IMG/VR virus record: IMGVR_UViG_3300031841_004047
Reading direction: 5' to 3' (one strand)
Origin: a virus
DNA: 64,000 nucleotides
In this document: piece by piece, positions 1 through 64,000 of the stretch
Position numbering within the stretch: the stretch's first letter is position 1
Layout of the letters: every line of letters starts with the position of its first letter
Notes under the pieces: model-generated
Told to the model about the DNA's origin: nothing
What the model saw: only the letters and a program-made list of their open reading frames with translations
The model's database searches: none
Program-made: the position numbers and the translations under genes

Positions 1-849
1 AATCGCATACTTGGTACAGATAAAGACTATGTAATAGCGATTGATACCGATTCAGTCTATATCAATATGGGTCCACTCGTAAAGAAACTGAATCCTTCAG
101 ATCCAGTCAAAGCACTTGATAAGATATGTAAAGAACACTTTGAAAAAATTATTGCTGATGCTTACGGTGAGCTATTCAATAAGATGAATGCCTACACGCC
201 AAGAATGGAAATGGGAAGGGAAGTTATAGCTGATCGTGGTATCTGGATGGCTAAGAAAAGATATATTCTTAACGTACATAACAACGAAGGTGTACAATAC
301 GCTGAACCAAAACTTAAGATCATGGGTATCGAAGCAATTAAGTCTTCTACACCTGAAGTTGTTCGAGATAAGTTCAAAGAAATATTTAAAGTTATTATAA
401 CTGGAAATGAATCGGATACAAGAAAATTTATAAACAATTTTAAACAATACTTTAAATCTCTTCCTCCCGAATCAGTTGCTTTTCCTCGAGGAGTTCAAGA
501 AGTAGATAAATGGTCTGATCGTTTAAAAATCTATATTAAAGGTACACCTATTCATGTTAGAGGTGCTTTGCTATATAATCATACTATAAAAGATAAAGCA
601 CTCGAAAAGAAACATACTCTTATTCAATCTGGAGAAAAAATCAAGTTTTCTTACTTAAAAATGCCAAATCCTCTTCGTGAAAACGTGATATCTTTCCCAG
701 ATTATTTACCAAGTGAGTTGAATCTTCATAAATATATAGACTATGACACTCAGTTTGAAAAAACATTTATCGAACCCTTAAATCCAATCCTTGAAGCGGT
801 GGGTTGGTCAGTCAAAGAACAAGCAACACTAGAGGATTTTTTCGGATGA
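1..849 (+). CDS. gp43: Family B DNA polymerase, C-terminal part (5' truncated by window)
   Basis: Frame open from base 1 (NRILGTDKDYVIAIDTDSVY, palm DTDS motif); KKRY and KIMGIEAIKSSTP motifs; ends TLEDFFG, a clamp-binding-like tail. Confidence 0.97.
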   Translation, partial: NRILGTDKDYVIAIDTDSVYINMGPLVKKLNPSDPVKALDKICKEHFEKIIADAYGELFNKMNAYTPRMEMGREVIADRGIWMAKKRYILNVHNNEGVQYAEPKLKIMGIEAIKSSTPEVVRDKFKEIFKVIITGNESDTRKFINNFKQYFKSLPPESVAFPRGVQEVDKWSDRLKIYIKGTPIHVRGALLYNHTIKDKALEKKHTLIQSGEKIKFSYLKMPNPLRENVISFPDYLPSELNLHKYIDYDTQFEKTFIEPLNPILEAVGWSVKEQATLEDFFG

Positions 850-1589
850 ATAACATGAACTACGTATTCGATGTAGACGGAACACTTACACCAAGTAGGA
901 TGAAGATGGATCCTGTTTTCCAAAAGTTTTTTCTCGAGTTTGCGGATAGGAATAAGTGTTACTTAGTTACTGGTTCAGACTATGAAAAAACAGTTCAACA
1001 AGTTGGAAAAGAAATATGTGAAACAGTCATAACCGTATGGAACTGCTGCGGTAACAGCGTTTGGCAGAGAGGAGTTGAAGTTTACAGAGATTCGTGGAGA
1101 CTTCCTGATCATATGCGTAAATGGTTAGAAAAAAAGATAAAGACAAGTAAATTTAGTCTTAGAACCGGTGGCCACATTGAAGACAGACCTGGGCTGGTAA
1201 ACTTTACTGTCCTAGGAAGAAACTGCACACTTGGTGAAAGAATGCTGTATCGTCAATGGGATGAAGAAAATAACGAAAGAAAAACAATTGCAAGAGAATT
1301 TAATATTGCTTTCAACCACGAAGGTGTTGTAGCTCAAGTAGCAGGTGAAACCGGTCTTGATATAATGATGATAGGTTCTGATAAATCACAAGTAGCCATG
1401 AGCTTATTTGGACCTACGATGTTCTTTGGCGATAAGATGGAAGTGGGTGGTAATGATTACCCTTTAGCTCAGGAACTAAAACAGCGTGATGATAATGTCT
1501 GCATTGCAGTCAAAGACTGGAAAGATACACAAAAATATTTATTTGGATTGTCATATGAGGGTTTACAAGAAAGAGTAAATATTGTATAA
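846..1589 (+). CDS. HAD class IIB hydrolase, phosphomannomutase-like
   Basis: FDVDGTLT motif I, LVTGSD motif II, FFGDKMEVGGNDY motif IV as in eukaryote-type PMM; ATG at 846 overlaps gp43 stop. Confidence 0.72.
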   Translation: MNNMNYVFDVDGTLTPSRMKMDPVFQKFFLEFADRNKCYLVTGSDYEKTVQQVGKEICETVITVWNCCGNSVWQRGVEVYRDSWRLPDHMRKWLEKKIKTSKFSLRTGGHIEDRPGLVNFTVLGRNCTLGERMLYRQWDEENNERKTIAREFNIAFNHEGVVAQVAGETGLDIMMIGSDKSQVAMSLFGPTMFFGDKMEVGGNDYPLAQELKQRDDNVCIAVKDWKDTQKYLFGLSYEGLQERVNIV

Positions 1590-1590
1590 T
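1562..1590 (+). promoter_or_regulatory. sigma70-like promoter
   Basis: TTTACA-17 nt-TATAAT. Confidence 0.75.
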
Positions 1591-1609
1591 ATACAAAATG
1601 GAGAAAAAT

Positions 1610-2020
1610 ATGAGTGATTGGGCTTTTGATATCTACCAAATGCATAATAAGTTTGGTGTAAAAGAATGGTTTGAAAATAACAAACATGATAAAGAACTAA
1701 TGAAAACATACCTACGTTTTCGTTTGAATATGTGTAATGAAGAAATGGGTGAATGCTTTGATGCACTCGACAACGAAGATCCTGAAGAAATCGTAGATGG
1801 TCTTATTGATATCTGTGTATTTGCTATCGGTACTCTTGATGTCTTTGGTGTAGATGCCAATGAAGCATGGAATCGTATCTACGAAGCAAACATGGCAAAG
1901 TCACCTGGTGTGAAAGAAGGTAGACCTAATCCATTTGGTTTACCAGATCTAATCAAACCCGACGGATGGGAATCACCTAACCACGAAGGTAATCATGGAA
2001 GTCTCAGCGACCTTTTTTAA
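1610..2020 (+). CDS. All-alpha NTP pyrophosphohydrolase (MazG/PRA-PH-like), candidate dCTPase/dUTPase
   Basis: EEMGE...EIVDGLID acidic helices, ANMAK and DLIKPDGW motifs; GGAG RBS at 1600. Confidence 0.7.
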   Translation: MSDWAFDIYQMHNKFGVKEWFENNKHDKELMKTYLRFRLNMCNEEMGECFDALDNEDPEEIVDGLIDICVFAIGTLDVFGVDANEAWNRIYEANMAKSPGVKEGRPNPFGLPDLIKPDGWESPNHEGNHGSLSDLF

Positions 2021-2930
2021 AAACATATATGATAACAAAACGCACAAGCGCTTTGACTTTGAAGACTTCAGTAAGTTTGAAGAGTTCTTGTACAAGTTAT
2101 CGAGAAGAAGGCTGAAGGGTAAGAAAGACGCCGCGCTTATGTCACCCGCAACTTATGTCGAGGGTACTACACGTGCTAATAAGAACGTAGTCAGTTGGGC
2201 TGGCTGGGCAGCCATTGATGTTGATGATCACGAGTTTAAAGGAGATCTGAAAAATGAATTGGCTTCCACTCATGGTAAATGGCATTATGTTTGCTATTCT
2301 ACTGCTAGCTCTAGAGAAAGTTTACCAAAGTTTAGGCTATGTTTCCCACTTAGAACAAGAGTTGAACCAGACAAGATCAGACATTTCTGGTTCGCCCTTA
2401 ACAAAGAGTTCGGATCGCTCGGCGATGAACAAGCTAAAGATCTATCACGAATGTATTATATCCCTGGCACGTACGATGACGCTTTCAACTTTATTTTTAC
2501 TAATACTGGCGATTTTCTAGATCCTCAGACAATTATGGATAAACACTCGTATGTTGAAAAGAAAACCGGAAGCTTTCTTGACAGATTGCCCACTGAGATA
2601 CAAAAACAAATCGTAGAACATCGCAAGAAAAAAATGGACAATACTAGTATATCTTGGACTAGTTATGAAGACTGTCCTTTTGTAAATAAAAACATGATCC
2701 GTGATTTTAAAAACATCGCTCATGTCGATAATAGTGGTAGATACGCAATGATCTATAAGATTATGGTATCCATCGCAAGTAACGCAGTTGATAGGCGTTA
2801 TCCAATAAGCGTATATGAAATCGTAGAGTTAGTCAGACAGCTAGATGCTGACACGGCTCGTAGATATGAAAACAGACCATTGAATGTAGAAGCAGATAGG
2901 GCTATAGAGTATGCATACCGAAACGTTTGA
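1995..2930 (+). CDS. AEP (archaeo-eukaryotic primase) superfamily primase-like protein
   Basis: AAIDVDD (DxD), YSTASS...KFRLCFPL and KDLSRMYY motifs, helical PriCT-like C-terminus. Confidence 0.62.
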   Translation: MEVSATFFKNIYDNKTHKRFDFEDFSKFEEFLYKLSRRRLKGKKDAALMSPATYVEGTTRANKNVVSWAGWAAIDVDDHEFKGDLKNELASTHGKWHYVCYSTASSRESLPKFRLCFPLRTRVEPDKIRHFWFALNKEFGSLGDEQAKDLSRMYYIPGTYDDAFNFIFTNTGDFLDPQTIMDKHSYVEKKTGSFLDRLPTEIQKQIVEHRKKKMDNTSISWTSYEDCPFVNKNMIRDFKNIAHVDNSGRYAMIYKIMVSIASNAVDRRYPISVYEIVELVRQLDADTARRYENRPLNVEADRAIEYAYRNV

Positions 2931-3360
2931 TTATGATATGAGTTTTAATATTTCTGATATTATTAACGTCGATGAATGGCATGAAAGGGCTATGAATGAA
3001 GCTAAACAGATTCATAGTAAAAAAAGTACAAGAAGAGGTCGTACTCTTAAGGAAATTTATGAAACTTGTAAGTACGGGCATGCCGCTGAGCAGTACCTCA
3101 TAGAAACGGGTTGGACTGACGATGAAAGACCATATAAAGATTTGTTAGACCCATACCTTGATCCGGTTGAGATAAAAGTAACACAAGGAAAATACTATAT
3201 ACCATATGTTCTTGAAAGCTGCAGAAAAGCTAAGCTTGATAAATGGAGAAAATATCCAGACATAGTTTATATTTTTATAAACAATAAGAAAGACGGTGAG
3301 TACATACATGAAGGAGTGTATGTTTGGGATGGAAAAAAATTTGCAAGAAATACATTTTAG
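2911..3360 (+). CDS. Hypothetical protein, possible PD-(D/E)XK nuclease
   Basis: GHAAEQYL...KDLLDP...VEIKVT arrangement resembles the E/D/ExK catalytic triad. Confidence 0.4.
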   Translation: MHTETFDYDMSFNISDIINVDEWHERAMNEAKQIHSKKSTRRGRTLKEIYETCKYGHAAEQYLIETGWTDDERPYKDLLDPYLDPVEIKVTQGKYYIPYVLESCRKAKLDKWRKYPDIVYIFINNKKDGEYIHEGVYVWDGKKFARNTF

Positions 3361-3392
3361 GGGTTTACATTTCATGAAAAATATGTTAGTAT
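3348..3392 (+). promoter_or_regulatory. sigma70-like promoter with conserved upstream element
   Basis: AAATACATTTTAGGGG followed by TTTACA-17-TAGTAT; the 22-mer is identical to 31001-31022. Confidence 0.7.
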
Positions 3393-3425
3393 ATTTTTGC
3401 ATGAAACTTAAAGGACAAAAATAAA

Positions 3426-3995
3426 ATGGCTTACGAGGAAATAAATGGAATACAAATTATAGGCCGTTCCCCTTGGATACCTATTTCAAAAATACCAACA
3501 AAAGATACGGCTGATTTTTTAGATTTAAATGAAAAATATGGTACGTGTGGAATATACCAAGTTGCCGAAACAAAATATATAGAAGAAATAGGTAATGAAG
3601 TAATACACGATAAAATAGGCTATACTGGTAAATCAGGTAGCATTCTTCAAAGAACTTACGATATACGTCAACCAAAAGGTACTCACGGCGCTGGACGTTA
3701 TATCCGTCAAAACGATCTTTGCAAAGAAGCTGAAGTTAAAATACGCTATATTTACACATCTTCGGAAGATTATAAAAGTCTTGAAGACTATATTCATCAT
3801 GAAACAACACGTAATTATGGTTTTCGATTTGCTTGGAAAGACGCGTCACAAGGTAATGTTGGGGTATATTCACAATGGCTTGAATTATCTAAACGATTAA
3901 CAGCTGATGAAATATTATCAGGAATTCCAAATTTAAAAGAATTGGCTATAGAAAAAAACATAGAAGAATTTCAAGAAAGGTTGAATGAAGTATGA
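3426..3995 (+). CDS. GIY-YIG nuclease-like protein
   Basis: GIYQVA...IGYTGKS..ILQR and a downstream conserved Glu (SLEDYIH). Confidence 0.55.
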   Translation: MAYEEINGIQIIGRSPWIPISKIPTKDTADFLDLNEKYGTCGIYQVAETKYIEEIGNEVIHDKIGYTGKSGSILQRTYDIRQPKGTHGAGRYIRQNDLCKEAEVKIRYIYTSSEDYKSLEDYIHHETTRNYGFRFAWKDASQGNVGVYSQWLELSKRLTADEILSGIPNLKELAIEKNIEEFQERLNEV

Positions 3996-4354
3996 AAGAT
4001 AAGTACTCACTAAAGTTTCTTCAGCGTTGTGCTGAGATACAAATTAAAAAGGGTAATGATTACCAAAACCCAAACTCACGTGTAAGACAAGCACACTACT
4101 ATCCACGTGGTTGTGCTACTATTCTTGACACTATGGCAGCAAAAGTCTTACGTATGCAATCAGTTCTTGAAGCTATGGAACTTGATCCAAACTATCAGCC
4201 AAACTTTGAGTCACTTGAAGACTCGTGTGTTGATATTGCAAACTACGCTTCGTTCTTTGCTGCTTATATGAATGGTGCAATTGATGGCCAACATCCTGAC
4301 TATGATTTTCTAAATCGTCCAAAAAATAAAGTAGAACATATTAGTGAAGAATAA
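3992..4354 (+). CDS. Nucleotide modification-associated domain protein (Nmad1/DUF1599-like)
   Basis: KKGNDY...KVLR...EDSCVDIANY pattern. Confidence 0.55.
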   Translation: MKDKYSLKFLQRCAEIQIKKGNDYQNPNSRVRQAHYYPRGCATILDTMAAKVLRMQSVLEAMELDPNYQPNFESLEDSCVDIANYASFFAAYMNGAIDGQHPDYDFLNRPKNKVEHISEE

Positions 4355-4521
4355 TGTGGGTTCTGTTTGTCATAAATCCAGTCTTTGATATTGATACGCC
4401 AGCATTAAGATGGACACAATACTCAGAGTTTGAAACTCATGAAAGCTGTCTTGTAACTAAAGTCTTGATAGAGGAGCAGTTCAATATGAATGAACTGGCT
4501 ATTTGTGTTAAAGATGAATGA
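4354..4521 (+). CDS. Small hypothetical protein (55 aa, MWVLFVINP...)
   Basis: Read manually; fills the gap between neighbours with TAATG coupling to the previous stop. Confidence 0.6.
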   Translation: MWVLFVINPVFDIDTPALRWTQYSEFETHESCLVTKVLIEEQFNMNELAICVKDE

Positions 4522-4750
4522 GTTTAGAATTGGTATATTTAATCTTTTAAGAAAGATTATAGGCGGAAGCAGTGTACTTCTAGCAGTCATATATACACTA
4601 GGTCATATAATCATTGCCATGACTTGTAACTACTTAATAACCGGAGCTAGATTAGATCTTGCTGCGGTTGATGCGCTTATAGAACCTATCATTAATGGTT
4701 TCTGGTTCTATGCTTTACATAAGATTTGGAAAGGGTTTCAGAATGAGTGA
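4514..4750 (+). CDS. DUF2061-like small membrane protein
   Basis: YTLGHIIIA...TGA...AAVDALIEPIINGFWFYAL hydrophobic pattern. Confidence 0.65.
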   Translation: MNEFRIGIFNLLRKIIGGSSVLLAVIYTLGHIIIAMTCNYLITGARLDLAAVDALIEPIINGFWFYALHKIWKGFQNE

Positions 4751-5072
4751 TTATGCAGTATTAACAGCTGTTCTACAGTTTAGAACAAGATATGTCATTC
4801 CTACGAGTGACATCAAAGACTGTGATCCAGAAACTTTTATTAAAGATTCCGTGACTTGCAATGAAGTTGAAGAGTTTAGTCAATTATGTTTAAATGAAAA
4901 CATTGTTGATACACAGTTAATGTCAGAAGAAGAAGTATTAAAACTATTTGACAGAGATAATGATTATCTGGCTGGTTGGTCAAAAGAAAAGAAAATTGAA
5001 TGGATTGGAGATTGGGCAGGCCGTTGGTCAGCAGAAAATTTCAAAGATAAGGACGATGGAAATGTATCATAA
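4743..5072 (+). CDS. Hypothetical protein
   Basis: ORF coupled to both neighbours. Confidence 0.7.
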   Translation: MSDYAVLTAVLQFRTRYVIPTSDIKDCDPETFIKDSVTCNEVEEFSQLCLNENIVDTQLMSEEEVLKLFDRDNDYLAGWSKEKKIEWIGDWAGRWSAENFKDKDDGNVS

Positions 5073-5391
5073 CTGGAATCTACACAATGGGTATCTTGCA
5101 CATACTCTTGAAAACTATCTTATGCATGGATACGAGCCAGGCGGATTTACTACAGCAGTTATTGCTGGTGATTTGTTTGGTGCTGTTGCTAGAGCAGATC
5201 ACTGCAACCGTCCTGCTATTGCAGAGATCGCAGAAGCAGTACTAAACACTTGTCCTGCACATGCAGTTGGCAGTTACGAAGCTGTACGAGCATGGTGTAC
5301 AGATCTAGATGAACGCCGTAGCAAGTATGTGACTTGGAAACTACTTCAAGGACCTGTCAAACAAGAAATCGACGAAGAAGTACCATTTTGA
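5056..5391 (+). CDS. Hypothetical protein
   Basis: ORF; ATG at 5056 preceded by GGA. Confidence 0.7.
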   Translation: MEMYHNWNLHNGYLAHTLENYLMHGYEPGGFTTAVIAGDLFGAVARADHCNRPAIAEIAEAVLNTCPAHAVGSYEAVRAWCTDLDERRSKYVTWKLLQGPVKQEIDEEVPF

Positions 5392-5403
5392 AAGGATTAA
5401 ACA

Positions 5404-5658
5404 ATGCGCTATAAAACTATAACTGTAGATGTAAATGTAGATGCAGATGTTTATATAGGTGATATCATCGACAGTTTGGACGATGAAGATCTGATCGACG
5501 AACTCAACAGACGTGGCTACATTGTAAACAAAGATACACACCCTGGCGGATTTGACCGAGAAGATTTGCAATTTCTACTTGAAATCATAGATCAAATACC
5601 TGAAACAATATATACTCGTAGAGTAAGAGATAAACTAATGAGGGCTCGTTTTGGCTAA
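5404..5658 (+). CDS. Hypothetical protein
   Basis: ORF with AGGA RBS. Confidence 0.7.
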   Translation: MRYKTITVDVNVDADVYIGDIIDSLDDEDLIDELNRRGYIVNKDTHPGGFDREDLQFLLEIIDQIPETIYTRRVRDKLMRARFG

Positions 5659-5839
5659 GGTAACAATGGTAGATCCACCCAGTGGTTGGAAGTATGGCTT
5701 TCCTAAACCGTTGCCTGCAGATTATCCAGAGGGCGAAAGCATCTTTCCGTGGCTATTAAGTGAAGGCTATCCTCAGAAAGAGATAGACAACTGCGGCAAA
5801 CACTTTTATTGTAGGTATTGGGAAGAGGAAACAGAATGA
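5651..5839 (+). CDS. Hypothetical protein
   Basis: TTG start; VDPPSGWKYGFPK segment typical of small phage proteins. Confidence 0.6.
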   Translation: MAKVTMVDPPSGWKYGFPKPLPADYPEGESIFPWLLSEGYPQKEIDNCGKHFYCRYWEEETE

Positions 5840-5863
5840 AAGAACTATGGATGGTGAAAAATA

Positions 5864-6346
5864 ATGAGTAAAGCAGGTAAAGTATGGGGTACAACTGAAT
5901 TAATTGAAGCCAATGGTGCTTTAGAGTTTCATCGTATTCAAATGAATAAAGGGGGCGTTTGTTCTAAACATCTTCATGAGTTCAAATGGAATGGGTTCTA
6001 TGTCGAAAGGGGCGTAATGTTGGTTCGTGTCTGGCAGAAAGATTATAATCTAGTGGATGAGACTATTCTATATGAAGGAGATTATACGAAAGTAAAACCG
6101 GGTCTTTATCATCAGTTTGAATGTCTAGAGTCTGGCGTTGCTTACGAACTCTATTGGGCCGAGTTTGCTCATAAAGATATTGTAAGAGAAACTGTTGGAT
6201 ATAAAGAAGAAGGCATGATCCATGATAGCTCTTATTCTTTAAATATTCCAGATATTACCTTTACAATTGATGGAGAAGATGTTAAAATAAACACAGAAAC
6301 TTACACTCTATATGATAAACTAGACGTAGAAAAAATCGGTTGTTAA
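5864..6346 (+). CDS. Cupin-fold protein (sugar isomerase-like)
   Basis: KVWG N-terminus, SKHLHEFK metal motif 1, PGLYHQF motif 2. Confidence 0.75.
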   Translation: MSKAGKVWGTTELIEANGALEFHRIQMNKGGVCSKHLHEFKWNGFYVERGVMLVRVWQKDYNLVDETILYEGDYTKVKPGLYHQFECLESGVAYELYWAEFAHKDIVRETVGYKEEGMIHDSSYSLNIPDITFTIDGEDVKINTETYTLYDKLDVEKIGC

Positions 6347-6445
6347 TTCAAGACTTAATAACAGTAAGTCCGGTGATTGTAATTATCTCCATAATTATTA
6401 TATGGCCAAGTGCGGTAGAAGAATGGAGAAAGAGAAAGAATAAAA

Positions 6446-7291
6446 ATGAGTAGATCTTTAAAGATTACTATTATAGGTCATGGGTTTGTCGGGAAAGCCA
6501 TTGATTATGCTTTTCAGTATAACGTTCAAAAACAAATCATAGATCCTAAAATAGGAGTAAACTTGAGTGACGTAACATTAAACTCCGATGTTACGTTCGT
6601 ATGCGTGCCGACTCCTATGCACGAAAATGGAAAGTGTGACATATCAATAATAAGTGAAGTCATAAAACAAATAAAGCAAAGAAGATCTGGTTTGATAGTT
6701 ATTAAGTCTACCGTTCCACCTGATCAAATAGAAAATCTTTTTAGAGGTACAGCTATATCAAGAATGGTTTACAACCCAGAGTTTCTTACAGAAAGAAATG
6801 CAAATGAAGATATACTAAATCCTTCGATGCATATTTTCGGAGGAGATAATAATGCTACCGAAAGACTAGAAAAAATATATAATGAGTACAGTATATGTAA
6901 ACCATGTCAAGTATTTCATGTTTCTGCTACTGACGCAAGTTTTATAAAATACGGAATAAATACTTTTCTTGCAACTAAACTAATATGGTTCAATGAACTA
7001 TATGACACAGTAAATAATTTTGGAGGCAACTTTGGAAAAATTGCAAACGCTATTGGGGCCGATCCAAGAATCGGACATTCCCATACTCGTGTTCCTGGGT
7101 TTGACAATCGTCGTGGTTTTGGTGGTGCATGTTTTCCCAAAGATGTAAGCGCTTTTGTCAACTTTACGGATCATATGCCTATCTTAGAATATGTTATGAA
7201 TAAAAACAACAATTATAGATTGTCTTATGAAAAAAATGATAGAGAAGTCGAACAAAACGTGAACTATGAGAATAAGAAAGAGAGTATATAA
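6446..7291 (+). CDS. UDP-glucose/GDP-mannose dehydrogenase family protein lacking the C-terminal domain
   Basis: IIGHGFVG Rossmann motif, CVPTP, KSTVPP, YNPEFL, catalytic Lys (IKYGINTFLATK), GFGGACFPKD catalytic Cys; only 281 aa. Confidence 0.85.
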   Translation: MSRSLKITIIGHGFVGKAIDYAFQYNVQKQIIDPKIGVNLSDVTLNSDVTFVCVPTPMHENGKCDISIISEVIKQIKQRRSGLIVIKSTVPPDQIENLFRGTAISRMVYNPEFLTERNANEDILNPSMHIFGGDNNATERLEKIYNEYSICKPCQVFHVSATDASFIKYGINTFLATKLIWFNELYDTVNNFGGNFGKIANAIGADPRIGHSHTRVPGFDNRRGFGGACFPKDVSAFVNFTDHMPILEYVMNKNNNYRLSYEKNDREVEQNVNYENKKESI

Positions 7292-7980
7292 TGATAATCC
7301 CTAGTGTAAAAGATATTCGTGAGTTCTTTGTCGGTGAACTTAAAGACGAAGCTTATACTATAGATAAGACCGGAGCTAAGACTATAGAAATGATTGGTGC
7401 TTCGTTCATAGCCGATGAGTCTTCTATATTTGGTACACCTAATACCGACTACATATCTCAAGAAATGTTGTGGTATACAAGCATGTCGACAAATATTAAA
7501 GACATATACGGAGAACACAGAGACCCGCCTTCTGCATGGCAGTATGCCGCGAACCAATTTGGTGAGATTAACTCTAACTACGGTTTGTTAATATATTCCG
7601 AAAAGTATTACAGCCAGTTTGAAAGAGTGTGTGACGAGTTGTTTGAAAACCCTGATGGTCGAAGAGCAACTATGATTTATAACAGACCATCGATATGGGT
7701 GGAGTATAATGAAAATGGAAAATCAGATTTTATTTGTACTAACGCTGTCACTTACTATATTCGTGATAATCTACTGCATGCTGTAGTTCAAATGCGTTCC
7801 AATGATGTTGTGTATGGTTATAAGAATGACTGGGCATGGCAAAACCGAGTGATGCACGACATAGTTCATGATCTTAATTTCTCAAATGGAAATGAAGATT
7901 TGGAAGTAGGTAAGATGGTTTGGCAGGTTCAGAACTTGCATGTATATGAACGTCACTTTGATCTAGTAAAAAATATTTAA
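7291..7980 (+). CDS. gp42: dCMP hydroxymethylase-type enzyme (thymidylate synthase fold)
   Basis: Collinear with T4 gp42: DKTGAKTIE, GEINSNYG, DFICTN (Cys149), MRSND, YKND (Asp180, equivalent to the dCMP-specific T4 Asp179), LHVYERHF. Confidence 0.92.
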   Translation: MIIPSVKDIREFFVGELKDEAYTIDKTGAKTIEMIGASFIADESSIFGTPNTDYISQEMLWYTSMSTNIKDIYGEHRDPPSAWQYAANQFGEINSNYGLLIYSEKYYSQFERVCDELFENPDGRRATMIYNRPSIWVEYNENGKSDFICTNAVTYYIRDNLLHAVVQMRSNDVVYGYKNDWAWQNRVMHDIVHDLNFSNGNEDLEVGKMVWQVQNLHVYERHFDLVKNI

Positions 7981-7990
7981 GGATGTTCTT

Positions 7991-8224
7991 ATGAGCAATT
8001 TGATATTGATCACCGATATCCTTGAAACAAAAGTAAGAAAAGAAAAAGAACTACAGTACTATCAGAAAGAATTAGAAAAACTTCAGAAAAAAATGTTCTT
8101 TGTTAAAAAGGATATTGAACTAACAAACCTGATCATTAATATGATTGAGAAAGAAAATATAATAGACTTTAAAGAGCAAGTCTTAATACGACAGGAAAAA
8201 AATGATACCACCTCAGATAATTAA
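7991..8224 (+). CDS. Small coiled-coil hypothetical protein
   Basis: ORF with AGGA RBS, charged heptad pattern. Confidence 0.65.
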   Translation: MSNLILITDILETKVRKEKELQYYQKELEKLQKKMFFVKKDIELTNLIINMIEKENIIDFKEQVLIRQEKNDTTSDN

Positions 8225-8684
8225 GATTTTTGAAAAAGATATGGCTAAAGGTCTTCACTGGACCACTGTGATCACCGAAAGAGCAATGCTAGCAGTAATA
8301 GGTGCTTTAACTGTAATCGCAGCTAGTTTTAATGTGTACTCAATGATAGTATCAATGAAGATAGAATTAGCGGATTTGTTTCTTTTATTCATCTATACAG
8401 AAATAGTCGGCATGGTTGGTGCTTACTACATAAGTAATAGGATACCAGTTACTCTTCCTATCATTATAGCTATGACTGCTTTATGTAGGCTTATTATTCT
8501 TCATTCTAAAGATGCTAACCCATGGGTACTAGTAGCAGAAGCTGGAGCGATCGTCGTTCTAGCCGGAGCCGCGTATCTCATGAGTGCTAAGGAAAAACTA
8601 AGCCTGGAAAAGAAAGAAAAGCGAAAAAAAGAATATGATGCGGGGTTCAAAAAGACAGAAAAAAAAGATTTAGACGATGAATAG
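8202..8684 (+). CDS. psiE: PsiE family membrane protein
   Basis: LADLFLLFIYTEIVGMVGAYY...RIPVTLPIIIAMTALCRLII, four hydrophobic segments. Confidence 0.8.
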   Translation: MIPPQIIKIFEKDMAKGLHWTTVITERAMLAVIGALTVIAASFNVYSMIVSMKIELADLFLLFIYTEIVGMVGAYYISNRIPVTLPIIIAMTALCRLIILHSKDANPWVLVAEAGAIVVLAGAAYLMSAKEKLSLEKKEKRKKEYDAGFKKTEKKDLDDE

Positions 8685-9126
8685 TAGGTATACTAAATGG
8701 GATAGAAGATATCTGGATCTGGCATATACGGTTAGTAAATGGTCAAGAGATCCATCAACACAAATCGGCGCGGTCGCGATTGGATCCAAGGGTCAAGTTT
8801 TATCTCAAGGTTATAACGGCTTTCCTAGAGGAATAAAAGATACTCTAGATCGATATCATCATAGAGAAACTAAATATAAGCTTATTGTTCATGCTGAACA
8901 AAATTTAATATACAATGCTACATACAATGGTGTCTCATTGGATGGATCTACACTGTATGTAACGGGACTTCCGGTTTGTTCCGAATGTGCTAAAGGTGTT
9001 ATACAAGTCGGTATCAAAAGAGTTGTTATGCCACATATAGATGATATGAAATCTTGGAAAGAATCTTGGGAGTTGTCTGCTTCTATGTTCAGAGAAGCCG
9101 GAATATTATGGGATTTCATAATATAA
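8677..9126 (+). CDS. cd: dCMP deaminase
   Basis: SRDPSTQIGA, GYNG, HAEQN and PVCSECAK zinc motifs. Confidence 0.92.
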   Translation: MNSRYTKWDRRYLDLAYTVSKWSRDPSTQIGAVAIGSKGQVLSQGYNGFPRGIKDTLDRYHHRETKYKLIVHAEQNLIYNATYNGVSLDGSTLYVTGLPVCSECAKGVIQVGIKRVVMPHIDDMKSWKESWELSASMFREAGILWDFII

Positions 9127-9158
9127 AAATTTTAATTTTTTGATTGATCACTTTATAG

Positions 9159-9187
9159 TTTACATAACTATACTACTATGATATAAT
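9159..9187 (+). promoter_or_regulatory. sigma70-like promoter with extended -10
   Basis: TTTACA-17-TATAAT with TG at -15/-14. Confidence 0.8.
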
Positions 9188-9207
9188 AACAAAAAATAGG
9201 AAAAACA

Positions 9208-9702
9208 ATGAAAATAAAAAGCTTAATAGTCATGGGTCTTAATCCTTCTAAGAGTCCATCACGAAAAGGTTCTACTATCCCAAAGCTACACTCTTGGATG
9301 TATGACAGCCTAGAAGTAGACTCATTCTTTATGTCTAATGTTTCTCATGATCCAGACTGGGATTTTAAATATAGATCTATAGATAAAAATCATGTCATTG
9401 AAACTTTAAGAGATCATGATATCATAATAGCTTTAGGTAGCACGGTGTATAACTACTTAAAGAGGATGGGGTTTAAGAATATGTTTAAGCTTCCTCATCC
9501 ATCACCTAGGAATCGTCAGTTAAATGACAAATCTTTCGAAATAAAAATTTTAAATGAATGTAAAGAGTATTTGACTCAGGAAGGCTTCTATGAAAATAGC
9601 AATAGGCAAAGTGGGAAAATCAATAAAGTTTGGTCCGGAGTCGTTAAGCACCGGAAAAAAATCAATGACGGCGGGCTCGATAGATGCACGTGTAATCTTT
9701 GA
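9208..9702 (+). CDS. Uracil-DNA glycosylase superfamily protein
   Basis: MGLNPS (motif A-like), SNV, IIALG, LPHPSPRN (motif B); reading frame overlaps the next gene by 113 nt. Confidence 0.7.
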   Translation: MKIKSLIVMGLNPSKSPSRKGSTIPKLHSWMYDSLEVDSFFMSNVSHDPDWDFKYRSIDKNHVIETLRDHDIIIALGSTVYNYLKRMGFKNMFKLPHPSPRNRQLNDKSFEIKILNECKEYLTQEGFYENSNRQSGKINKVWSGVVKHRKKINDGGLDRCTCNL

Positions 9703-10828
9703 ACTTTTAATTAGGTTTAATCCACAACACACGTTTTATATAGTTGGTAGATCAAACTATTCTCGTCTTAAACCTGAGATAAGAGATAAGATCAACGTTC
9801 ATAACAACGTTGTTGATCTGTGGAGTGGTTTTAACGAGTGGTTTGATAATCAAGACGATAAAGATGAAATGACGGAGTCATGGAGGTACATGGATCACGT
9901 CATTGAATCCGGACATACATTTGACACGGGTATATTTATTGCAGGAGGAGTACTTGAGTACGCGGTTCAAGGAAAAACTCTAAAGAACGGCGAACCTATT
10001 AAAACTTTAAACGCAGCGACTAAGTATGCAGCTCCTATTCATCACTTCATAAATATTACGAAGCTACCATACGTGATGCTGGTCACTGATCCAAGATGCT
10101 ACCCGAAACCAACAAAAGATCTTATGGTACCACCTCGTAGAATATTGTCTCAGTACGATGAAGTTGTAGACGTCGAACATCGTGTAACTTATGAGGATGA
10201 CGATATGGTCATCGATAAAGTTAAATCCGTATACTCCGGTATAGAATCTCTATACGTAGTCGAAGAACAGTGGAACGAAAAAGAAACAAGTCTTGAAGAC
10301 TTCTTTGGTGATCCAGACCCAGCCCCTGAACGTGACATCAACATGGTACTATTCCTAAACGAAGGTAACCCTTCAAGATATGAAGACTTAAAGAAATATA
10401 TCTTAAATGACATAGAAGATGTTAACGTCTATGGAGTATGGAACGATAAAGCTTTACAAGATCCACGAATAGAGCAGATAGCGATGGCTGAGCTTACTCA
10501 TCTTTTCCCTAGGATTAGATACACGTTTTGTATACCAATCGCTCCCGGTTGGGCGACCGGAAAGTTTTGGGAGATGACTAAGTACGGAATCATTCCGTTT
10601 ATGCATCCGAGTTATGATGAAGGTAAAAACATTGGTTTTCCAGAGGAGCTAAGAGTTAAAGATTCAAAAGATTTGTTAGAAAAAATAAGTATGTACAACT
10701 CTGATAAATTATGTTATAATAATATACATGAAAGGCTTCAGAATATGGTCACTCCGGATCATAAATCTGGCAAGTTTATAAATGATATGGTTATGAAAAA
10801 TGTTATGGAGATAGTCAATGAAGATTGA
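9590..10828 (+). CDS. DNA glycosyltransferase, T4 beta-glucosyltransferase-like (GT-B)
   Basis: Ordered matches to T4 BGT: MKIAI, LVTDPR (FTDIR), ILSQ (VISQ), GIESLY (PIEQY), TGKFWE (TLRVWE), VKDSKDLLEKI (VNNRAELIDRV). Confidence 0.72.
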   Translation: MKIAIGKVGKSIKFGPESLSTGKKSMTAGSIDARVIFELLIRFNPQHTFYIVGRSNYSRLKPEIRDKINVHNNVVDLWSGFNEWFDNQDDKDEMTESWRYMDHVIESGHTFDTGIFIAGGVLEYAVQGKTLKNGEPIKTLNAATKYAAPIHHFINITKLPYVMLVTDPRCYPKPTKDLMVPPRRILSQYDEVVDVEHRVTYEDDDMVIDKVKSVYSGIESLYVVEEQWNEKETSLEDFFGDPDPAPERDINMVLFLNEGNPSRYEDLKKYILNDIEDVNVYGVWNDKALQDPRIEQIAMAELTHLFPRIRYTFCIPIAPGWATGKFWEMTKYGIIPFMHPSYDEGKNIGFPEELRVKDSKDLLEKISMYNSDKLCYNNIHERLQNMVTPDHKSGKFINDMVMKNVMEIVNED

Positions 10829-11150
10829 AAAAAGACATATTTCTGAGTTTACTGGTGGATGGTTTATTGGAAACTTTGAGCCATCGGTTCTTAAAAGCGA
10901 TGATTTCGAAGTATCAATTAAGCTGCATCCTAAGGGAGAAGTTTGGCCAAAGCATTATCACAAAGTGGCTACCGAGTATAACTATGTGATAGACGGCATA
11001 GTAGAAATAGATGGCATAAAATATGAAAAAGATGACATCTTCATTATTCATCCAAACTTTGTCGTAGATCCCAATTTTCTTGAAGACTGCAGAATAGTAT
11101 GTGTAAAAACACCATGCGTACCTGGAGATAAGTATGAGGTTGAAAGATAA
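10818..11150 (+). CDS. Small cupin protein
   Basis: GWFIGNFEPS, HYHKVATE cupin motif, KTP...DKY end; type seen in polysaccharide loci. Confidence 0.75.
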   Translation: MKIEKRHISEFTGGWFIGNFEPSVLKSDDFEVSIKLHPKGEVWPKHYHKVATEYNYVIDGIVEIDGIKYEKDDIFIIHPNFVVDPNFLEDCRIVCVKTPCVPGDKYEVER

Positions 11151-12215
11151 ATGAGAGTAATTATTCCAATGGCCGGACTGGGGTCAAGATTTACAAACAA
11201 GGGATATAAGACACACAAACCGTTAATCGAAGTTAACGGTAAAACTCTTATTAGATACGCAGTTGAGTCATTAAACATAAGTGCTCATTACGTATTCGTA
11301 TGTAGGGACTTAGGAGGTTCATACCTTGAAAACTTAGAATCAGAAATAAAAGACATTACTTACGGTCGATACGAAATAAAAGTAATAGATCATATGACGT
11401 CTGGAGCAGCAGAAACCGCTCTTTTAGGTTGTGATAGCGAGTATGACGGAGAATTAATTGTCACCAACTGTGATCAGTATTTAGACTGGGACTCTGAAGC
11501 TTTCCTTAAAGAATCAAGAAAATATGATGGTTCTGTACTAACTTACGACTCGACTGATCCTAAAAATTCTTTCGTAGAGTTCGCGAACAAAAAAGTAGTA
11601 AGAATGGTCGAGAAACAAGCTATATCAAACAATGCTTTAGTAGGAGTACACTACTGGAAAAAAGCATCGGATTTCATTAACTCTACTAAATCTTCTCTAG
11701 CTAACTTTACCTCAAAAGAATCTTATGTGTCTGAAACATATAACTACTTAATAGCTGATGGTAAAAAAATTGGAGCAATATCAATTATGGATGGTACTTA
11801 TTGGTCCACCGGAACTCCTGAAGATCTGGCATATTTCAAAGGGATGATATCCGAATATTATACCTCTAAAAATAATACATATTTTATTGATCTTGATGGT
11901 ACAATCTTTATGCATGCACATAGGTACTCCAACTTAAAAAATGATGTTCAGTTGTGTCCAGGTGTTCTTGAAACTTTAGATGAACTTGATTCGAGAGGTG
12001 ATACGATCATACTTGTTTCGGCAAGAAAAGAGTCTGCGAGATCAATGACTGAGAAATTACTTGATGATTTCATGATTCCTTATGATCAGCTTATACTTGG
12101 TGTATCTCAAGGATGTAGGATAGTCATAAACGATATTATCACGAAGTCATCTTTTCCAAGAGCAAGAGCCGTGAATGTAATCACGGACAAAGGATGGAAA
12201 GCAAACGATTTATGA
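11151..12215 (+). CDS. Sugar nucleotidyltransferase fused to a C-terminal HAD phosphatase-like domain
   Basis: IIPMAGLGSRF...KPLI, VTNCDQ, GTPEDL; C-terminal FIDLDGT. Confidence 0.82.
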   Translation: MRVIIPMAGLGSRFTNKGYKTHKPLIEVNGKTLIRYAVESLNISAHYVFVCRDLGGSYLENLESEIKDITYGRYEIKVIDHMTSGAAETALLGCDSEYDGELIVTNCDQYLDWDSEAFLKESRKYDGSVLTYDSTDPKNSFVEFANKKVVRMVEKQAISNNALVGVHYWKKASDFINSTKSSLANFTSKESYVSETYNYLIADGKKIGAISIMDGTYWSTGTPEDLAYFKGMISEYYTSKNNTYFIDLDGTIFMHAHRYSNLKNDVQLCPGVLETLDELDSRGDTIILVSARKESARSMTEKLLDDFMIPYDQLILGVSQGCRIVINDIITKSSFPRARAVNVITDKGWKANDL

Positions 12216-13402
12216 ATTATGCGAGTATAGTACCTTTAATCGGAGGAGAGACATTCGGTATGCAAGAAGTGTTTGGTCAAAAGCCAGACTACATCTTATC
12301 ATACTCGGATTTTGAAGCAAATGATAGACAACTTCTTAACTATTATAATAATAGTGTTCCTTATTATAAGCTTGATCAAGGTGGTTCTGCCCCTCACAGA
12401 GTGGATGTTATCAATACTGTATGCCCTTGTGCGGGTCTTTCTTCACTTAGTCCTACTAGCAGCGCTAGTAACACTACTAATGATTGGATGGTCAAGTCTG
12501 CCCAGTATATTCTAGAAGAAGTACAACCGACTGTCTTTTGGGGAGAAAATGCTCCTAGACTAGCCAGCAAGATGGGTGAGCCTATAGTAAATAAGCTAAG
12601 GAAGATCGGGAAAGATAATGGTTACACCATGACTCTTTATAAAACAAAATCTTTACTTCATGGCTTATCTCAAGTAAGAGACAGATGCTTTTACTTCTTT
12701 TGGAAAGGCAACCATGTTCCAGTTTTTGCATACTACAACAACTTATTAAGGGAGAGTATCGAAGATACTATAAGGTCATCATCTAGTAATCAAATAGACG
12801 AAATGTATGATATGCAGGCCAAGACTTCTAAGCCTTCAGATGATCCATACTATAAATATGTTTTAGAAGAGATTGAAGATGGTATAACACATCAAGATTT
12901 TTTTAAAAAAATTAAAAAAACTACCAATCCATTGGATTATATCGAGCAAAAAGGTATTAAATATAATACTGTAGCTAAGTGGATGAAGATGAAGGGATAT
13001 GACAAGTATGAAGTCAAATGTCAAAGAATGCATGAAAAGCTTGAGTCTGGTGGAAACATAATGAGAAAGGCTACTACAATCGCAAAGGATTATATCGGCG
13101 CTTTTGTAGGTAACATGGCAACTGACATTACACACCCTGATGTTGATAGGTACATAAACGTAAGAGAAGCTCTTGATATAATGAAGATGCCTAAAGATTT
13201 TCAGCTTCAAGGAGGAACAAAAAACATTAATATGATATGTCAAAACGTTCCGGTTACTACTGCTAGAGATATGGCTTTTAATGTATCAGCATACCTAGGA
13301 GGACATTTAACTACTCATAAATCTGATTTTGCTGTTCAGGATAATAAAACAACTAAGTTTTGGAGAGAGCCTGAACCCTCAACTCTTGAAGAGTTTTTGT
13401 AG
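12212..13402 (+). CDS. C5-cytosine methyltransferase-fold protein with atypical motif I
   Basis: CPCAGLS (IV), GENAP (VI), QVRDR (VIII), HP...REA...PKDF (IX), QNVP (X); motif I reads IVPLIGG instead of FxGxGG. Confidence 0.78.
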   Translation: MNYASIVPLIGGETFGMQEVFGQKPDYILSYSDFEANDRQLLNYYNNSVPYYKLDQGGSAPHRVDVINTVCPCAGLSSLSPTSSASNTTNDWMVKSAQYILEEVQPTVFWGENAPRLASKMGEPIVNKLRKIGKDNGYTMTLYKTKSLLHGLSQVRDRCFYFFWKGNHVPVFAYYNNLLRESIEDTIRSSSSNQIDEMYDMQAKTSKPSDDPYYKYVLEEIEDGITHQDFFKKIKKTTNPLDYIEQKGIKYNTVAKWMKMKGYDKYEVKCQRMHEKLESGGNIMRKATTIAKDYIGAFVGNMATDITHPDVDRYINVREALDIMKMPKDFQLQGGTKNINMICQNVPVTTARDMAFNVSAYLGGHLTTHKSDFAVQDNKTTKFWREPEPSTLEEFL

Positions 13403-13431
13403 TTTACAACATAATGAAAATAGTTTATAAT
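13403..13431 (+). promoter_or_regulatory. sigma70-like promoter
   Basis: TTTACA-17-TATAAT upstream of uvsX. Confidence 0.8.
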
Positions 13432-13460
13432 AATCAATATAGTATACAAAGGAGTATTGT

Positions 13461-14510
13461 ATGTCGATTATGGACAAGCTCAAAAAGAACTCAAAGCTAA
13501 GTCACACCGAAGTTCTTTCTGAGTCTAAATTCTTTACTGAAAAAGATATGGTACCAACTGACGTACCGATGATTAACGTTGCGTTATCTGGTTCAGTAGA
13601 TGGTGGCTTAGCACCTGGGCTAACAGTTCTTGCTGGCCCTTCAAAACATTTTAAAACATCATTTGCGTTACTAATGGCTGCAGCTTATATGAAGAAGTAT
13701 CCTGAAGCCGTTATGTTATTTTATGATTCCGAGTTTGGTTCACCTGAAGCTTACTTCGAACAATTTGAAGTTGATACATCACGAGTACTTCACACACCAA
13801 TCACAAACGTAGAAGAATTAAAGTTTGATCTCATCGGTCAGCTTGAAGAACTTGATCGTGAAGATAAAGTGGTTATAGTTATCGACTCAATCGGTAACTT
13901 AGCGTCTAAGAAAGAAATGGAAGACGCACTGAATGAAAAATCAGTTGCTGATATGTCAAGGGCTAAAGCACTGAAAGGGTTGTTTCGTATGTGTACACCC
14001 TATCTAGCCATGAAGAATATCCCTCTTCTTGCTGTTAACCATACTTATAAAGAAATAGGTTTGTTTCCTCGTGATGTTGTTGGCGGTGGTACAGGTATAT
14101 ACTACTCAGCTGATAACATTTGGATTCTAGGTCGTCAACAAGATAAGAAGGGTACAGAAATTCAAGGGTATCACTTCGTAATCAATGTGGAGAAATCACG
14201 ATATGTTAAAGAAAAGTCTAAGATTCCTATCACTGTTAGTTGGGACGGTGGTGTACGTAATTTTTCTGGTTTACTCGATGTTGCTCTTGCCGGTGGTTAT
14301 GTTACTAAACCTTCTAACGGTTGGTATGCTAGAACTGACAGACAAACTGGAGAGGTCGGTCCGAAAGTCAGACAAGAGCAGACTCTAGAAAAAGAATTTT
14401 GGGATCCGATCTTCGCGGAAACAGATTTCAAAGATTTTTTAAAGAAACAGTATTCTATAGGACACCAAGAACAAGTATCAATGGAATCCATTGTTGAGGA
14501 AGAAGTATGA
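13461..14510 (+). CDS. uvsX: RecA-like recombinase UvsX
   Basis: LAGPSKHFKT Walker A, FYDSEFG, IDSIGNLAS, NVEKSR. Confidence 0.97.
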   Translation: MSIMDKLKKNSKLSHTEVLSESKFFTEKDMVPTDVPMINVALSGSVDGGLAPGLTVLAGPSKHFKTSFALLMAAAYMKKYPEAVMLFYDSEFGSPEAYFEQFEVDTSRVLHTPITNVEELKFDLIGQLEELDREDKVVIVIDSIGNLASKKEMEDALNEKSVADMSRAKALKGLFRMCTPYLAMKNIPLLAVNHTYKEIGLFPRDVVGGGTGIYYSADNIWILGRQQDKKGTEIQGYHFVINVEKSRYVKEKSKIPITVSWDGGVRNFSGLLDVALAGGYVTKPSNGWYARTDRQTGEVGPKVRQEQTLEKEFWDPIFAETDFKDFLKKQYSIGHQEQVSMESIVEEEV

Positions 14511-14800
14511 TTGAGAATGAACATTATGAACTTATTCCATCCGACAATGAGAACTGGAACGTTAGAATTCTAAAAGGTATATACAATGAGACCGTCATAA
14601 CGTATGGATCCCTTAGAATACAGGATGATCCAATAAATGATGTAGGAATATTAAAGTTTGATTATGATATTGTCTCTACGCCGGATGAATCTCTAGACTC
14701 AAATGACGAAGACTTTAAAAATTTTTGTGGTGACATCCTCGTATCAATAATTGAAAGAGCTGTTGAAAAAGACCAGATAATTAAAAGAGAGGTTGAATGA
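14507..14800 (+). CDS. Hypothetical protein at the gp40 (head assembly chaperone) position
   Basis: Lies between uvsX and gp41 as T4 gene 40 does; sequence similarity not established. Confidence 0.4.
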   Translation: MIENEHYELIPSDNENWNVRILKGIYNETVITYGSLRIQDDPINDVGILKFDYDIVSTPDESLDSNDEDFKNFCGDILVSIIERAVEKDQIIKREVE

Positions 14801-16173
14801 ATACAAATATAGAACAAGTTGTTCTAAAAAACATTTTAACTAACGAAAAATATATGCGAAAGGTTTTGCCTTTCGTTAAACCAGATTACTTTGAGGGCAT
14901 TTATCGAACATTATTTACACAAGCTGGAAAATTTGTAGGAAAATATAATAAGCTTCCAACCGCGGAAGCCTTTAAGATTGACATTGATGAAGCCGATGTT
15001 TTCAATGAAGAACAGTATCGCCACGCAGTAGAAATAATTCCAAGTCTATTTGAAAGAGAAGAAGCCGACGATCAATGGTTAAGTGACGTTACCGAGAAGT
15101 GGTGTCAAGATCGTGCTCTTTACAATGCTGTTATGGAGTCAATTAACATCATTGACGGTAAGCATAAGACTCTTACAAAAAATGCTCTACCGGATATCTT
15201 ATCAAAAGCGCTCGGTGTTTCTTTTGATCGTAATATCGGTCATGACTACATCGAAAATTTTGAAGAACGGTGGGACTTCTATCACCGTGATGAAGAAAGA
15301 TTAGAGTTTGATCTTGACTACTTCAACAAGATTACAAAGGGTGGTCTACTAAATAAGACTCTAAACGTATGTCTTGCTGGTACCGGCGTTGGTAAGTCTT
15401 TATTTATGTGTCACTGTGCAGCCTCAAATCTCAATCGAGGTAAGAATGTTTTGTATCTTACGATGGAAATGGCGGAAGAAAGAATCGCTGAACGTATCGA
15501 TGCTAACTTACTTGATATACCCATTAATCAGCTTGAACATCTCAGTAAAGAAATGTTTGCGGAACGAGTTCATGGTCTATCTAAAAAGACAGAGGGTAAG
15601 TTAATCATTAAAGAGTATCCTACTGGCTCGGCTCACACCGGACACTTTCGTGCTTTGTTAAACGAGCTAAAGTTGAAAAGAACTTTTGAACCGGATATTA
15701 TATACATCGACTATCTCAATATTTGCGCATCAAGTAGAATGAAAGGAATGGGAGGTGCGATCAACTCATACAACTACATTAAAGCAATTGCTGAAGAGAT
15801 ACGAGGCCTTGCGGTGGAGTTTGACGTACCGATCGTATCTGCAACACAGACGACTCGTTCTGGTTATACTAACTCGGATATTGGGCTTGAAGATACGTCC
15901 GAGTCTTTTGGATTACCAGCAACCGCGGATCTCATGTTCGCCCTTATCTCGACAGAAGAGCTTGAAAGCATGGGACAACTTGCAGTCAAACAATTGAAGA
16001 ATAGATACAATGATCCAACATATAAGAAAAGATTTGTAATCGGTGTAGATAGGTCAAAGATGAGGCTGTTTGATGCTCATGAAGATCAACAAACACTCAT
16101 AGATGATACGCCAGTGTTTGACAAATCTGATCAGGGTATGGACGTGAAAAAATTTGTAGATTTTAAGCTATGA
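14797..16173 (+). CDS. gp41: Replicative DNA helicase
   Basis: LAGTGVGKS Walker A, IKEYPT, IDYLNI, ATQTTRSG, QLKNRY. Confidence 0.97.
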   Translation: MNTNIEQVVLKNILTNEKYMRKVLPFVKPDYFEGIYRTLFTQAGKFVGKYNKLPTAEAFKIDIDEADVFNEEQYRHAVEIIPSLFEREEADDQWLSDVTEKWCQDRALYNAVMESINIIDGKHKTLTKNALPDILSKALGVSFDRNIGHDYIENFEERWDFYHRDEERLEFDLDYFNKITKGGLLNKTLNVCLAGTGVGKSLFMCHCAASNLNRGKNVLYLTMEMAEERIAERIDANLLDIPINQLEHLSKEMFAERVHGLSKKTEGKLIIKEYPTGSAHTGHFRALLNELKLKRTFEPDIIYIDYLNICASSRMKGMGGAINSYNYIKAIAEEIRGLAVEFDVPIVSATQTTRSGYTNSDIGLEDTSESFGLPATADLMFALISTEELESMGQLAVKQLKNRYNDPTYKKRFVIGVDRSKMRLFDAHEDQQTLIDDTPVFDKSDQGMDVKKFVDFKL

Positions 16174-16430
16174 AGACATTAGATACACACCAACAGCTCT
16201 TTGTTATAACCGCTGAAGAATGTGGTGAGTTAACACAGGTCTGTTCAAAGATATTAAGAAATGCTGCCGTAGATGATAAATGGAATAAAAAACTTTTAGA
16301 AGAAGTAGGCGATATCTACTGCATGATCGATTTAATTGTACAGCATGGATATTTAAACTGGGAAGATATTACTAAAAGAAGTAATGTAAAGAAACAAAAG
16401 TTGCTAAAGTGGAGCAACCTTATAACATAG
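16170..16430 (+). CDS. MazG-like nucleotide pyrophosphohydrolase
   Basis: AEECGEL...LLEEVGD motif. Confidence 0.75.
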   Translation: MKTLDTHQQLFVITAEECGELTQVCSKILRNAAVDDKWNKKLLEEVGDIYCMIDLIVQHGYLNWEDITKRSNVKKQKLLKWSNLIT

Positions 16431-16441
16431 AAAGGTTAATT

Positions 16442-16723
16442 ATGGGTAAGACTAAAGGTGGAAAATCTAGTGGAAACGTTTCTCAAGGTATCCACGCAAA
16501 CACTTCTACTAATACTAAAAGACTTATGAAGAAAGGATATAAGTCTTCAATTATGAGAGTATTAAATCAACAGAAAGCACTGTCGCAGGGTAAAGATATA
16601 GTACTTACTATTAAAAACCCAAAAACAGATGAAACCAATAAACCCTTTATTAGACAAAGGATCTCCGGCAAGAATTACCTTAATAGTTTAAAGAACGGTT
16701 ACGTAATGAAAGATGCGCAATGA
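16442..16723 (+). CDS. Basic hypothetical protein
   Basis: ORF with AAGG RBS. Confidence 0.65.
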   Translation: MGKTKGGKSSGNVSQGIHANTSTNTKRLMKKGYKSSIMRVLNQQKALSQGKDIVLTIKNPKTDETNKPFIRQRISGKNYLNSLKNGYVMKDAQ

Positions 16724-16971
16724 ATTGGGAAGAGTTTGAAGAAGAGTCTTTTAAGTCAGTATACGAGTCATATTTAAGAATAACAATTGGGCTGATTGAA
16801 AGTGATCATGATCCATTAATGTTAGCAGCAGTATTATCGACTATAGGGTTAAGCATATATAGAACTATGCTGAACGAAACAGATTATGACTTAATGATTG
16901 ATGCTATCGGCAGTTTTAAAGATCAAATAAAAACATTTGAAAATTCTAGCCCAAAAGGACATCTGCATTGA
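16720..16971 (+). CDS. Hypothetical protein
   Basis: ORF with ATGA overlap. Confidence 0.65.
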   Translation: MNWEEFEEESFKSVYESYLRITIGLIESDHDPLMLAAVLSTIGLSIYRTMLNETDYDLMIDAIGSFKDQIKTFENSSPKGHLH

Positions 16972-17849
16972 AAGTAAGACTAGTAGGTTATACTCAACCA
17001 TCAGAGGAGTTTATGAATGACTTCGATACCCCCAAAGATCTCATCGCCTTCTGTGCGCGTGTATCCAACCCATCAAACCAAAACAACAAAGAGACGTCAG
17101 AAAAACTCATCCGGTATCTTATTAGGCATAAGCACTGGAGCCCGCTCGAAATGGCGTCAGCAACACTCGAAGTCACAACCACGAGAGACATCGCGAGACA
17201 ATTCCTTAGACACAGGTCATTCTCTTTTCAAGAGTTTAGTCAGCGTTATGCTGATCCTAATGATCTTGATGATACTTTTGTTATGAGAGAAGCTAGACTT
17301 CAAGACACTAAGAATCGACAAAACAGTATAGAAGTCGAAGACATAGCGCTTGATATGAAATGGAAAAGCATGCAGAATCAAGTGATACGTCAAGCAAAAG
17401 AAGCTTATAAGTGGGCTATTGAAAATGGAATAGCAAAAGAACAAGCTCGAGCTGTATTACCGGAAGGTAATACCGTTTCGAAACTATATGCGAATGGTAC
17501 AATTAGATCATGGGTTCACTATATCGAACTAAGATCTGCAAATGGTACACAAAAAGAACATATGGAACTAGCCAAGGAAATTGGCAAAGTTATAAGTAAA
17601 ATTTTTACACTGGAAAAGGAGGAAAGAATGGGACGTAAGATTTCAACCTATTACTCGGATCACGGTCAAGGACATGCTGAAGTTCACTTTGATTTTAAAG
17701 AAGAGCAAGCTTATATTAAGTACTTTGATAATAATGAAAAGATGTTCTTTACTGAAGACTTTCCAGGTAAATCACTTCGTTATGTTGAGGATGCAGCAGA
17801 AAACTGGGCACTCGGTATAAAGAAGCTAGAAGATGTTCAAAGCGCATAG
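16968..17849 (+). CDS. thyX: Flavin-dependent thymidylate synthase with an in-frame 73-aa C-terminal extension
   Basis: RHKHWSP, RHRSFSFQEFSQRY ThyX motif, ARAVLP, QKEH; TTG start; internal AAGGAGG-5 nt-ATG at 17628. Confidence 0.93.
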   Translation: MKVRLVGYTQPSEEFMNDFDTPKDLIAFCARVSNPSNQNNKETSEKLIRYLIRHKHWSPLEMASATLEVTTTRDIARQFLRHRSFSFQEFSQRYADPNDLDDTFVMREARLQDTKNRQNSIEVEDIALDMKWKSMQNQVIRQAKEAYKWAIENGIAKEQARAVLPEGNTVSKLYANGTIRSWVHYIELRSANGTQKEHMELAKEIGKVISKIFTLEKEERMGRKISTYYSDHGQGHAEVHFDFKEEQAYIKYFDNNEKMFFTEDFPGKSLRYVEDAAENWALGIKKLEDVQSA

Positions 17850-18021
17850 GGAAATTATTTGGCATCTAACATGTAACTGTTGCAAATATTATTTTACTCT
17901 TGCCACGATGGAAGATAAGTGGACACCAAAGGGTTTTATTCACTGTCCCGGCTGTGGCAAGAAACAAACCGTTGAAGAAAATGTAACATATTTATCACAG
18001 GTTGAAAAAAAGAAAAAATAA
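17833..18021 (+). CDS. Small zinc-ribbon protein
   Basis: CxxC(C)...CPGC. Confidence 0.55.
   Translation: MFKAHREIIWHLTCNCCKYYFTLATMEDKWTPKGFIHCPGCGKKQTVEENVTYLSQVEKKKK
17982..17999. promoter_or_regulatory. 18-bp quasi-palindromic operator-like motif, copy 1
   Basis: TGTAACATATTTATCACA; related copies at 30943, 37108 and 42308. Confidence 0.55.
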
Positions 18022-18024
18022 CCA

Positions 18025-18052
18025 TTTACTTTCCTGAATTATAGTATATATT
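18025..18052 (+). promoter_or_regulatory. sigma70-like promoter
   Basis: TTTACT-16-TATATT. Confidence 0.55.
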
Positions 18053-18078
18053 AGTACTATAAAAAATGAGGCAGTAAA

Positions 18079-18615
18079 ATGAAACGTATCGCTAAAACAC
18101 TTAACATGTCGTTCGTGTTAATTCTAAATATGTCAATCGTAGTATCCTGCGTAACAATCTTTTCATTCGCTATGGCGGATGAAAGATCTAAGTATGATGG
18201 AGAACAGATAAATTGTTTAGCTCTCAACATATATTTCGAAACTCATGCTTCGTCTCTAGCAGACGCTATGGCTGTAGCAGACGTAGTAATGAATAGAGTT
18301 AATCACATATCATACCCAAATACAATTTGTGAAGTAGTTCATCAATCAATAAACAATGAAGATGGATCACCAAAACGAAACCAGTGTCAATTCAGCTGGT
18401 GGTGTGACGGAAAAACAGACACTCCAAAAAATTTAGATGCATGGGAAAAATCACGTAAATACGCAAGAGACGTGTATGTGCACGGCGCTTATATCGGATT
18501 AACTGAGGGTGCTACACACTATCACGCTAACTATGTGAAACCTTATTGGGCACCTGAGATGGATCGCGTAACAAAGATTGGATCTCATATCTTTTATCGT
18601 ATGAAAGGAAAGTAG
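18079..18615 (+). CDS. SleB-like cell wall hydrolase (Hydrolase_2) with N-terminal signal/TM segment
   Basis: CLALNIYFE, VMNRV...YPNTICEVV, CQFSW, GATHYHA, IGSHIFY. Confidence 0.9.
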   Translation: MKRIAKTLNMSFVLILNMSIVVSCVTIFSFAMADERSKYDGEQINCLALNIYFETHASSLADAMAVADVVMNRVNHISYPNTICEVVHQSINNEDGSPKRNQCQFSWWCDGKTDTPKNLDAWEKSRKYARDVYVHGAYIGLTEGATHYHANYVKPYWAPEMDRVTKIGSHIFYRMKGK

Positions 18616-18631
18616 TTTAAAGATCTTTCCA

Positions 18632-18639
18632 TATAAATA
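18632..18639 (+). promoter_or_regulatory. T4-type late promoter
   Basis: TATAAATA 32 nt before the ATG at 18672. Confidence 0.85.
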
Positions 18640-18671
18640 AAGAAAACAGAACTTTTCTACAAGGATTTAGA

Positions 18672-19226
18672 ATGGTAAACTACTCATCAATAAGATCTTC
18701 ACTTGATCTTTCTGCGATTGATCAGCATATCCTTCCAAGTGCAGATAGCTCCTATAACCTAGGAAGCCCTGCACTTAGATGGAAAGATATGTATCTTTCT
18801 GGTGGGACCTTGCACGTCGGAGGAGTTGTTATTAAAGAAGATCCAGTAAACCCTGGTTCTATAAAGTTTGAGGATTCTGCCGGAAACTCTGCTTTTGCAG
18901 CTGGTGGTGGGATTGAAAAAGATTACAAATATACTGGAATTCTTTATCCTCAGAACGGTTCTTCAAGATTGTTTATGAGTTCAGCAGTAACATTAAATGA
19001 GGTTGTTGCTAATATTGAAGTCGGTCCAGTTGGAAATGACATAGGTTTGAGGATAAATAAAAACGGTACATCTGCTACTACTGTTACGATTACTGATGGT
19101 ACCACCAGCGCAACTACTACACCAAACGTCTCTTTTGTTTCTGGAGACTATATCACAGTGGATATTACGTCGGTTGGTTCAACAACGGCCGGATCTAATC
19201 TCTACATGGTATTAAAATTTAGTTAG
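18672..19226 (+). CDS. Putative virion/tail-fibre-associated protein
   Basis: Late promoter; ILPSADSSYNLGS..RWKDMYLS motif common in phage fibre proteins. Confidence 0.6.
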   Translation: MVNYSSIRSSLDLSAIDQHILPSADSSYNLGSPALRWKDMYLSGGTLHVGGVVIKEDPVNPGSIKFEDSAGNSAFAAGGGIEKDYKYTGILYPQNGSSRLFMSSAVTLNEVVANIEVGPVGNDIGLRINKNGTSATTVTITDGTTSATTTPNVSFVSGDYITVDITSVGSTTAGSNLYMVLKFS

Positions 19227-19236
19227 GAAAAGATAA

Positions 19237-20451
19237 ATGTATTTAAAATATACCCCAGGATCAAGCGTTCGTTCAAATGCAGTGGTAAGAGATGTTGCTC
19301 GAGCCGTCACAACAAGCAGCGTAGGCTCTAATGAATTTGACAGTGGAGTAGCTAGTGAAAATGTTATCGAAGGAAATACTTCTCACGGTTGGACTCTAGA
19401 TTCCAGAGATACTTTTTCTGCAGATGCTACACCCGGTGTTAATGACCAAAAATATAGGATCTATAATACCACAGCTGCGTCTGGAATTAAAAAAGCATTT
19501 TCATTGAAACAAAACGGAAACCACACTAGCTCAACCATTTACAATTCAAATTACGGTTCCGGGGGAGGAATTGGGTTATTCCCATTAATGGCGTATGAAG
19601 CGGCAGAAGAGTTGGAGTGTTGGGGTCATGCCTCAACCAACAACTCTTATTACTATCATAATACAATGAACAAGGCCACATCAGGATTTAACACTATTCA
19701 TATCTTTGCCGGTCCAAAATATTTTATAATGGCTAGTTGGGATTATATGACAGATGTCATTGTACAGGGATATGTGGAAGTTGATAAGACTAGTATGCAT
19801 GATAGATGGGAGTCGATTACTGGAAGAACTTCTCCTTCTGCAGTGTTTTTTACGCTTTCTGGTTCGGCAGACGACGGAATCGGACATTGTTATTATGGAC
19901 AGGGAAACGGTTCAAACGGCCACTCCGCAAATTGGGTTAATCTGCCAGAAATGACAGTCATGGGAGCTGTTAACAAAGCTTATAAGAATGTATATTTTGG
20001 AGGAGGAAACTGGGACGTTAGTAATCCAAATCATACTTATAACTCTTACGCCGTCATCGATGACGGTACCAGCACAGGAACTACAAGTGGAGTTTCAAAC
20101 CTTTATGATTACGCTGGTGGTAAAAGTCTAGTTGATAATACTGGTATGTGGAATTGGTTAGACGTTTCAAGAGCAAATTATTTACAAAATTATCCAAACA
20201 GCCTTGGTAAAAACAACTACTATCAAGATGCATCTGGAACAAAGCATGTACCCTTATGGCCTATGGTTGTAGACGCTTCTTTTTACATGTCTGGTGTTAC
20301 CATGAATATTTCTAAGTATTGTCCTATATACTATACTTTACCTAGTCAAGGATCGATGGGAGACACTATGACGGTTGGTTCAGATAAGTATGTATATCTT
20401 GGTGATAACACGACTGGAAGACAGTTTGGATTTTTTATAAAGGTTGAGTAG
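19237..20451 (+). CDS. Putative virion structural protein
   Basis: Gly/Ser/Thr/Asn/Tyr-rich 404 aa in a late operon. Confidence 0.55.
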   Translation: MYLKYTPGSSVRSNAVVRDVARAVTTSSVGSNEFDSGVASENVIEGNTSHGWTLDSRDTFSADATPGVNDQKYRIYNTTAASGIKKAFSLKQNGNHTSSTIYNSNYGSGGGIGLFPLMAYEAAEELECWGHASTNNSYYYHNTMNKATSGFNTIHIFAGPKYFIMASWDYMTDVIVQGYVEVDKTSMHDRWESITGRTSPSAVFFTLSGSADDGIGHCYYGQGNGSNGHSANWVNLPEMTVMGAVNKAYKNVYFGGGNWDVSNPNHTYNSYAVIDDGTSTGTTSGVSNLYDYAGGKSLVDNTGMWNWLDVSRANYLQNYPNSLGKNNYYQDASGTKHVPLWPMVVDASFYMSGVTMNISKYCPIYYTLPSQGSMGDTMTVGSDKYVYLGDNTTGRQFGFFIKVE

Positions 20452-20660
20452 TGGCGGAGTTAAATGACAGCGCTGGATCACCGTTCGCGAACATATATTT
20501 TTCTACGATAGATTCAGATCAACATAACATTATAGAAGCTCCAACTACTCCTCAAGTAGTATATCAAAGTTCTTTTGTTGAACCACTAATTAATAATCCT
20601 AAGGGCGGTTTAGGTGAATATAACATAAAAGATGCATGGGGTGGAAGATGGCGGAGTTAA
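20451..20660 (+). CDS. Small protein, tandem paralog 1 (MAELNDSAGSPFANIYF...)
   Basis: GTG start overlapping the previous stop. Confidence 0.6.
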   Translation: MAELNDSAGSPFANIYFSTIDSDQHNIIEAPTTPQVVYQSSFVEPLINNPKGGLGEYNIKDAWGGRWRS

Positions 20661-20697
20661 ATGACAGCGCTGGATCACCCTTCGCAAATATATATTT
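20452..20697 (+). repeat. Tandem duplication, 197-nt period
   Basis: 20452-20500 vs 20649-20697 match at 46 of 49 nt; similarity continues patchily downstream. Confidence 0.9.
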
Positions 20698-20842
20698 CGT
20701 TAATGTTGATTCGGATCAGCATGATATTTTAGAAGCAAACGTTGTTCCTCAGGTGATTAATATTGCAACTCATTATGATCCGATAACAAATGCTTGGGTC
20801 GGTGAATATATTGGCGGACCCAAAAAAGGAGAAAGTTGGTAG
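20648..20842 (+). CDS. Small protein, tandem paralog 2 (MAELNDSAGSPFANIYF...)
   Basis: ATG start; first 17 aa identical to paralog 1. Confidence 0.6.
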   Translation: MAELNDSAGSPFANIYFVNVDSDQHDILEANVVPQVINIATHYDPITNAWVGEYIGGPKKGESW

Positions 20843-20843
20843 T

Positions 20844-21167
20844 ATGAATATTGTAAAAAGTGTTATTAAATATAATAAGTACAATGAGTTTCATACGGGT
20901 CATGAAACTCTACAAAATGCAATAAGTCATGTATGGGTAGGTTTTAGTGTTCAAGATACAAACGATGAAGAAGTAGCAAGTTTCACTAGAGTGTATGCAT
21001 TACAAATAAGAAACACCGGAAGTCATATCCTAGAAGAAAACGTGACAGAAGATGATATACTTGGGTGGCTGAACTGGCAGATAGAACAGAGTAATTATGT
21101 TGATTATGCTAGAGTTCTCATGGACTTACACTATATGGATAGTAGTAGCACATTGGTTAATATGTGA
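20844..21167 (+). CDS. Hypothetical protein
   Basis: ORF; AGGAG at 20827. Confidence 0.6.
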   Translation: MNIVKSVIKYNKYNEFHTGHETLQNAISHVWVGFSVQDTNDEEVASFTRVYALQIRNTGSHILEENVTEDDILGWLNWQIEQSNYVDYARVLMDLHYMDSSSTLVNM

Positions 21168-21174
21168 GGATAAA

Positions 21175-21420
21175 ATGAAAACATTTAAGCAATTAATTAA
21201 AGAAGGTACCTATAAAGTAGACATACAAGGTCTACCTACTGTTTTCATATCTTCTGACAATCCAGCAGAAATAAAAAGAAAGCTTCGTAAAATAGTTAAG
21301 CGAAGTGAAATGATAGATAATGTTGAGAGGGTTCAAAAAAGTGATGTGCGGAAACACTTTCAAATTAAATTAAAAGATCAAGACATAGAAGGTGATGATC
21401 TTGAAGACAATGACAAATAA
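21175..21420 (+). CDS. Putative head internal/core protein
   Basis: N-terminus MKTFKQLIKE resembles the capsid-targeting sequences of T4-like internal proteins; GAGG RBS. Confidence 0.5.
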   Translation: MKTFKQLIKEGTYKVDIQGLPTVFISSDNPAEIKRKLRKIVKRSEMIDNVERVQKSDVRKHFQIKLKDQDIEGDDLEDNDK

Positions 21421-21437
21421 AAAGGAATTATTTTAAA

Positions 21438-21674
21438 ATGACTGATCAAAATGAAAAACCAGCTTTGGAAATGCCAGAAATTAATATGCAGGATCTGGTT
21501 GTGATGAGACAAATCATTGACGCTTCAACTCAAGCAGGTGTCTTTAAAGCGGCTGATATGTCTATGGTAGGTAGACTATATGATAAGTTATCTATCGTCG
21601 TAAACACCTTTGTTGAGCAGCAGAAGGCAGCTCAAGAAGAAGAAGAGAATCAACCGACAGAAGAATCTGAATAA
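21438..21674 (+). CDS. Acidic hypothetical protein
   Basis: ORF with AAGGA RBS. Confidence 0.65.
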   Translation: MTDQNEKPALEMPEINMQDLVVMRQIIDASTQAGVFKAADMSMVGRLYDKLSIVVNTFVEQQKAAQEEEENQPTEESE

Positions 21675-21698
21675 TAACTCCCAGATGAAATTTCACTA

Positions 21699-21727
21699 TT
21701 TACATATATCTTAAAATAGTGTATAAT
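21699..21727 (+). promoter_or_regulatory. sigma70-like promoter of the glycosylation operon
   Basis: TTTACA-17-TATAAT with extended -10 TG. Confidence 0.8.
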
Positions 21728-21748
21728 AATTAAAAAGGGATTTATATC

Positions 21749-22525
21749 ATGAAAAGATTAATATATCAAGTATATGTTGGAAAAAGATCAAAGCTGTATG
21801 ATCACTGTGTAGCATCAGTTGAAGAATACTGTAAAAAACACGGTATAGATCATGAAGTTCAAAGATCTCCAATATTAATGATCAAACCGGACATCTTTCA
21901 GACAAATAGAAGTAAAGAATCCTACGAAAAACATGGAGGATTCTTACCGATATTTGAGAAAGAAAACGCTTTCACATACTTAAAAACCTATGATCAAGTA
22001 GCGATTATAGATGCTGATGTATGGATTCGTCCAGATTCTCCAAACATATTCGATGATCTTGAGCCAGAGTACGATTTTGGTGGAGTGGTTGAAAGATCAG
22101 CACCAATTGAGCCATGGTATAAGCAAAAACTTGTTCAATACTCCAACATGCAGTTTAGAAACATTAAAGTTGATTGGAAGTGGAATAATCTTGGTGCAGA
22201 GTTCATAAACATGGGCATCATGGTCATGAACCAAAAAATTAAAGATTACTTAAGGGGTGAAACACCTACGCAGTTTATTCGTCGACCAGAGTTTAAAGCA
22301 TTCGTTGATGGAATCGGAAACTGGAAGTGGTCCACCGATCAAGTTCTTCTTAATACTTGGATTAAAAATGAGAATATGAAAGTAAAGAACATGGACTGGA
22401 AATGGAACGGTTTGTTTACTGCTAACAGTAGAATAAAAGAGTGTCACTTCGTGCATTTCTTTTTAAAAGATAAACTTCCTAATAGAGGTGAAAACGTGGA
22501 AGAATTGAGAAAGATAGTAGAATGA
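21749..22525 (+). CDS. GT-A glycosyltransferase (GT8/nucleotide-diphospho-sugar transferase-like)
   Basis: IIDADVW DxD, FINMGIMV (N-x-G-V), DQVLLN, WNG...HFVHF. Confidence 0.8.
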   Translation: MKRLIYQVYVGKRSKLYDHCVASVEEYCKKHGIDHEVQRSPILMIKPDIFQTNRSKESYEKHGGFLPIFEKENAFTYLKTYDQVAIIDADVWIRPDSPNIFDDLEPEYDFGGVVERSAPIEPWYKQKLVQYSNMQFRNIKVDWKWNNLGAEFINMGIMVMNQKIKDYLRGETPTQFIRRPEFKAFVDGIGNWKWSTDQVLLNTWIKNENMKVKNMDWKWNGLFTANSRIKECHFVHFFLKDKLPNRGENVEELRKIVE

Positions 22526-22956
22526 TTTTAATATCACATCGTGGAAACATAAACGGTAAGCAACCTTCTTTTGAAAATAGTCCGGAATACATCATGGCTG
22601 CTATTGAAGCTGGTTACGAAGTAGAAATAGATGTATGGTATAAAGATGATTCTTTATGGCTAGGGCATGATGGACCCGAGTATAAGACGGACGTAGACTT
22701 TCTTTTCAAGGGAGACTTCTGGATCCATTGTAAAAACATAGAAGCCTTATGTAAGCTTCAACCCTGGAGACTAAATACCTTCTGGCATGATAATGACGAT
22801 TATACTTTAACTAATAACGGAACAATTTGGGCTTATCCCGGTAAACTAGTCCCTCATGGGTTTGAAACTATAGCTGTTTTACCAGAAATACATGAAGTTG
22901 ATGTGACAAATTTCAACGGAGTTTGTTCAGATTTTATTGAAAGATATAAAGTATGA
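22522..22956 (+). CDS. Glycerophosphodiester phosphodiesterase/PLC-like small protein
   Basis: ISHRGN, VEIDVW, LGHD, WIHCKN, GVCSD. Confidence 0.78.
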   Translation: MILISHRGNINGKQPSFENSPEYIMAAIEAGYEVEIDVWYKDDSLWLGHDGPEYKTDVDFLFKGDFWIHCKNIEALCKLQPWRLNTFWHDNDDYTLTNNGTIWAYPGKLVPHGFETIAVLPEIHEVDVTNFNGVCSDFIERYKV

Positions 22957-24305
22957 TAAAACTAGTACTCTTTGACTTAGATGGTGTATTGATAGACGCA
23001 AAAAAGATTCACTTTGATGCATTAAATGAAGCACTCGGTGAACAATACGCAATATCCGAAAAAGAACATACAAGTCTGTATGATGGAAGAAAAACTTTTG
23101 AGAAGCTAGACTTACTAACTGAACGTAAAGGTTTACCTTCATCTCTCCATAAAGAGATATACGACAAGAAGCAATCAATCACAATGACAAAAATATCGGA
23201 GTTGAAACCGATAGACGAGATTGTGAAACTCTTTCAAGCTCTAGAGCAACAAAACTATCTTATCGGTGTTTGTTCTAACTCTATTCGTAGAACAGTATTA
23301 ACTTCACTTGCAAAAACTCAACTTATGGAATACTGTTCAGTTATTATATCAAATGAAGATGTGAAGAATTCAAAACCTCACCCAGAGATGTACTGGAAAG
23401 CGATGTCAATGATGACGGTGTTGCCAGAAGAAACATTGATCGTTGAAGATAGTCCTCCTGGTCTTTTAGCTGCGGAGAGATCAAGAGCAAATTATATAAG
23501 AGTAGATAATCCGTATGATGTAACACGAGAAAAGGTATTCTCAAATCTCAAAGGAAGTAAGATGGCGAATATTTGGAAAGATGAAAAGCTAAACGTCTTG
23601 ATACCAATGGCCGGTGCAGGTTCAAGATTTCAAAAAGCGGGATACACGTTTCCTAAACCAATGATACAAGTACATGACAAACCAATGATACAAGTTGTAG
23701 TCGATAACCTAGGATTAGAAGCAAATTATATCTTTGTTGTACAAAAAGACCATAGAGAGAAATATAATCTTGATACGTTTCTTAATTTAATAACACCGGG
23801 CGAGTGTAAAGTTATCGAGGTTGATGGTATTACAGAAGGTGCTGCTTGCACTGCACTACTCGCCAAAGAATTCATTAACAACCAGAACCCGCTGTTCTTT
23901 GCAAACTCCGACCAGTTTGTTGAGTGGAATCCGGTTGAGTTTATGTATAATATGCAAGAAACGAATGCAGATGGTGGTATGGTTACTTTCAAAGCAACAC
24001 ATCCTAAATGGTCTTTCGCAAAAGTTAATGATGATGGATTGGTTACGCAAGTAGCAGAAAAGAATCCAATTAGTGATAATGCAACCGTAGGTTACTACTA
24101 TTGGAAACAGGGGTCAGACTTCGTTAAGTACGCTGAAGATATGATAGAGAAAGATATAAGAGTTAATAATGAGTTCTACGTTTGTCCAGTATATAATCAG
24201 GCCATTGAAGATAATAAACAAATTAGAGTGTATGATGTTAAAGGTATGTGGGGACTTGGTACACCAGAAGATCTGGAATACTACATAAACAATTATAAAG
24301 GCTAG
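22953..24305 (+). CDS. HAD phosphatase fused to a sugar nucleotidyltransferase
   Basis: FDLDGVLID, KPHP, VEDS; then LIPMAGAGSRF...KP, NSDQ, GLGTPEDL. Confidence 0.88.
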   Translation: MIKLVLFDLDGVLIDAKKIHFDALNEALGEQYAISEKEHTSLYDGRKTFEKLDLLTERKGLPSSLHKEIYDKKQSITMTKISELKPIDEIVKLFQALEQQNYLIGVCSNSIRRTVLTSLAKTQLMEYCSVIISNEDVKNSKPHPEMYWKAMSMMTVLPEETLIVEDSPPGLLAAERSRANYIRVDNPYDVTREKVFSNLKGSKMANIWKDEKLNVLIPMAGAGSRFQKAGYTFPKPMIQVHDKPMIQVVVDNLGLEANYIFVVQKDHREKYNLDTFLNLITPGECKVIEVDGITEGAACTALLAKEFINNQNPLFFANSDQFVEWNPVEFMYNMQETNADGGMVTFKATHPKWSFAKVNDDGLVTQVAEKNPISDNATVGYYYWKQGSDFVKYAEDMIEKDIRVNNEFYVCPVYNQAIEDNKQIRVYDVKGMWGLGTPEDLEYYINNYKG

Positions 24306-24307
24306 TT

Positions 24308-24901
24308 ATGTATAGAGAAAACAACCCTATAGGGATACCAAATATAAGAAATTATAAATTATCAGAAACACCTGATATATTCAATGACATATATAATAGT
24401 TCATATTGGAAACACGGTGATGGTTCAGGTGGCAATTCTCAACCTCACATTGTTTTAGACTTATTTCCTATACTAGATGAGATATTTGAAACATATGATA
24501 TCACAACAGTTGCTGACTTAGGATGTGGTTCACACTATGTATTCAAAGACTACAAATGGCCTGATTATATACAATACACTGGATACGATGCATCTAAACT
24601 AGCCATAGAAAGAGCTAATAATAATTGTAATAGAAATGACTTTACTTTTGTAGAATGCTACGACTTCAATGAAATACCGCCATGTGATTTTTTACTCGTA
24701 AAAGATGTAGTATGTCATTGGCATGTAGACTTATTAAATAGCTTCATTGACAATATTATCCCTAAATTTAAATATACTGCTATTATAGGAGGTGTTGATA
24801 TTACACTAACTAAAAAGATAGAGAAAGATTGTACAACTAATTGGTTCATGAAAACTGGAAAGGATATAGACTATGGTATCTGGTTATTTTCAAACATGTA
24901 G
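24308..24901 (+). CDS. Class I SAM-dependent methyltransferase
   Basis: GSGGNS, VADLGCG, YTGYD, LVKDV. Confidence 0.8.
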   Translation: MYRENNPIGIPNIRNYKLSETPDIFNDIYNSSYWKHGDGSGGNSQPHIVLDLFPILDEIFETYDITTVADLGCGSHYVFKDYKWPDYIQYTGYDASKLAIERANNNCNRNDFTFVECYDFNEIPPCDFLLVKDVVCHWHVDLLNSFIDNIIPKFKYTAIIGGVDITLTKKIEKDCTTNWFMKTGKDIDYGIWLFSNM

Positions 24902-25493
24902 TTGTCCATACTGCATAAAGAACGGTGGATGGCCTAACTTAAAGTTTGTAAAAACTATTGATAGATTCTGGTTTGAAACTCCAAAGAATGCTTCTGTATC
25001 TATAAAATGGGAATGTGGGATAAATAAAAGTTCTAGAACTAAAGCCAAGATGACAGAAGGTGATAAAGCTATACTGGTGTATAGAGATCCAATCGTTAGG
25101 TTTAAGAGTACTTTAATTCATTACTTCCACGAATCTGGTTTAAGATTTAAAAATCACAAGGGTAAAAGATTTCCAGATGGAATTGGATTCTTTAAAGACT
25201 TGGGCTATAATATAGAAGAAATTAATATCGGTAAAAGAGTGGATATTATACTAGATAATTTAAATGTTCTTTCGACAAAATATGAAGTACATCATTGGTG
25301 GCCACAAGTTAATTTCTTTGATACTAATAATGTGGATATAATTCCTATGGAAAAAGTGAACGAAGTATTCAATATAAGTAGAAAAAGAAACGTCGCACCA
25401 AAAAAGGTTGATTTGAAATTTACAAAGGAACAAAGACAAAAAATAATTAAAGTCTATGAAGAAGATTATAACTATTTTGAAGGAAAGATATAA
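24873..25493 (+). CDS. Sulfotransferase family 2-like protein
   Basis: ETPKNASVSIK 5'-PSB loop, YRDPIVRFKS 3'-PB motif, HWWPQ. Confidence 0.75.
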   Translation: MVSGYFQTCSCPYCIKNGGWPNLKFVKTIDRFWFETPKNASVSIKWECGINKSSRTKAKMTEGDKAILVYRDPIVRFKSTLIHYFHESGLRFKNHKGKRFPDGIGFFKDLGYNIEEINIGKRVDIILDNLNVLSTKYEVHHWWPQVNFFDTNNVDIIPMEKVNEVFNISRKRNVAPKKVDLKFTKEQRQKIIKVYEEDYNYFEGKI

Positions 25494-26201
25494 ATGAAAG
25501 TAGCAGCAGTTTATTCTGGCCTATATCGTGAATTTGATGGATGGGATAGAAATCATGAAAAAATAACAAAATATTGTGATGATGTTCTTTATACTACTTG
25601 GAAAGGTAAACCAAAACCAAATAAAAAAGTTGTTACATTTTCTGAACCAATCATAGACTATAAACCAATGCAGATTCCAGAGGTTGTACGAAGATGGCCT
25701 CGTATGATAAGTCACTTTGATAATCCGGGTCAGATGTGGCTAACTAAGCAAATAGTCGCACATCAGTATGCCTGTGATTATATAGGGGCAGAAAACTATG
25801 ATGTAATTATAAGAATGAGGTATGACATATGGTTAGGAAATCAAGATTGGAAAGGATTCATTGATAAAGTATCAGAAGAGAAAGTAGTCATATCATTTGG
25901 TGGATGGAGTGGAGAGATGGATAGAAATAAAAATATATGTGAAGAATTAATAATCCCTACTCCAAAAAATGGCGGTACGAAAATGGAAGGACAAATGCTT
26001 GATTTTATGAATATTCACCCAGGTTATAAAATGAAAGATGGTGTAAGACTTCATAATGAAAAAAAACTTATGCCCGCCAATCTGGGTTGGCAACAAGTTT
26101 TAGCTGATCCGTATCCAGAGGAAACTATTAATTACGGTGGAGGGGCTATGTTATCTAGATATAGAGAAAAATCTTTTCATCATATCCCAGGAGGAATTTG
26201 A
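25494..26201 (+). CDS. Glycan-locus protein of unknown function, paralog of 26860..27597
   Basis: MKVAAVYSGLYR, YDVIIRMRYD, GWQQVLADPY. Confidence 0.6.
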   Translation: MKVAAVYSGLYREFDGWDRNHEKITKYCDDVLYTTWKGKPKPNKKVVTFSEPIIDYKPMQIPEVVRRWPRMISHFDNPGQMWLTKQIVAHQYACDYIGAENYDVIIRMRYDIWLGNQDWKGFIDKVSEEKVVISFGGWSGEMDRNKNICEELIIPTPKNGGTKMEGQMLDFMNIHPGYKMKDGVRLHNEKKLMPANLGWQQVLADPYPEETINYGGGAMLSRYREKSFHHIPGGI

Positions 26202-26207
26202 TTATAA

Positions 26208-26858
26208 ATGGAAAATAGAATTGTTTTAGAAGTTGGATGCAGTGACGGTTTTGATACGCTTAAACTTAGAAAAAAGTTTAACTTACCAGTATATGGCTTT
26301 GAACCAGTACCACAGAATTTTAAACATTTAAATAAAATTATGGAAAACGATAAAAACATTCATATTTATCAGACGGCCATAGATATCAATGATGGAGAAA
26401 GTGATTTTTATTTAAGCGATCCGTATGGTGAGAACGGAAAATTTACAGACGGTACAAATAGGGTTATACATCCTTATGGTTGCAGCAGTTTGTATCAATT
26501 TAACGATGATATACATGAAAAATGGCATGGAAGACCAGACTTTAATATGGTTGAAAAAATAACAGTAAAAACCAAACGTCTTGATACATTCTTAAGCGAA
26601 AATAATTTTGATGGAGAGATCGAGTATCTACACTGTGATGCTCAAGGTCATGATGTTAAAGTTCTTGAAAGTTTAGGAGATTATATTAGATGCGTTAAGC
26701 AAGGTAATATAGAAGTAGCTGGTAAAACTGAGCTGTATAAAGGAACCAACAATAATATTAGAGCTGCTAAAATTCTTCTAGCAAAGAAAGGTTTTCTGAT
26801 TACTAATAACCCAAATACAAAAAATCATGAAACTGACGTGAATTTTAAAAGGATGTAG
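26208..26858 (+). CDS. FkbM-family methyltransferase
   Basis: LEVGCSDG, YGFEP, KRLDTF, LHCDAQGHD. Confidence 0.85.
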   Translation: MENRIVLEVGCSDGFDTLKLRKKFNLPVYGFEPVPQNFKHLNKIMENDKNIHIYQTAIDINDGESDFYLSDPYGENGKFTDGTNRVIHPYGCSSLYQFNDDIHEKWHGRPDFNMVEKITVKTKRLDTFLSENNFDGEIEYLHCDAQGHDVKVLESLGDYIRCVKQGNIEVAGKTELYKGTNNNIRAAKILLAKKGFLITNNPNTKNHETDVNFKRM

Positions 26859-26859
26859 T

Positions 26860-27597
26860 ATGAAAGTCGCGGTTTGTTTATCCGGTATATGTCGAGGAGA
26901 CATCAGTAAAAACTTAGAAATAATGAAAGAACATTTTCCTTATGACTACTACTTTGCAACCTGGAAAAATTCAGAAATTCATGAAAGTATAAAGGATGAA
27001 GTATTTTATATAGATGAACCCGACATGCATTATCATCCTATACTAGACGTAGAAAAAATGAAGCATCCAAAATTACAAAATATAAAGAAAGAAATGTTAT
27101 CTTTTGGAACTCCTTTAAGTGGAAAAAAATATAAAGAAAGAATATTACACCATACAAAACAGATAATCATTCATAACGAATTATTAAAATTAATTCCAGA
27201 TGATTATGATATGATAATACGTATAAGATATGATACTAGACTATCTAAAAAAGTAGATTTCTCTAAGTATTTAAAAATGTCATATGATAAAAAACTTTCT
27301 ATTGGATTTGGGACTAGAACTTCACGATATAAGAATTTCAATGATTTATATGAGATACCAAAAATATACATAAGACATGATACACCAGACAGTGTAAGCA
27401 GAGACTGGTCTTACTACTTAATGGATCCAATGATTTTTCATCCGAGATCCATGTTTAAAGATAGATTAGTCAAAAGATTACATGAACAAAAAAAATTACT
27501 TCCAGCTGAGTATGGTTGGTATCAGATATTATCAGAACCATATGGAGATAACCATTTGTCCGTTTATGGTGGAGCACAGATAGAAAAGTATTTGTGA
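26860..27597 (+). CDS. Glycan-locus protein of unknown function, paralog of 25494..26201
   Basis: MKVAVCLSGICR, YDMIIRIRYD, GWYQILSEPY. Confidence 0.6.
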   Translation: MKVAVCLSGICRGDISKNLEIMKEHFPYDYYFATWKNSEIHESIKDEVFYIDEPDMHYHPILDVEKMKHPKLQNIKKEMLSFGTPLSGKKYKERILHHTKQIIIHNELLKLIPDDYDMIIRIRYDTRLSKKVDFSKYLKMSYDKKLSIGFGTRTSRYKNFNDLYEIPKIYIRHDTPDSVSRDWSYYLMDPMIFHPRSMFKDRLVKRLHEQKKLLPAEYGWYQILSEPYGDNHLSVYGGAQIEKYL

Positions 27598-27604
27598 GGA
27601 AAAG

Positions 27605-28300
27605 ATGAAAGCTTATGCGATTGTAGTGAAAAATAATGAAACTTCACAAATAGGTTACGAAAAACTTGTTGAGAGTTTCTGGAAAGTAGGAAATGAGTTT
27701 CCGCTGATAATGTATGAAGCTATTACTCCAGATAACGTCGACAAAGAAATGAGAGACAATAAGATCCAATGGAACTATCCTTGGGAGGGTAGTGTAATTG
27801 ATTTTGCTACAGGATTAACTAAAACGTCTTATCGTACTAAAAATAAAAAGGCTCGTATGGCGTGTAGTATGAGTCATTTTTCATTATGGCAGTTATGTTA
27901 TGAAACCAATGAACCCCTTATTATCTTTGAGCATGACTCACTTTGCCTTACAAAAATAGATTTTGATCCAGATGACACCGGTTTTCAAATAGTTGGTTTA
28001 AATAATCCTCTTGGAGCTACTCGTAAATCAAACATCTATTATGAGAAAATTATGTCTAAGTCTCAGCCATTTCAGTTGGCTCCATATATAGATGACGACT
28101 TAAAAATTCCACAGGGTTTAGCTGGTAATTCTTGCTACATGATAAAACCAAGTGGAGCTGAACAACTTATTAGTCTCATATATAAGTATGGATTATGGCC
28201 AAACGATGCTATTATGTGCAGACAGCTTGTAAATGGTCTAGGTGTAAGTAGAAAATTCTATACAAGAGTTCAAGGGCTGCCGTCAACAACGAGTGACTAG
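27605..28300 (+). CDS. GT25-like glycosyltransferase
   Basis: ACSMSHFSLW, IFEHDS, GNSCYMIKPSGA. Confidence 0.8.
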   Translation: MKAYAIVVKNNETSQIGYEKLVESFWKVGNEFPLIMYEAITPDNVDKEMRDNKIQWNYPWEGSVIDFATGLTKTSYRTKNKKARMACSMSHFSLWQLCYETNEPLIIFEHDSLCLTKIDFDPDDTGFQIVGLNNPLGATRKSNIYYEKIMSKSQPFQLAPYIDDDLKIPQGLAGNSCYMIKPSGAEQLISLIYKYGLWPNDAIMCRQLVNGLGVSRKFYTRVQGLPSTTSD

Positions 28301-28309
28301 GAGGTTATT

Positions 28310-28519
28310 ATGAAACAAGATGAAGGCTTAAATTTAGATGTAACTGGTAATGAACAGTATAGGAGAGAACTTATCGCTGTTCAACAAGAAAATGAAATAC
28401 TTAAAAAAAATATCAATGATTTACAGGGACAGCTGCAATCCACTTATCACCGAATAAAAGTGTTAATACGTGATTTAGAAAATATGAAAAGAATAGTAGA
28501 CTTTAACGGAGTTGAATAA
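28310..28519 (+). CDS. Small coiled-coil protein
   Basis: AGGAGG RBS; heptad pattern. Confidence 0.7.
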   Translation: MKQDEGLNLDVTGNEQYRRELIAVQQENEILKKNINDLQGQLQSTYHRIKVLIRDLENMKRIVDFNGVE

Positions 28520-29184
28520 TGAAAGCCTTTGTTATTTGTATTGACGAAATAGAACAATCTGTGCAAGCAGCAGAAAGATGCATAAAGTCTGGAGCCAGTA
28601 GAGGCGTGGATGTGAAGAAATTTAAAGCAGTTACTCCGAATGATGACTATGAAAATATATTGAAAGAAGAAAAAATTCCCGTAGACAAGTTCATTGAAGA
28701 CAGCAGAAAATATTCGAGATACGATAGAGTAATTTGTGCTTTTTTGTCTCATTACTCTTTATGGAAAAAGTGTTCTGAACAACGTGATAATTTTTTAATC
28801 TTAGAACACGATGCTTACTTCGATAACGTAATCTCTACAAACGTTAAGTACCATACCGAAGATGTAGTCTCAATAGGTGCTCCATCATACGGAAAATTTA
28901 ATACACCCAACATGCTAGGAATCGGTCCTCTTGTCTCTAAGAGTTATTTCCCTGGAGCTCACGCATATATAATTTCACCAAAGGGTGCTAAAAAAGCTAT
29001 TGAAAAAGCAAAGACCGATGCTGGTCCAACCGATGTATTCTTCGGGTATCACAACTTTAATAACCTAAAAGAGTTCTATCCTTGGCCCATATCAGTAAAA
29101 GAAAGTTTTAGTACCATTCAAAGAGAAAGTGGCTGTTTGGCTAAACACGCCTATAAAGACGGAGTTGGTTATGGCATTGTTTAA
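28519..29184 (+). CDS. GT25-like glycosyltransferase
   Basis: CAFLSHYSLW, ILEHDA, GAHAYIISPKGA. Confidence 0.8.
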   Translation: MKAFVICIDEIEQSVQAAERCIKSGASRGVDVKKFKAVTPNDDYENILKEEKIPVDKFIEDSRKYSRYDRVICAFLSHYSLWKKCSEQRDNFLILEHDAYFDNVISTNVKYHTEDVVSIGAPSYGKFNTPNMLGIGPLVSKSYFPGAHAYIISPKGAKKAIEKAKTDAGPTDVFFGYHNFNNLKEFYPWPISVKESFSTIQRESGCLAKHAYKDGVGYGIV

Positions 29185-29842
29185 AAAAATGTTCTTGACT
29201 GGATGTGATGAAAAAAATGAGTGGATGGTCGAATGGTTTCTCGGAAACTACAGGGAACATAATAAAGAAGTACCTATAGCCTTTGCTGATTTTGGAGTAA
29301 GTAAGAAATTTAATAAATGGGCTAAGAAAAACTTTGATCATTACATAGATATGACACAAATAGTAGATCAAGGATGGTTTAAAAAACCTAAGAGTATGAT
29401 TTCAGCTTCAAAACTATCTCGAAGAACTTGTTGGCTCGATACAGATCTTCAAATACTCGCGAACATAGAGGACATATTTGAATATTTAGAACCTAATAGA
29501 TTAGCGATGGTTGAAGACAAACCTTGGACAAAAAGAAGACAAGACATAAGAGGTCTACAATATTACAATTCAGGAGTGGTTGCATTCGAGAATTGTCCTC
29601 AGATTTTACATCAATGGGCTTATAATGTTGAAACAAGACCACAACAAGGAGATCAAGAAACACTTCATGCCATGATGGATTCACCACTTACACAAAGGGT
29701 ATATATTACTGAACTGCCTAATGAATACAATTGGCTTCGTTTACAATTAGAGCACGACAACCAAGATAGTAATAAAAAAAGAATTATTCACTGGACAGGG
29801 CCAAAGGGTAAAACTAGAATAAAGGAATTAATTAATGGGTGA
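29171..29842 (+). CDS. GT-A glycosyltransferase (GT8-like)
   Basis: WLDTD DxD, YNSGVV, GDQE, NEYN, IIHWTG; GGAG RBS at 29161. Confidence 0.8.
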   Translation: MALFKKMFLTGCDEKNEWMVEWFLGNYREHNKEVPIAFADFGVSKKFNKWAKKNFDHYIDMTQIVDQGWFKKPKSMISASKLSRRTCWLDTDLQILANIEDIFEYLEPNRLAMVEDKPWTKRRQDIRGLQYYNSGVVAFENCPQILHQWAYNVETRPQQGDQETLHAMMDSPLTQRVYITELPNEYNWLRLQLEHDNQDSNKKRIIHWTGPKGKTRIKELING

Positions 29843-30497
29843 TGTAGCACATCTTATCGGTAATGGAAAAAGTACTGGATTCTATACACCGGCTAAAGGA
29901 TTAAAAATCGCGTGTAATCTGCCACCGTTTGAAGTACCTAATCTTTACACCACTGTTATCGTTGATTTTAAAATGATGAATGCTATCCATAAAGGTGATA
30001 TTGTTGTACCAGGTGATTGGGTTCTTGGTGCAAGACCACATAAATGGATGGAGCTAAAGAACGACTTTTATATCAAGTATTCTACTCAAATAAAAGAATT
30101 TTATTTGACACTTCCAAAATATGCTGGTAACTACACTGATTTTAATTGTGGACATATGGCAACTCATTGGCTAGCAAATAAAATGAAAAGAAAAGAAATT
30201 CACATGTACGGATTTGATTCTATTTTTGAGTTTGATACTACAAGCATGTCTGATACGTTTATGAATTCAGTAAGAGACAATATGAATACCGAAAGACTAA
30301 CTTCCAAATGGAGACCTATTTGGAAAGGTATATTTAATGAATTTAAAGATACTGAATTTATCTTATATCACGACATTGGAAAACCCTCTTTCAAAATGCC
30401 TGACAATGTAACTATCAAAACAGATAACAAGGGCAAAAGAGCTGTAAGAAAGAAAACCGAAGAGCCATTTGATAAAACTAAATTGAGTAATGCATAA
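29835..30497 (+). CDS. Glycan-locus hypothetical protein
   Basis: LIGNGKS, NCGH, IHMYGFD pattern reminiscent of GT-D/DUF115-like proteins. Confidence 0.5.
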   Translation: MGDVAHLIGNGKSTGFYTPAKGLKIACNLPPFEVPNLYTTVIVDFKMMNAIHKGDIVVPGDWVLGARPHKWMELKNDFYIKYSTQIKEFYLTLPKYAGNYTDFNCGHMATHWLANKMKRKEIHMYGFDSIFEFDTTSMSDTFMNSVRDNMNTERLTSKWRPIWKGIFNEFKDTEFILYHDIGKPSFKMPDNVTIKTDNKGKRAVRKKTEEPFDKTKLSNA

Positions 30498-30503
30498 ATA
30501 CTA

Positions 30504-30532
30504 TTTACAACCAAATCAATTTAGTATATAAT
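30504..30532 (+). promoter_or_regulatory. sigma70-like promoter
   Basis: TTTACA-17-TATAAT. Confidence 0.8.
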
Positions 30533-30539
30533 ATTACTT

Positions 30540-30944
30540 ATGTTCTATCATGTAAAAAAACGTCCTGAAAATATATCCTTTGAATTTCTTGATGAAGTAT
30601 TCACATTTGCCGAGTACTTTCTCGGATTTGATGAAAATCTTATGATAACAATAGACTTCAAGCTATTGGATGACAACGTATATGGATACGCTGAACCTGA
30701 AGACTTTAACGAATACATTATTGAGGTTCACTCACATCTAACAGAGAAAGATGTGGTCAAGACTATTTTTCATGAACTGATACACGTAAGACAGTTTATA
30801 GACGGTAAGCTTGATGAAGATGGAATGACTTGGTTAGGTATAAAATACAAATCCACCTCCATGCCTTATCATGAACTACCTTGGGAGGAAGAAGCTCATA
30901 GAGTCGAGGGTCTTATGAGTAAAGAGTTCTTTCAGGGTAGATAG
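30540..30944 (+). CDS. Zincin-like metallopeptidase
   Basis: FHELIHVRQ HExxH; PWEEEA. Confidence 0.7.
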   Translation: MFYHVKKRPENISFEFLDEVFTFAEYFLGFDENLMITIDFKLLDDNVYGYAEPEDFNEYIIEVHSHLTEKDVVKTIFHELIHVRQFIDGKLDEDGMTWLGIKYKSTSMPYHELPWEEEAHRVEGLMSKEFFQGR

Positions 30945-30960
30945 TGACAAATATGTTACA
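30943..30960. promoter_or_regulatory. 18-bp operator-like motif, copy 2 (reverse orientation)
   Basis: Reverse complement is TGTAACATATTTGTCACT. Confidence 0.55.
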
Positions 30961-31000
30961 GTTTTATGTTTTTGAGAAAAAAATGCACTTAAAATGAAAA

Positions 31001-31045
31001 AAATACATTTTAGGGGTTTACAAACCACTTTACTTATATTATATT
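31001..31045 (+). promoter_or_regulatory. sigma70-like promoter with conserved upstream element
   Basis: AAATACATTTTAGGGG followed by TTTACA-17-TATATT. Confidence 0.75.
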
Positions 31046-31069
31046 AGTATTATAAGGAATGAGGAAAAC

Positions 31070-31366
31070 ATGAAAAATCAAACCGTGAAATTCTGGACAG
31101 AAACTCCACTGAACGCAATCGATCAATTGATGGATCGTACTTTTAGTTGGGCTCATGACAATGATGATCTGGCTGACATGTATCTTGAAGATCTAGATGA
31201 CTACAAAAAGGCAGTATCCTTTTTCCGTCAATCAGATGCAGAAGCTCTTAGCAGTCATATCGATTACATGGATACTTCTCCACGTGAACAGTTGGTCATC
31301 GCTTTCCAAGAAGACTTAGGTTCTGATTTTGTAAGAAATGTTTTAGGTTACGAGGTGGAGGTATAA
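31070..31366 (+). CDS. Hypothetical protein
   Basis: GAGG RBS, first gene after the promoter. Confidence 0.75.
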   Translation: MKNQTVKFWTETPLNAIDQLMDRTFSWAHDNDDLADMYLEDLDDYKKAVSFFRQSDAEALSSHIDYMDTSPREQLVIAFQEDLGSDFVRNVLGYEVEV

Positions 31367-31368
31367 TT

Positions 31369-31734
31369 ATGTCTTGGAACCCAAATAACGCCGAATGGGG
31401 TTGCACTAAAGTAACAAAAGAGCTTGTTGACAAGCTTTCAAATCTCGACCACTTTCCCTTTCAAGGTGAAGTTGAAGATAAGAAAAACAACCCCGCTCTG
31501 GAAAAGTTTCGTAGAGCACAAAACGTTGTCTATGACATCTTCAATAATGCTTTAGGTAATCAGGCTCGTAAATGTCGTTTTGCACTTAATGGTCTGACTA
31601 AAGCTGATCTTGCACTGCCAACATACTATTATGGTCAATACTACCCTGGCAACTGGGACCAAGTCGAAGAACTCGTTGAGGAAAAATTCACTCCAATCGT
31701 AATGGCTGCCGCCAAAGAACAAGGACTTATCTAA
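31369..31734 (+). CDS. Hypothetical protein
   Basis: GGAGG RBS. Confidence 0.75.
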   Translation: MSWNPNNAEWGCTKVTKELVDKLSNLDHFPFQGEVEDKKNNPALEKFRRAQNVVYDIFNNALGNQARKCRFALNGLTKADLALPTYYYGQYYPGNWDQVEELVEEKFTPIVMAAAKEQGLI

Positions 31735-31907
31735 TGAACGATAAAGAATTCATTGCTGAAGAATACCGCCGCATTAATCCTGAGCCAGTACTCAGCAGTC
31801 TTGAAGAAATGTTGGAAGATGACTACACTGCATGGTGTAAATCCAACCGCGATCCTAGAATCACGTCATTTCTCAAAGCGAAGTTTTTTAGGTCTAGTAA
31901 TGTCTAA
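31734..31907 (+). CDS. Small hypothetical protein (57 aa, MNDKEFIAEEY...)
   Basis: Read manually; TAATG coupling, AGGA RBS. Confidence 0.6.
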   Translation: MNDKEFIAEEYRRINPEPVLSSLEEMLEDDYTAWCKSNRDPRITSFLKAKFFRSSNV

Positions 31908-32136
31908 TCAATATTTTCAAGCTCTCGCAACATCTGCTGGTATCCTTGCACTTGACATTTTACAGAATGATTTCCATCGTCCTGTGGTGAATAAGAAATG
32001 CAATCGTGATAACATCGAAGAAGCTATTACTGTTGGTATACTTGCAAAAGATCTTGGTCCTATTTGTTGGGAAGAAGTAAAGCTAGCAATGGATCTGATA
32101 GATGATCTACTAGAAAATGGAATAAGCAATGAATAG
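31900..32136 (+). CDS. Hypothetical protein (MSNQYFQAL...)
   Basis: 3' part of track ORF 31753..32136, overlapping the previous stop. Confidence 0.55.
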   Translation: MSNQYFQALATSAGILALDILQNDFHRPVVNKKCNRDNIEEAITVGILAKDLGPICWEEVKLAMDLIDDLLENGISNE

Positions 32137-32299
32137 GCGAGAGAATACATTCTGGATGGATACCGACGGAAACATACGTATCCAATCAAACTTAAGCCCA
32201 AAAGACTTAGGAATTCAGCAAGCTGACACGTTCGCTGCGATGATAATTGAAGGAGAATTAGTTCTAGTTAAAATTGATCTCGAATTAAAAGAAAAATAG
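32129..32299 (+). CDS. Small hypothetical protein (56 aa)
   Basis: Read manually; ends immediately before the first tRNA. Confidence 0.5.
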   Translation: MNRRENTFWMDTDGNIRIQSNLSPKDLGIQQADTFAAMIIEGELVLVKIDLELKEK

Positions 32300-32300
32300 A

Positions 32301-32376
32301 GCTCCTGTAGCTTAACGGTTAAAGCCCCCCGCTCATAACGGGTCGACTGTAGGTTCGAATCCTACTGGGAGCACCA
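32301..32376 (+). tRNA. tRNA-Ile2/Met (CAT)
   Basis: Cloverleaf, anticodon loop CT-CAT-AA, GGTTCGAATCC, encoded CCA; CCGCTCATAACGG arm resembles Ile2. Confidence 0.9.
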
Positions 32377-32378
32377 AT

Positions 32379-32455
32379 GGTCACGTAGCTCAACTGGATA
32401 GAGCAGCTGACTTCTAATCAGCAGGTTGAGGGTTCGAGTCCTTCCGTGATCACCA
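32379..32455 (+). tRNA. tRNA-Arg (TCT)
   Basis: Acceptor GGTCACG/CGTGATC, arm GCTGA-CTTCTAA-TCAGC, CCA. Confidence 0.96.
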
Positions 32456-32458
32456 TAA

Positions 32459-32535
32459 GCCGGTATAGCTCAGTAGGTTAGAGCAAGTGACTGTTAATCA
32501 CTGGGTCGGCGGTTCGAGCCCGTCTCTGGGAGCCA
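32459..32535 (+). tRNA. tRNA-Asn (GTT) with mismatched, His-derived 5' acceptor strand (chimeric or pseudo-tRNA)
   Basis: Arm AGTGA-CTGTTAA-TCACT; 5' GCCGGTA pairs poorly with 3' TCTGGGA; first 26 nt identical to tRNA-His. Confidence 0.8.
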
Positions 32536-32705
32536 AAATGAAGAGGGTAAAGTAGAGGGCAAGATTAGACGGTGTCGGCGCTATGCCGGCGTCGTGAGGT
32601 GCTAGGAATAACCTGGCGGGGTCTAATCAAAAGAGTAAGTTAGGGTCGCGCCCTAGCCCAGACCGTAAGGCGTAACGGTGACAAGCAGGGAGAGACCTGC
32701 ACAAA
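32536..32705 (+). ncRNA. Candidate structured ncRNA between tRNA-Asn and tRNA-Ser
   Basis: GC-rich, no convincing ORF; GATTAGAC/GTCTAATC closes two hairpins, and three more hairpins follow. Confidence 0.55.
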
Positions 32706-32710
32706 GTTTT

Positions 32711-32800
32711 GGAGAGGTGGCAGAGTCTGGCTTAATGCACCGGTCTTGAAAACCGACGTACCGCAAGGTACCCAGGGTTCGAATCCCTGTCTCTCCGCCA
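32711..32800 (+). tRNA. tRNA-Ser (TGA)
   Basis: Long variable arm GTACC-GCAA-GGTAC, anticodon loop CT-TGA-AA, CCA. Confidence 0.96.
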
Positions 32801-32804
32801 TAAC

Positions 32805-32881
32805 GCCGGTATAGCTCAGTAGGTTAGAGCGCTTGATTGTGGATCAAGAAGTCCTAAGTTCAATTCTTGGTGCCGGTACCA
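32805..32881 (+). tRNA. tRNA-His (GTG), alphaproteobacterial type without G-1
   Basis: Arm CTTGA-TTGTGGA-TCAAG; G1-U72, A73; base -1 is C. Confidence 0.95.
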
Positions 32882-32893
32882 AAAAAAGGTTAA

Positions 32894-32970
32894 CAGGGTA
32901 TAGCTCAGCATGGTAGAGTGCTGCACTTGGAATGCAGAGGTCGTTGGTTCGAGTCCAGCTACCCTGACCA
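32894..32970 (+). tRNA. tRNA-Pro (TGG)
   Basis: CAGGGTA/TACCCTG, CTGCA-CTTGGAA-TGCAG, CCA. Confidence 0.96.
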
Positions 32971-33120
32971 CCAGAAAGGCAAACGGGGAAAGCCTGACAA
33001 TCACGTCGAACGTACCCAACAAATCCTAGGTAAGGAAGAGGCCCTCTCATCTAGGTCGGTTAAAGCACTGGTACCGTAGAAGAAAACCCAGTCGGTTGCT
33101 GCATACGTAAAATGCAGATA
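32971..33120 (+). ncRNA. Candidate structured ncRNA after tRNA-Pro
   Basis: Non-coding; stems AGGC/GCCT, CCTAG/CTAGG, ACTGG/CCAGT, CTGCAT/ATGCAG; ends at a terminator. Confidence 0.4.
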
Positions 33121-33121
33121 G

Positions 33122-33152
33122 AAAGGGAGGCTCTGCAGTAAGCCTCCCTTTT
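33122..33152 (+). terminator. Rho-independent terminator of the tRNA operon
   Basis: AAAGGGAGGCT-8 nt-AGCCTCCCTTT then T. Confidence 0.85.
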
Positions 33153-33154
33153 GA

Positions 33155-33162
33155 TATAAATA
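33155..33162 (+). promoter_or_regulatory. T4-type late promoter
   Basis: TATAAATA. Confidence 0.85.
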
Positions 33163-33187
33163 TCCTTAGACGTGAAAGGTCTAAGGA
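33163..33187 (+). promoter_or_regulatory. RBS-sequestering hairpin
   Basis: TCCTTAGAC-GTGAAAG-GTCTAAGGA, perfect 9 bp, covering AAGGA of the lipase RBS. Confidence 0.65.
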
Positions 33188-33194
33188 GAGGAAA

Positions 33195-33941
33195 ATGGAA
33201 TCAATTAGTCAGATGACTTTTGAGCAAAGGTCACTATTGTTTGCTAAATTGGCCGAGATTGCTTATATGTCACCAAAGGAAGTAAAAAAACCAGCAAGTA
33301 AAATGAATTTCACCGAGGTTGAGTTTTATGATAATGGAGGTGCGCAAGCATACAGGTTTATGAATAAACATGATATCGTGATAGCATGTAGAGGTACAGA
33401 ACCAACCCAGTGGAATGACATTAAAGCAGACTTAAAGGCTATTCCTGTTATGGCAGAAACCGTAAGTAGAGTCCATAAAGGATTTAAAGCTGAAGTCGAT
33501 GATCTTTGGCCTATGGTAAAAGAAGATTTAGAAAGAGTAGGAAAATCGAGAAAAGCTTGGTTCTGCGGTCATTCACTTGGAGCCGCAATGACAACTATCA
33601 TGGCTAGTAGATGTAACTACGATGTGGATATGCCAGATATTGAAGAGGTCTATACTTTCGGGTCACCTCGTGTTGGATTTAAAAGATACTGTGGAAGCTT
33701 AAACGTAGTTCATCACAGATTTGTAAATAATAATGATATAGTTACTCGTGTTCCGTTATGGATTATGGGTTATAGACATCATGGTACTATGCATTATTTT
33801 AACAGACACGGTGATCTAGCAAAAATGACTTGGGGTGATAGACTAAGAGGAATGTGGGATGGATTGAAGAAAGGCTCCATCGATGTTGTAGCAGATCATC
33901 CAATGTCTGCTTATATGCCATGCGTACAAAAAATGCAGTAA
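33195..33941 (+). CDS. Lipase class 3 (alpha/beta hydrolase)
   Basis: IACRGTE, VHKGF, CGHSLGAA nucleophile elbow, YTFGSPRVG, NNNDIVTRVP. Confidence 0.92.
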   Translation: MESISQMTFEQRSLLFAKLAEIAYMSPKEVKKPASKMNFTEVEFYDNGGAQAYRFMNKHDIVIACRGTEPTQWNDIKADLKAIPVMAETVSRVHKGFKAEVDDLWPMVKEDLERVGKSRKAWFCGHSLGAAMTTIMASRCNYDVDMPDIEEVYTFGSPRVGFKRYCGSLNVVHHRFVNNNDIVTRVPLWIMGYRHHGTMHYFNRHGDLAKMTWGDRLRGMWDGLKKGSIDVVADHPMSAYMPCVQKMQ

Positions 33942-34447
33942 CACTATTTTTTGTCTTAGTCATAGTATTCGCAGTATTAACAGCTTGTCAGCCTATCGAT
34001 AATGACCCATCTCTGAAGGCTCAAGAATACATTGGACTAGATGAAAATATAGATAGAAATAAGTTGAAAGAATTAGTGGGTGTTGACCCCGCTCGTACTG
34101 AGTGGTGCGCGGCGTTCATTAACGCTGTACTTGATATGCAGGATATACCGGGATCTGAATCAGTAAGTGACTATCCACTTATGGCTCGAAGCTTTTTAGG
34201 ATGGGGAGAAAAAGTTGAAGGCGAACCTCAAAAAGGTGATATAGTAATATTTCCAAGAGGGGATAGGGGATGGCAAGGTCATGTTGGATTTTTTATACGA
34301 GATACTGGTAAAGCCTGGGTAATACTTGGTGGAAATCAAGACAATACCGTAAATTATGCGCTGTATAATCCAAGTAAAGTTATAGATGTCAGAAGAAATA
34401 ACTACCAAAAAAACAGTTTACAAAAAGAAGAAAGTGTGATAGAATAG
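33920..34447 (+). CDS. TIGR02594-like NlpC/P60 (CHAP-like) peptidoglycan hydrolase, probable lipoprotein
   Basis: Hydrophobic N-terminus with lipobox VLTAC; WCAAF, GDIVIF, GHVGFF, LGGNQ. Confidence 0.82.
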   Translation: MRTKNAVTLFFVLVIVFAVLTACQPIDNDPSLKAQEYIGLDENIDRNKLKELVGVDPARTEWCAAFINAVLDMQDIPGSESVSDYPLMARSFLGWGEKVEGEPQKGDIVIFPRGDRGWQGHVGFFIRDTGKAWVILGGNQDNTVNYALYNPSKVIDVRRNNYQKNSLQKEESVIE

Positions 34448-34467
34448 TATCTATGAAAGGAAAAAAA

Positions 34468-34968
34468 ATGAGAATTATAGATGCGTTTATTGGTGCTGGA
34501 ACAACCATGTTTATTGCCCTAAGTGCTACAGTTGCTAGTGCTGAGCTTAAATCTGCTAGAGTATGGCACGTTGAGAAAATAAAAACTTTTAAGCAAGTTT
34601 ATCAATCTCAAACACAGTGTTCTATACAAAGAGTTCCTGTCTATGGTTACGTTACCACTCCTCCTAATAACGGAGACGTGTTGATTGGTGCTATAATCGG
34701 AGGACTTTTTGGTGGTACAGTATCCGGAAAAGATGAAGGTGCTGCGATCGGTGCTGTTCTTGGAGCGACAGTGGCCGGAAATCAGAATAAGACGAGCAGT
34801 AGAGTAACAGGCTATACTAATCAAGAAGTTTGTAACGAGGTTAGTGTTCCAGTAAATGTTGAAGAGAATCAAAATATAATTCATTGGAAAAGAGGCAATA
34901 GGCGTGGATACTTCTATACCTACAATGATTTTAAAGTTGGTGACCAAGTGTGGGTTGATGTTCCGTAG
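34468..34968 (+). CDS. Glycine-zipper 2TM secreted/membrane protein
   Basis: Signal peptide; GAIIGGLFGG...GAAIGAVLGA. Confidence 0.75.
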   Translation: MRIIDAFIGAGTTMFIALSATVASAELKSARVWHVEKIKTFKQVYQSQTQCSIQRVPVYGYVTTPPNNGDVLIGAIIGGLFGGTVSGKDEGAAIGAVLGATVAGNQNKTSSRVTGYTNQEVCNEVSVPVNVEENQNIIHWKRGNRRGYFYTYNDFKVGDQVWVDVP

Positions 34969-34977
34969 GAGATAAGA

Positions 34978-36129
34978 ATGCTATTAGATAATGAATTAAA
35001 GTTAGATTATAGTGATGTTTTAATTAGACCTAAAAGAAGTACACTTGGCTCACGTAAAGAAGTAGATCTTAATAGAAAATTTACTTATGTCAACTTAGGT
35101 GGCGCTAAAGATAGTGAATATGATTACGACGGTGTTCCTATCATGGCAGCTAATATGGATGGTGTTGGTACCATGGAAATGGCTGATGAATTAAGTGAGC
35201 GTTATAATATGTTTACTTGTCTCGTTAAGACATATAGCGCTGAAGAACTCATAGACTTTTTTAATCCAAGAGTTGACTTACGAACAGAATTTGTTGCCAT
35301 GAGTATTGGCATTACAAAAGCTGACAAAGAAAAGCTAGCTCAAGTTTATAACAAAACTCAAAGAAATCTGAAATATGTTTGCGTTGATGTGGCAAACGGA
35401 TACAGCGAACGTTTTGTACAATTTATTAAGTTTCTTAGAGAACATTATCCTTTCCTTGTAATTATTGCAGGTAATGTAGTTACTGCTGATCAAACACAGG
35501 AGTTAATATTAAATGGCGCTGATATTGTTAAAGTTGGTATTGGTCCTGGTAGCGTATGCACTACTAGGATACAGACTGGAGTGGGATATCCGCAACTTAG
35601 TGCGGTTATCGAATGTGCAGATGCAGCACATGGATTGGGTGGCCATATCATTGCTGATGGTGGTTGTACTTGTCCTGGTGATGTTGCTAAAGCCTTCGCT
35701 GCTGGCTCTGACTTTGTAATGCTAGGTGGTATGCTTGCCGGACACGATGAAGGTGGTGGTGAAATAATCACTAAGTACTATCAAAGCAATGAACTAAGAC
35801 CAGAGCGCGAAGCAATGTATGGAGAAATTCCTGAAAAACGCTGGTTTGAAGAAGTCATTGAAGAAAAGAAGTTCGTTCAATTTTATGGTATGAGCAGTAA
35901 AGCCGCTAATGACAAACATTTTGGTGGGCTAAAAGAATACCGTTCATCTGAAGGAAGAGATGTGTTGGTACCATATAGAGGAAAAGTTATAAATACTTTA
36001 AGAGATATCTTGGGTGGCATTCGTTCAACATGTACTTATGTCGGTGCAAGAAAATTAAAACAACTGAGTAAGTGTACTACCTTTGTGAGGTGTACTAACC
36101 AATATAATGGAGTGTATGCAAATAACTAG
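34978..36129 (+). CDS. guaC: GMP reductase
   Basis: [57 protein letters not shown]. Confidence 0.96.
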
Positions 36130-36137
36130 GATACGAT

Positions 36138-36437
36138 ATGTCGGAAATACCTTCTGGACCGCAAATAAAAAATATTCAGATGTTAGAGAGCAACGCTAAA
36201 AACGCTCCGTTCAATATGGGTAATTACCCAAATAGCGAAAACATATCTCCACCAGTTAAAAAGAAACCAGTACGAGTAGTTGAGCAATCAACCAGAACAG
36301 ATGTTAATTTAGATTCTCTTAGAGCTTGGCAGGAAAAACAAGATGCTATAAAGGCTATTCTTCTAAATCTTAGAATAAGAGCTTACCTGGATGAGCCTAA
36401 GATAGATCAAGGATCAGTTGTTGATATGGAGGTATAA
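36138..36437 (+). CDS. Hypothetical protein
   Basis: ORF with AGGA RBS. Confidence 0.65.
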   Translation: MSEIPSGPQIKNIQMLESNAKNAPFNMGNYPNSENISPPVKKKPVRVVEQSTRTDVNLDSLRAWQEKQDAIKAILLNLRIRAYLDEPKIDQGSVVDMEV

Positions 36438-36736
36438 TGCTTTCTAATTCTTTAGCGAAGGATTTACGAGAAATCGTAAGAAAACACAATTTAGACAAGA
36501 TTTGTAATAAACATGAGTATGAGGTCGTAAAACATATTATGGAATCAATTACTAATTATCAAAGAAAACATGTTAATCCTGGTAATTGGTGGGACCAAGT
36601 AAATAAAAACCCACCATCACCAGTCTATGAAAAAGGATATCCGTCATATGAAGCTGTCAACAGTGAACAACCAGTTCAAGAAAGGTATCATGAATTTATC
36701 TTACGTAAACTAAAGGAAGAAAAAGAAAATGAATAA
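36437..36736 (+). CDS. Hypothetical protein
   Basis: GGAGG RBS, TAATG coupling. Confidence 0.65.
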   Translation: MLSNSLAKDLREIVRKHNLDKICNKHEYEVVKHIMESITNYQRKHVNPGNWWDQVNKNPPSPVYEKGYPSYEAVNSEQPVQERYHEFILRKLKEEKENE

Positions 36737-36992
36737 TCAAATATTTGATTTTGGGTTTACGGCAGTTGATGAAAGTGAACTGGAGGCCGTACAAGCTCTA
36801 GGTGCAACTGCAAAAGAAGTTGAAACCAAAGCGGCGGATACTCAAAGTAAGATTGATGAACTATATAATGCTATAATGCCTCTGCTTAATAATCTTAAGC
36901 TCAATCCTGAGAAAGAATATATTCTTTGGCCGGATAGATTAGCTAAAGTCGAAGCATTTGAAGATTATCTTATGGAGATATACAAAAGATGA
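36729..36992 (+). CDS. Hypothetical protein (FDFGFTAVDE type)
   Basis: FDFGFTAVDE...LLNNL..NPEKEYI.WP.R pattern typical of T4-like phages. Confidence 0.7.
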   Translation: MNNQIFDFGFTAVDESELEAVQALGATAKEVETKAADTQSKIDELYNAIMPLLNNLKLNPEKEYILWPDRLAKVEAFEDYLMEIYKR

Positions 36993-37147
36993 TTGGTAAG
37001 GAGCGTTACTGTAAAAACTGCGGTCATAGATGTCACTGCTACGCTCCAGACTGTTCAGAATGTATCAATGATGTATGCATAAAATGCGTGTGCTCTTCTG
37101 AAAAATCTGTTACAAAAATATCACAGACAGAAAAAAAATTCAAATAG
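36989..37147 (+). CDS. Cys-rich small protein (52 aa), metallothionein-like
   Basis: Read manually: MIGKERYCKNCGHRCHCYAPDCSECINDVCIKCVC...; ATGA coupling, GGAG RBS. Confidence 0.6.
   Translation: MIGKERYCKNCGHRCHCYAPDCSECINDVCIKCVCSSEKSVTKISQTEKKFK
37108..37125. promoter_or_regulatory. 18-bp operator-like motif, copy 3
   Basis: TGTTACAAAAATATCACA. Confidence 0.5.
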
Positions 37148-37150
37148 TTG

Positions 37151-37190
37151 CATTTTTGGGGTTTACTTTCTCGATTACTTATGATAGAAA
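37151..37190 (+). promoter_or_regulatory. sigma70-like promoter with variant upstream element
   Basis: CATTTTTGGGG followed by TTTACT-17-TAGAAA, TG at -15. Confidence 0.6.
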
Positions 37191-37217
37191 GATATCATGA
37201 TAAGGAAAGGAAAGTAA

Positions 37218-37463
37218 ATGTTCACGTATAAAGGAAAAACATATGATACATCACACAATTCTATCGTCACTCGCCATGGAGGCCCTTTTGACCGCGGATC
37301 GGCTGATTCGTACTATAGTCGTGGGTTTACTCCTCACTTTTTTTGTGGTGCAACTGGCACGTCTACTCGTATAGAAGAAGTTGACATGTCACCTATGGAG
37401 CTGGAACAATACGCAGCCGGCTACGCTTATAATGAAGAAATGGGTTACAAGAAGGAGTGGTAA
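37218..37463 (+). CDS. Hypothetical protein
   Basis: RHGGPFDRGSADSYY motif common in phage small proteins. Confidence 0.75.
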   Translation: MFTYKGKTYDTSHNSIVTRHGGPFDRGSADSYYSRGFTPHFFCGATGTSTRIEEVDMSPMELEQYAAGYAYNEEMGYKKEW

Positions 37464-37465
37464 GA

Positions 37466-37735
37466 ATGACTGTTGCAACTACGTACGATGAACGTATAGC
37501 TCTAATCAAACGGATAGCTGAGCGTCGTAAGAAAATGGAAAAAATCAAGCTTGGGTCTAGGAAAGCTAGAAAAGTAATGTTGGAGGCTCGTAAAAATCGT
37601 AAGGATCCGTTGGAATACCTTAACGTTAAAGAAGGTGAAAATCCAAACCATTGGACTGATGGGTCTAAATACGCCAAAGAATACTATGGTGAAACGTTGT
37701 TTGAAACAACAAGGTATGATAACGAATGGGATTGA
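37466..37735 (+). CDS. Basic hypothetical protein
   Basis: AGGAG RBS. Confidence 0.7.
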   Translation: MTVATTYDERIALIKRIAERRKKMEKIKLGSRKARKVMLEARKNRKDPLEYLNVKEGENPNHWTDGSKYAKEYYGETLFETTRYDNEWD

Positions 37736-37743
37736 GTCTTATG

Positions 37744-37933
37744 ACTCTTTTCCTCATACGTCCGTGCGGAGGGCAGGCCACCTGAAAACACGATCTCTGG
37801 TGAATATATTCGCCCGTGAAATATCGGTGACGTGAAACCCAGAGATGTTAGTTTCAATCAAACTAGAGCGGCAACGTCAATAAGACCGTGCGGGGAGATT
37901 GGAGATACTAGCTGGGCGTATGAGGAAAGGAGT
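37744..37933 (+). ncRNA. Candidate 190-nt structured RNA closed by a 20-bp stem
   Basis: 37744-37763 pairs with 37914-37933 (18 Watson-Crick + 2 G-U); internal stems. Confidence 0.6.
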
Positions 37934-37939
37934 TTAGAA

Positions 37940-38140
37940 ATGACTTGGACAGTTACAACACAATTCAGCACTATGTGCCAAGCAGTCGAGAGTGAATTGC
38001 CTGAGTGGTGTGCTGTTGTCTGCGAGACTGAAAAAGAAGCCAGGGAATGGTTTCAAGTTCATGTCAGGGGAAGGCATAGCAAAGCTAGAGTTGTTACCTT
38101 GACAAAAGAAAAAGAAGTAGTGGAGACTAGGTTTTTATGA
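37940..38140 (+). CDS. Hypothetical protein (MTWTVTTQ...)
   Basis: AGGAG RBS lies inside the 3' strand of the 20-bp stem. Confidence 0.55.
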   Translation: MTWTVTTQFSTMCQAVESELPEWCAVVCETEKEAREWFQVHVRGRHSKARVVTLTKEKEVVETRFL

Positions 38141-38145
38141 GGATT

Positions 38146-38219
38146 GCGGATGAAGTGTTACGGTAGCACGTCGGTCTCCAAAACCGAAAGACAGGGTTCA
38201 ATTCCCTGCATCTGCGCCA
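38146..38219 (+). tRNA. tRNA-Trp (CCA)
   Basis: GCGGATG/CATCTGC, TCGGT-CTCCAAA-ACCGA, CAGGG-TTCAATT-CCCTG, CCA end; A at position 8. Confidence 0.9.
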
Positions 38220-38277
38220 ATTTTCGCGAAACGGTAGCGGGGACCGTCTGCATGCCCGACAAAACATGAGGAAAAGA

Positions 38278-38643
38278 ATGATGGACAAATATTTGGACAA
38301 ATATTATACAGACGAAGAATTAGACGAAATGTTAGAGCACTATGAGAGCCTGATGAATAATAGACCGGAACGGGTTTATTGCCACGCAGAGTATTATGGG
38401 CAACGCGAATTTGAATGGACGAAGGGTACTTGGCATATCTACTCTAATCTTTATAATTCTAACACTGTTGAATACGTCCGCGCTGACCTCTTTGAAGAAT
38501 TGGAAGAGAAGCTGGAGAAGGTGAAAGAGAGCTTAAAAGAAATACTGTCGACCTCGGATAGACAATTAGAACATATGTCTGCTCAAGGTGTTCTAAAAGT
38601 ATATGTAAAAGACATAATCAGAGAACTAACTGAGGAAGAATGA
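38278..38643 (+). CDS. Hypothetical protein
   Basis: GAGG RBS; ...EYVRADL..ELE motif. Confidence 0.7.
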   Translation: MMDKYLDKYYTDEELDEMLEHYESLMNNRPERVYCHAEYYGQREFEWTKGTWHIYSNLYNSNTVEYVRADLFEELEEKLEKVKESLKEILSTSDRQLEHMSAQGVLKVYVKDIIRELTEEE

Positions 38644-38978
38644 TGAGTAAGTTTACAAAAGAACAGTTGATATTTTTACAGGAAGTCATCGAATTAGGTA
38701 AGGACGAAGAGGGGCTTCCATATATTTCAAATGTCAGAGGTAATGTCGGCGGTGATGTCTTTGGCAAGATCGGCGGTAGTGTCTTTGGCAAGATCGGCGG
38801 TAGTGTCTGGGATAATATCGAAGGTAATGTCGGCGGTGATATCGAAGGTAATGTCTGGGGTGATGTCTGCGGTTATGTCAGCGGTACTGTCCATGCTCGA
38901 GTGTTAGGGGCACCGTCTTTGGCAAGATCGGGCCGGAACTCTAAGGTGAAACAGGAGAAGAATGATGCGGGACTATGA
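38640..38978 (+). CDS. 4-residue-repeat (G-x-V/I-x) beta-helix-like protein, probably frameshifted near its 3' end
   Basis: 13 tandem 12-nt units; two more units continue out of frame after a G4 run. Confidence 0.65.
   Translation: MMSKFTKEQLIFLQEVIELGKDEEGLPYISNVRGNVGGDVFGKIGGSVFGKIGGSVWDNIEGNVGGDIEGNVWGDVCGYVSGTVHARVLGAPSLARSGRNSKVKQEKNDAGL
38739..38932 (+). repeat. 12-nt coding tandem repeat
   Basis: GGTAATGTCGGC / GGTGATGTCTTT / GGCAAGATCGGC / GGTAGTGTCTTT... Confidence 0.9.
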
Positions 38979-39090
38979 AAATCTAAAACGTGAGGTGAGG
39001 GCCAGAGTACGGCGTGAAATTTACACACACATTATAATTATACTGCTAGTTCTCGGTCCTCTGATATTTTTAGGTTATTTTGATGTCTAA
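38962..39090 (+). CDS. Small membrane protein (42 aa)
   Basis: Read manually; AGGAGAAGA RBS; C-terminal hydrophobic helix. Confidence 0.6.
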   Translation: MMRDYENLKREVRARVRREIYTHIIIILLVLGPLIFLGYFDV

Positions 39091-39099
39091 AGGAGAAGA

Positions 39100-39429
39100 A
39101 TGATGAGCGACTATAAACCTGACAACTGGGTCATTATCAAAATCAAAGGAGATAATCCACATTATCGTGTTCTTGCTGGTTGGTCAGGTGGTTATACAAC
39201 TGGCAGTTCTTGGAAAATGAATAGTGGTATTATAAAGGTAAATGAAACTGACGATTACTACTATTTCAAAGGCTCTAGCGGTTCTGATTATCGGTGTAAT
39301 AAAGAGTCCTATATGCTGAGAATGAACAATGCGCACATTTGGACACAACTGCAAGAACTGCATGGTGATAAAGTAGAGTTGATGCCAGAAGATACTGACT
39401 GGATGAATATGGATTGGATTATAAAATGA
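39100..39429 (+). CDS. Conserved phage hypothetical protein
   Basis: YKPDNWVII...YRVLAGWSGGY...SWKMNSGI. Confidence 0.75.
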   Translation: MMSDYKPDNWVIIKIKGDNPHYRVLAGWSGGYTTGSSWKMNSGIIKVNETDDYYYFKGSSGSDYRCNKESYMLRMNNAHIWTQLQELHGDKVELMPEDTDWMNMDWIIK

Positions 39430-39659
39430 AAGTCTATGTCAAAACATCGAGCTTTGAATCCTCAGACTTCAACCCCTATGGAAGATTTGTTCACTATACT
39501 ATAACTGACAACGACCTTTACTTCGCAAATAGGCTTACACAGTGGATGATTGATAAAAGTGGCATTGATGCACAAGTTGGGTATTTACATTTCAGCTCAA
39601 CTAGCTTACATTGCTTTGAGAATGATCGCTGGGCACTTGGCCAGCTAATAGGAGAATAA
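39426..39659 (+). CDS. Hypothetical protein
   Basis: ATGA coupling. Confidence 0.55.
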   Translation: MKVYVKTSSFESSDFNPYGRFVHYTITDNDLYFANRLTQWMIDKSGIDAQVGYLHFSSTSLHCFENDRWALGQLIGE

Positions 39660-39660
39660 T

Positions 39661-40152
39661 ATGTCGAAAATGAACCCAGCTCTTCGAAAATCCGGTAATA
39701 ATGAAATTTATACCCCAGAGTGGTGCGCAAAGGATATGATCAATTATTTCAATCCCTCTGGCAAGATTTTAGAACCATGTAGGGGCGGTGGGGTTTTTAC
39801 CGATCTTCTCCCTACTGCTGATTGGTGTGAAATTAACGAAGGTAAAGATTTTTTTGATTATGAGAACAACGTAGACTGGATTATTAGTAACCCGCCATAT
39901 TCATTAATCCGATTATTCGTTTTACATTCTTTTAAAATCAGTGATAATATAGTATACCTGATCCCCACCTGGAAGGCTTTTAATGCCTACGGTTTGGTGA
40001 AAGAAACTAATAGATATGGTGGAATTAAAGAAATGCGCCATTATGGCACTGGATCTAAATTAGGGTTTCCAATGGGTAACGGTATCAGTGCTATATACTG
40101 GAAACGAAATTATTCCGGCCCGACATATACGTCATTTTACGAGGAAGAATGA
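39661..40152 (+). CDS. Small amino (N6-adenine-type) DNA methyltransferase
   Basis: EIYTP, ILEPCRGGG (motif I), DFF, ISNPPYS (motif IV). Confidence 0.8.
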   Translation: MSKMNPALRKSGNNEIYTPEWCAKDMINYFNPSGKILEPCRGGGVFTDLLPTADWCEINEGKDFFDYENNVDWIISNPPYSLIRLFVLHSFKISDNIVYLIPTWKAFNAYGLVKETNRYGGIKEMRHYGTGSKLGFPMGNGISAIYWKRNYSGPTYTSFYEEE

Positions 40153-40246
40153 TATGTCATGCTGGACCGTTTGACAGCACCCATGAGGCTGTTGAGTGGG
40201 CACTTGATGCTGGATATGAAGGGTTCGAAATATTGGAGAATGAATA

Positions 40247-40624
40247 ATGACAAGATTATTAAAGAATATAGAAGCAAAGATGACTAATAGGAGAGATTAT
40301 ATTCCTAGTCCTTTAGAGTATATACGTTTTGATGATGAACCTATCGAGGTGTTTAGCGACATTGGTAGAGAATTAAGAGTTGAAATGCGAATAGGTAGTT
40401 CTCAAATTATTCCTGAAAAGTATATTAATACTGCTACTGGTGATATGATGATTGAAGAGAGTAAGGAAATAATTGGTCGTGCTATTAGTGAACATGTGTA
40501 TGGTGAGTTAAGAGAAAGATTATATGAACTTTCTATTGAGTTACGAAGAAGTGGTTCTTATAATAAAAGACCAAATGAGATAGTTGAAGAATTAATTGAG
40601 ATGATAACTTATAGAAGGAATTAA
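40247..40624 (+). CDS. Hypothetical protein
   Basis: ORF in operon context. Confidence 0.65.
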   Translation: MTRLLKNIEAKMTNRRDYIPSPLEYIRFDDEPIEVFSDIGRELRVEMRIGSSQIIPEKYINTATGDMMIEESKEIIGRAISEHVYGELRERLYELSIELRRSGSYNKRPNEIVEELIEMITYRRN

Positions 40625-40661
40625 AAAATGAAATATCAAATCGATGACGATAAGGAGAAGA

Positions 40662-40922
40662 ATGATGAATAAAGAAATACGTAATAGGATTCGTCTTTCG
40701 GTAGCAGCTTATGCTTATGAGTTTAAAGACGATCCTATCATGTCTGATGATGAGTTTGACACCTTATCAAAGTCGATTGATACCTCAGTATCAACCGGCC
40801 ACAAAAAACTAGATAAGTTCTTCAGAGAACATTTTGAACCGGATACTGGTATGTGGATCAGAAAACATCCTGATCTGCATGGTATTCAATACATCTATGA
40901 GAGAGTATGGAAAAATGTCTAA
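40662..40922 (+). CDS. Stand-alone domain resembling domain Ia of NAD-dependent DNA ligase
   Basis: AAYAYEF..DPIMSDDEFD motif. Confidence 0.6.
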   Translation: MMNKEIRNRIRLSVAAYAYEFKDDPIMSDDEFDTLSKSIDTSVSTGHKKLDKFFREHFEPDTGMWIRKHPDLHGIQYIYERVWKNV

Positions 40923-41112
40923 GGGTTCTAAAGTATGGAAGTCTGAAACAATAAAAACACGTAAGCACTGGGCGGTGGGTACTGTTTGGAACGTAAGATC
41001 ATCCAACGGAAAAGATGTATATGACATTGAGATGCTGGACAGTGGATTCACTTGTGACTGTCCAGCGTTTCGTAAATGTAAGCATATAAAACAAGTGGAG
41101 GCAAATTTTTAA
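40915..41112 (+). CDS. SWIM zinc-finger protein
   Basis: FTCDCPAFRKCKHI. Confidence 0.75.
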   Translation: MSKGSKVWKSETIKTRKHWAVGTVWNVRSSNGKDVYDIEMLDSGFTCDCPAFRKCKHIKQVEANF

Positions 41113-41119
41113 AAAACTG

Positions 41120-41148
41120 TTTACTTATTACTCATTTTATGATAGAAT
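41120..41148 (+). promoter_or_regulatory. sigma70-like promoter
   Basis: TTTACT-17-TAGAAT with TG. Confidence 0.7.
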
Positions 41149-41180
41149 AATGACTAATAATAAAGTGAAAAGGTTTTGAT

Positions 41181-41513
41181 ATGACTATGCATCTTGTACG
41201 TGGTATGTCTACCACAAGCACTAAGAAAAGAAAAATGAACAGGAAACCAGGCTGGAAAGCGGCAGTTTCTGAGCATGAAGAATTTCTAAAAAGAATGGGT
41301 GTCAAAGGTAAATCTAATTACAGGTCAGAACTTCCAGATCTTTCAACTGGTCCAAGAGTAACAAGTGATAAGATCCCAGGAAACGGTTGCAGAAAACAAT
41401 CAAATAAATACTCAGGTGAAGAGATTATGGGTATCGTAACAACCCATAAATCTAACATTATGCCAGTATCTAACAAAAGAGATGCAGTAGCAGCATCACA
41501 AATGAGGAGATGA
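41181..41513 (+). CDS. Basic hypothetical protein
   Basis: MTMHLVRG...IMGIVTTHKSNIMPV type common in T4-like phages. Confidence 0.7.
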   Translation: MTMHLVRGMSTTSTKKRKMNRKPGWKAAVSEHEEFLKRMGVKGKSNYRSELPDLSTGPRVTSDKIPGNGCRKQSNKYSGEEIMGIVTTHKSNIMPVSNKRDAVAASQMRR

Positions 41514-41746
41514 TGTTTTCAGTAGAAACCGAGTTTGATTATACTATTATTACAATATTAGATAATAAAAATAAGTATGAGGATGTTCAGTACATATTGA
41601 GCGATGATAAAGTCTATATTAGACAGTTTAATGAAGAACATGACGCTTTTGAAGTTATCGAAATGTCAGCTGCGATGTTCAATGAGATGGGATTAGCCAT
41701 GAAAAAAACTGATGGTGTATACCTTACGGAGTATGTAAATAAATGA
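41510..41746 (+). CDS. Acidic hypothetical protein
   Basis: GAGGAG RBS. Confidence 0.7.
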   Translation: MMFSVETEFDYTIITILDNKNKYEDVQYILSDDKVYIRQFNEEHDAFEVIEMSAAMFNEMGLAMKKTDGVYLTEYVNK

Positions 41747-42081
41747 CTGGAATGTTTTATGATTTGGAGGACTACAGAGAAATGAAGATTGTTGATACAG
41801 CTATAATTCCTTTTAAAAGAGAAGAAGTAATAGCATTACTGGAAAAATATACAGCCTTAGTTAAATTCAAAAAAGTTAACGGGGATATGAGAGAAATGAA
41901 TTGTACCCTTATCAAGGATATAATTCCTCCGGCTACTAAAACCGATGAGCTTTCCCAAAAGAAAATTAGAAACTTAAATGAAGAAGTTCTTGCGGTATGG
42001 GATATCGAAAAGGAAGGTTGGCGTTCATTTAGAATAGAAAATGTTGTTTCTATTGAGTATCAAATGGAAGAAATATTATAA
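41743..42081 (+). CDS. WYL/SH3-like (DUF2693-type) protein
   Basis: VKFKKVNGDMREMNCTL...AVWDIEKEGWRSFR. Confidence 0.7.
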   Translation: MTGMFYDLEDYREMKIVDTAIIPFKREEVIALLEKYTALVKFKKVNGDMREMNCTLIKDIIPPATKTDELSQKKIRNLNEEVLAVWDIEKEGWRSFRIENVVSIEYQMEEIL

Positions 42082-42084
42082 ATA
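42077..42084 (+). promoter_or_regulatory. T4-type late promoter
   Basis: TATAAATA. Confidence 0.75.
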
Positions 42085-42101
42085 GCATTAAAGGAGTTTT
42101 C

Positions 42102-42338
42102 ATGCTAGGTATTGATCCATTCATTATATCAATGATAGCTTTTGCGGTTACTTTCTACTGCGCTTATGAGATCGGTAGAGGTGAAAGAAAAAAAGATATA
42201 GAGGACGCCATAGAAAATACTATCCTCTACATGGTTCATAATAACTTTGTAAAATTTACTAGAGACGAAGACGGAGAAATCGAGATACATTCGATAGATG
42301 ACGTCACGGTAACAAAATTATCACAGTTAGAAAAATAA
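42102..42338 (+). CDS. Small membrane protein
   Basis: N-terminal TM helix; AGGAG RBS. Confidence 0.65.
   Translation: MLGIDPFIISMIAFAVTFYCAYEIGRGERKKDIEDAIENTILYMVHNNFVKFTRDEDGEIEIHSIDDVTVTKLSQLEK
42308..42325. promoter_or_regulatory. 18-bp operator-like motif, copy 4
   Basis: GGTAACAAAATTATCACA. Confidence 0.5.
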
Positions 42339-42360
42339 TTCATGAAAAGTAAAATAACTG

Positions 42361-42389
42361 TTTACATTGCCTTCAATGTATGGTAGATT
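42361..42389 (+). promoter_or_regulatory. sigma70-like promoter
   Basis: TTTACA-17-TAGATT with TG. Confidence 0.7.
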
Positions 42390-42397
42390 AGTATCAA

Positions 42398-42589
42398 ATG
42401 TTGAAGGAGAACACTATGCAGTATTTTTTGGTAACAGCTTCAAACGCGAAAGGTGATTCAGTATCTTTGAAGTTTGAATTGAGTCAAGCAGCTCACGTCA
42501 TGCATAAAAAATTATGGAATGAACTTGATGATAACGGTGATCTTAAGTGGGGTACAGTTCGTACTACTGTATTAGAGGAGGCAGCGTAA
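42398..42589 (+). CDS. Small hypothetical protein
   Basis: ORF after the promoter; the true start may be the ATG following the AGGAG. Confidence 0.55.
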   Translation: MLKENTMQYFLVTASNAKGDSVSLKFELSQAAHVMHKKLWNELDDNGDLKWGTVRTTVLEEAA

Positions 42590-42677
42590 TGACTTTTAAT
42601 CAAGTATTATTTGCATTATGGCTAGGGTTAGGAATGATTCTGATTGATGTCTACTTTATCCCAGGAGGTATGTACTG

Positions 42678-43757
42678 ATGGCTAAGAAAGCAAAGAAAGT
42701 TTATTCACGCAGAACAAATACTGGTATTGCCGCTGCTCCTACTTCAAGCTTTACTCACTTCAATGATTACATCCGTCTTGAAGTTGATAAGAAAGAAATT
42801 GCTTCAACCATTAAAGCTTTCATTAAAGCAAACTTTTCAAGACAAGACTATCGCAACGCACAGGCTGCGCCGGACTGGTCTTTCACCGCAACTCTTGCAT
42901 CCACGATAGCATGGAAAGCACTCGATAAAGTATTCCCCAGCAATTGGGATTCAGCACGAGTCATTCAAGAAAAATGTGCTGAGATTATCGAACGTGGTAT
43001 CCAAAAGCAGGATAAGAAAGAAGAAAACACTGATACGAATAAAAGAACGATAGCTGATATCGTTAAGGAACGTACTTCTGATTTTATTGGCATGATCGAA
43101 GAATTCGTTGATGCTAATGAAGAAGTATCTGTATATGATGAACTGAAGAAGATTGATGCTCCTAACAACACTGCTAAAGCAGTGTATGACTACTATCTTC
43201 CTCAGCGTGATGAGATCAAGGAACTTGTAGAGAAGAAAACTTCTGACCTAGTTGAGGCATATAACCATATGTCCAGACCAGAACAGAAAGCTTATCTAAA
43301 ATACCTTGATAATATATTAACTGATGCTGAACGCTACATGGCCTCAAAGAAAGCACAACGTAAGTCTCGTGCTCCAAAGGTTAAGAGCGCAGATGTTCAA
43401 GTTAAGAAGATGAACTACTTAAAGGAATCTAAAGAGCACAAACTCGTGTCAATCAATCCATCGTCTATCGTTGGTGCACAACGAGTCTACCTCTTTAATG
43501 CCAAGTATCGTACTATCACTGAACTAGTTAACATGTCTCCTTCTGGTTTTGAAGTCAGTGGTAGTACGATCAAGGGTATAGATCTTGAAGCTTCACGTCA
43601 AGTCAAACTGCGTAAGCCAGAAGAGTTCCTTTCAGTTGTATTGAAAAAGTCTCCTACTCAGATTAATAAAGAATGGAGTCAACTCACAACTAAATCTTCG
43701 CCAGCCAATGGCAGGGTTAATAAAGAAACTATTATACTAAGGGCTTTAGATAAATGA
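42678..43757 (+). CDS. Conserved T4-like hypothetical protein upstream of gp33
   Basis: 359 aa, GGAGG RBS; ...LRKPEEFL...NGRVNKETIILR C-terminus. Confidence 0.75.
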   Translation: MAKKAKKVYSRRTNTGIAAAPTSSFTHFNDYIRLEVDKKEIASTIKAFIKANFSRQDYRNAQAAPDWSFTATLASTIAWKALDKVFPSNWDSARVIQEKCAEIIERGIQKQDKKEENTDTNKRTIADIVKERTSDFIGMIEEFVDANEEVSVYDELKKIDAPNNTAKAVYDYYLPQRDEIKELVEKKTSDLVEAYNHMSRPEQKAYLKYLDNILTDAERYMASKKAQRKSRAPKVKSADVQVKKMNYLKESKEHKLVSINPSSIVGAQRVYLFNAKYRTITELVNMSPSGFEVSGSTIKGIDLEASRQVKLRKPEEFLSVVLKKSPTQINKEWSQLTTKSSPANGRVNKETIILRALDK

Positions 43758-43987
43758 TAGAACAAGAAAACTTCATGAGCAGATTAAAATTCAGTAAACT
43801 AATTGAAGCACAAGTACTCGAGAAAAAACTTGGGTATATAGATGCAGTCGTTGAAGCATGTGAGATTACTAATATTGATCCGCAAGACGTAAAGAAATTC
43901 ATATCACCAGTAATTAAGGAGAAGATCGAAGCCGAGGCCAGAAAATTAAATTTTTTGCCTAAACAAAATGAACTACTTTTCGAATAA
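43754..43987 (+). CDS. gp33: Late transcription coactivator
   Basis: FSKLIE...GYIDAVV..CE...ID...V.KFIS..IKEKIEAEA..LNFL. Confidence 0.88.
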   Translation: MIEQENFMSRLKFSKLIEAQVLEKKLGYIDAVVEACEITNIDPQDVKKFISPVIKEKIEAEARKLNFLPKQNELLFE

Positions 43988-43992
43988 ATAAA

Positions 43993-44021
43993 TGTACATT
44001 ACAGTCAAAATAGTGTATAAT
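43993..44021 (+). promoter_or_regulatory. sigma70-like promoter for gp32
   Basis: TGTACA-17-TATAAT with TG. Confidence 0.7.
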
Positions 44022-44067
44022 ATAAAACATAATACAGCAAATAATTCAGCATATAAGGAGAATACAT

Positions 44068-44988
44068 ATGTCTTTTGCAAATCTTAAACGCAACCGCAAC
44101 GCAATTGAACAATTAGTTAAAGCGGCGGAGGCCACCGGCGGTGGTCAAACTCAAAACAGATACGAAGATAATCGTATGTGGAAACCTACAGTAGATAAAG
44201 CCAACAATGGTTATGCTGTAATTAGATTCCTTCCAGCAAGTGAAGGGTCAGACCTCCCTTGGACAAAGTATTGGGATCATGGGTTTAAGGGCCCAACTGG
44301 TCGTTGGTATATCGAACGGTCATTGACATCTATTGGACAAAACGATCCAGTCGGTGAACTTAACAGTCGTCTTTGGAACTCAGGTATTGAAGCCGATAAA
44401 GAAGTTGCTCGTCGTCAAAAACGTCGGTTACATTATGTTTCAAACGTCCTTGTGATCAATGATCCGGGTAATCCAGAAAATGAAGGTAAAGTGTTTCTTT
44501 TTCAGTATGGTAAGAAGATCTTTGATAAGCTTATGGACTCTATGCAACCAGACTTTGAAGATGAAACACCAGTCAACCCATTCGACTTTTGGGAGGGTGC
44601 TAACTTTAAATTAAAAATTCGTGATGTTGAAGGTTATCGTAACTATGATAAGTCTGAGTTTGCTGGTCAATCTGCGTTATCTCAGGATGACGGCTATCTT
44701 GAAGAGATCTATAATAAAATGCATGATTTGCAAGAGTTTACTGATCCAAAGAACTACAAGACCTATGATGAGTTAAAAGCAAAACTCATGGCTGTCCTTG
44801 GAGAACAAGCTGAAGCTGGTGCTCCAAGAGTAAAAGAAATGGCTACATTAGAAGATGAGATTCCGGCTTTTGAAGAAAAGTCGATGTCTCCGTCTGAGCC
44901 TCCTACCGCAGCGGCAGCATCATCCGCTTCAACAGACGCAGATGATGACATCATGGCACACTTTGCTAACCTAGTTAACGAAGACTAA
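44068..44988 (+). CDS. gp32: Single-stranded DNA-binding protein
   Basis: GYAVIRFLP, YIERSLT, GKVFLF.YGKKIFDK, FDFWEGANFKLKIR, NYDKSEF; acidic tail. Confidence 0.96.
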   Translation: MSFANLKRNRNAIEQLVKAAEATGGGQTQNRYEDNRMWKPTVDKANNGYAVIRFLPASEGSDLPWTKYWDHGFKGPTGRWYIERSLTSIGQNDPVGELNSRLWNSGIEADKEVARRQKRRLHYVSNVLVINDPGNPENEGKVFLFQYGKKIFDKLMDSMQPDFEDETPVNPFDFWEGANFKLKIRDVEGYRNYDKSEFAGQSALSQDDGYLEEIYNKMHDLQEFTDPKNYKTYDELKAKLMAVLGEQAEAGAPRVKEMATLEDEIPAFEEKSMSPSEPPTAAAASSASTDADDDIMAHFANLVNED

Positions 44989-47093
44989 AACATATTATCA
45001 TAAACATTGACGGTACTCGGTGCACTTCCACTGAGTACCGTTGTGTTTGAAGTATTAGAAACATTTTGTCTAGATGAAGCATCTACAATTGGATTTTGAC
45101 TAACGCTTTTATTAGCAACCATTTGAGTTATAAATTGTTGTAATTCTTGTAATTTATCACCTTGCGCGCTTCTTAATTTTTCTACACCGGCTTCAGTAAG
45201 AACAATTCTACTAGCACCTTCACCAGTTAATTTTCCACTAGCATCCTTTTTACCGACAAAATCAGTGGTAAAATCAGTACCTTCTTTTAGACCAAGTTCT
45301 CTTCTTAGTTTTCTAAGTTGACCACTTCCGCCTGCTGTTGCAAATCTTAAGCTTTCAACTGTATTTGATAGGGATGTCTTTCTTCTGTTTATTCCAAGTT
45401 GAGACAAACCTGTTAAATAAGATGTTCTTCGTGCATCCTCAATAGCATTTTCTAGTTCTCTCGCTTCTTGCTCTTTTTGACGTTTTAGTCGTTCATTAGC
45501 ACCGGCCTGAGATCCATCACCAATTAACGGAAGTTTATCAGCTCTGATAGCACGTTCTAGTGCTCCTTCCGTTTGACCGAAATAAGCACTGCCTGTTGTC
45601 ACTTCTTTCAAGTTTCTTAATCTCTCTAGGCTAAAATCTGTAAATCTAGAAGTCATATCTGTTGGAAGATTAGTTCCAGCAGAGTAGTTAACTCCCTTTG
45701 ATACTAAATCAGCAACAAATGGTATAGTAGCTAAAAGACCTACAATTCCCTTTTCCCCGACGGTGCTTCCTAACTCTGTATTCTTTTTATCTCCAACAGC
45801 TGCAGCAAGTTCAACAAATGCTCCAGCTGGTCCTAGTACTTTTGCTCCTTTACCAATAACTTTTCCAGCACCTTTAGTTAAAGCCTTAGCTTTACTAGGT
45901 TTGACTTCTGGCTCTGGTATTTCATTAAAGTTAGCTGGAACTCTTCCTTCAGCAATCGTAATTCTTTCTTGTATGGCTCTGTCAGCACCCATTCGAGTAT
46001 AAGCGTTAACCAGCTTTGCCCTTTGTGCTGCCGCCGAATTCTTTTTAGCAGCCTGATCGAAAAGAGATTCATCAAGTTGATCAGAGGCTAAAGTAGCGGC
46101 TTTTGTAGTTCTATAGGCATTTCCAGCAGAGGTATTTGTATCCTTTACTATTTCATTAAGGTTAGCTGGAACTCTTCCTTCAGCAATCGCAATTCTAGCA
46201 CTTTCAGCCCTACCAGCACCCATTCGAGTATAAGCGTTAACCAGCTTTGCCCTTTGTGCTGCTGCTGCCGCCGAATTCTTTTTAGCAGCCTGATCGAAAA
46301 AAGATTCATCGAGGTTTTGGGAAGCTTTAGACAACCTTTCCCTTTCTGCTGCCGCAGCTCTAGCTCTCTCCTCCCTCAGCCTTTTAGCTTCTTCTTCTGG
46401 AGTCTCTCCTGTTGTTGTTTTTGTGTCTGTTTTTGTGTCAATATCTGCTTTAAATAGATCAAATGCTTTTTTAGCAACAATTACACTTGTAGCTAATCCA
46501 GCTATCCCTCCCAGTAATTTTTTCCACGGAATATTAAAACCTTTTTTATCTTTCGTTTCATCAGTAGATACTTGCCCAGCTCCTGGTCTACTACCTATGG
46601 AACTCTCTTTTCCTCTTTCTCTTCTATCTTCAAGAGCGTCTAGGTTTTTTTCCCTCATTCTCTTCATTTCAGATAAGAATTCAGACCTAAAGAGCTCAAC
46701 CTGCTCTAGTAAAAGCTTCTGTGTTTTTTCTTTGGCGACTACATCAGAGAGGTTATTTAAAGCTTTAGTAGTTCCTCCCCCAAACAATCCTCCCATAGCT
46801 CTAAACGGAGCAGTTGCCGCTGATCCAGCTGCTCTAGTTACTCCCGCCGCAAGCCTATAAGGAGCAGTCGCAACGTTCGCAGCTCCCGCCGCTGCTATTC
46901 TAAAAGGAGCAGTCACACCCCTAACAGTCGCAGAAGCTAATCTAGCTGGAGCAGTAGCTACTGAAGTTACACCTCGTCCAACTGCAGCGGCACCTCTCGC
47001 AACCACACCGGGTCTATTCATTCTAGACTCAATCAACTGATTAGTTCTATTCTGTGACTCTGCTAACTTTAAAATGGCGTCTTCTATTGACAT
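44985..47093 (-). CDS. Tape measure/baseplate hub (gp29-like) protein
   Basis: 702 aa Ala/Gly-rich helical protein with TAP(F/Y)R repeats; follows gp26/gp51-like genes; ends with the typical NVSNTSNTTVLS tail. Confidence 0.6.
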   Translation of the reverse strand: MSIEDAILKLAESQNRTNQLIESRMNRPGVVARGAAAVGRGVTSVATAPARLASATVRGVTAPFRIAAAGAANVATAPYRLAAGVTRAAGSAATAPFRAMGGLFGGGTTKALNNLSDVVAKEKTQKLLLEQVELFRSEFLSEMKRMREKNLDALEDRRERGKESSIGSRPGAGQVSTDETKDKKGFNIPWKKLLGGIAGLATSVIVAKKAFDLFKADIDTKTDTKTTTGETPEEEAKRLREERARAAAAERERLSKASQNLDESFFDQAAKKNSAAAAAQRAKLVNAYTRMGAGRAESARIAIAEGRVPANLNEIVKDTNTSAGNAYRTTKAATLASDQLDESLFDQAAKKNSAAAQRAKLVNAYTRMGADRAIQERITIAEGRVPANFNEIPEPEVKPSKAKALTKGAGKVIGKGAKVLGPAGAFVELAAAVGDKKNTELGSTVGEKGIVGLLATIPFVADLVSKGVNYSAGTNLPTDMTSRFTDFSLERLRNLKEVTTGSAYFGQTEGALERAIRADKLPLIGDGSQAGANERLKRQKEQEARELENAIEDARRTSYLTGLSQLGINRRKTSLSNTVESLRFATAGGSGQLRKLRRELGLKEGTDFTTDFVGKKDASGKLTGEGASRIVLTEAGVEKLRSAQGDKLQELQQFITQMVANKSVSQNPIVDASSRQNVSNTSNTTVLSGSAPSTVNVYDNMF
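45010..45047 (+). terminator. Hairpin terminator for gp32 inside the antisense gene
   Basis: ACGGTACTCGGTG-CACTTC-CACTGAGTACCGT (13 bp, one G-U), then T-rich. Confidence 0.55.
45919..46313 (-). repeat. Internal direct repeat, 231-nt period
   Basis: 45919-46076 vs 46150-46313 encode LDES(L/F)FDQAAKKNSAAA(AA)QRAKLVNAYTRMGA...IAEGRVPAN(F/L)NEI. Confidence 0.9.
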
Positions 47094-47266
47094 TACCGAT
47101 TCCTATCCGCCTGTTCCTTTAAGTGTTCAATTAACATAGTAAGATAAACTTCCCTTTCCCATGGGATCATATTTTCAAGTTCGTGTAAAGAATATCCGTG
47201 ATGCTGCATAAGCGAAAAATTAGTTTTATAATGGTTCAGTAAAGTGTCATTAGAAGACCATATTAA
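47093..47266 (-). CDS. gp51: gp51-like C-terminal segment, probably reached by -1 frameshift from gp26
   Basis: -1 frame reads LIWSSNDTLLNHYKTNFSLMQHHGYSLHELENMIPWEREVYLTMLIEHLKEQADRNR*; first ATG only at 47209; the stop overlaps the next ATG. Confidence 0.7.
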   Translation of the reverse strand, partial: LIWSSNDTLLNHYKTNFSLMQHHGYSLHELENMIPWEREVYLTMLIEHLKEQADRNR

Positions 47267-47973
47267 AAAAAATCAGAGATATTCCTTATATTGATTTCGT
47301 TTTCTTCTCCACAGCTGGAGCATTTAAAATTATGTTTTACTTCACACACTGGCATCTTATCTAAAAATTCTTTCATCTTTATAAACTGGTCACTAGACAT
47401 AGACTCTATGAATCTAATCAACTGTTCCTTTGGTTCATCCTTCACCAGTATAACTTCTTCAGGAGTGTTTATCGAAACAATACATTCTCCTATCAGTTCA
47501 ATAAGTTGCTCTACATCAGTAGAATCTTTGTTTATATTCTCGTTGTTAGACATCTTATTATATAAAGGCCACTGCATATCAACGCTGTACTCTTCATCTA
47601 AGATGATCTTTGAGTCAGTCTTTATATCACCAATAACTTTAACTTCATCAATGTTTACCGATATATCATTTGATTGGTCACAACTTTTACAAGAAGAAGT
47701 AAGCTCGATAATCTCGCCGGTTGACTTTCCTCTGATCTTAGTAAACATATACTCAACATCAAATAAATGTAGCTTATCATAATTTACTTCATCATGTACG
47801 CAGCTCTTGATGGTATCAATCACTGCTCTTAAAGATGCTTTCTCATCTTTTGATTCGAGAGCCATCATTAAGATCTTTTCTTCTTTTACTAGATACGGTC
47901 TAAACCTAACCGTTTCTCCAGTAGATGGTATGTTCATTTCATACTTTGGTTTGTCGTTTAATATAGGAATCAT
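47263..47973 (-). CDS. gp26: Baseplate hub assembly protein/chaperone
   Basis: PKYEMNIPSTG..VRFRPYLVKEEKIL, IRGKS.GE, two CxxC; ends GAT TTT TTT TAA. Confidence 0.85.
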   Translation of the reverse strand: MIPILNDKPKYEMNIPSTGETVRFRPYLVKEEKILMMALESKDEKASLRAVIDTIKSCVHDEVNYDKLHLFDVEYMFTKIRGKSTGEIIELTSSCKSCDQSNDISVNIDEVKVIGDIKTDSKIILDEEYSVDMQWPLYNKMSNNENINKDSTDVEQLIELIGECIVSINTPEEVILVKDEPKEQLIRFIESMSSDQFIKMKEFLDKMPVCEVKHNFKCSSCGEENEINIRNISDFF

Positions 47974-47991
47974 AATGTTCTCTTTTCATGT

Positions 47992-48612
47992 TTAAAATTG
48001 TGGGAAATTTGGTATCCCTTCCGCTTCGTTTCGTCTAAATTGCTCCTTCGCTGCGTTTACAGGTGAGGGTTTTTGTTTTCCTGTTTTATTATCTAAATAA
48101 ATCGGCATCCAGCTCGTATATGAGAGCTCAACGGAATACTCAGTAACAGTATCGTTTATCTGATTTCCCATCTCGATAGGTTGTAGAGTAGTTGGAAATG
48201 CTTCGAACAACTTACATCCACTTATCTTATTTCCCATCCTGTCAAGATGAAAGACCGACATATCTTTCTGATAGGTGTTCTTAAATTTCAATTCATTACG
48301 AGAAAAGTTTATTGATAGATCAGCCCATCTTTCGAAATATTCTTTTACTTTAAAATCATTCAAAACATAGAAGCTTAGTCTTATATCATCAACTGCGTAT
48401 CCGTAAGCTATTTTTTCAAACTTCATTCCGACCTGAAAGTCTGAGGATAAAATCTGTTTTCCTGGCAGATTCACGGCGTTACATAATAGTTGCATTTCTC
48501 TCATATCTATACCAGACCCAGGAATAGGAGGAAGCTCAGCCAAAAATCTATTTGGATTAGCTGCACCTTTACTGTTAACAAGTGATATGAACTCATTGAC
48601 ATTAATTGTCAT
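47992..48612 (-). CDS. gp54: Baseplate tail-tube initiator (gp54/gp19 family)
   Basis: NRF, LLCNAVNLPG, YFERW, FEAFPTTL..IEM..., SVELSYTSW. Confidence 0.72.
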   Translation of the reverse strand: MTINVNEFISLVNSKGAANPNRFLAELPPIPGSGIDMREMQLLCNAVNLPGKQILSSDFQVGMKFEKIAYGYAVDDIRLSFYVLNDFKVKEYFERWADLSINFSRNELKFKNTYQKDMSVFHLDRMGNKISGCKLFEAFPTTLQPIEMGNQINDTVTEYSVELSYTSWMPIYLDNKTGKQKPSPVNAAKEQFRRNEAEGIPNFPQF

Positions 48613-49270
48613 ATATAGCCCTCCTTGACTCTCTGTATATTTGACTTGTTCTGGCTTTTCTAAACTGAGCCGTTGGAAGGAAAGTAGCTATCTCCCATTC
48701 AGGAGCCATTACTCTTGCAAATCGACTTCTTACGTGAGCAACTAAGTAGTGTTTGACGCAGGGTTTAAAATACTTTAGTTTAGCCGATCTTTGAAGCATC
48801 TCATACCTAAGTCTAAATTTAGTTCTATCATCATATCTATCATCGCTTGTTAGATCCATGAGCCCGTCCAAGAACTTAGCTCTGAGAGCAGGCGCCAGGT
48901 AGTGAAGGTTCAAACCAAGAAACCCACCTTGGGCCTGACCGATAATGATTACTAGCGGGAACACGTCATAGTAAGGTAGCGTCTCTTTGTGTTTTGGATC
49001 ATAAAAGAACATAACCATAGACCCAATAACTTGACGACTTGTAAGCTGTAGACTCTCATCCCTCATTATCTGAGTTCTATTTACTCTTCTTAAAGAAGAC
49101 GCTTTATTCTGAAACCACTCTCTTGACTCCTTGGTCCTTGGAGTTATCCCTGCTCTAAAAGCTTCTATCTCTAATCTTTGAAATAAGTTACTGTTACCTC
49201 TATTTTCAAGTAGAAAATTAGTCGCTTCGTTTTGGTCAGTTAATTGCGTAAATGTATTTTCTATGGCCAT
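48602..49270 (-). CDS. gp2: DNA end protector protein
   Basis: FFYDPKHKETLPYYDVFPL, GFLGLNLHYL, CVKHYL, FLPTAQF. Confidence 0.93.
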   Translation of the reverse strand: MAIENTFTQLTDQNEATNFLLENRGNSNLFQRLEIEAFRAGITPRTKESREWFQNKASSLRRVNRTQIMRDESLQLTSRQVIGSMVMFFYDPKHKETLPYYDVFPLVIIIGQAQGGFLGLNLHYLAPALRAKFLDGLMDLTSDDRYDDRTKFRLRYEMLQRSAKLKYFKPCVKHYLVAHVRSRFARVMAPEWEIATFLPTAQFRKARTSQIYRESRRAIYDN

Positions 49271-49294
49271 TAAATCATTTCCTCTTCTAACTTC

Positions 49295-49302
49295 TATTTA
49301 TA
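49295..49302 (-). promoter_or_regulatory. T4-type late promoter
   Basis: TATAAATA on the minus strand upstream of gp2. Confidence 0.8.
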
Positions 49303-49309
49303 TACTAGA

Positions 49310-49786
49310 TCAGATTTTTTTAAGAGGAGGTAGAGATTTCATTTGTTTAGGAAGTATCCCCATTGATTGAAGAGTCTTTTCGGTCCAGACTTGAAACTGC
49401 CAACCTCTATCTTTTGCAAATGTGTTAGCAGCTTTCCACTTATTCATGTTCTTAACGTATGTCATTCCTTCATTCAAGTATCTCTTTGTTTTACGACCCG
49501 GATTTTTTGGAGGCATGGTTTCTTTCTCTGGTTTTATCTCGACTAGAAGTGTTTTACCATCTTTGAAAGTTATTTTTAAATCAACAAAATATCTATGATA
49601 TTTCTTATCTACTTCATATAAGTATGGTATAACAATCTCTTCTGAACTCCAGTTCTTTACCGATGAGTTGTTGTCACACCAGCTGAAGCATCGAGCTTCC
49701 CACATAGATCTATACACTACGTTGTCTGGGTCACCCTTATACTTACTCCTATGCTTTACTCTATAGAATCCTTTATATGTCTTCAT
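49310..49786 (-). CDS. gp4: Head completion nuclease
   Basis: YKG...YRSMWE...CD.N..V..WSSEE..IPY, YFVD, VEIKP. Confidence 0.93.
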   Translation of the reverse strand: MKTYKGFYRVKHRSKYKGDPDNVVYRSMWEARCFSWCDNNSSVKNWSSEEIVIPYLYEVDKKYHRYFVDLKITFKDGKTLLVEIKPEKETMPPKNPGRKTKRYLNEGMTYVKNMNKWKAANTFAKDRGWQFQVWTEKTLQSMGILPKQMKSLPPLKKI

Positions 49787-49791
49787 GCCTG

Positions 49792-49825
49792 TATAAATAC
49801 CATTAAGTGTTTTTAGATATTTATC
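49792..49825. promoter_or_regulatory. Overlapping divergent late promoters
   Basis: TATAAATA (+, 49792-49799) for gp48; GATAAATA (-, 49818-49825) for gp4. Confidence 0.7.
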
Positions 49826-49834
49826 GGAGAAAAT

Positions 49835-50926
49835 ATGCCTGGAATTAAGGGAAGTGCTCTTCAAAAAAAGTACCTACAGCTTACGAGTCAAAACGAAGCT
49901 ATCGACTATGGTAGTAACTTAAAATTTCCTAGTGATCTGGGAGAGCACGGCAGCGATGATACGCCAGGAGGATATTCTGGAAAAATTACTTTTCGCTCCT
50001 TCGCTACCGAACCCCCTGATCCCGGTAATATTGGATCTGATTTTTTACAAGGTGCAAAAAACCTTACTGATAATTTATTAACTGAGGCGGCCGAAGCTAC
50101 AGGGGAGGCATTCCGCAGTTTTTTTGGCTTTAAATCTCCTCCTAACTACAGTCCTCCTGGGACAGGAACTGTAAGAGCTAATGTCTCTCAGAGCTATCCT
50201 ACTGATACTGAATCTTATTATAGCGGTAGAGCAAAGTTTACTGGAAGAAGTGTTTCTTTGTACATGCCTCCGGCCATACAAATAGGAGATAGGATTGACA
50301 TAGATAACACGGTTTCTTTTGGAACGTTTGGAGAAGCTCTTGATCGATCACTGGGATCAGGAGGTGGGCTTTCAAGTGCTTTAATGAATGCTACTTCAGC
50401 ATCCACTGAGTCGATAGTAGCAGCCCTAGGAGGACAGGGTTTAAGCCCAGAACTAGTTAGGTTGGGTCTATCAAAAGCAGCAGGTGTTTTAAGCAATAAC
50501 GCAAGCGGTGTCGTGAGAACTGCTCTTGGCGTGACACCCAATCCAAATATAAGAGCCGTGTTTAGATCAGTAGGTTTAAGATCTTTTAATTTATCATTTA
50601 AACTTACACCGAGATCATACAAAGAAGCTATGACAATTGGAAGAATAATAAAGTTCTTTAGGACAAACGCATACCCTGAAACATTCTTGGTTGCCGGACT
50701 TCCAGCTGGATATTACTTTCCAAATAAATTTAAGATACACTTTCAGTACGGCGAAAAAGAAGTGGCAACTAAAACACATCTGTCTTATCTTACTGATATT
50801 CAAACTACATATAATCCTCAATCTATGTCCTTTTATGAGGGAGGTCATTTTCAAGAAATTGATTTATCTCTTACATTCATCGAGGAAAGAACAGTTGATA
50901 GGCAACAAGTGGAGGAAGGCTTCTAA
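49835..50926 (+). CDS. gp48: Baseplate tail-tube cap
   Basis: VSLYMP, NPN...FRSVGLRSFNLSFKL.P.S..EA..I..IIKFF, YLTDIQTTY. Confidence 0.85.
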   Translation: MPGIKGSALQKKYLQLTSQNEAIDYGSNLKFPSDLGEHGSDDTPGGYSGKITFRSFATEPPDPGNIGSDFLQGAKNLTDNLLTEAAEATGEAFRSFFGFKSPPNYSPPGTGTVRANVSQSYPTDTESYYSGRAKFTGRSVSLYMPPAIQIGDRIDIDNTVSFGTFGEALDRSLGSGGGLSSALMNATSASTESIVAALGGQGLSPELVRLGLSKAAGVLSNNASGVVRTALGVTPNPNIRAVFRSVGLRSFNLSFKLTPRSYKEAMTIGRIIKFFRTNAYPETFLVAGLPAGYYFPNKFKIHFQYGEKEVATKTHLSYLTDIQTTYNPQSMSFYEGGHFQEIDLSLTFIEERTVDRQQVEEGF

Positions 50927-51660
50927 TGTCATATTTTAGATTTTTTCCCAGTGTAAACTATAGGTTTGGAAACGAGTTATCATATAACTTATTTCCACAA
51001 TTGAACGCCTATGTCGATTTGATAGATCAAGTAAAAGACGCCAATAGCTTTTACTTATACGTTGATGTTAAAGATGGAGACAGACCGGACCACGTCTCAT
51101 ATGGTTTGTATGAAACTACACAACATTACTGGACCTTTTACTTACTTAATGATCATATAAGAAGACAAGGATGGCCTATATCGGATAATGAAGTCGTAGA
51201 CTTCGCAAAGAAAAACTTTCCAAACAGAACACTTACTTTTAGAGAACACCTATACGATAAGTTTCAGATTGGAGAAGTTTTAACTGGAACTCAGAGCGCA
51301 GCCACCGGTACTGTTGTATCAAGAAATCTGAATCTTGGTCAAATAGTAGTTAAACCTACAAACAGCTATACCTTTTCAGCGAATGAATCCGTATATAGTT
51401 TAATAAACGGAGTTACTACTTCCGCAACTACCGTAGCATCAACTTTGGAATACTTGTCTGTTCATCACTACGAGGATGGGAATCAAGAAATAGCAGACTT
51501 CAACCCAGCACTTGGCCCTGGTTCTGAGTTATCGGCTAAGACTTGGTTTGACATATGTATGGAAGAAAACCAAAAACTTAAAAAAATTAAAGCCTTTAGA
51601 CCAGATGTCATTGATGATATAGTAGACAAATTTAGAACGGAATTGAGGACTAGCTTATAA
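50926..51660 (+). CDS. gp53: Baseplate wedge protein (LysM-like)
   Basis: MSYFRFFP, VKDGDRPD.VS..LY....HYWTF.LLND...GWP. Confidence 0.88.
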   Translation: MSYFRFFPSVNYRFGNELSYNLFPQLNAYVDLIDQVKDANSFYLYVDVKDGDRPDHVSYGLYETTQHYWTFYLLNDHIRRQGWPISDNEVVDFAKKNFPNRTLTFREHLYDKFQIGEVLTGTQSAATGTVVSRNLNLGQIVVKPTNSYTFSANESVYSLINGVTTSATTVASTLEYLSVHHYEDGNQEIADFNPALGPGSELSAKTWFDICMEENQKLKKIKAFRPDVIDDIVDKFRTELRTSL

Positions 51661-53078
51661 TGAGTTCTGATAAATCTGATAGACAGTTTACCACTCCTCA
51701 GTCTTATCAAGTGGTTGATATTCAAGTCAACACACCAAGATACGCTAATATTGACTCCAGGGGATTCAATATCAGAAATATGGTTTCAGAAATAAATCTA
51801 TATGAGCACATCGATAAACCTTACATAACTGGAAACATGTTTATAGCGGATGCTCCAGGTGGATTAAGTATTACTAATAGCTTGAATATAATGGGTACCG
51901 AGAATATTTTAATTAAGCTTAGAACTGCATCAAACAACGTTAGTGTTAACGGTGATCCATTAGAAATAGAAAAAAGATTCGTTGTAACAGAAATCATAGC
52001 GCAAAATAAAAGTTCTGATAGGTCCGAAGGTTTTATTATAAGTTTTGTGGAAGATCACGCATACTTATCCGCACTTATTAACTTAAATAGATCATATAAC
52101 GGAACCGTTAAAGAAATAATTACTCAGATACTAAAAGAAGAACTGGATAGAGAATTGATCTCTAGACCTGAAGTTCAGTATGAACCCTTTCAAGATAAGT
52201 TGACTCGTGTTATAATCCCAAACCTTAATCCCTTGAAGGCCGTGAACTGGTTAAAGGATAGAGTGACCACGGAAAAAGGATACCCATTTTATCTGTATAG
52301 CAGCATTGGTGATGACAAGTTAAGGTTCCTTGATCTAGAATCGATGCTTGAATTAAACGCGATCAACGATGAACCTTTACCCGCCTATACTTTTGGATCA
52401 TCACTAACGTCTACTCCTCCCGGTGCAATTTCCGACCAAAGAGAAGCTTACAATATAATAGAGTTCCATCTATCAAGATCCGATAACTCAATAGAACTTT
52501 CGAAAAGAGGATTTACCGGAGCAAGATACAACTTTGTCGATACAACAACTGGAAGACAAGAAAAAGTGGATTTTCATATTCTTGATGTGTATAAAGACTT
52601 AGTTGAAAGAAAACTACTGGATGGTCTAAGCGATACTCCGCTTTATGACTATAGAGCTCTTTTTGATGATTCCCGAATGGATGAGTTTGCGTCTAGAGAA
52701 ATTACTACGTATATAACGTCTGGTCAGTATCAAGATTTCAATGACTACGGAAGCTACCATGAAGCCGTGACACCTGAACTATGTAGAAATAAAGTTGTCG
52801 CCAAGAGTCTAAGACATTGGTTACACAAAAGCCCGTTGACTATCGTTGTCCCCGGAAGAAATTTTTTAAAAAGAAATAATAACATGACTCTTGGAAATAA
52901 GATTAGAGTAATGTTTATCTCTGCTTCAGAAAGAACTGGATCAGTAAGAGATATACTAGATTTGAAGAAAACCGGCAGCTACATAATTAATTCAGCCAAA
53001 CACACTTTTATAGGACAAACTACAAACCAAAGCTATACGGTGACATTAAACTTAGTTAGACTAGGAGGGGCTATATAA
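51660..53078 (+). CDS. Baseplate hub protein (gp27-like)
   Basis: INLYEHIDKPYITG, IIPNLNP, G.Y.I....H.F; position between gp53 and gp5. Confidence 0.65.
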   Translation: MSSDKSDRQFTTPQSYQVVDIQVNTPRYANIDSRGFNIRNMVSEINLYEHIDKPYITGNMFIADAPGGLSITNSLNIMGTENILIKLRTASNNVSVNGDPLEIEKRFVVTEIIAQNKSSDRSEGFIISFVEDHAYLSALINLNRSYNGTVKEIITQILKEELDRELISRPEVQYEPFQDKLTRVIIPNLNPLKAVNWLKDRVTTEKGYPFYLYSSIGDDKLRFLDLESMLELNAINDEPLPAYTFGSSLTSTPPGAISDQREAYNIIEFHLSRSDNSIELSKRGFTGARYNFVDTTTGRQEKVDFHILDVYKDLVERKLLDGLSDTPLYDYRALFDDSRMDEFASREITTYITSGQYQDFNDYGSYHEAVTPELCRNKVVAKSLRHWLHKSPLTIVVPGRNFLKRNNNMTLGNKIRVMFISASERTGSVRDILDLKKTGSYIINSAKHTFIGQTTNQSYTVTLNLVRLGGAI

Positions 53079-53995
53079 TGGTGAAGTCTCTTAATTTCGA
53101 TACTCCAGAAGAAAATTCAAAATGGTTCTTCGCAAGAGTTATTTCCAACAGAGATCCTCTCGGTCTCGGTAGACTTAAAATTCGAATCATAGGTATGCAT
53201 TCTTCCGATATAGTTCTTTTACCTGAAAAAGATCTTCCTTGGGCCCAGGTTATCGGAGCTACTTCTTCATCTGGTAACGGTCTATTTATGAGTACAACTC
53301 CAGATAGTTTCGTCTTTGGTACCTTCATAGACGGTGCTTCTGCTCAGATACCAATTATATTTGGAGCTGTACCGTATAAAGTAACACCAAGCTTGACTCA
53401 AAGCGATGATCCAAGAAACGAAAGTCAGTATATAAGAGATCAATCTTTTGGGGGTCTACCATCCAGCTCGTTAAGTGTTCAAGAAAAAGGAAGTGTTCCA
53501 GAAACAGTATTTGACTTCTTTGCACTCAATGGGTTCAGTCTTGAACAGGCTGCTGGATTCGTAGGTAACTTTCATGCTGAATCAAAGAATAACCCGGCTG
53601 CTAAGAATCCTAATGATAAGGGTCTACCCGCACAAGGTCTAGCTCAATGGAGAGGAGATAGGCTAAGACAGCTTAAAGCTTTCGCTAGAGAGATAAAGAT
53701 TCCAGAAAATTCTCAAGTATCATCTCAAGACGAGTGGTATCTAACAGCAGATGTTCAGCTTCCATTCGTTTTATGGGAATTATCAAGTACAGAAAAAGTT
53801 GCGGCTGGACATATAAGAGCCGCGACTACAGCGAGAGAAGCAGCCATCGCAATATGCAGAAGGTATGAAAGACCAGAGAATAAGATAGTAAATGGTGTTT
53901 ACACTAGCCCCTCTTTAGATCTGAGAATTCAAGTCGCCGAAGAGGCGTTGGAAAATTTTGGAAGAGCAGCTGCTACTGGTCCGACTGTTAGATAG
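53078..53995 (+). CDS. gp5: gp5 N-terminal OB-fold domain fused to a phage-tail-lysozyme domain
   Basis: DPLGLGRLKIRIIGMH...LPWAQ, VFGTFIDG..AQ.P; then QAAGFVGNFHAES, GLAQWRGDR, ERP. Confidence 0.85.
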   Translation: MVKSLNFDTPEENSKWFFARVISNRDPLGLGRLKIRIIGMHSSDIVLLPEKDLPWAQVIGATSSSGNGLFMSTTPDSFVFGTFIDGASAQIPIIFGAVPYKVTPSLTQSDDPRNESQYIRDQSFGGLPSSSLSVQEKGSVPETVFDFFALNGFSLEQAAGFVGNFHAESKNNPAAKNPNDKGLPAQGLAQWRGDRLRQLKAFAREIKIPENSQVSSQDEWYLTADVQLPFVLWELSSTEKVAAGHIRAATTAREAAIAICRRYERPENKIVNGVYTSPSLDLRIQVAEEALENFGRAAATGPTVR

Positions 53996-54006
53996 AAAGG
54001 TATATA

Positions 54007-55587
54007 ATGACGAGTGTTAATAAACTTCCAATAAATGATTTGAGAGATCAACTTACTAGTGTTGCTAGTAACACAAATATCTCATCAAGCATAATAAAAA
54101 TTTCTCAATCAGTTAAAAAATTTTCGTCTACCCAGAGTACGGTTTTGGGCAGAGAGTTTGGAGAAGTTATCGGCGGTGTTCAGAGCCTAACTCAGGAAGA
54201 TGAGTTTCCAGCGACTGATAACATTCAATCTTCGGTAGCACCAATGGCAACACTTACGGCTGCAGCACAAAGTACTCTAACAAAAACTTTGTCTAATAGT
54301 TCTGATGCGAGTAAATTAACTAATTCTTCAAATGCTACTAACGGTTTTCTGGAAGCAACATTACTATTGGGCTCACCTCAATCAATTAAAAACGCTGTCT
54401 CAAAATCATCGGGTGTGGATTTACCAGCTGGTAGCCTGCTTCCCTTTGTTCCTTCTAATCTTCAAGATGTTGCTGGTGAAGCTCTTGATAATTTAAACAC
54501 TGCATCAAATTTTTCTCAACAACTATCATCTTTAAATTTAAATATTCCATCGGCTGTAGGTGAGATAAGTACAGCAATCAACTCTTTAATAGGCAGCGTA
54601 GGTAACGGGATTATAGGTAAGTCTTTACTAAGTAAAAGCAACATCTTCAAAGAATTCTTAACGGAGGTTACTAAGGGTGGTTTAAGTGAAGAAGATTTAG
54701 ATCTCGGAGTTGATCTGATTCTTCAAAATAAAAACAGTCAAGTTCTTGATCTAGTAGCATCGAGTCCATCAACTGCATATGGACCGGCCGATCTTGATAC
54801 TATCATAAGTCAAGTAAATTCTTCGGTATCATCAAACATTGACATTGGATCTTTAGAAACCGGATTTAGATCAAGTCGTGATGAAAGAGATTTATCTAAT
54901 ACAAGAACTTCATTTGAAGACACTGGAACCGGAGATTTTTCTGGGTATACTTTTGATGAAGTTGGAAGTGTAGAAGAACTCATAGCTGAGCTTAAGGGTG
55001 TAAACAGGCCTATAACTGAGACCGTAGTTCACTGGACTGCACACTATAATAATCAACCATACGTTGGAGCTAGAGAGCTTCACGAAATAGCATTAAGTAG
55101 AGGATTTTCTAGAGGATGTTCTTATCATTATATAATTAAACAGAATGGAATAATTGAAAGAGGAAGACCAGTAAATATTATTGGCGCCCATGCAAAAGCC
55201 GCTGGTCATAACAACTTTAGTATAGGAGTATCGATGGTTGGAGGTTATAACTGTCCAGTAGGAACGGCTCAACCGGATAGATACATAAGCAGTGAAAGTT
55301 TAAATCAAGCTCAGTTTGATTCACTTGATAAATATTTCAGAGCTTTCTTTACGGTGTTTCCTGGAGCTCAGGCTTTTGGCCATAGAGATTTTGATCTAAA
55401 TAAAGTGGATCCCGGTTTCGACGTAAGCGGATACATTGAGACTAAATTTAATAAGACTAACGTAAAGAGTCCTACTGAAGGTCCAGCTACTCTATCAGAA
55501 ATCGCTACTCTGAGAGGAGAACAGACCGAAGGAGAGAATATTGAAGCATATGATCCGACCACAGTAGCGCTACTGGAGGATATCTAA
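54007..55587 (+). CDS. Virion protein with a C-terminal N-acetylmuramoyl-L-alanine amidase (T7 lysozyme-like) domain
   Basis: VVHWTA, YHYII, GAHA, SIGVSMVGG, GHRDF...DPGFD. Confidence 0.85.
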   Translation: MTSVNKLPINDLRDQLTSVASNTNISSSIIKISQSVKKFSSTQSTVLGREFGEVIGGVQSLTQEDEFPATDNIQSSVAPMATLTAAAQSTLTKTLSNSSDASKLTNSSNATNGFLEATLLLGSPQSIKNAVSKSSGVDLPAGSLLPFVPSNLQDVAGEALDNLNTASNFSQQLSSLNLNIPSAVGEISTAINSLIGSVGNGIIGKSLLSKSNIFKEFLTEVTKGGLSEEDLDLGVDLILQNKNSQVLDLVASSPSTAYGPADLDTIISQVNSSVSSNIDIGSLETGFRSSRDERDLSNTRTSFEDTGTGDFSGYTFDEVGSVEELIAELKGVNRPITETVVHWTAHYNNQPYVGARELHEIALSRGFSRGCSYHYIIKQNGIIERGRPVNIIGAHAKAAGHNNFSIGVSMVGGYNCPVGTAQPDRYISSESLNQAQFDSLDKYFRAFFTVFPGAQAFGHRDFDLNKVDPGFDVSGYIETKFNKTNVKSPTEGPATLSEIATLRGEQTEGENIEAYDPTTVALLEDI

Positions 55588-57648
55588 ATGACCAGTGAAA
55601 ATGATGATCTAATTGATAGAAAGAAAATAGATGGTACGACCGCGGTCGATAACGAGGGAATTACTCAAGATGGATTTGGAGATCCATCCGGTACTTATCC
55701 AGATCCCGGCTACTACTTTCAATCAAGTATAAACAAATCAGTCGTCGGTAGTGAGATAAACAACTTAAGAGTTAATGCCGGTATTCCTGGGATTAACGTA
55801 GCATCTCAGCAAAAAGTCTCTTCACAATATCCACTTAACACGATGATTAAAACTCCAAGGGGACACGTCTTTGAATTAAACGATACTCCAGCTGGTGAGA
55901 GAATTCTTTTGCTTCACAAAGATGGAGCCGGGATTGATATAAGACCAGACGGAAGCGTTATCATAAATTCTAGAGGGAATAGAGTCGATGTATCAAATGG
56001 TGATCATCGTTTAGTCGTTGAGGGTAACGGTAATGTTTCATACTTTGGCAACTTAAACTTAAATGTTTCCGGTGACTATAATGTTACTGTGGGTGGTAAC
56101 TACACCTTAAAGGTATCCGGCAACTACGTTCAAAACATAGTTGGGAGTTTATTTACGACAGTAAACGGTATTTTGAAAGAAGTCGTATCAAAGTCTAAAT
56201 CGGTCATTACACTAGGTGGTTCTACTTTATTCAGTAATGGGAATGTTTCAAACTATGTTAAAGGGCTTTATACTTCAGTTGTGAAAGGTACAGCATCTTA
56301 TAGTCATGGCGGTACTGTTTCAATAACTGCGGAGACAGAATTTGATATTGCATCTAATAACATAAACGTAGTCGGCAATGATGTTACTTTTGCTGGTCAT
56401 ACAGGAACTATAGGCGGTGAGAACGTAATAGCATACGCTAAGAACGCTTACATAGGAAAAACTGTTCATTCGGAAACGGTTCAAACCACCGTTGCTAGAG
56501 CAACTACGTTTCATGGTGATTTAGTGGGTGATGTTAACGGAGTTGCTAAAGGCGCTCTGACCGCAAACTCAGCTCCAAGAAAAGGAGGAGGTGGGCAGAG
56601 TCAAAATGTCACTGTAAACAACACCAAAGCAGATACTACTGCCACAGCCAAACCAACCGTAGCACTGATGGATGACATCTTAAAAAATTCTGAGTTAGGA
56701 GTTAAACTAGTAAAGATTGATGAAGATGGTGGCATATTTAATCAGTATAATAGAAGTGAAGCTTCAGGAGGCTTAACTGAAAGAAAGTTAAGTGCTGTTG
56801 GAGAATGTAGATCTATACTTAAAGACGAGGCAAACTTACAAAACTCAAACTTTATAGCGACAAGTATAAGTGAAGGAATACTAAGTGCTAATTTTGCAAA
56901 TCAATCTCCTCCAAATATTGGTAGACTGAGAAACTCATCTACGACCTCCAGGATAGGTAGAGAAATTATAGGACCTAAGAGCCCAACTAGAAACAATGAT
57001 AAGTATAAGCCAGCCGATGTATCATCCAGATCGACTCAGTTTACGACTCCTCTTGATGCTAAGTTTAACCCAAACAACAGGCAGTCAATAACTCTTAAGA
57101 CTCTACTTGATAAGAATATACCTTTATCAAGATTTACTGGTGCTACTGGAGATAAAGTCACTCTTAACCATATAAGAACTGAAGCGGAAAAGTTTCAGAT
57201 TGCTAGAAACTTCTATGTTCATGCTCAAGTAATCTCAATGTTTAGGAACCTGGATCAGTTTAAAAACTTTAGTATAATGGTAGCCGAGGGCTTATACGTT
57301 AAGGGACCCAATGAAACACCTACTAAAGACAGCTTTAATGATCTGGCTACTACGGGTAGAGCTGTAGCCTATGAGATCTATAACTCGAGTGGAACGTTAT
57401 CTCCGACAGCAATGTTTGATTATGCAGAATTCTTGAAAGATAACTTCCATTACGATAAGCTAGAACTTTCATATGATCAGTTTCACCCAAATCAAAGTCT
57501 ACACTGTCAAATCATTGTTGAGATACCAGCTATTCCTAAAAGTTTTAGTGCTAACTTTAAGATGCAGCTTTCAACAAAGTTTAATGGAAAATCTCAAAGT
57601 GAGTCAGATCTTATTGAAATAACACTTCCAGTAACAGGACCTCAGTAG
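55588..57648 (+). CDS. gp5 C-terminal part (beta-helix needle) with a peptidase M15-like C-terminal domain
   Basis: YP.N....TPRGHVFELNDTP..ERI...H, V.GN.N..V.G repeats; C-terminal EGLY...GRAV..E...YD segment. Confidence 0.72.
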   Translation: MTSENDDLIDRKKIDGTTAVDNEGITQDGFGDPSGTYPDPGYYFQSSINKSVVGSEINNLRVNAGIPGINVASQQKVSSQYPLNTMIKTPRGHVFELNDTPAGERILLLHKDGAGIDIRPDGSVIINSRGNRVDVSNGDHRLVVEGNGNVSYFGNLNLNVSGDYNVTVGGNYTLKVSGNYVQNIVGSLFTTVNGILKEVVSKSKSVITLGGSTLFSNGNVSNYVKGLYTSVVKGTASYSHGGTVSITAETEFDIASNNINVVGNDVTFAGHTGTIGGENVIAYAKNAYIGKTVHSETVQTTVARATTFHGDLVGDVNGVAKGALTANSAPRKGGGGQSQNVTVNNTKADTTATAKPTVALMDDILKNSELGVKLVKIDEDGGIFNQYNRSEASGGLTERKLSAVGECRSILKDEANLQNSNFIATSISEGILSANFANQSPPNIGRLRNSSTTSRIGREIIGPKSPTRNNDKYKPADVSSRSTQFTTPLDAKFNPNNRQSITLKTLLDKNIPLSRFTGATGDKVTLNHIRTEAEKFQIARNFYVHAQVISMFRNLDQFKNFSIMVAEGLYVKGPNETPTKDSFNDLATTGRAVAYEIYNSSGTLSPTAMFDYAEFLKDNFHYDKLELSYDQFHPNQSLHCQIIVEIPAIPKSFSANFKMQLSTKFNGKSQSESDLIEITLPVTGPQ

Positions 57649-57653
57649 TTCTT

Positions 57654-57661
57654 TATAAATA
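57654..57661 (+). promoter_or_regulatory. T4-type late promoter
   Basis: TATAAATA. Confidence 0.85.
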
Positions 57662-57686
57662 CTAACATATATTTAGAAGGTAACCA

Positions 57687-58160
57687 ATGGCTTTAACAAG
57701 AACATTTTCAGAAGAAGACGGAAACTTAGCTTCGTCTCTTGTTACTTCTCGAATACATAAGAGCAGTGACATTAATCTTCTTTTTAAATCAAAAAGAATT
57801 GCCAGCGGTACATCCGAATCAGAGTGGCGTGGGGACATATATAAGACTTTTGATGCGGCGGCAGTAAAGCAGTCCGTAAAAAATATAATTATGACAAATT
57901 TTGGTGAGAAACCATTCAATTTTGGCTTTGGTGCCGACATAGTCGCATACTTATTTGAACTAACAGATGATGAGACTGAAAACGATATAAAGGTATCGAT
58001 TGAAGAAGCGATTGAGATTTATGAACCAAGAGCGGAAATTTTAGACATACAGTGTAGAGTAGTCCCCGATCAAAACTCAATAACTGTTACTATAAAGTTT
58101 AAAATAGTTAATTCTTTAGAAGTAGTAGTTCTTGAAACACAGATAGCAAGGTTAAGATAG
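57687..58160 (+). CDS. gp25: Baseplate wedge subunit
   Basis: AVKQSVKNIIMTNFGEKPF...FG......LFE, IEIYEPRA. Confidence 0.93.
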   Translation: MALTRTFSEEDGNLASSLVTSRIHKSSDINLLFKSKRIASGTSESEWRGDIYKTFDAAAVKQSVKNIIMTNFGEKPFNFGFGADIVAYLFELTDDETENDIKVSIEEAIEIYEPRAEILDIQCRVVPDQNSITVTIKFKIVNSLEVVVLETQIARLR

Positions 58161-60053
58161 ATGGCAACAAATATACAGTCTACAAAACTGGACTTTAATA
58201 ACATAAAAAATAGACTTAAAGCTTATTTTAAAAATAAAGATGAGTTTAACGACTATGATTTTGAAGGGTCTGGATTGAGCAACATACTAGATGTTTTGGC
58301 ATATAATACTCACATTAATGGGTTGGTAAGTAACTTTGCTACTAACGAATCTTTCTTGCATACGGCTCAGTTAAGATCCTCCATGATAGGTCATGCCGAA
58401 AACTTAGGTCTTGATATTAGATCAAAGACCGCAGCTCAAGCAACGGTCAGGTTACAAGTCAATGCTCAGGAACAGGTTAATAGACCAGCTAGCATAGTTC
58501 TTCCTCAATATACTGTTTTTACTGGAAGTAATAGCGAATCTACTCATAGCTTTTTAACGTTGAAGAAGTATACTGCTTCGGATGATGGAACTGGAATTTA
58601 TAAGTTTATGGATGAAGATTCTAATGAAGATATTATCATTCATCAAGGAAAGATAAAAACAAAAACATTTTATGTTGGTCAAGTATCAGAAAGTCAAGTC
58701 TTTATAATTACTGATAAGACCATAGATACTTCAACAGCAGTAGTAAAGGTCTTCCCTTCTCCGGAGTCTACTAGCTTCATAGAATATACGCCTCTTAATA
58801 AAGCTATTAAAGTATCTTCAACTTCTATGTATTATACTTTAAGGGAAGTTCCAAACGGAAACTATGAACTTAATTTTGGAGACGGAGTAACTTTTGGTCA
58901 AACTCCGCCGACAGGTTCAAGAGTAGAAGTTGATTATTTGTCAACCGAAGCAAGTCTTGGTAACGGAGCAACTTCTTTTACTACTAGCGCTAGTTTCGCT
59001 ATGCCTGGAACGAAACCCTTAATCGTTCAGGCCAGATCAGCTGCGGTTGGAGGAGCTGAACCTGATTCCATTGAAAGAATAAGACAACTCGCACCTCAAG
59101 CCTTCGCTACTCAACAGAGATTGGTTACTACTGAAGATTATAAGTCCATGATACTGAGTAAGTTTAGTACAGTAAGTGATGTAGCGGTGTGGGGAGGTGA
59201 GCAGAATACACCCGTAGAATACGGAAAAGTTTTCATATCTCTTCTGTTTAATGATGGAATAAGTCAGAATAGTAAAGAAGCTATTAAAACTCAGATTAGA
59301 TCAAACTTTACTGATCAGCTTTCTATAATGTCGATCACTCCGGTGTTCGTAGATCCAGTTGAGCTATACTTGAATCTTGGTATAGAATTCAACTACAACC
59401 CAGATCTAACGGGTTACACATTAAATGCTTTAGAATCAAGATTAACTACTGAAGTACTAAGACATTTTTCTGAAGAGATCGGTTCATTTGGTGAAGTCTT
59501 TAGAAGATCTCAACTTCTTTCAGATGTGGATGCATTCGATGATTCCATACTTTCATCTAAGACTACGGTTGAGATGGAACTAAGATTAACACCTACTTTA
59601 AATACTGCTCAATCATACATACTTTACTACCCGGCCGCCATACAATCAGCTGCTGGAGAGCTAGTAAGACTGGAATCATTTAGTTCTGAAGATCTATTGA
59701 AGCAAGACATCGCACGCATAGAAAGCAGCACTTTTACTCATGATGGAATTTCAGGAAAATGTAAGATAATAAACAGATCAAGATCAAACATCCTTGAGGT
59801 AATCAATATAGATAACAACAATAAAGTTGAGATTGATAACATAGGTTCTTATAACGAATCAACTGGAACAGTTTCATTGAATAACTTTTATCCAGTAAAC
59901 ATTATTAGTCCAGTTAACTACATAACATTCATGGCTAAACCTAGAGATGAATCAATCATTAGAACATTAAGAAATTATGTTATCAGATATAATACAAACA
60001 AATCTTTCATAAGCGGAAGTGTAGATAGAGAAACGTTAAGAGTATCCTTATAA
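58161..60053 (+). CDS. gp6: Baseplate wedge subunit
   Basis: LDFNNIK..LK.YF, DYDFEGS.LS.ILDVLAYNTH, ESFLHTAQLRSS, QQRLVTTEDY, WGGE, YGKVFIS. Confidence 0.96.
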   Translation: MATNIQSTKLDFNNIKNRLKAYFKNKDEFNDYDFEGSGLSNILDVLAYNTHINGLVSNFATNESFLHTAQLRSSMIGHAENLGLDIRSKTAAQATVRLQVNAQEQVNRPASIVLPQYTVFTGSNSESTHSFLTLKKYTASDDGTGIYKFMDEDSNEDIIIHQGKIKTKTFYVGQVSESQVFIITDKTIDTSTAVVKVFPSPESTSFIEYTPLNKAIKVSSTSMYYTLREVPNGNYELNFGDGVTFGQTPPTGSRVEVDYLSTEASLGNGATSFTTSASFAMPGTKPLIVQARSAAVGGAEPDSIERIRQLAPQAFATQQRLVTTEDYKSMILSKFSTVSDVAVWGGEQNTPVEYGKVFISLLFNDGISQNSKEAIKTQIRSNFTDQLSIMSITPVFVDPVELYLNLGIEFNYNPDLTGYTLNALESRLTTEVLRHFSEEIGSFGEVFRRSQLLSDVDAFDDSILSSKTTVEMELRLTPTLNTAQSYILYYPAAIQSAAGELVRLESFSSEDLLKQDIARIESSTFTHDGISGKCKIINRSRSNILEVINIDNNNKVEIDNIGSYNESTGTVSLNNFYPVNIISPVNYITFMAKPRDESIIRTLRNYVIRYNTNKSFISGSVDRETLRVSL

Positions 60054-61141
60054 TGCCGGTAAATAATAATTTTGATAGATTAGACTTACAGATAGGACTT
60101 GAACGTAACCTCGTTAAAGAGGTTCTTCCGTATTACTTCAGGACCGACTACCCCAATCTTATAACTTTTTTAGAAGGATACTATGAGTTTCTAGAAAGCG
60201 AAGATGAGTTTGGAGCTTTAATTCATGATCTTTATCAAATAAGAGATATCGAAACAAATAACTTAAAATTTTTAGATAATATGTTTAAGGAATATGCTTT
60301 CGGTTTATCTCAATCTTTTTTTACTAATCCAAGAGAAAGCATAAGAAATTTTGCTAGATTCTTTAGAGTAAAGGGTACAAAGTATTCGGCCGAGGGTTTT
60401 TTTAGAGCTTTCTTTGATGAAGAAGTCGAAGTAGAATACCCAAAAAATAGTCTGTTTATTCTAAACGAATCAGAAATCGGAGTAGATTCTAGAAAAATTT
60501 TACAAGACGGTGCTGCTTATCAAGTATTGTCAGTATTAATTAAAGCACCTCTATCCTTTCAAACTTGGGAGGAACTATATAGAAAGTTTGTTCACCCAAC
60601 AGGTTTCTTTTTATCTAATGAAGTAGTGATAGTCGCATCTCAAAGTAACCCTATATCAGCGGGTCCAACTACCATAAATGAATCAGACGGTCATATTCTT
60701 ATTACTGATCAATTTACTAATCTGGTTACTACGATTTATACGGATCCAACTATTCTTGCTAACATGGGATCAGTAGCATACAGAAGAGATATAGAAGGAA
60801 ACTATATAACTTACAATGATTCTTATGGCTACTTTAGGTTTCAAGAAAGTGATACTAGCTACACTGATTTAGATGCTGGAAGTAATCAGGTTTTCGTTGC
60901 TCGTTTAGATCCCGATCAAACTGTAAGAATATACAAAGATTTCAGTATACCTTATCTTGAGACAAAATATTCAAGCATCTACAACTGGATACAAGAAACA
61001 TCACATACTCTTGATAATACTATGATTGAACGTAGAAACCCATCTTCCGGAGACTTCCACTCTATCGACTTGTCAAGTACTCTTGAAGAGATCTCACAAG
61101 ATTTATATGATTCAAATTTCACCGGTGCTTTTGGATCTTAG
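60053..61141 (+). CDS. gp7: Baseplate wedge initiator-like protein
   Basis: DYPNLITFLEGYYEFLE, FFRVKGT..S...FFR.FF.E.VEV.YP, KFVHPTGF; located between gp6 and gp8. Confidence 0.72.
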   Translation: MPVNNNFDRLDLQIGLERNLVKEVLPYYFRTDYPNLITFLEGYYEFLESEDEFGALIHDLYQIRDIETNNLKFLDNMFKEYAFGLSQSFFTNPRESIRNFARFFRVKGTKYSAEGFFRAFFDEEVEVEYPKNSLFILNESEIGVDSRKILQDGAAYQVLSVLIKAPLSFQTWEELYRKFVHPTGFFLSNEVVIVASQSNPISAGPTTINESDGHILITDQFTNLVTTIYTDPTILANMGSVAYRRDIEGNYITYNDSYGYFRFQESDTSYTDLDAGSNQVFVARLDPDQTVRIYKDFSIPYLETKYSSIYNWIQETSHTLDNTMIERRNPSSGDFHSIDLSSTLEEISQDLYDSNFTGAFGS

Positions 61142-61150
61142 TAAAAACTA

Positions 61151-61158
61151 TATAAATA
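61151..61158 (+). promoter_or_regulatory. T4-type late promoter
   Basis: TATAAATA. Confidence 0.85.
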
Positions 61159-61184
61159 ATACAACAAAACAATAGGACTCCGTC

Positions 61185-62552
61185 ATGGGAACAATTATAA
61201 CCGATAATTTTAAATTAGAAATGGTGAAAAGTTTAGTGTCTCATTTTAATAATGTAGACAATAACATTTATATTGGTGTGGGTAAATCCGAGCCCTGGAA
61301 TGATTCTAGTGATGCGGCACCTGTTCCATTGAATAATGAGAAAGAAATCAGAAATTTTAGAAATGGTCTTCAATCCATTAAAAAAGTTTTTGCTGTTTCA
61401 GGAGTTATTCCAAGAGTAAACTGGACAAGTGGAACGGTCTATAGCCAGTATGATGATACTCAAATTGGTAGACCATCTCCTCCTAATTACGTGATGAATA
61501 CCAATCATCATGTCTATATGTGTTTGAGAACCGGAAGAAATAAAAAGGGTGAAACAGTAGTTTCTACCGTTATGCCTACTAACTCAAACAATGATCCTTT
61601 TGAAACTGCTGATGGATACGTATGGAAGTTTTTGTACACTATTAGTGCTCTTGAGGCAGACCAGTTTCTAACTGCTAGCTTTATGCCAACAAGATATATC
61701 ACTTCAGTCGATTCAAATTCAAGTGGAGTGGAACTTAAGCAGCATGAGATTCAAAGAACTGCTAGACCGGGTAGGATTACTTCATTCGTGATGGAATCAG
61801 GAGGAATCGGCTACGATTCAAATGATCCGCCTACAGTTCTTCTTGTAAAAGGTAATGGTGATTCATCACATGTAGTATCAGTCTTTATTGAATCAGGAAG
61901 AATCACGAAACTAGAAATGGATGCTGATTCAAGTACTCTGGCTTACGGTGATGGTTATGAAGAAGGTGTAGATGTTGTAATTACTGGTGGAGTAGGATCC
62001 GGAGCAATCGCAAGAGCGGTGATCTCTCCTGCTCAAGGTATTGGCTACAACGCTATGGCCGATCTAAAAACAGACGCATTTGCTATGCATGTTAAAATAG
62101 AGGGTGGTGATCAAGATTTTATCGTTGGGAATGATTTTAGACAAATTGGAATCATCGCTAATCCAAAGAAGAATCAGGCTATAGATTCAGACTTTACTGA
62201 TCAAACTGGAACACTTCTAAGAGCCATGAAGTTGAACAATGTTTCATACGTCTTTACAACTGATAATAGAATAAAAGCTGTTACTGGAACTCAAGCAGAA
62301 GCGTTTGTTGATAGATATAATGATTCAGATAAAATACTTTACTACCACCAAACACCTGCAACTGGATTCATAAACTTTGATTCAAATGACGTGATTGATG
62401 AAGTAGATGGAAACGGTCTTGGTAACTTTGAAAATCACATCATACCTGAGGTTAAACCTTTCACGGGTGATGTATTATACATAAACAATAGAGCTTCGAT
62501 TATAAGGTCCTCTACTCAAACAGAAGACGTTAAAATAATCCTTCAACTATAA
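61185..62552 (+). CDS. gp8: Baseplate wedge subunit
   Basis: YIGVGK...W, IPR.NWTSG, VYMCL, DGYVWKFLY, NDFRQIG, GDVLYINNR...R...QTEDVKII. Confidence 0.92.
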   Translation: MGTIITDNFKLEMVKSLVSHFNNVDNNIYIGVGKSEPWNDSSDAAPVPLNNEKEIRNFRNGLQSIKKVFAVSGVIPRVNWTSGTVYSQYDDTQIGRPSPPNYVMNTNHHVYMCLRTGRNKKGETVVSTVMPTNSNNDPFETADGYVWKFLYTISALEADQFLTASFMPTRYITSVDSNSSGVELKQHEIQRTARPGRITSFVMESGGIGYDSNDPPTVLLVKGNGDSSHVVSVFIESGRITKLEMDADSSTLAYGDGYEEGVDVVITGGVGSGAIARAVISPAQGIGYNAMADLKTDAFAMHVKIEGGDQDFIVGNDFRQIGIIANPKKNQAIDSDFTDQTGTLLRAMKLNNVSYVFTTDNRIKAVTGTQAEAFVDRYNDSDKILYYHQTPATGFINFDSNDVIDEVDGNGLGNFENHIIPEVKPFTGDVLYINNRASIIRSSTQTEDVKIILQL

Positions 62553-62561
62553 GAGTGTTAC

Positions 62562-64000
62562 ATGCCAATTAAGTTTTCAAAAGATATATTAAAAACTCGC
62601 TACAAGGATGATTTTAACGAGGACGATAACTATCATCGTATATTGTTCAATCCTCGTAAAGCTTTACAAGCTAGAGAGCTTACTCAGCTTCAAACTATTA
62701 TCCAAAAAGAAATAGAAAGATTTGGGAAAAATATATTTAAGGAAGGAGCATCTGTATCACCATCTGGTATAGTAATCGATGAGAAATATGAATATATTAA
62801 AATTGATGAAGTTTCAGTACCTGGAACCGCTGTTGGCGATGAGATCTTTACGGCTCAAACTTCAGGCTTAAAGTTTCAGATTGTTGAATCGGTTAATCAG
62901 AATACGGACCTGGGTCTTGATGCTACACTTTATGTCAGATACATCAATAGCTCAAATCATATACCTTCAGCAACTCCCGCAAGAGTATTAGACGGAGAAC
63001 AGCTTCAAGGTACCAATAACGTATTTAACTCAAAGTCTATAAACGCGACTGGATCAGGATGTAAGATAAGTATTGGTGAAGGAGACTTCTTTATCGGTGG
63101 TCTGTTTGTTCATGCTCCAGCTCAGTCTTTAATTATCTCAAACTATGATTCATCCAAAACCACAACTGTTGGGTTTAAAATTTCTCAAGAATTAATTACT
63201 CCTGATGATGATATTAACTTATTTGATAATCAGGGAGCCACACCCAACATTTCTGCTCCAGGTGCTGATAGATTAAAAATAAATCTTGAGCTAACTACTA
63301 AAGACAAAGTTACTGATAACTCACCGTTTGTCTTTATAGCCGATGTTAAAAACTCGGTAGTTGTTCATAGAGCAGAGGGTCATAGTGATTACAATAAGAT
63401 AAATGACGTATTGGCGGAAAGAACTAAAGAAGAAGCCGGAAACTATATAACACAGCCGTTTCTTATTTCTTTCGACTCAACAGATGCATCAAACTTAACT
63501 ATGAGTGTAAGTGATGGTACGGCCTATGTTAACGGATATAGAGCCGATAGACCAGTTCCATCAAAAATTGCTGTAGAAAGATCTCAGTCAACTAAAAGTT
63601 TTAGTGGAGAAAATGTTCCTGTTTCATTCGGAAACTATATAATAGTTCAAGATGATGGATATAAGGGTCTTCCTGATCTTGCTAATTTTAGTAAAGTAAC
63701 TATTTCAAGTAATAACTTAAACATTAGTTCTCCGATAGGAACTTGTAGAGTAAGATCTATCGATACTATAGCAAACACAAATCCGGTTGAAAAAAGAGTT
63801 TACATCTTTGATATCGTTATGACTGCAGGTCAAAGTTTCAGATCAGCAAAAAGTATTGGAGTAGGATCAAACTTTTTCGCAAAGATTAAAACCGAAGATG
63901 TTGGAGGAACTCAGGTTGCTATCTTGAAAGAAGCAAGTAATAACGCATTACTTTTTGATCTTCCAAAAATAAGACCTCAGTCATTAAGCAGTGTCGCATA
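62562..64000 (+). CDS. DUF4815/VrlC-like large virion protein (3' truncated by window)
   Basis: Read manually: Y.DDF....NYHRILFNP..ALQARELTQLQTIIQ.EIERFG..IFKEG, SAPGADRLKI; frame open to the window end. Confidence 0.88.
   Translation, partial: MPIKFSKDILKTRYKDDFNEDDNYHRILFNPRKALQARELTQLQTIIQKEIERFGKNIFKEGASVSPSGIVIDEKYEYIKIDEVSVPGTAVGDEIFTAQTSGLKFQIVESVNQNTDLGLDATLYVRYINSSNHIPSATPARVLDGEQLQGTNNVFNSKSINATGSGCKISIGEGDFFIGGLFVHAPAQSLIISNYDSSKTTTVGFKISQELITPDDDINLFDNQGATPNISAPGADRLKINLELTTKDKVTDNSPFVFIADVKNSVVVHRAEGHSDYNKINDVLAERTKEEAGNYITQPFLISFDSTDASNLTMSVSDGTAYVNGYRADRPVPSKIAVERSQSTKSFSGENVPVSFGNYIIVQDDGYKGLPDLANFSKVTISSNNLNISSPIGTCRVRSIDTIANTNPVEKRVYIFDIVMTAGQSFRSAKSIGVGSNFFAKIKTEDVGGTQVAILKEASNNALLFDLPKIRPQSLSSVA

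What the first reader, a model, noticed from the sequence alone, without database searches (positions are those of the whole stretch)
846..13402. Candidate new cytosine-hypermodification pathway around a gp42-type dCMP hydroxymethylase
Seen: a gp42 homologue with catalytic Cys149 and the dCMP-specifying Asp180, in one co-directional block with a T4 BGT-like glycosyltransferase, NDP-sugar dehydrogenase, two cupins, nucleotidyltransferase-HAD, PMM-like HAD, UDG-fold protein, C5-MTase-fold protein, Nmad1-like protein, dCMP deaminase and an NTP pyrophosphatase. Known: T4 makes hm-dCMP with gp42, removes dCTP with a dCTPase and glucosylates hmC using host UDP-glucose; RB69-like phages use arabinose. 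Inference: cytosines carry a sugar made by the phage itself, possibly with a second step. I do not recognise this gene set as either the T4 glucose or the RB69/arabinose pathway.
Basis: partly seen in the sequence, partly recalled or inferred. Interest (0 to 1): 0.9.

Follow-up and report, generated by a model that had tools for sequence, protein, structure and literature searches.

The report
Marine phage hydroxymethylcytosine sugar-modification module
An uncultured marine T4-like phage carries an enlarged version of T4's gene pair for hydroxymethylcytosine and its glycosylation. It adds its own sugar-activating genes and a conserved methyltransferase-like partner, which points to an uncharacterised cytosine modification that is common in ocean viruses.

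Summary
The gene set is real. ORF 7291-7980 is a true T4 gp42-type dCMP hydroxymethylase (PDB 1b49, E 4e-71; Cys149 and Asp180 invariant in 62/62 relatives). ORF 9590-10828 folds like T4 beta-glucosyltransferase and sits where T4 has beta-gt, between gene 42 and uvsX.

Across 80 IMG/VR loci, a MazG-type NTP pyrophosphatase, gp42, the GT and a C5-methyltransferase-fold protein are present together or all absent. Of 34 loci spanning pol to uvsX, 31 have all four and 3 have none. In 76/82 loci a nucleotidyltransferase plus a HAD phosphatase of one of three types lies next to the GT; one type is homologous to the RB69 sugar-activation genes. This supports hmC glycosylated with a phage-made NDP-sugar.

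- The PMM-like mutase, the cupin at 5864 and the truncated NDP-sugar dehydrogenase form a separate module. Sister phages have it without gp42 or the GT.
- The 311-aa ORF is the gp61-type primase.
- No dNMP kinase was found in the window.

The methyltransferase-fold partner keeps motifs IV, VI and VIII. It lacks FxGxG and has Gln at the cofactor-contact Asn position, so its reaction is unknown. No chemistry is shown.

Verdict: a new variant of a known kind. Other first-stage notes of this scan flagged the same stretch.

The parts
67..849 (+). C-terminal part of the gp43-type DNA polymerase (the ORF runs off the window start). It ends in ATLEDFFG and forms the left boundary of the module.
   Evidence: 64-73% identical to the polymerase C-termini of relatives, including annotated phage C48C1. 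The tail (S/T)LE(D/E)FF is conserved in more than 40 loci.
846..1589 (+). Eukaryotic-type phosphomannomutase-like HAD-IIB enzyme. It belongs to the separate sugar module.
   Evidence: Pfam PMM 1.5e-20. PDB phosphomannomutases E 3e-24, with DVDGT aligned. It occurs next to the cupin and the dehydrogenase in gp42-less contigs L090-L092.
1598..2020 (+). MazG/PRA-PH-type NTP pyrophosphatase, the candidate dCTPase.
   Evidence: Pfam PRA-PH 1.5e-8 and PDB MazG-like DR2231. It is present in 31/31 pol-to-uvsX loci that have gp42 and in 0/3 that lack it.
1995..2930 (+). gp61-type DNA primase. This is a replication gene, not part of the modification pathway.
   Evidence: phrog_9765 'DNA primase' 2.7e-55. 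Its homologue is annotated as DNA primase in C48C1. It is also present in gp42-less relatives.
3992..4354 (+). Small conserved protein found next to gp42 in relatives, possibly Nmad1/DUF1599-like.
   Evidence: Found in 53 related loci and in 30 of the 31 pol-to-uvsX loci that have gp42; absent from the three that lack it. phrog_1485 and phrog_18404 hits. Atlas lead to DUF1599. No Pfam hit.
4490..4750 (+). DUF2061 membrane protein that travels with the separate sugar module.
   Evidence: Pfam DUF2061 1.1e-6. 95% identical to a gene directly upstream of cupin-PMM-dehydrogenase in L090.
5864..6346 (+). Cupin, part of the separate sugar module; possible sugar or sugar-phosphate isomerase or epimerase.
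   Evidence: Cupin_2 1.7e-5, below the Pfam cutoff. WbuC cupin 5e-4. phrog_7851. 76-86% identical in L089-L092.
6446..7291 (+). UDP-glucose/GDP-mannose dehydrogenase-family protein without the C-terminal nucleotide-sugar-binding domain.
   Evidence: GHGFVG and GGACFPKD motifs present. 39-53% identical homologues in C48C1, L087, L088 and L090.
7291..7980 (+). gp42-type dCMP hydroxymethylase.
   Evidence: PDB 1b49 E 4e-71; Cys149, Asp180 and Asp146 aligned. Cys149 and Asp180 are invariant in 62/62 homologues.
8202..8684 (+). PsiE-family membrane protein, specific to this window and probably unrelated to the pathway.
   Evidence: Pfam PsiE 7e-18. No homologue in the 80 loci.
8677..9126 (+). dCMP deaminase.
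   Evidence: Pfam dCMP_cyt_deam_1 5e-19. Present in 45 loci.
9208..9702 (+). UDG-superfamily-like protein with GLNPS and HPSPRN motifs. Its 3' end overlaps the GT start.
   Evidence: Pfam UDG 25.4 bits against a cutoff of 24.3. Sequence read. Found in 19 loci. No PDB sequence hit.
9590..10828 (+). BGT-like GT-B DNA glycosyltransferase, the positional counterpart of T4 beta-gt. It carries an internal SLEDFFGD peptide in a disordered loop.
   Evidence: Model pLDDT 87, with T4 BGT as the top Foldseek hits. hhalign to T4 bgt E 7e-4 aligns KxxWE with RxxWE. T4 gene order. gp42 accompanies it in 49/50 loci that have enough upstream sequence.
10818..11150 (+). Small cupin-like protein of the GT-linked cassette.
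   Evidence: phrog_24762 8.5e-33. Atlas Cupin_2 lead. Found directly after the GT in the 10 closest loci.
11151..12215 (+). Sugar-1-phosphate nucleotidyltransferase fused to a HAD-IIIA phosphatase. This is the predicted maker of the NDP-sugar donor.
   Evidence: rmlA_long 3e-15 and HAD-IIIA hits. PDB 4evw 9e-13. FIDLDGT motif. Lies between the GT and the MTase-fold gene in the closest clade.
12194..13402 (+). C5-cytosine methyltransferase-fold protein with a divergent cofactor region. It is the near-universal partner of the GT and ends in STLEEFL.
   Evidence: Pfam DNA_methylase 4.5e-16. Family alignment. PDB profile hits cover only motifs IV-VIII and IX-X. Model pLDDT 90.5; top fold hits are CmoX 8yf3, HhaI and HaeIII. 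It accompanies the GT in 64/65 loci with enough downstream sequence.
13461..14510 (+). UvsX recombinase, the right boundary of the module.
   Evidence: Pfam T4_UVSX_C and RecA; tblastn.
16968..17849 (+). ThyX flavin-dependent thymidylate synthase. It supplies dTMP, so the gp42 homologue is not needed as a thymidylate synthase.
   Evidence: Pfam Thy1 5e-44.
22522..24305 (+). Second sugar-activation pair: a 144-aa protein (phrog_34507) plus a beta-phosphoglucomutase-like HAD fused to a nucleotidyltransferase. It heads an LPS-like glycan cluster that runs to about 30.5 kb.
   Evidence: The 144-aa protein is 40% identical to the cassette gene that relatives carry between the cupin-like gene and the NTase-HAD gene.

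Best explanation
The block is the T4 '42 / beta-gt' DNA-modification module, at its ancestral place between the polymerase and uvsX, in an enlarged marine form.

Proposed mechanism:
1. The MazG-type pyrophosphatase turns dCTP into dCMP (inferred).
2. The gp42 homologue hydroxymethylates dCMP. Residues and homology are shown; activity is inferred.
3. A kinase, not found in this window, and the phage polymerase put hmC into DNA (inferred).
4. dCMP deaminase and ThyX supply dTTP.
5. After replication, the BGT-like glycosyltransferase transfers a sugar onto hmC. The donor is made by the adjacent cassette: the nucleotidyltransferase-HAD fusion with a small cupin-like protein. This rests on fold, synteny and co-variation, not on chemistry.
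6. A C5-methyltransferase-fold enzyme almost always accompanies the GT and also acts on the DNA. Its cofactor and reaction are unknown.
7. The UDG-like protein may remove deaminated bases.

The GT and the MTase-fold protein carry the polymerase's C-terminal peptide, so both probably ride on the sliding clamp.

The PMM-like mutase, cupin 5864 and the truncated dehydrogenase are a separate, mobile sugar module. In this one phage it sits beside the hmC module. It may or may not feed the GT.
For: - gp42 identity and residues.
- GT fold equals T4 BGT. Weak profile match over the UDP-binding (R/K)xxWE stretch.
- Same gene order as T4 (43-imm-42-bgt-uvsX) and RB69.
- IMG/VR scan: 321 related loci, 80 kept.
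- All-or-none co-variation of MazG, gp42, GT and MTase-fold genes in pol-to-uvsX loci: 31 with all four, 3 with none. gp42 is present in 49/50 GT loci with at least 6 kb upstream; the MTase-fold gene in 64/65 with at least 4 kb downstream.
- A nucleotidyltransferase plus a HAD phosphatase lies within about 2.5 kb of the GT in 76/82 loci, in three unrelated architectures. Type A is homologous to RB69p051/052/053. It is also present in the cultured Pseudoalteromonas phage XG4 and in Enterococcus phage Planchet.
- The other variable site, between primase and gp42, holds miscellaneous non-sugar genes.
- ThyX.
- Clamp-type peptide on the polymerase, GT and MTase-fold protein.
Against: - No chemical data exist for any member.
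- No hm-dCMP (dNMP) kinase was found among the window ORFs scanned, and the whole genome is not held.
- The NTase domain family also occurs in T4-like cyanophages inside LPS-like clusters that lack gp42. Pelagimyophage sugar genes have been read as O-chain genes (PMC7029224).
- The window has its own LPS-like cluster, which holds a paralogous HAD-NTase.
- The window cassette lacks the 148-aa gene present in its closest relatives.
- The sugar identity is unknown.
- The dCTPase role of the MazG-type protein rests on co-variation only.
Confidence: 0.68

Rival explanations
1. T4-like plain pathway. The GT uses a host nucleotide sugar such as UDP-glucose. All phage sugar genes, including the cassette next to the GT, are auxiliary genes that remodel host surface glycans or LPS, as proposed for pelagimyophages.
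For: - Homologous NTase genes sit in LPS-like clusters of cyanophages without gp42.
- The window has such a cluster, with two GT25 genes and FkbM-type methyltransferases.
- PMM, cupin and dehydrogenase occur without gp42 or the GT in sister phages.
- Literature reading of pelagimyophage sugar genes as O-chain genes: PMC7029224.
Against: - 76/82 GT loci have an NTase plus a HAD phosphatase adjacent to the GT, in three non-homologous architectures and on either side of it. The neighbouring variable site carries no sugar genes.
- The type A pair is homologous to the RB69 genes assigned to making the DNA-sugar donor (PMC13326640).
- The same trio appears in an Enterococcus phage DNA-modification cluster.
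Confidence: 0.2
2. The MTase-fold protein is an ordinary SAM-dependent C5-methyltransferase. It would methylate residual unmodified cytosines or a specific motif, and would not be a step of the hypermodification pathway.
For: - Motifs IV (PC), VI (ENA), VIII (QxRxR) and IX are intact, and the fold matches HhaI and HaeIII.
- A homologue stands alone, without the GT, in cyanophage S-TIM5.
Against: - If hmC replaces C, C5 is already occupied.
- Motif I is (V/I)PLIGG instead of FxGxGG, and no acidic motif II residue is conserved.
- The Asn that contacts the transferred group (HhaI N304, CmoX R350) is an invariant Gln.
- The N-terminal 67 residues match no solved MTase by sequence.
- It accompanies the GT in 64/65 loci.
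Confidence: 0.3
3. The whole set, including PMM, cupin 5864 and the dehydrogenase, is one dedicated pathway to a uronic acid or a derived sugar on hmC.
For: - All genes lie between the polymerase and uvsX on one strand.
- PMM, an NTase, a cupin and a GDP-mannose/UDP-glucose dehydrogenase-family enzyme together resemble a hexose-1-P to NDP-hexose to NDP-uronate route. This is inference from family knowledge.
Against: - The three genes form their own contiguous module in phages without gp42 or the GT.
- They are absent from all 31 loci that span pol to uvsX and carry the hmC module.
- The dehydrogenase lacks the nucleotide-sugar-binding domain.
Confidence: 0.25
4. The TS homologue makes 5-hydroxy-dCMP (RB69 type) or hydroxymethyl-dUMP, so the base is not hmC.
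For: The TS fold is shared by all of these enzymes. RB69-type enzymes also have Asp at the N177 position (PMC13326640).
Against: The E-value is 4e-71 to T4 gp42, against 1.6e-10 to the next solved TS homologues and 1.7e-5 to MilA. Identity to Tevenvirinae gp42 is 52% and only 29% to RB69p048 over 126 residues. Asp180 is invariant.
Confidence: 0.04

Closest known systems
T4 glucosyl-hmC system (gp56 dCTPase, gp42, gp1 kinase, alpha- and beta-glucosyltransferases)
   Same: A gp42 orthologue with the same catalytic residues. A GT with the BGT fold at the same genomic position, between gene 42 and uvsX. An all-alpha NTP pyrophosphatase and a dCMP deaminase are also present.
   Different: T4 uses host UDP-glucose and has no sugar-activation genes. 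It has no C5-MTase-fold partner, no UDG-like gene and no Nmad1-like gene. Here the GT shares no significant sequence identity with BGT (about 11% in the structural alignment), and no gp1 kinase was found in the window.
RB69 / DLP3 arabinosyl-5-hydroxycytosine system (PMC13326640)
   Same: Same genomic slot between gp43 and uvsX. Phage-encoded donor synthesis by a HAD phosphatase plus a nucleotidyltransferase (and a kinase). The type A cassette of the marine relatives is homologous to RB69p051/052/053.
   Different: The RB69 base is 5-hydroxyC, made by a flavin-dependent MilA-like TS homologue. Its transferases are GT4-like. It has a SIS-type arabinose-5-P isomerase and no MTase-fold gene. The window has a gp42-type enzyme, a BGT-like GT, an NTase-HAD fusion without a kinase, and cupins instead of a SIS isomerase.
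CmoX / CmoA / CmoY 5-carboxymethylcytosine system of Synechococcus phage S-B43 (PMC12783734; PDB 8yf3)
   Same: CmoX is the best sequence and fold match of the MTase-fold protein. It sets a precedent for a phage C5-MTase homologue that uses a cofactor other than SAM and creates a handle for further modification.
   Different: The family here lacks the SPPC motif and the Arg350 that binds the carboxyl group; it has an invariant Gln instead. No CmoA or amide ligase was recognised in the window. CmoX acts on unmodified C, whereas here C5 should already carry a hydroxymethyl group.
Phage MT / 5mYOX (TET) / GT hypermodification clusters (bioRxiv 10.1101/2023.12.21.572611)
   Same: A C5-MTase-family gene and a DNA glycosyltransferase sit in one cluster and produce glycosylated 5hmC.
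   Different: There 5hmC is made after replication by a methylase plus a TET-like oxygenase. Here it is made before replication by gp42, and no dioxygenase is present.

Membership tests
T4 gp42 dCMP hydroxymethylase (thymidylate synthase superfamily) | Full-length homology to solved gp42, closer than to thymidylate synthases or MilA | tested here: met
   1b49 E 4e-71 over residues 6-227. The next TS homologues score 1.6e-10 and MilA 1.7e-5.
T4 gp42 dCMP hydroxymethylase (thymidylate synthase superfamily) | Catalytic Cys (T4 C148) and Asp at the ThyA N177 position (T4 D179), which specifies dCMP | tested here: met
   Cys149 and Asp180 are aligned and invariant in 62/62 family members.
T4 gp42 dCMP hydroxymethylase (thymidylate synthase superfamily) | Acidic residue at the ThyA L143 position, which admits water | tested here: met
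   SDFIC aligns with T4 SDFMC, so Asp146 lies three residues before the Cys. The criterion is taken from PMC13326640.
T4 gp42 dCMP hydroxymethylase (thymidylate synthase superfamily) | Produces 5-hydroxymethyl-dCMP | not testable with these tools
   Needs an enzyme assay or in vivo LC-MS.
T4 beta-glucosyltransferase-like DNA glycosyltransferases (GT-B) | Two-Rossmann GT-B fold that is closest to BGT | tested here: met
   Foldseek ranks 1-6 are all T4 BGT entries, E 2.9e-9 to 4.8e-7, TM-score normalised to the target 0.58-0.66.
T4 beta-glucosyltransferase-like DNA glycosyltransferases (GT-B) | Sequence-level family membership | tested here: inconclusive
   No Pfam or PDB sequence hit. hhalign gives probability 26% and E 7e-4 over 112 columns, aligning K325xxWE with the T4 RxxWE stretch.
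T4 beta-glucosyltransferase-like DNA glycosyltransferases (GT-B) | Genomic association with gene 42 and position between 42 and uvsX | tested here: met
   T4 gene order, window order. gp42 is present in 49/50 GT loci with enough upstream sequence.
T4 beta-glucosyltransferase-like DNA glycosyltransferases (GT-B) | Transfers a sugar to 5hmC in duplex DNA | not testable with these tools
   Needs an in vitro assay on hmC-DNA.
DNA cytosine-C5 methyltransferases | Catalytic motifs IV (PC), VI (ENV) and VIII (QxRxR) | tested here: met
   P78-C79, E118-N119-A120 and Q160/R162/R164 are invariant in 23 sequences. They align with HaeIII and CmoX.
DNA cytosine-C5 methyltransferases | SAM-binding motif I, FxGxG(G) | tested here: not met
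   The family has (V/I)PLIGG with invariant P14, L15, G17 and G18 and no Phe. Residues 1-67 match no solved MTase by sequence.
DNA cytosine-C5 methyltransferases | Motif X GN(A/S)V, with the Asn next to the transferred methyl group | tested here: not met
   The family has an invariant C-Q-N-V-P. The Gln aligns with the HaeIII motif X Asn and with CmoX R350.
DNA cytosine-C5 methyltransferases | Overall fold | tested here: met
   Model pLDDT 90.5. HhaI and HaeIII score E about 1e-13, TM-score normalised to the target 0.67-0.70.
CmoX DNA cytosine C5-carboxymethyltransferase | SPPC motif, Arg350 and a CmoA partner | tested here: not met
   The family has VCPC or TPPC and Gln at the Arg350 position. 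No CmoA-like hit was seen among the window ORFs scanned. The criteria are from PMC12783734.
RB69/DLP3 arabinosyl-5hoC pathway | MilA-like flavin-dependent 5hodCMP synthase | tested here: not met
   The window enzyme is gp42-type. It is only 29% identical to RB69p048 over 126 residues.
RB69/DLP3 arabinosyl-5hoC pathway | HAD phosphatase plus NTase-kinase donor module | tested here: inconclusive
   Relatives with the type A cassette have homologues of RB69p051/052/053. The window has an NTase-HAD fusion, no kinase and no BLAST match to the RB69 genes.
RB69/DLP3 arabinosyl-5hoC pathway | SIS-type arabinose-5-phosphate isomerase | tested here: not met
   No SIS domain was found in any window ORF scanned.
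UDP-glucose/GDP-mannose dehydrogenases | NAD-binding domain, central domain and catalytic Cys | tested here: met
   GHGFVG and GGACFPKD motifs present.
UDP-glucose/GDP-mannose dehydrogenases | C-terminal nucleotide-sugar-binding domain | tested here: not met
   The protein has 281 aa and ends at about profile position 295 of 413. The next gene starts at its stop codon.
Uracil-DNA glycosylase superfamily | Family profile match above the curated cutoff | tested here: inconclusive
   25.4 bits against a cutoff of 24.3. No solved relative by sequence. The GLNPS and HPSPRN motifs resemble family 2/3 motifs; that comparison is from my own knowledge.

The most novel reading that the evidence does not exclude
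The C5-methyltransferase-fold protein accompanies the BGT-like glycosyltransferase in 64/65 loci with enough downstream sequence. It may not be a methylase. It could be a new DNA-modifying enzyme that uses covalent C6 activation on hmC or glycosyl-hmC, or a cofactor other than SAM, to add a second group. An abundant lineage of marine T4-like phages would then carry a doubly modified cytosine of a kind not yet described, with clade-specific sugars set by swappable NDP-sugar cassettes.
Probability: 0.2. Interest if true: 0.9.

Novelty: new variant of a known kind. Interest (0 to 1): 0.7.

Why it matters
Cytosine hypermodification in T4-like phages is known chemically from only a few hosts: T-even glucosyl-hmC and RB69/DLP3/Thanatos pentosyl-5hoC. 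This module differs in four ways:
- It is found in hundreds of marine viral contigs.
- It combines a T4-type base (hmC) with RB69-type self-supply of the sugar donor.
- It shows cassette-like exchange of the donor pathway between clades.
- It adds a conserved C5-MTase-fold enzyme whose cofactor site is altered.

It gives concrete test objects: a cultured phage (Pseudoalteromonas phage XG4) and a small set of enzymes. These could reveal new DNA glycans and possibly new C5 chemistry. That is relevant to restriction and CRISPR evasion, to sequencing bias in marine viromes, and to enzymatic DNA-labelling tools.

Tried and rejected
- Near-identical DNA search in the phage collection found nothing.
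- A single-protein scan of IMG/VR with the GT found nothing. The alignment-based scan was needed.
- No whole genome is held for this window. A dNMP kinase, alpha-GT-like genes or CmoA elsewhere in the genome could not be looked for.
- phmmer of the GT, the MTase-fold protein and the UDG-like protein against PDB gave nothing useful.
- I considered the 311-aa ORF as a modification enzyme and rejected it; it is the primase.
- I considered the MazG tail SLSDLF as a clamp peptide and rejected it; it is not conserved in relatives.
- I considered a GDP-mannose/mannuronate route (PMI-like cupin, PMM, NTase, AlgD-like dehydrogenase) as the donor pathway. It fits the families, but these genes travel without gp42 or the GT in sister phages, and the dehydrogenase lacks its nucleotide-sugar domain.
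- Literature searches found no description of this marine module.
- No complex prediction was run.

Full report
**What is there.** The window comes from a T4-like phage of low G+C (about 36%). It has no near DNA relative among deposited phages. From the polymerase C-terminus (67-849) to uvsX (13461-14510), every credible ORF is on the + strand.
- a eukaryotic-type phosphomannomutase-like HAD, 846-1589;
- a MazG/PRA-PH pyrophosphatase, 1598-2020;
- a cupin, 5864-6346, below the Pfam cutoff;
- a UDP-glucose/GDP-mannose dehydrogenase-family protein, 6446-7291;
- a gp42 homologue, 7291-7980;
- a dCMP deaminase, 8677-9126;
- a marginal UDG-superfamily protein, 9208-9702;
- a 412-aa protein with no family hit, 9590-10828;
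- a small phrog_24762 protein, 10818-11150;
- a nucleotidyltransferase-HAD fusion, 11151-12215;
- a C5-methyltransferase-fold protein, 12194-13402.

The 311-aa ORF at 1995-2930 is the gp61-type primase.

**The hydroxymethylase.** ORF 7291-7980 matches solved T4 dCMP hydroxymethylase at E 4e-71. The next TS homologues score 1.6e-10 and MilA scores 1.7e-5. The alignment shows the catalytic Cys at 149, the dCMP-specifying Asp at 180, and an Asp three residues before the Cys, where thymidylate synthases have Leu. Cys149 and Asp180 are invariant in 62 homologues from related contigs. RB69-type 5-hydroxy-dCMP synthases are MilA-like and flavin-dependent (PMC13326640). RB69p048 is only 29% identical over 126 residues. 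A ThyX gene at 16968-17849 covers dTMP synthesis. The enzyme is therefore best read as a genuine dCMP hydroxymethylase.

**The glycosyltransferase.**
- The 412-aa protein has more than 130 homologous protein clusters, almost all from marine metagenomes.
- Its N-terminus is conserved, so the start at 9590 is real, as is the overlap with the UDG-like ORF.
- An AF2 model from a 24-sequence alignment (pLDDT 87) has T4 beta-glucosyltransferase as its six best Foldseek hits.
- A profile-sequence comparison with T4 bgt is weak (E 7e-4, probability 26%). It aligns the invariant KxxWE with the T4 RxxWE stretch.
- In T4 the gene order is 43-imm-42-bgt-segA-uvsX-40-41. In RB69 the arabinosylation genes fill the same slot. 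The window GT is thus the positional as well as the structural counterpart of beta-gt.

**Comparative genomics.** An alignment-based scan of IMG/VR found 321 loci that encode a relative of the GT, and 80 were kept. The conserved order is gp43, MazG, primase, a 120-aa protein, gp42, dCMP deaminase, (UDG-like), GT, [variable cassette], MTase-fold, uvsX, gp41.
- Of 34 loci that span the polymerase to uvsX, 31 carry MazG, gp42, the GT and the MTase-fold gene together. Three carry none of them.
- gp42 is present in 49 of 50 GT loci with at least 6 kb upstream.
- The MTase-fold gene is present in 64 of 65 GT loci with at least 4 kb downstream.

This all-or-none pattern is the main support for assigning the MazG-type enzyme as the dCTPase analogue. 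It also supports treating the MTase-fold protein as part of the system.

**The donor pathway.** Genes next to the GT differ by clade, but they are always sugar-activation genes.
- Type A is a roughly 500-aa nucleotidyltransferase-kinase fusion plus an EcbF/BcbF-type HAD phosphatase. It lies downstream or upstream of the GT.
- Type B is an RfaE-domain-II/TagD-like nucleotidyltransferase plus a 368-aa HAD fusion and an unknown 305-aa protein. One clade adds a GDP-mannose 4,6-dehydratase and another adds a GT4.
- Type C, found in the window and its 10-11 closest relatives, is a cupin-like protein, a 148-aa protein and the NTase-HAD fusion.

In total, 76 of 82 loci have such genes within about 2.5 kb of the GT. 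Four of the six exceptions have less than 2 kb of sequence upstream of the GT; L061 has neither such genes nor gp42 in its full flanks. Type A is homologous to RB69p051/052/053, which are assigned to NDP-arabinose synthesis in RB69. Type A also flanks the GT in the cultured Pseudoalteromonas phage XG4, and in Enterococcus phage Planchet, where the GT sits in a hydroxymethylase-kinase-GT cluster. By contrast, the variable site between primase and gp42 holds unrelated genes: an HD domain protein, a FAD halogenase-like protein, a GMP reductase, a cell-wall hydrolase and a DenV-like protein. I therefore infer that the GT uses a phage-made, clade-specific NDP-sugar. For the window, neither the sugar nor the nucleotide can be named.

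**What does not belong.** The PMM-like mutase, cupin 5864 and the dehydrogenase have no homologue in any of the 80 GT loci. Targeted scans found them together, contiguous with a 95%-identical DUF2061 gene. They lie between primase and uvsX in contigs that lack MazG, gp42, the GT and the MTase-fold gene (L090-L092, L088). The UvsX of L090 is at least as close to the window's as that of the GT-bearing relatives (85% against 76-80%).

Phage C48C1, the closest complete deposited relative, has an epimerase and a homologous short dehydrogenase there and nothing of the hmC module. The dehydrogenase keeps GxGxxG and the catalytic Cys but lacks the C-terminal nucleotide-sugar-binding domain. The window also has an LPS-like cluster at 22.5-30.5 kb. 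It holds a paralogous HAD-NTase, two GT25 genes and methyltransferases. That cluster also holds the window's only homologue of the 148-aa cassette gene. So the window is a mosaic. It is the only one of 35 comparable stretches that has both modules, and the link between them is an open question.

**The methyltransferase-fold partner.** The family alignment shows invariant PC (motif IV), ENA-P (VI), QxRxR (VIII), R..M..P (IX) and Q-N-V-P (X).
- Motif I is (V/I)PLIGG rather than FxGxGG, and no acidic motif II residue is conserved.
- A profile search of PDB matches C5-methyltransferases only over motifs IV-VIII and IX-X.
- In those alignments, the invariant Gln sits where HaeIII has the motif X Asn and where CmoX has Arg350. 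Arg350 is the residue that binds the carboxymethyl group of Cx-SAM (PMC12783734).
- The AF2 model (pLDDT 90.5) is closest to CmoX 8yf3, then to HhaI and HaeIII.
- The family does not meet the CmoX criteria, which are SPPC and Arg350.
- A homologue stands alone in cyanophage S-TIM5.

If hmC fully replaces C, ordinary C5 methylation has no substrate. The reaction is unknown, and a non-methyl or hmC-directed reaction is possible but unproven.

**Other points.**
- The 120-aa protein at 3992-4354 follows the hmC module: it is in 30 of the 31 pol-to-uvsX loci that have gp42 and in none of the three without. It has an atlas lead to DUF1599/Nmad1.
- The UDG-like protein has GLNPS and HPSPRN motifs. 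From my own knowledge these resemble MUG/SMUG-type motifs, which would suit removal of deaminated hmC. This is a lead only.
- No dNMP kinase was seen among the window ORFs scanned, and the rest of the genome is not held.

**Verdict.** The system is a new variant of the T4/RB69 kind. It is widespread in marine viromes and has an unexplained conserved C5-MTase-fold component. No paper found in the library describes it. Other first-stage notes of this scan cover the same stretch.

Noticed in passing
window 826-849 (pol C-terminus ATLEDFFG), 10283-10306 (GT internal TSLEDFFG), 13379-13399 (MTase-fold C-terminus STLEEFL): The polymerase's C-terminal peptide (S/T)LE(D/E)FF is conserved in more than 40 related loci. 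It recurs in the GT, either in a disordered internal loop (pLDDT below 50) or, in distant homologues, at the very C-terminus. It also recurs at the C-terminus of the MTase-fold family. This suggests that both DNA-modifying enzymes bind the sliding clamp. The similar tail of the MazG-type protein is not conserved.
   Followed up: partly
window 22522-30497: A low-GC (about 0.32) LPS-like glycan cluster. It contains a phrog_34507 protein, a beta-phosphoglucomutase-like HAD fused to a nucleotidyltransferase, class I and FkbM methyltransferases, two GT25 glycosyltransferases and several unknown ORFs of about 220 aa. It resembles the cluster in cyanophage S-CAM9 (L086).
   Followed up: partly
window 4490-7291 versus L090:7438-10007: The DUF2061 gene (95% aa identity) and cupin 5864 (86%) are far more similar to those of a gp42-less sister contig than the flanking core genes are. 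This suggests recent exchange of the sugar module between phages with and without hmC.
   Followed up: partly
L085 (phage C48C1), L088, L090: Close relatives (UvsX 77-85% identical) lack the whole MazG-gp42-GT-MTase module within the stretch from polymerase to uvsX. If it is also absent from the rest of their genomes, hmC substitution would be gained or lost among closely related phages.
   Followed up: partly
window 16968-17849 and 34978-36129: A ThyX thymidylate synthase and an IMPDH/GMP-reductase-family gene. A GMP-reductase-like gene also sits in the primase-to-gp42 variable site of relative L004.
   Followed up: no
window 9590-9702: The UDG-like ORF and the GT overlap by 113 nt in different frames. 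Comparable overlaps (47-125 nt) occur in relatives L004 and L008.
   Followed up: partly
window 39661-40152: A 163-aa ORF matches the middle of a phrog_799 'DNA methyltransferase' (2.9e-27). It could be a fragment or a small domain protein.
   Followed up: no
L039:5715-6971: A FAD-dependent tryptophan-halogenase-like gene sits between primase and gp42 in one clade of hmC-module phages.
   Followed up: no

What the first reader, a model, noticed from the sequence alone, without database searches (positions are those of the whole stretch)
826..13399. Polymerase clamp-binding peptide reused by both DNA-modifying enzymes
Seen: gp43 ends TLEDFFG (826-846); the BGT-like enzyme has SLEDFFG in an acidic loop (10289-10309); the C5-MTase-fold protein ends TLEEFL (13382-13399). 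The codons differ, so the match is at protein level rather than a DNA duplication. Known: T4-family polymerases bind the gp45 clamp through a C-terminal hydrophobic peptide, and an interaction between T4 alpha-glucosyltransferase and gp45 has been reported. Inference: modification is clamp-coupled and occurs at or just behind the fork. It also implicates the MTase-fold protein as a processive enzyme acting on phage DNA.
Basis: partly seen in the sequence, partly recalled or inferred. Interest (0 to 1): 0.78.

Follow-up and report, generated by a model that had tools for sequence, protein, structure and literature searches.

The report
Clamp-docking peptide shared by polymerase and DNA modifiers
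In this marine T4-like phage the short tail peptide that ties the DNA polymerase to the sliding clamp also sits, conserved across hundreds of relatives, on the DNA glycosyltransferase and on a cytosine-methyltransferase-fold enzyme, which suggests that DNA modification is tethered to the replication clamp.

Summary
gp43 ends ATLEDFFG*, a BGT-fold glycosyltransferase (GT) carries SLEDFFG in a flexible acidic inter-domain loop, and a C5-methyltransferase-fold protein (MT) ends STLEEFL*. Chance expects 0.009 such hits in the window's proteome; three were seen (0 of 20,000 shuffles).

The motif is conserved. In 80 related viral loci the core motif lies in the last 16 residues of 37/37 polymerases and 69/71 MTs, against 1% of other ORFs.

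The strongest result concerns the GT family. One clade (47 of 51 members) carries the peptide in an inserted loop. The sister clade lacks the loop and carries the same peptide at its C-terminus (17 of 20). No member has both. That is the behaviour of a portable docking motif.

T4 gp43, gp55 and gp33 end in the homologous SLDFLFG, SLDFLY and TLDFLL clamp epitopes. Homologues in phages without gp45 lack the motif. An unrelated Dam methylase in phage C48C1 also ends STLDAFFG.

Binding to gp45 remains inferred. The T4 alpha-GT–gp45 precedent was not reproduced in a 2025 preprint, and T4's GTs lack the motif.

Verdict: a new set of clients for a known kind of motif, and worth bench testing. Another window of this scan flagged the same peptide trio on this genome.

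The parts
1..849 (+). C-terminal 282 aa of the family-B DNA polymerase gp43 (the window starts inside the gene)
   Evidence: phrog_262 DNA polymerase E 6e-110. 65% identical to the Phage C48C1 polymerase and 51-57% to the cyanophage gp43s listed or re-checked.
826..846 (+). gp43 C-terminal peptide TLEDFFG. This is the lineage's version of the T4-family sliding-clamp-binding epitope.
   Evidence: It occupies the same position as T4 gp43 ...KASLDFLFG. 37 of 37 related polymerases end in L[ED]xFF-type tails.
9590..10828 (+). GT-B DNA glycosyltransferase, BGT-like fold. It sits at the position of T4 beta-gt (gp42 .. GT .. uvsX).
   Evidence: AF2 model has pLDDT 87. Top PDB fold hits are T4 BGT 1qkj/1nzd/1j39, E 2e-10. 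Synteny with T4 is shown. No Pfam family reaches threshold.
10253..10336 (+). Inserted acidic inter-domain loop of the GT (aa 222-249) that carries the motif
   Evidence: Low pLDDT (<50 at residues 230-235; the 231-240 block averages 50), with a short helix at 235-239. The loop is 25-44 aa long in one clade and 17-22 aa in the sister clade.
10289..10309 (+). Internal SLEDFFG motif in the GT
   Evidence: It is conserved as [STG]L[DE]xFF in 47 of 51 members of the loop clade.
12212..13402 (+). C5-cytosine-methyltransferase-fold protein (396 aa counted from Met7 of the ORF that starts at 12194)
   Evidence: PF00145 at 59.6 bits against a cut-off of 22. Homologues are 395-397 aa long. AF2 model has pLDDT 92.6. 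Fold hits are CmoX 8yf3, M.HhaI, M.HaeIII and DNMT1.
13382..13399 (+). C-terminal TLEEFL motif of the MT-fold protein
   Evidence: L392 and F395 are kept in >=90% of 28 diverse homologues, and the motif follows a variable 8-20 aa linker. 69 of 71 complete homologues in related loci carry it. The pLDDT of the tail drops to 68.
7291..7980 (+). gp42-type dCMP hydroxymethylase. It supplies 5hmC, the likely substrate base for the GT.
   Evidence: PDB 1b49 (T4 dCMP hydroxymethylase) E 4e-71, with the Asp of the NDxAWQ motif kept. It lies within the fetched flanks in 63 of 80 GT loci.
11151..12215 (+). Nucleotidyltransferase-HAD fusion between the GT and the MT (probable NDP-sugar supply)
   Evidence: NTP_transf_3 and HAD hits fall just below the Pfam cut-offs; phrog_3980 E 1e-54.
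10818..11150 (+). Conserved 110-aa protein of unknown function inside the GT-MT operon
   Evidence: phrog_24762 E 8.5e-33. It is present only in the closest relatives.
13461..14510 (+). UvsX recombinase (synteny anchor)
   Evidence: phrog_97 E 2e-91; T4_UVSX_C.
14797..16173 (+). gp41-type replicative helicase (synteny anchor)
   Evidence: phrog_19 E 3e-121.
43754..43987 (+). Candidate gp33 late-transcription co-activator, next to gp32. Its tail ...QNELLFE does not show the polymerase-type motif.
   Evidence: Weak phmmer hit to T4 gp33, E 0.003. Homologues are present in G001 and G002. gp32 lies at 44068-44988.

Best explanation
[ST]-L-[ED]-x-F-[F/L/I/M] is this lineage's form of the T4-family sliding-clamp (gp45) docking epitope. 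gp43 carries it at its C-terminus, where it gives the polymerase processivity. The 5hmC-DNA glycosyltransferase displays the same epitope on a disordered acidic inter-domain loop, or on a C-terminal tail in a sister clade. The C5-methyltransferase-fold enzyme displays it on a short C-terminal tail behind a variable linker. Both enzymes would therefore be clients of the gp45 'toolbelt'. Clamps loaded on replicating phage DNA would recruit them and let them slide along fresh duplex, so that 5hmC made through gp42 is modified promptly and along long stretches.

Shown here: the motif exists, is non-random, is conserved, is portable between positions, is exposed, and matches the polymerase's own tail.

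Taken from published T4/RB69 work: this kind of tail binds gp45, the tails are interchangeable between proteins, and the epitope still works when internal.

Inferred: that the GT and MT peptides bind gp45, the timing at or behind the fork, processivity, and the chemistry the MT-fold enzyme performs.
For: (1) Rarity. The strict motif is expected 0.009 times in the window proteome and was seen 3 times; 0 of 20,000 shuffles reached 3. These are the only three hits of the looser pattern in six frames.

(2) Conservation. Nearly all of 120 MT homologues end in TLE[AES]F[ILFM]. L392 and F395 are near-invariant after a variable linker in 28 sequences down to 31% identity. In 80 IMG/VR loci the broad motif lies in the last 16 aa of pol 37/37 and MT 69/71, against 48/4818 other ORFs.

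(3) Portability. Of 73 non-redundant GTs, 47 carry the motif in the inserted loop, 17 at the C-terminus and none at both. The two states form two well-supported clades, with SH-aLRT 93 and 95.

(4) Exposure. The GT loop has pLDDT <50. The MT tail is the least confident part of a model with mean pLDDT 92.6.

(5) Link to gp45. T4 gp43, gp55 and gp33 end in SLDFLFG, SLDFLYEAND and TLDFLL. The review PMC2988020 states that these C-termini are the clamp epitopes, that they are interchangeable, and that they still work when made internal in gp55-gp33 fusions. gp55 of the complete relative G001 ends PLTDFFDK, and C48C1 gp55 ends DLSEWMED. gp45 homologues are present in G001, G002 and C48C1.

(6) Negative controls. 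The S-TIM5 MT homologue and the Enterococcus phage Planchet GT homologue come from genomes with no detectable gp45, and both lack the motif.

(7) Independent recurrence. The unrelated D12-class Dam of C48C1 ends STLDAFFG next to a gp43 that ends ATLEDFFG. The P-TIM40 Dam tail PLEVMYAG resembles its polymerase tail TLEAMFG.
Against: No binding data exist, and no complex could be modelled with the tools available. The window's own gp45 lies upstream of the window and could not be read.

Pseudoalteromonas phage XG4 has gp45, and its polymerase ends SLDDLFM, yet its GT and MT homologues lack the motif. gp55 of G002, G003 and G004 shows no clear motif. The gp33 candidates of this clade do not carry the polymerase-type peptide.

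The only reported GT-clamp interaction, T4 alpha-GT with gp45, was not reproduced in a 2025 preprint, and T4's GTs and Dam lack the motif.

A few GTs inside the loop clade have degenerate loops: P0075, P0082 and L022.
Confidence: 0.72

Rival explanations
1. The shared peptide docks all three proteins to a common partner other than gp45. Candidates are the host beta-clamp (whose motif is QL[SD]LF-like), the clamp loader, gp32, or another phage hub protein.
For: Many MT tails read LQLDEFMV or LQLDQFMV. From my own knowledge, not tested here, QLDEF resembles the bacterial beta-clamp pentapeptide. gp55 and gp33 of several relatives lack the motif, so not every expected gp45 client carries it.
Against: The polymerase's own tail carries the motif at the exact position where T4 and RB69 gp43 bind gp45. 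The motif is found only in genomes that encode gp45. gp55 of G001 and of C48C1 carries related tails.
Confidence: 0.13
2. The peptide is an intrinsic structural or catalytic element of each enzyme, such as a hinge in the GT or a capping helix in the MT. It resembles the polymerase tail only by convergence in composition.
For: AF2 draws a short helix over LEDFF in both models. The GT motif sits at the inter-domain hinge.
Against: Within one enzyme family the motif sits either in the loop or at the C-terminus, never both. It is joined by linkers of variable length and sequence. It is the lowest-confidence part of both models. Homologues from phages without gp45 fold without it. An unrelated Dam carries it too.
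Confidence: 0.05
3. The peptide is a degradation, localisation or packaging tag (for example timed proteolysis, or targeting to a replication compartment) rather than a clamp tether.
For: Short hydrophobic C-terminal tags are common degrons. Nothing in the sequence excludes a second role.
Against: There is no precedent for this in T4-family phages. The polymerase shares the tag, and its tail has a demonstrated clamp function. The motif works from an internal loop in most GTs, which is unusual for C-terminal degrons.
Confidence: 0.05
4. Chance resemblance with no function.
For: The motif is only 6-7 residues long, and the pattern was defined after it was seen.
Against: 0 of 20,000 shuffles reached the observed count. 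The motif is conserved to about 30% identity in two enzyme families. The background among other ORF tails is 1%.
Confidence: 0.02

Closest known systems
T4-family sliding-clamp (gp45) binding epitope at the C-termini of gp43, gp55 and gp33 (the RB69 polymerase peptide-clamp co-crystal; review PMC2988020)
   Same: It is a short hydrophobic and acidic peptide on a flexible linker. It occupies the same position on gp43. T4's SLDFLFG, SLDFLY and TLDFLL compare with [ST]LEDFF here. The epitope is known to be interchangeable between proteins and to tolerate an internal position.
   Different: The clients here are DNA-modifying enzymes (a GT, a C5-MT-fold protein, and Dam in C48C1), not the polymerase or late-transcription factors. 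The register differs (L-E-D-F-F against L-D-F-L-F). In most GTs the epitope is naturally internal.
Eukaryotic DNMT1-PCNA coupling through a PIP box (my own knowledge, not tested here)
   Same: A C5-cytosine-methyltransferase-fold enzyme carries a short clamp-docking peptide that would couple DNA modification to replication. DNMT1 is also among the top fold matches of the MT.
   Different: The clamp, the motif and the lineage are all different, so this is an analogy and not homology. Here C5 of cytosine is probably already hydroxymethylated by the gp42 route, so the chemistry may not be methylation.
Reported T4 alpha-glucosyltransferase-gp45 interaction (Sommer et al. 2004, cited as ref. 20 in bioRxiv 10.64898/2025.12.06.692756)
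   Same: It proposes the same idea: glycosylation of hmC coupled to the replisome clamp.
   Different: T4 a-gt and b-gt contain no gp43-like peptide, and the interaction was not reproduced in vitro or in vivo. In the present lineage there is explicit, conserved sequence evidence.
T4 beta-glucosyltransferase (BGT)
   Same: It is the best structural match. The genes share a genomic position between gp42 and uvsX. gp42 co-occurs with the GT.
   Different: Sequence identity is only 9-11%, and there is no Pfam match. The protein here is 60 aa longer, carries the inserted motif loop, and lies near phage-encoded sugar-nucleotide genes (PMM, NTP-transferase-HAD, UDP-Glc/GDP-Man dehydrogenase-like), so the sugar is probably not plain glucose.

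Membership tests
T4-family gp45 clamp-binding epitope | Short hydrophobic and acidic peptide closely similar to the C-terminus of the same phage's gp43 | tested here: met
   TLEDFFG (gp43), SLEDFFG (GT) and TLEEFL (MT).
T4-family gp45 clamp-binding epitope | Presented at a terminus or on a flexible, poorly conserved linker outside the folded domain | tested here: met
   The MT tail follows a variable 8-20 aa linker, and its pLDDT falls to 68. The GT loop has pLDDT <50. An internal epitope works in engineered gp55-gp33 fusions.
T4-family gp45 clamp-binding epitope | Conserved among orthologues, and the genome encodes a gp45 clamp | tested here: inconclusive
Conservation is met. gp45 was found in the relatives C48C1, G001 and G002.
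T4-family gp45 clamp-binding epitope | Physical binding to gp45, competed by the gp43 C-terminal peptide | not testable with these tools
   No multimer prediction or experiment was available.
C-5 cytosine DNA methyltransferase (PF00145) | Profile match above the curated threshold, with catalytic motifs IV (PC), VI (EN), VIII (QxRxR) and X (QNVP) | tested here: met
   59.6 bits against a cut-off of 22. P72, C73, E112, N113, Q154, R156, R158, Q344, N345, V346 and P347 are invariant in 28 homologues. Fold hits are M.HhaI, HaeIII and DNMT1.
C-5 cytosine DNA methyltransferase (PF00145) | Canonical AdoMet-binding motif I (FxGxG) and a demonstrated methyl transfer to cytosine C5 | tested here: not met
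   Motif I reads (I/V)PLIGG throughout the family, and the Pfam alignment starts only at profile position 58. Activity cannot be tested here. gp42 co-occurrence suggests that C5 is already occupied.
T4 beta-glucosyltransferase family | GT-B fold most similar to BGT, and a genomic association with dCMP hydroxymethylase | tested here: met
   1qkj E 1.9e-10, TM 0.52-0.66. gp42 lies in the flanks of 63 of 80 loci. Synteny with T4 is shown.
T4 beta-glucosyltransferase family | Sequence-level membership (Pfam BGT family or a PDB sequence hit) | tested here: not met
   No PDB sequence hit at E<=1. The only Pfam hit is a sub-threshold Glyco_trans_1_2 match.
gp42 dCMP hydroxymethylase | Close homology to T4 gp42, with Asp in place of the Asn that specifies dUMP in thymidylate synthase | tested here: met
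   1b49 E 4e-71. The query's KNDWAWQ aligns with T4's RNDYAWQ.

The most novel reading that the evidence does not exclude
In a large clade of marine T4-like phages the gp45 trimer acts as an assembly line for DNA hypermodification. It holds the glycosyltransferase and the C5-MT-fold enzyme on newly made 5hmC DNA, and in some phages Dam as well. The MT-fold enzyme has an altered AdoMet motif and always co-occurs with gp42 and the GT. In this reading it is not a methylase but a clamp-tethered enzyme that processes 5hmC or its glycoside through a Cys-C6 adduct.
Probability: 0.2. Interest if true: 0.85.

Novelty: new variant of a known kind. Interest (0 to 1): 0.66.

Why it matters
Whether phage DNA modification is physically coupled to the replisome has been open since the disputed T4 alpha-GT–gp45 report. 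Here three unrelated DNA-modifying enzyme families carry the polymerase's own clamp-docking peptide. Natural variants place the peptide either in a loop or on a tail. This turns the question into a simple experiment: peptide binding, FF-to-AA mutants, and activity on clamp-loaded against naked DNA. It would also be a bacteriophage counterpart of the DNMT1–PCNA coupling of eukaryotes. It adds new clients to the T4 clamp 'toolbelt'. It gives a sequence signature for picking out enzymes that act on replicating phage DNA in metagenomes, including the puzzling MT-fold protein in a 5hmC genome.

Tried and rejected
1. Megablast of 14 kb against 50,697 phage genomes found nothing. The nearest isolate is C48C1, and only at the protein level.

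2. No whole genome is held for this window. As a result the phage's own gp45 and gp55, which lie upstream of the window, could not be read.

3. I looked for the motif on other expected clamp clients. The candidate gp33 (43754-43987) and its homologues lack a polymerase-type tail. gp55 carries it in G001 and loosely in C48C1, but not in G002, G003 or G004.

4. The MazG at 1598-2020 ends GSLSDLF and looked like a fourth client. Its homologues end NHGD[LI]DxAM, so this stretch is part of the fold; rejected.

5. The top fold hit of the MT is the carboxymethyltransferase CmoX (8yf3). The profile match is only the generic C5-MT core, on a par with MET1 and HaeIII, and the CmoX paper does not mention clamps. 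There is no specific link.

6. No TET/JBP-type dioxygenase turned up among the ORFs I annotated between 0.8 and 16 kb. The 5hmC route here is the pre-replicative gp42 route, not the MT+TET route.

7. The cyanophage Dams of P-HM1, Syn19 and S-RIM2 have no tail motif, so the Dam case is lineage-restricted.

8. A literature search found no paper that describes clamp-binding peptides on phage GTs or MTs.

Full report
OBSERVATION. A six-frame scan of the whole 64-kb window for the looser pattern L[ED][DE]F[FLY] returns only these three sites. For the strict pattern [ST]LE[DE]F[FL], the residue frequencies of the window's roughly 20,560 aa of non-overlapping ORFs predict 0.009 occurrences. Three are present; none of 20,000 shuffles reached three and two reached two. 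All seven codons differ between the gp43 and GT copies, so the similarity is at the protein level.

WHAT THE PROTEINS ARE. The window is part of a marine T4-like myovirus with 36.8% G+C. It has no close DNA relative among 50,697 phage genomes.
- Frame 1-849 is the C-terminal third of gp43. It matches phrog_262 at E 6e-110 and is 65% identical to Phage C48C1 of the Kyanoviridae.
- ORF 9590-10828 has no Pfam family and no PDB sequence hit. Its AF2 model (pLDDT 87) matches T4 beta-glucosyltransferase best (1qkj, E 1.9e-10).
- ORF 12194-13402 probably starts at Met7 (position 12212), giving 396 aa like its homologues. It is a PF00145 C5-cytosine methyltransferase-fold protein at 59.6 bits. Its model has pLDDT 92.6 and resembles CmoX, M.HhaI, M.HaeIII and DNMT1.
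- ORF 7291-7980 is a clear gp42 dCMP hydroxymethylase (T4 enzyme 1b49, E 4e-71, specificity Asp retained).
- The gene order gp43 … gp42 … GT … MT – uvsX … gp41 mirrors T4's gp43 – gp42 – beta-gt – uvsX – gp41.
- Sugar-nucleotide genes lie close by: phosphomannomutase, a UDP-Glc/GDP-Man dehydrogenase-like protein, a cupin and an NTP-transferase–HAD fusion.
The picture is a 5hmC genome that is glycosylated after replication.

CONSERVATION IN THE MT FAMILY. Nearly all of 120 database homologues (61-100% identity) end in TLE[AES]F[ILFM]. I aligned 28 diverse members reaching down to 31% identity. The catalytic motifs are invariant. After the last conserved Q-x-N comes a linker that varies in length (8-20 aa) and in sequence. 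The motif follows, with L392 and F395 kept in at least 90% of sequences.

CONSERVATION AND RELOCATION IN THE GT FAMILY. Homologues down to about 35% identity keep [STG]L[DE]xFF inside an inserted acidic loop. More distant homologues lack the whole loop. Those loop-less homologues carry the same peptide at their C-terminus, for example STLEDFFA, ATLEDFFG, TTLEDFFS, NSLEDFFS and IGLESFF. Among 73 GTs made non-redundant at 85% identity, 47 have the motif in a 25-44-aa loop, 17 have a short 17-22-aa loop plus a C-terminal motif, 9 have neither, and none has both. On a maximum-likelihood tree the two states form two clades: 51 rows of which 47 are 'loop' (SH-aLRT 93), and 20 rows of which 17 are 'C-terminal' (SH-aLRT 95). 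A peptide that is kept while its position in the protein changes is the hallmark of a portable linear docking motif.

SPECIFICITY ACROSS 80 RELATED LOCI. In the 80 IMG/VR loci fetched around GT homologues, the MT is present in 77, gp42 in 63 and the end of gp43 in 37. The broad motif L[EDQSTN]xF[FLIMT] occurs in the last 16 residues of 37/37 polymerases, 69/71 complete MTs and 16/80 GTs; most of the remaining GTs carry it in the loop. It occurs in 48 of 4,818 other six-frame ORFs, which is 1%. With a stricter tail pattern, 73 of 77 positive ORFs are pol, MT or GT. In the complete 201-kb relative G002 four ORFs have the C-terminal motif: pol, GT, MT and one 138-aa protein. Shuffling gave a mean of 0.22 and a maximum of 2.

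EXPOSURE. The GT motif lies between the N- and C-terminal Rossmann domains, in the least confident segment of the model. pLDDT is below 50 at residues 230-235, with a five-residue helix over LEDFF. The MT motif is the last six residues, beyond the final strand, and pLDDT falls there to 68.

LINK TO THE CLAMP. T4 gp43 ends KASLDFLFG, gp55 ends SPSLDFLYEAND and gp33 ends NTLDFLL. The review PMC2988020 states four relevant points:
- They can be freely interchanged.
- An 11-residue RB69 polymerase tail was co-crystallised with the clamp.
- A gp55 epitope made internal in gp55–gp33 fusions still works.
Cyanophage polymerases end SLEFLFG, TLDFLFA, TLEAMFG, SLESFFT and NLDSFFS, which bridge the T4 form and the [ST]LEDFF form seen here. 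In the complete relative G001, gp55 ends GPLTDFFDK; in C48C1 it ends SDLSEWMED. gp45 homologues are present in C48C1, G001 and G002. Conversely, the MT homologue of cyanophage S-TIM5 and the GT homologue of Enterococcus phage Planchet lack the peptide, and their genomes have no detectable gp45.

A THIRD ENZYME FAMILY. In C48C1 the gene right after gp43 (…ATLEDFFG) is a D12-class N6-adenine Dam methylase (PF02086), unrelated to the MT here. It ends …ESTLDAFFG. Some cyanophage Dams have tails that echo their own polymerase: P-TIM40 has SPLEVMYAG against ATLEAMFG. Others have no tail at all: P-HM1, Syn19 and S-RIM2.

EVIDENCE THAT DOES NOT FIT NEATLY.
- Pseudoalteromonas phage XG4 has gp45, and its polymerase ends SLDDLFM, but its GT and MT homologues lack the motif.
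- gp55 of G002, G003 and G004 shows no clear motif.
- The gp33 candidates of this clade, including window 43754-43987 next to gp32, lack a polymerase-type tail.
T4 a-gt, b-gt and dam carry no such peptide. A 2025 preprint found no alpha-GT or beta-GT interaction with gp45, either in vitro or by in-vivo pull-down.

MECHANISM. The best reading is that both enzymes are clients of the clamp toolbelt. Clamps loaded or left behind on replicating phage DNA would recruit them and let them scan fresh duplex, so that 5hmC is decorated quickly. The steps that are shown, taken from published T4/RB69 work, or inferred are separated under the best explanation. I put 0.72 on gp45 as the partner and about 0.9 on the peptide being a selected docking motif of some kind. 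The main rival is another shared partner. Many MT tails read LQLDEFMV, which loosely recalls the bacterial beta-clamp pentapeptide.

THE MT-FOLD PROTEIN. The MT is itself odd. Motif I is (I/V)PLIGG rather than FxGxG throughout the family. It co-occurs with gp42 and the GT, so cytosine C5 should already be occupied. Its tail argues that it acts on clamp-bearing phage DNA, whatever its chemistry.

NOVELTY. I found no paper that describes clamp-docking peptides on phage glycosyltransferases or methyltransferases. The motif class is known; the clients, the natural internal placement and the loop/C-terminus switch are new. I therefore rate this a new variant of a known kind.

LIMITS. The window start is not in IMG/VR. 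The phage's own gp45 and gp55 could therefore not be read, and no multimer prediction was available. Earlier notes of this scan flagged the same peptide trio from another window of this genome, and placed gp45 about 6 kb upstream of this window. I used those notes only as leads.

Noticed in passing
L001:20875-21759 (Phage C48C1, OQ984149.1 33480-34364): A D12-class N6-adenine Dam methylase lies directly downstream of gp43 and ends ESTLDAFFG. This is the same clamp-type peptide as its polymerase (ATLEDFFG). It is a third, unrelated DNA-modifying enzyme family that carries the motif.
   Followed up: partly
L122 (P-TIM40 Dam) and L127 (P-TIM40 gp43); L123 and L124 (ACG-2014f): Some cyanophage Dam proteins have short C-terminal extensions (SPLEVMYAG, NPLEVVLYG) that resemble their own polymerase tails (ATLEAMFG, SLESFFT). 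The Dams of P-HM1, Syn19 and S-RIM2 have no extension.
   Followed up: partly
window 12212-12260 and alignment A2: The C5-MT-fold family has (I/V)PLIGG in place of the AdoMet-binding motif I FxGxG. It almost always co-occurs with gp42 dCMP hydroxymethylase and the GT. A methylase of C5 makes little sense in a 5hmC genome, so the enzyme may do other chemistry.
   Followed up: partly
window 9208-9702: A UDG-superfamily ORF (PF03167, E 1.7e-5) overlaps the start of the GT gene by 113 nt in another frame. Homologues at 32-42% identity accompany the GT in 19 of 80 loci.
   Followed up: no
window 846-1589, 5864-7291, 11151-12215: A phage-encoded sugar-nucleotide toolkit lies around the GT: a eukaryotic-type phosphomannomutase, a cupin, a truncated UDP-Glc/GDP-Man dehydrogenase-like protein and an NTP-transferase-HAD fusion. 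PMM, the cupin and the dehydrogenase were found in none of the 80 related loci, so this phage's sugar may be unusual.
   Followed up: no
window 22953-29184: A second glycan-type cluster: a HAD-NTP-transferase fusion with the opposite domain order to 11151-12215, two SAM-methyltransferase-like ORFs and two family-25 glycosyltransferases.
   Followed up: no
window 7291-9126 and 17013-17849: gp42 dCMP hydroxymethylase, dCMP deaminase and a ThyX thymidylate synthase are all present, together with two MazG-like pyrophosphohydrolases (1598-2020 and 3992-4354) that could act as the dCTPase.
   Followed up: no
window 1598-2020: This MazG ends GSLSDLF, which looks like a clamp motif. Homologues next to gp43 in G002 and G003 end NHGDIDKAM and NHGDLDCAM, so the stretch probably belongs to the fold.
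   Followed up: yes
window 43754-43987: A 77-aa candidate gp33 lies just upstream of gp32 (44068-44988). Its tail QNELLFE and those of its homologues (…TATLE, …VTELC) lack the polymerase-type epitope, unlike T4 gp33 (…TLDFLL).
   Followed up: partly
window 8202-8684, 33195-33941, 34978-36129: Auxiliary genes: a PsiE-like phosphate-starvation protein, a class-3 lipase and an IMPDH/GMP-reductase-family protein.
   Followed up: no
L096 (Pseudoalteromonas phage vB_Psh_XG4, PP712099.1 1-8110): An unannotated T4-like isolate carries the same GT … MT module at 30% identity, with two extra ORFs between the genes, but no clamp motif on either enzyme. It would serve as a natural negative control and is culturable.
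   Followed up: partly

Follow-up and report, generated by a model that had tools for sequence, protein, structure and literature searches.

A C5-cytosine-methyltransferase-fold protein with a clamp-type tail and an altered cofactor site is linked to hydroxymethylcytosine genes in marine T4-like phages

Gene Organization of the Locus

The window, the whole stretch of DNA analysed, comprises 64,000 nucleotides of the viral record IMGVR_UViG_3300031841_004047. All features described here lie on its plus strand. It opens with the 3′ part of a DNA polymerase gene (1..849), followed at a distance by the genes for a dCMP hydroxymethylase of the T4 gp42 type (7291..7980) and a dCMP deaminase (8677..9126). 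A promoter-like site, TTTACA-N17-TATAAT (9159..9187), marks the head of an operon whose first gene encodes a protein of the uracil-DNA glycosylase (UDG) superfamily (9208..9702). The operon continues with a DNA glycosyltransferase (GT) resembling T4 beta-glucosyltransferase (9590..10828), a small cupin-like protein (phrog_24762; 10818..11150) and a sugar-1-phosphate nucleotidyltransferase fused to a HAD phosphatase (11151..12215). The last gene (12212..13402) encodes MTl, a protein of 396 amino acids with a C5-cytosine-methyltransferase fold that belongs to a phage-only family, termed here the PLIGG family. A second promoter-like site (13403..13431) lies directly 3′ of the MTl stop codon and ahead of the gene for the UvsX recombinase (13461..14510), the conserved downstream neighbour of MTl. 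These are the two best promoter-like sites and they flank the genes at 9208..13402, in keeping with the initial annotation, which had placed MTl at the end of a GT operon. In T4, the corresponding site is taken by beta-gt, which the homing endonuclease segA separates from uvsX.

The sequence of the protein encoded at 7291..7980 identifies it as a genuine dCMP hydroxymethylase of the gp42 type. It matches the T4 enzyme (1B49) with an E-value of 4e-71 and retains the catalytic Cys, the dCMP-specifying Asp at the position of thymidylate synthase (TS) N177 and an Asp at the equivalent of D169 (FICTN, RSND..KND). An RB69-type 5-hydroxy-dCMP pathway was rejected, as an Asn at the D169 equivalent marks the 5-hydroxy-dCMP synthases. 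The premise that this phage makes hydroxymethyl-dC (hm-dC) is thereby upheld.

Gene Start and Fold of MTl

The open reading frame of MTl ends at 13402 and could start at either 12194 or 12212. The ATG at 12212 is the true start, since homologues are 395–397 amino acids long and begin with MNYAS. It overlaps the stop codon of the upstream gene as ATGA.

MTl matches the Pfam family PF00145 above the gathering score (E 4.5e-16). The alignment begins only at profile position 58 and leaves the N-terminal 65 residues unmatched, so that the motif I–III region goes unrecognised. A PDB search with the single sequence and a megablast search against phages each returned no match. The cofactor-free AF2 model (pLDDT 96.3) confirms the predicted class I C5-cytosine methyltransferase fold with its target-recognition insert; the best Foldseek matches are HhaI, HaeIII, CmoX and DNMT1, with E-values of about 1e-13 for HhaI, HaeIII and DNMT1.

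Catalytic Motifs

The catalytic motifs listed in the initial annotation are all present. Motif IV reads CPCAGLS (residues 71–77; 12422..12442) and contains the catalytic Cys73, followed by Ala74 where the canonical residue is Gln (Q82 of HhaI). Motif VI is GENAP (residues 111–115; 12542..12556) with E112, and motif VIII is QVRDR (residues 154–158; 12671..12685) with R156 and R158. These four residues are invariant or nearly so in 108 divergent homologues, with no exception for E112, R156 and R158. Motif IX is represented by RE..MK.P. Motif X, QNVPV (residues 344–348; 13241..13255), keeps its Asn, and Gln stands where Gly is canonical. The insert between motifs VIII and IX resembles a target-recognition domain (TRD) and is the most variable part of the protein. 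A catalytically competent DNA cytosine-C5 enzyme best explains this pattern of residues.

The Altered Cofactor Side

The cofactor side departs from the canonical scheme. The altered motif I reported earlier, IVPLIGG (residues 6–12; 12227..12247), is placed by hhalign on LFAGIGG of Escherichia coli Dcm and is no chance change, being conserved across the 108 homologues (P8 in 107, L9 in 106, G11 in all 108 and G12 in 106). The FxGxGG loop for S-adenosylmethionine (SAM) is absent from MTl: its Phe is replaced by Val or Ile and its first Gly by Leu in 106/108 sequences. In the motif II region, S30-Y31..F34..N37-D38 (12299..12325), an aromatic residue stands at the end of strand 2, at the position of the canonical ribose-binding Glu. 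This position, assigned from the AF2 strand at 28–30 and the downstream N-Y register, is Tyr in 80 homologues, Phe in 15 and Trp in nine, rather than acidic. The Gln after the catalytic Cys has become Ala in 96/108 (PCQ to PCA), and the Gly of motif X has become Gln family-wide (GN to QN). The aromatic residue at position 31, the Ala after the Cys and the Gln of motif X are additions to what had been described for this protein.

At 28–53% identity among the 108 homologues, P8, L9, the aromatic residue 31, F34, N37, D38, A74 and Q344 are near-invariant. Positions that are changed and yet so constant indicate a constrained, different pocket as opposed to decay, and it is proposed from these alignments that the pocket beside C5 departs from the standard one for SAM. 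Some canonical residues persist, namely G11-G12, D55 at the motif III position (Asp in 79/108) and N345; SAM could thus still be bound, but in a shifted mode.

Family Distribution and Linkage to gp42

The PLIGG family is large: 2302 clusters were recovered at 90% identity, and at 50% identity 233 clusters score with E-values of 1e-30 or better. Isolates that carry the gene include Cyanophage S-TIM5/S-TIM61 and Pseudoalteromonas phage vB_Psh_XG4. A search of cellular genomes covering 185,579 species gave seven matches, all on phage-like contigs (six long, one a fragment) in metagenome-assembled genomes (MAGs), with a gp42-type gene similarly arranged on five of the six long ones. This arrangement, in which gp42 and the dCMP deaminase precede a variable DNA GT or kinase cassette and then MTl, is common to 71 dereplicated loci. 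The gene immediately upstream of MTl is most often a BGT-like GT; alternative cassettes hold a T4 AGT-like GT or a 5-hmdU-DNA-kinase-like protein. A restriction–modification methylase was rejected, for the family is found in cellular genomes only on these phage contigs and has no nuclease partner.

Among 49 dereplicated loci with at least 7 kb of flank on both sides, 41 have a gp42-type gene within 10 kb of MTl, although such counts are inflated by shared descent because the loci come largely from related T4-like phages. In three further loci, the contig has an Asp-type TS homologue at another place. Members with no gp42-type gene in reach are L166, L209, L213, L215 and L305. The 2-oxoglutarate (2OG) oxygenase beside MTl in L166 is not a TET enzyme; its similarity is of the generic PhyH type. 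In a close sister clade, represented by the isolate C48C1 with 77% UvsX identity, gp42 and MTl are both missing. Some members of that clade have a CmoX-type enzyme in place of MTl, and the sister-clade genes that contain SPPC and GRMVPP reach no more than about 42 bits with the MTl model. The family is thus confined to phages and nearly always accompanies a gp42-type gene together with a DNA GT or kinase cassette; the co-occurrence check proposed in the initial annotation has a positive outcome. Orthologues common in phages that lack gp42 were looked for and did not turn up.

Certain metagenomic relatives of MTl are fused to CXXC or TET-like domains, which suggests that some target ordinary C or produce 5mC. 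The true TET fusion, P0260, was considered as proof of methylase activity and set aside: it is uninformative on MTl because its pocket residues differ from those of the family (L9N, Y31D, W92I, N345G).

The C-Terminal Tail

MTl ends in STLEEFL (13379..13399), a peptide that resembles the clamp-binding tail of the polymerase. The polymerase of the same window ends in ATLEDFFG and T4 gp43 in ASLDFLFG, and the clamp-like tail attributed to MTl at the outset is therefore borne out as a resemblance in sequence to the gp43 type. Tails of this type occur on 51/73 MTl proteins, 24/33 polymerase ORFs, 19/50 BGT-like GTs and nine of 11 AGT-like GTs, and are rare on gp42, dCMP deaminase and UvsX. Within a locus, the tails of MTl and the polymerase resemble each other more closely than they do in shuffled pairs, the observed score being reached in 36 of 5000 shuffles. 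In clade 2, the resemblance of the tails NYKVNSII and NLIYTTSLF is weak by BLOSUM62 and is given no weight here. T4 alpha-GT binds gp45 and co-purifies with it; the tail motif was sought at the C-termini of T4 alpha-GT and beta-GT and is absent from both. The clamp gene lies outside the window. We infer from the likeness of the tails that the MTl tail would bind the phage sliding clamp.

Proposed Function and Competing Explanations

The preferred reading, to which a probability of roughly 0.45 is given, is that MTl belongs to the hm-dC pathway and acts at C5 of cytosine during replication, tethered to the clamp and using a non-canonical cofactor site. A phage-only family that almost always lies beside hydroxymethylcytosine genes probably has an undescribed role in which it acts on freshly replicated phage DNA. 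The C-terminal tail would hold the enzyme on the sliding clamp, so that DNA is scanned directly behind the replication fork. MTl would then flip a cytosine-type base out of the helix, Cys73 attacking C6 with E112 at N3/N4 and R156/R158 at O2, after which chemistry would follow at C5. The adenine-stacking Phe, the first Gly of the loop and the ribose-binding Glu of a SAM site have given way to Val/Ile, Leu and an aromatic residue, respectively. The Ala after the catalytic Cys may make room for larger C5 groups, as in HhaI, where the Q82A change lowers methyl transfer ~16-fold and favours bulkier groups at C5. Given the altered pocket and Ala74, MTl is taken to perform a finishing step in the hm-dC system and not to be an ordinary methylase.

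The flipped base would most likely be 5hmC, whose 5-CH2-OH group may be exchanged or processed via the Cys–C6 adduct; alternatively, stray unmodified C may be converted to a 5hmC-type base. In vitro, C5 methylases deprived of SAM can attach formaldehyde to C and join thiols to 5hmC. Taken by itself, a 5hmC-directed activity is somewhat unlikely and ranks slightly below ordinary SAM methylation of residual C, all other readings together are less likely again, and the conversion of stray C to a hydroxymethyl-type base is quite unlikely. For the PLIGG family as a whole, we tentatively propose a natural SAM-independent or non-SAM, clamp-riding Cys–C6 enzyme that exchanges the 5-CH2-OH of 5hmC or hydroxymethylates stray C. 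MTl has no constant encoded partner that would supply a donor or nucleophile for such chemistry.

The strongest competitor is that MTl is a conventional C5 methyltransferase, dependent on SAM, whose SAM motifs have drifted and which follows the fork and produces 5mC at a short motif, either on residual C that has escaped hm-dC or under partial substitution. This is a serious possibility, if still doubtful. Nearly all characterised members of PF00145 are SAM methylases, G11-G12, D55 and N345 are kept, the variable TRD-like insert is what sequence-specific methylases have, a clamp tether fits a scanner for rare unmodified sites, and one relative carries a true TET domain as a fusion. However, the Phe and Gly of motif I, the Glu of motif II and the Gln of motif IV are lost family-wide in a conserved manner, and loss of that Gln alone (Q82A) is costly for methylation by HhaI. 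CmoX retains its adenosine contacts and MTl does not, while the TET-fused relative deviates exactly at the pocket positions. A rare substrate is also a poor fit to conservation across thousands of phages.

An action on host DNA, where C is unmodified, is very unlikely. Under this proposal MTl, working without SAM, would for instance deaminate cytosine or form adducts and thereby aid host DNA shut-off or degradation, possibly with the UDG-like protein. C5 methylases do deaminate cytosine when SAM is absent, a UDG-superfamily gene opens the operon, and T4-like phages distinguish C-DNA from hmC-DNA. Against this, the tail matches that of the phage's own polymerase and so points to phage replication forks, the UDG-like gene occurs in only eight of the 71 loci, and MTl is tied to DNA GT cassettes and not to nuclease genes near the polymerase. 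Of the functions suggested in the initial annotation, the marking of host DNA is the least supported, because the tail is shared with the phage polymerase; that annotation is supported in part, in that its premises hold, and sequence analysis does not choose among the functions it offered (another cofactor, an action on hmC, removal of residual C or the marking of host DNA). A non-catalytic base-flipping or DNA-binding accessory that presents 5hmC to glycosyltransferases or shields sites would suit an altered cofactor site with lost transfer chemistry and a gene that always adjoins DNA-modifying enzymes, but is highly improbable, as the near-invariance of Cys73, E112, R156 and R158 is unexpected for a pure binder and T4 glucosyltransferases flip their target base unaided.

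The PLIGG family is found in abundant marine T4-like phages. If the chemistry of the enzyme is not plain methylation, the DNA of the marine virome would hold an unknown cytosine modification, with a bearing on sequencing, restriction-based methods and the view of phage counter-defence, and MTl could serve as a tool for site-directed labelling of 5hmC. A SAM-independent family would also make the “atypical” in-vitro methylase reactions a real biological pathway and predicts an undescribed modification in these phages. Even if MTl proves to be a methylase, it would exemplify natural cofactor binding without the canonical residues of motifs I and II, and phages would appear, from their tails, to tether several DNA-modifying enzymes (methylase-fold, AGT-like and BGT-like) to the clamp by a polymerase-type peptide.

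Comparison with Known Systems

MTl shares with the PF00145 enzymes M.HhaI, M.HaeIII and Dcm the fold and its two domains, the order of motifs, the Pro-Cys, the Glu of EN(V/A), QxRxR, recognisable motifs IX and X and the insert between motifs VIII and IX. It differs in having VPLIGG for FxGxGG, an aromatic residue for the motif II Glu, PCA for PCQ and QN for GN, as well as in its clamp-type tail, its restriction to phages, the lack of a restriction partner and its linkage to gp42.

The SAM-free “atypical” reactions of C5 methylases use the same covalent Cys–C6 activation as is proposed for MTl. They are laboratory side reactions that require millimolar reagents, and enzymes engineered for them have had this Gln changed to Ala, as occurs naturally in MTl. 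We know of no natural enzyme dedicated to these reactions, and a search of the literature for one found none.

CmoX, the third-best PDB match to MTl both by profile and by fold, is a phage DNA cytosine C5-carboxymethyltransferase (PDB 8YF3; PMC12783734). It is defined by SPPC together with the motif X Arg R350 and by a genome that also encodes CmoA (PMC12783734), and uses a SAM analogue, keeping the canonical adenosine contacts F25, E47, F48 and D69. As in MTl, its catalytic Cys is followed by a small residue, and CmoX is a phage enzyme of the C5-methylase fold that adds something other than methyl, with an analogous role in the sister clade. MTl has CPCA and an Asn (QNVPV) instead, and lacks both the adenosine contacts and an accompanying CmoA-like synthase. 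An identity of MTl with CmoX was rejected, as neither SPPC nor the motif X Arg is present.

The closest parallels to the proposed tether are T4 alpha-GT with gp45 and DNMT1 with PCNA, in which a DNA-modifying enzyme rides on the sliding clamp and nascent DNA is modified at once. DNMT1 binds PCNA; MTl would follow the same principle. It differs from T4 alpha-GT in that the putative tether is a polymerase-like C-terminal peptide and the fold is that of a methylase and not a GT. Polymerase-type tails on phage DNA-modifying enzymes may thus represent a prokaryotic-virus parallel to the DNMT1–PCNA pair.

Fold and cofactor pocket

The gene at 12212..13402 encodes a protein of the C5-cytosine-methyltransferase fold (MTl). 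Pfam PF00145 matches it (E 4.5e-16) starting only at profile position 58, the NCBIfam dcm score is far under the cut-off, and a PDB search with the single sequence gave no match. The profile of 108 homologues (alignment A1) matches HaeIII, the phage DNA cytosine C5-carboxymethyltransferase CmoX (8YF3), DNMT1 and HhaI, each match beginning at roughly position 39-64. The AF2 model built on A1 (pLDDT 96.3, pTM 0.93) returned HhaI, HaeIII, CmoX and DNMT1/MET1 as top Foldseek matches. The residues of covalent catalysis, C73 (CPCAGLS), E112 (GENAP), R156 and R158 (QxRxR), are near-invariant in the 108 homologues; motifs IX and X are also present and nearly invariant.

The altered motif I described in the initial annotation is real and family-wide, with the first loop Gly replaced by Leu in 106/108 homologues. 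hhalign pairs IIPLIGG of the family with LFAGIGG of E. coli Dcm, and the stacking Phe has become Val/Ile. Canonical C5 methylases carry a ribose-binding Glu after strand 2, whereas the MTl family has an aromatic residue there (Tyr/Phe/Trp in 80/15/9 of the 108; strand 28-30 in the model), upstream of the invariant F34, N37 and D38. The residue after the catalytic Cys is Ala in 96/108 (canonical Gln), and motif X reads QN instead of GN. In conservation the altered cofactor-side positions equal the catalytic residues, and the pocket is therefore constrained, not decaying. CmoX, which transfers carboxymethyl from Cx-SAM, keeps the adenosine contacts F25, E47, F48 and D69 and is defined by SPPC and R350; MTl has neither set. 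The retained G11-G12, N345 and D55 (motif III position; D in 79/108) speak against SAM binding having been lost entirely.

Linkage to the hm-dC module

IMG/VR was scanned four times, with the window MTl and members of three distant sub-clades as seeds. The 294 loci obtained were dereplicated at 75% MTl identity to 71, with ORFs clustered by phmmer. The commonest neighbour families were gp42 (53 of the 71) and a glycosyltransferase (GT) like T4 beta-glucosyltransferase (BGT; 43), the latter immediately upstream of MTl (median gap -48 nt). Nucleotidyltransferases, UvsX, gp41, dCMP deaminase and polymerase were also frequent. The layout is constant: gp42, dCMP deaminase, a variable cassette, MTl. 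The cassette holds a BGT-like GT and a nucleotidyltransferase-kinase; a GT like T4 alpha-glucosyltransferase (AGT; PF11440, 6e-33) with an epimerase and a UDP-sugar dehydrogenase; or a 5-hmdU-DNA-kinase-like and an inositol-1-phosphate-synthase-like protein. This last cassette lies immediately upstream of MTl and downstream of gp42 (L260:5578-6855, L041:1035-2183, L212:4654-5709; also L278, L049, L208). Its members, the inositol-1-phosphate-synthase-like protein, a 5-hmdU DNA kinase helical domain protein (PF18723, 2e-12) and a 352-aa protein of unknown type, are candidates for phosphorylation-based hypermodification of 5hmC.

The co-occurrence with gp42 and GT genes, suggested for checking in the initial annotation, was positive: among 49 loci with at least 7 kb on both sides, a gp42-type gene is found in 41/49 and a DNA GT or kinase cassette in 42/49. 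Some loci (L050, L043, L245) have no GT close by, and MTl comes directly after gp42 and the deaminase, so the link is to hm-dC rather than to any one sugar. Three loci without a nearby gp42 (L296, L299, L300) carry an Asp-type thymidylate synthase (TS) homologue elsewhere on the contig, and four others, all fragmentary (11-23% complete), belong to the clade of one of these three. Two contigs (26% and 57% complete) show a canonical Asn-type ThyA only; a second homologue may still be present, as T4 carries both types. In Cyanophage S-TIM61, the gene annotated 'ThyA' (L001:8769-9605) lies 2.4 kb from the MTl homologue. Its product has GVPLD in place of the PFN of TS (Asp at the N177 position) and is probably a dCMP-specific enzyme, not a thymidylate synthase. 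In L166:5898-11140, with no gp42-type gene in reach, the genes flanking MTl encode two DUF6734 proteins, a 2OG-Fe(II) oxygenase of generic type and a Methyltransf_24 protein, a setting that may reflect a different, post-replicative pathway.

Phage C48C1, the isolate with the most similar UvsX (77% identical), serves as a natural control: its gene order is polymerase, methyltransferase, primase, epimerase, dehydrogenase, UvsX, with neither gp42 nor MTl. The 80 loci of its clade (32 with at least 7 kb upstream of uvsX) hold 0 PLIGG-type MTl and 0 gp42-type genes, and three contigs (83-91% complete) lack a PF00303 match. Thus, the two genes were gained or lost together among close relatives. Upstream of the polymerase, 7/80 carry a methylase, weakly matching MTl, that has both SPPC and GRMVPP, motifs published as the signature of CmoX (carboxymethylcytosine) (e.g., L320:2798-3955, L343:2303-3451, L350:740-1912). 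UDP-sugar dehydrogenase and epimerase genes (window 6446-7291; L056 for C48C1) adjoin uvsX even in this clade, which lacks gp42 and a DNA GT, and are therefore not necessarily dedicated to DNA glycosylation.

The product of 7291..7980 matches T4 dCMP hydroxymethylase (E 4e-71) and contains both the catalytic Cys and the dCMP-specifying Asp. A recent paper showed that RB69-type homologues make 5-hydroxy-dCMP and have Asn as their hallmark where TS has D169. The window product reads RSND..KND, with Asp at both positions, and by these residues is of the hydroxymethylase type, a true gp42. A PsiE-family (phosphate-starvation-inducible) gene at 8202-8684, between gp42 and the dCMP deaminase, resembles an auxiliary metabolic gene inserted into the nucleotide module. 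The MazG/PRA-PH-type NTP pyrophosphatase (1598-2020), adjoining the polymerase in 24 loci, is a candidate dCTPase.

Clamp-like tail

The clamp-like tail noted initially also held: EPSTLEEFL of MTl resembles the window polymerase fragment end, EQATLEDFFG. T4 gp43, whose C-terminus binds the gp45 clamp, ends in KASLDFLFG. The tail is kept within the close family, and in dereplicated loci its type occurs on 51/73 MTl, 24/33 polymerase ORFs, 19/50 BGT-like and 9/11 AGT-like GTs, with only 0-4 members each among gp42, dCMP deaminase, UvsX and gp41. DNA GTs of related phages end in ..TLEEFFV, ..TLEDFFG or ..KSLF (e.g., L288:7960-9237, L090:8736-9992); the window GT (9590..10828) has no polymerase-like tail. 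The window MazG-like protein ends in the clamp-motif-like HGSLSDLF, and most of its orthologues lack such a tail. Same-locus MTl and polymerase tails score 9.16 against 6.58 ± 1.05 when shuffled (36/5000 shuffles reach the observed value); since the loci are related, this match is no more than supportive. In other lineages the C-terminus is ..K(S/A)LF, which recalls the beta-clamp motifs of bacteria, and one of these adjoins a Pol III alpha gene.

Gene, operon and family range

The MTl ORF spans 12194..13402 on the + strand. Homologues are 395-397 aa long with MNYAS at the N-terminus, which identifies the ATG at 12212 as the true start. It shares ATGA with the TGA stop of the upstream nucleotidyltransferase-HAD gene (11151..12215), an overlap that fits translational coupling. 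The best two sigma-70-like sites within 8-14 kb (9159-9187 and 13403-13431, each TTTACA-N17-TATAAT) bracket five same-strand genes: UDG-like, glycosyltransferase, cupin, nucleotidyltransferase-HAD and MTl. This putative operon is only indicative, since promoter-like sites are no more numerous than in shuffled sequence. Region 22953-26858 holds a second HAD-nucleotidyltransferase fusion, its domain order opposite to that of 11151..12215, and after it two proteins with methyltransferase domains (Methyltransf_31/11 and FkbM), all part of a separate glycan-type island.

A word-indexed search found 2302 MTl clusters, most of them in the marine data of Tara, JGI and ENA, with contigs as long as 205 kb. 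When searched exhaustively, the family had 695 representatives at 50% identity, of which 233 reach E 1e-30 or better. ESM Atlas neighbours are viral without exception, and the only matching isolates (26-31% identity) are S-TIM5-group cyanophages, Pseudoalteromonas phage vB_Psh_XG4 and, weakly, Bacillus phage G. Scanning a single genome per species (185,579 species) for the family pattern found 7 loci, all in MAGs: six long, all with phage genes and 5/6 with a gp42-type gene, and a 1.2-kb fragment. Two metagenomic fusions look eukaryote- or giant-virus-like: P0230 (MTl relative and zf-CXXC) and P0260 (zf-C2H2, MTl relative and TET-like dioxygenase, TET2 6.8e-12; 47 members on 3-5 kb contigs). 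The TET-fused relative differs from the family at L9, Y31, W92 and N345, and so is uninformative on MTl function.

Possible function and comparison with T4

The data support MTl being a catalytically active cytosine-C5 enzyme of the hm-dC module that has a non-canonical cofactor site and acts on newly made DNA of the phage itself. What the initial annotation observed is real and holds across the family; for the function, several hypotheses can be ranked. Of these, a 5hmC-directed reaction accounts for the largest number of observations: linkage is strict, conservation is strong (as for an abundant substrate), Gln has changed to Ala, and the pocket is rebuilt. In M.HhaI, the transferable group is flanked by Gln82 and Asn304, and Q82A reduces methylation about 16-fold and helps bulkier groups. 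Such reactions of C5 methylases on 5hmC have in-vitro precedent. Against this reading, new biology is needed and a donor partner is not evident. Finishing of stray unmodified C, to 5mC with SAM or to 5hmC with a one-carbon donor, would agree with a clamp tether. Prior probability speaks for its ordinary SAM methylase version, as does the retention of G-G, D55 and N345. There is a substantial chance that MTl, a variation on a known enzyme kind, performs new chemistry.

The operon GT matches the T4 BGT family profile (6.7e-5), and T4 BGT accounts for the six best Foldseek matches of its AF2 model (pLDDT 89.7). T4 alpha-GT has been reported to bind gp45; unlike MTl, T4 alpha-GT and beta-GT have C-termini without the polymerase-like motif. 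The window and T4 share the order polymerase..42..GT..uvsX..41. In T4, beta-gt lies between 42 and uvsX, separated from uvsX by the homing endonuclease segA; MTl is an added gene at the equivalent spot.
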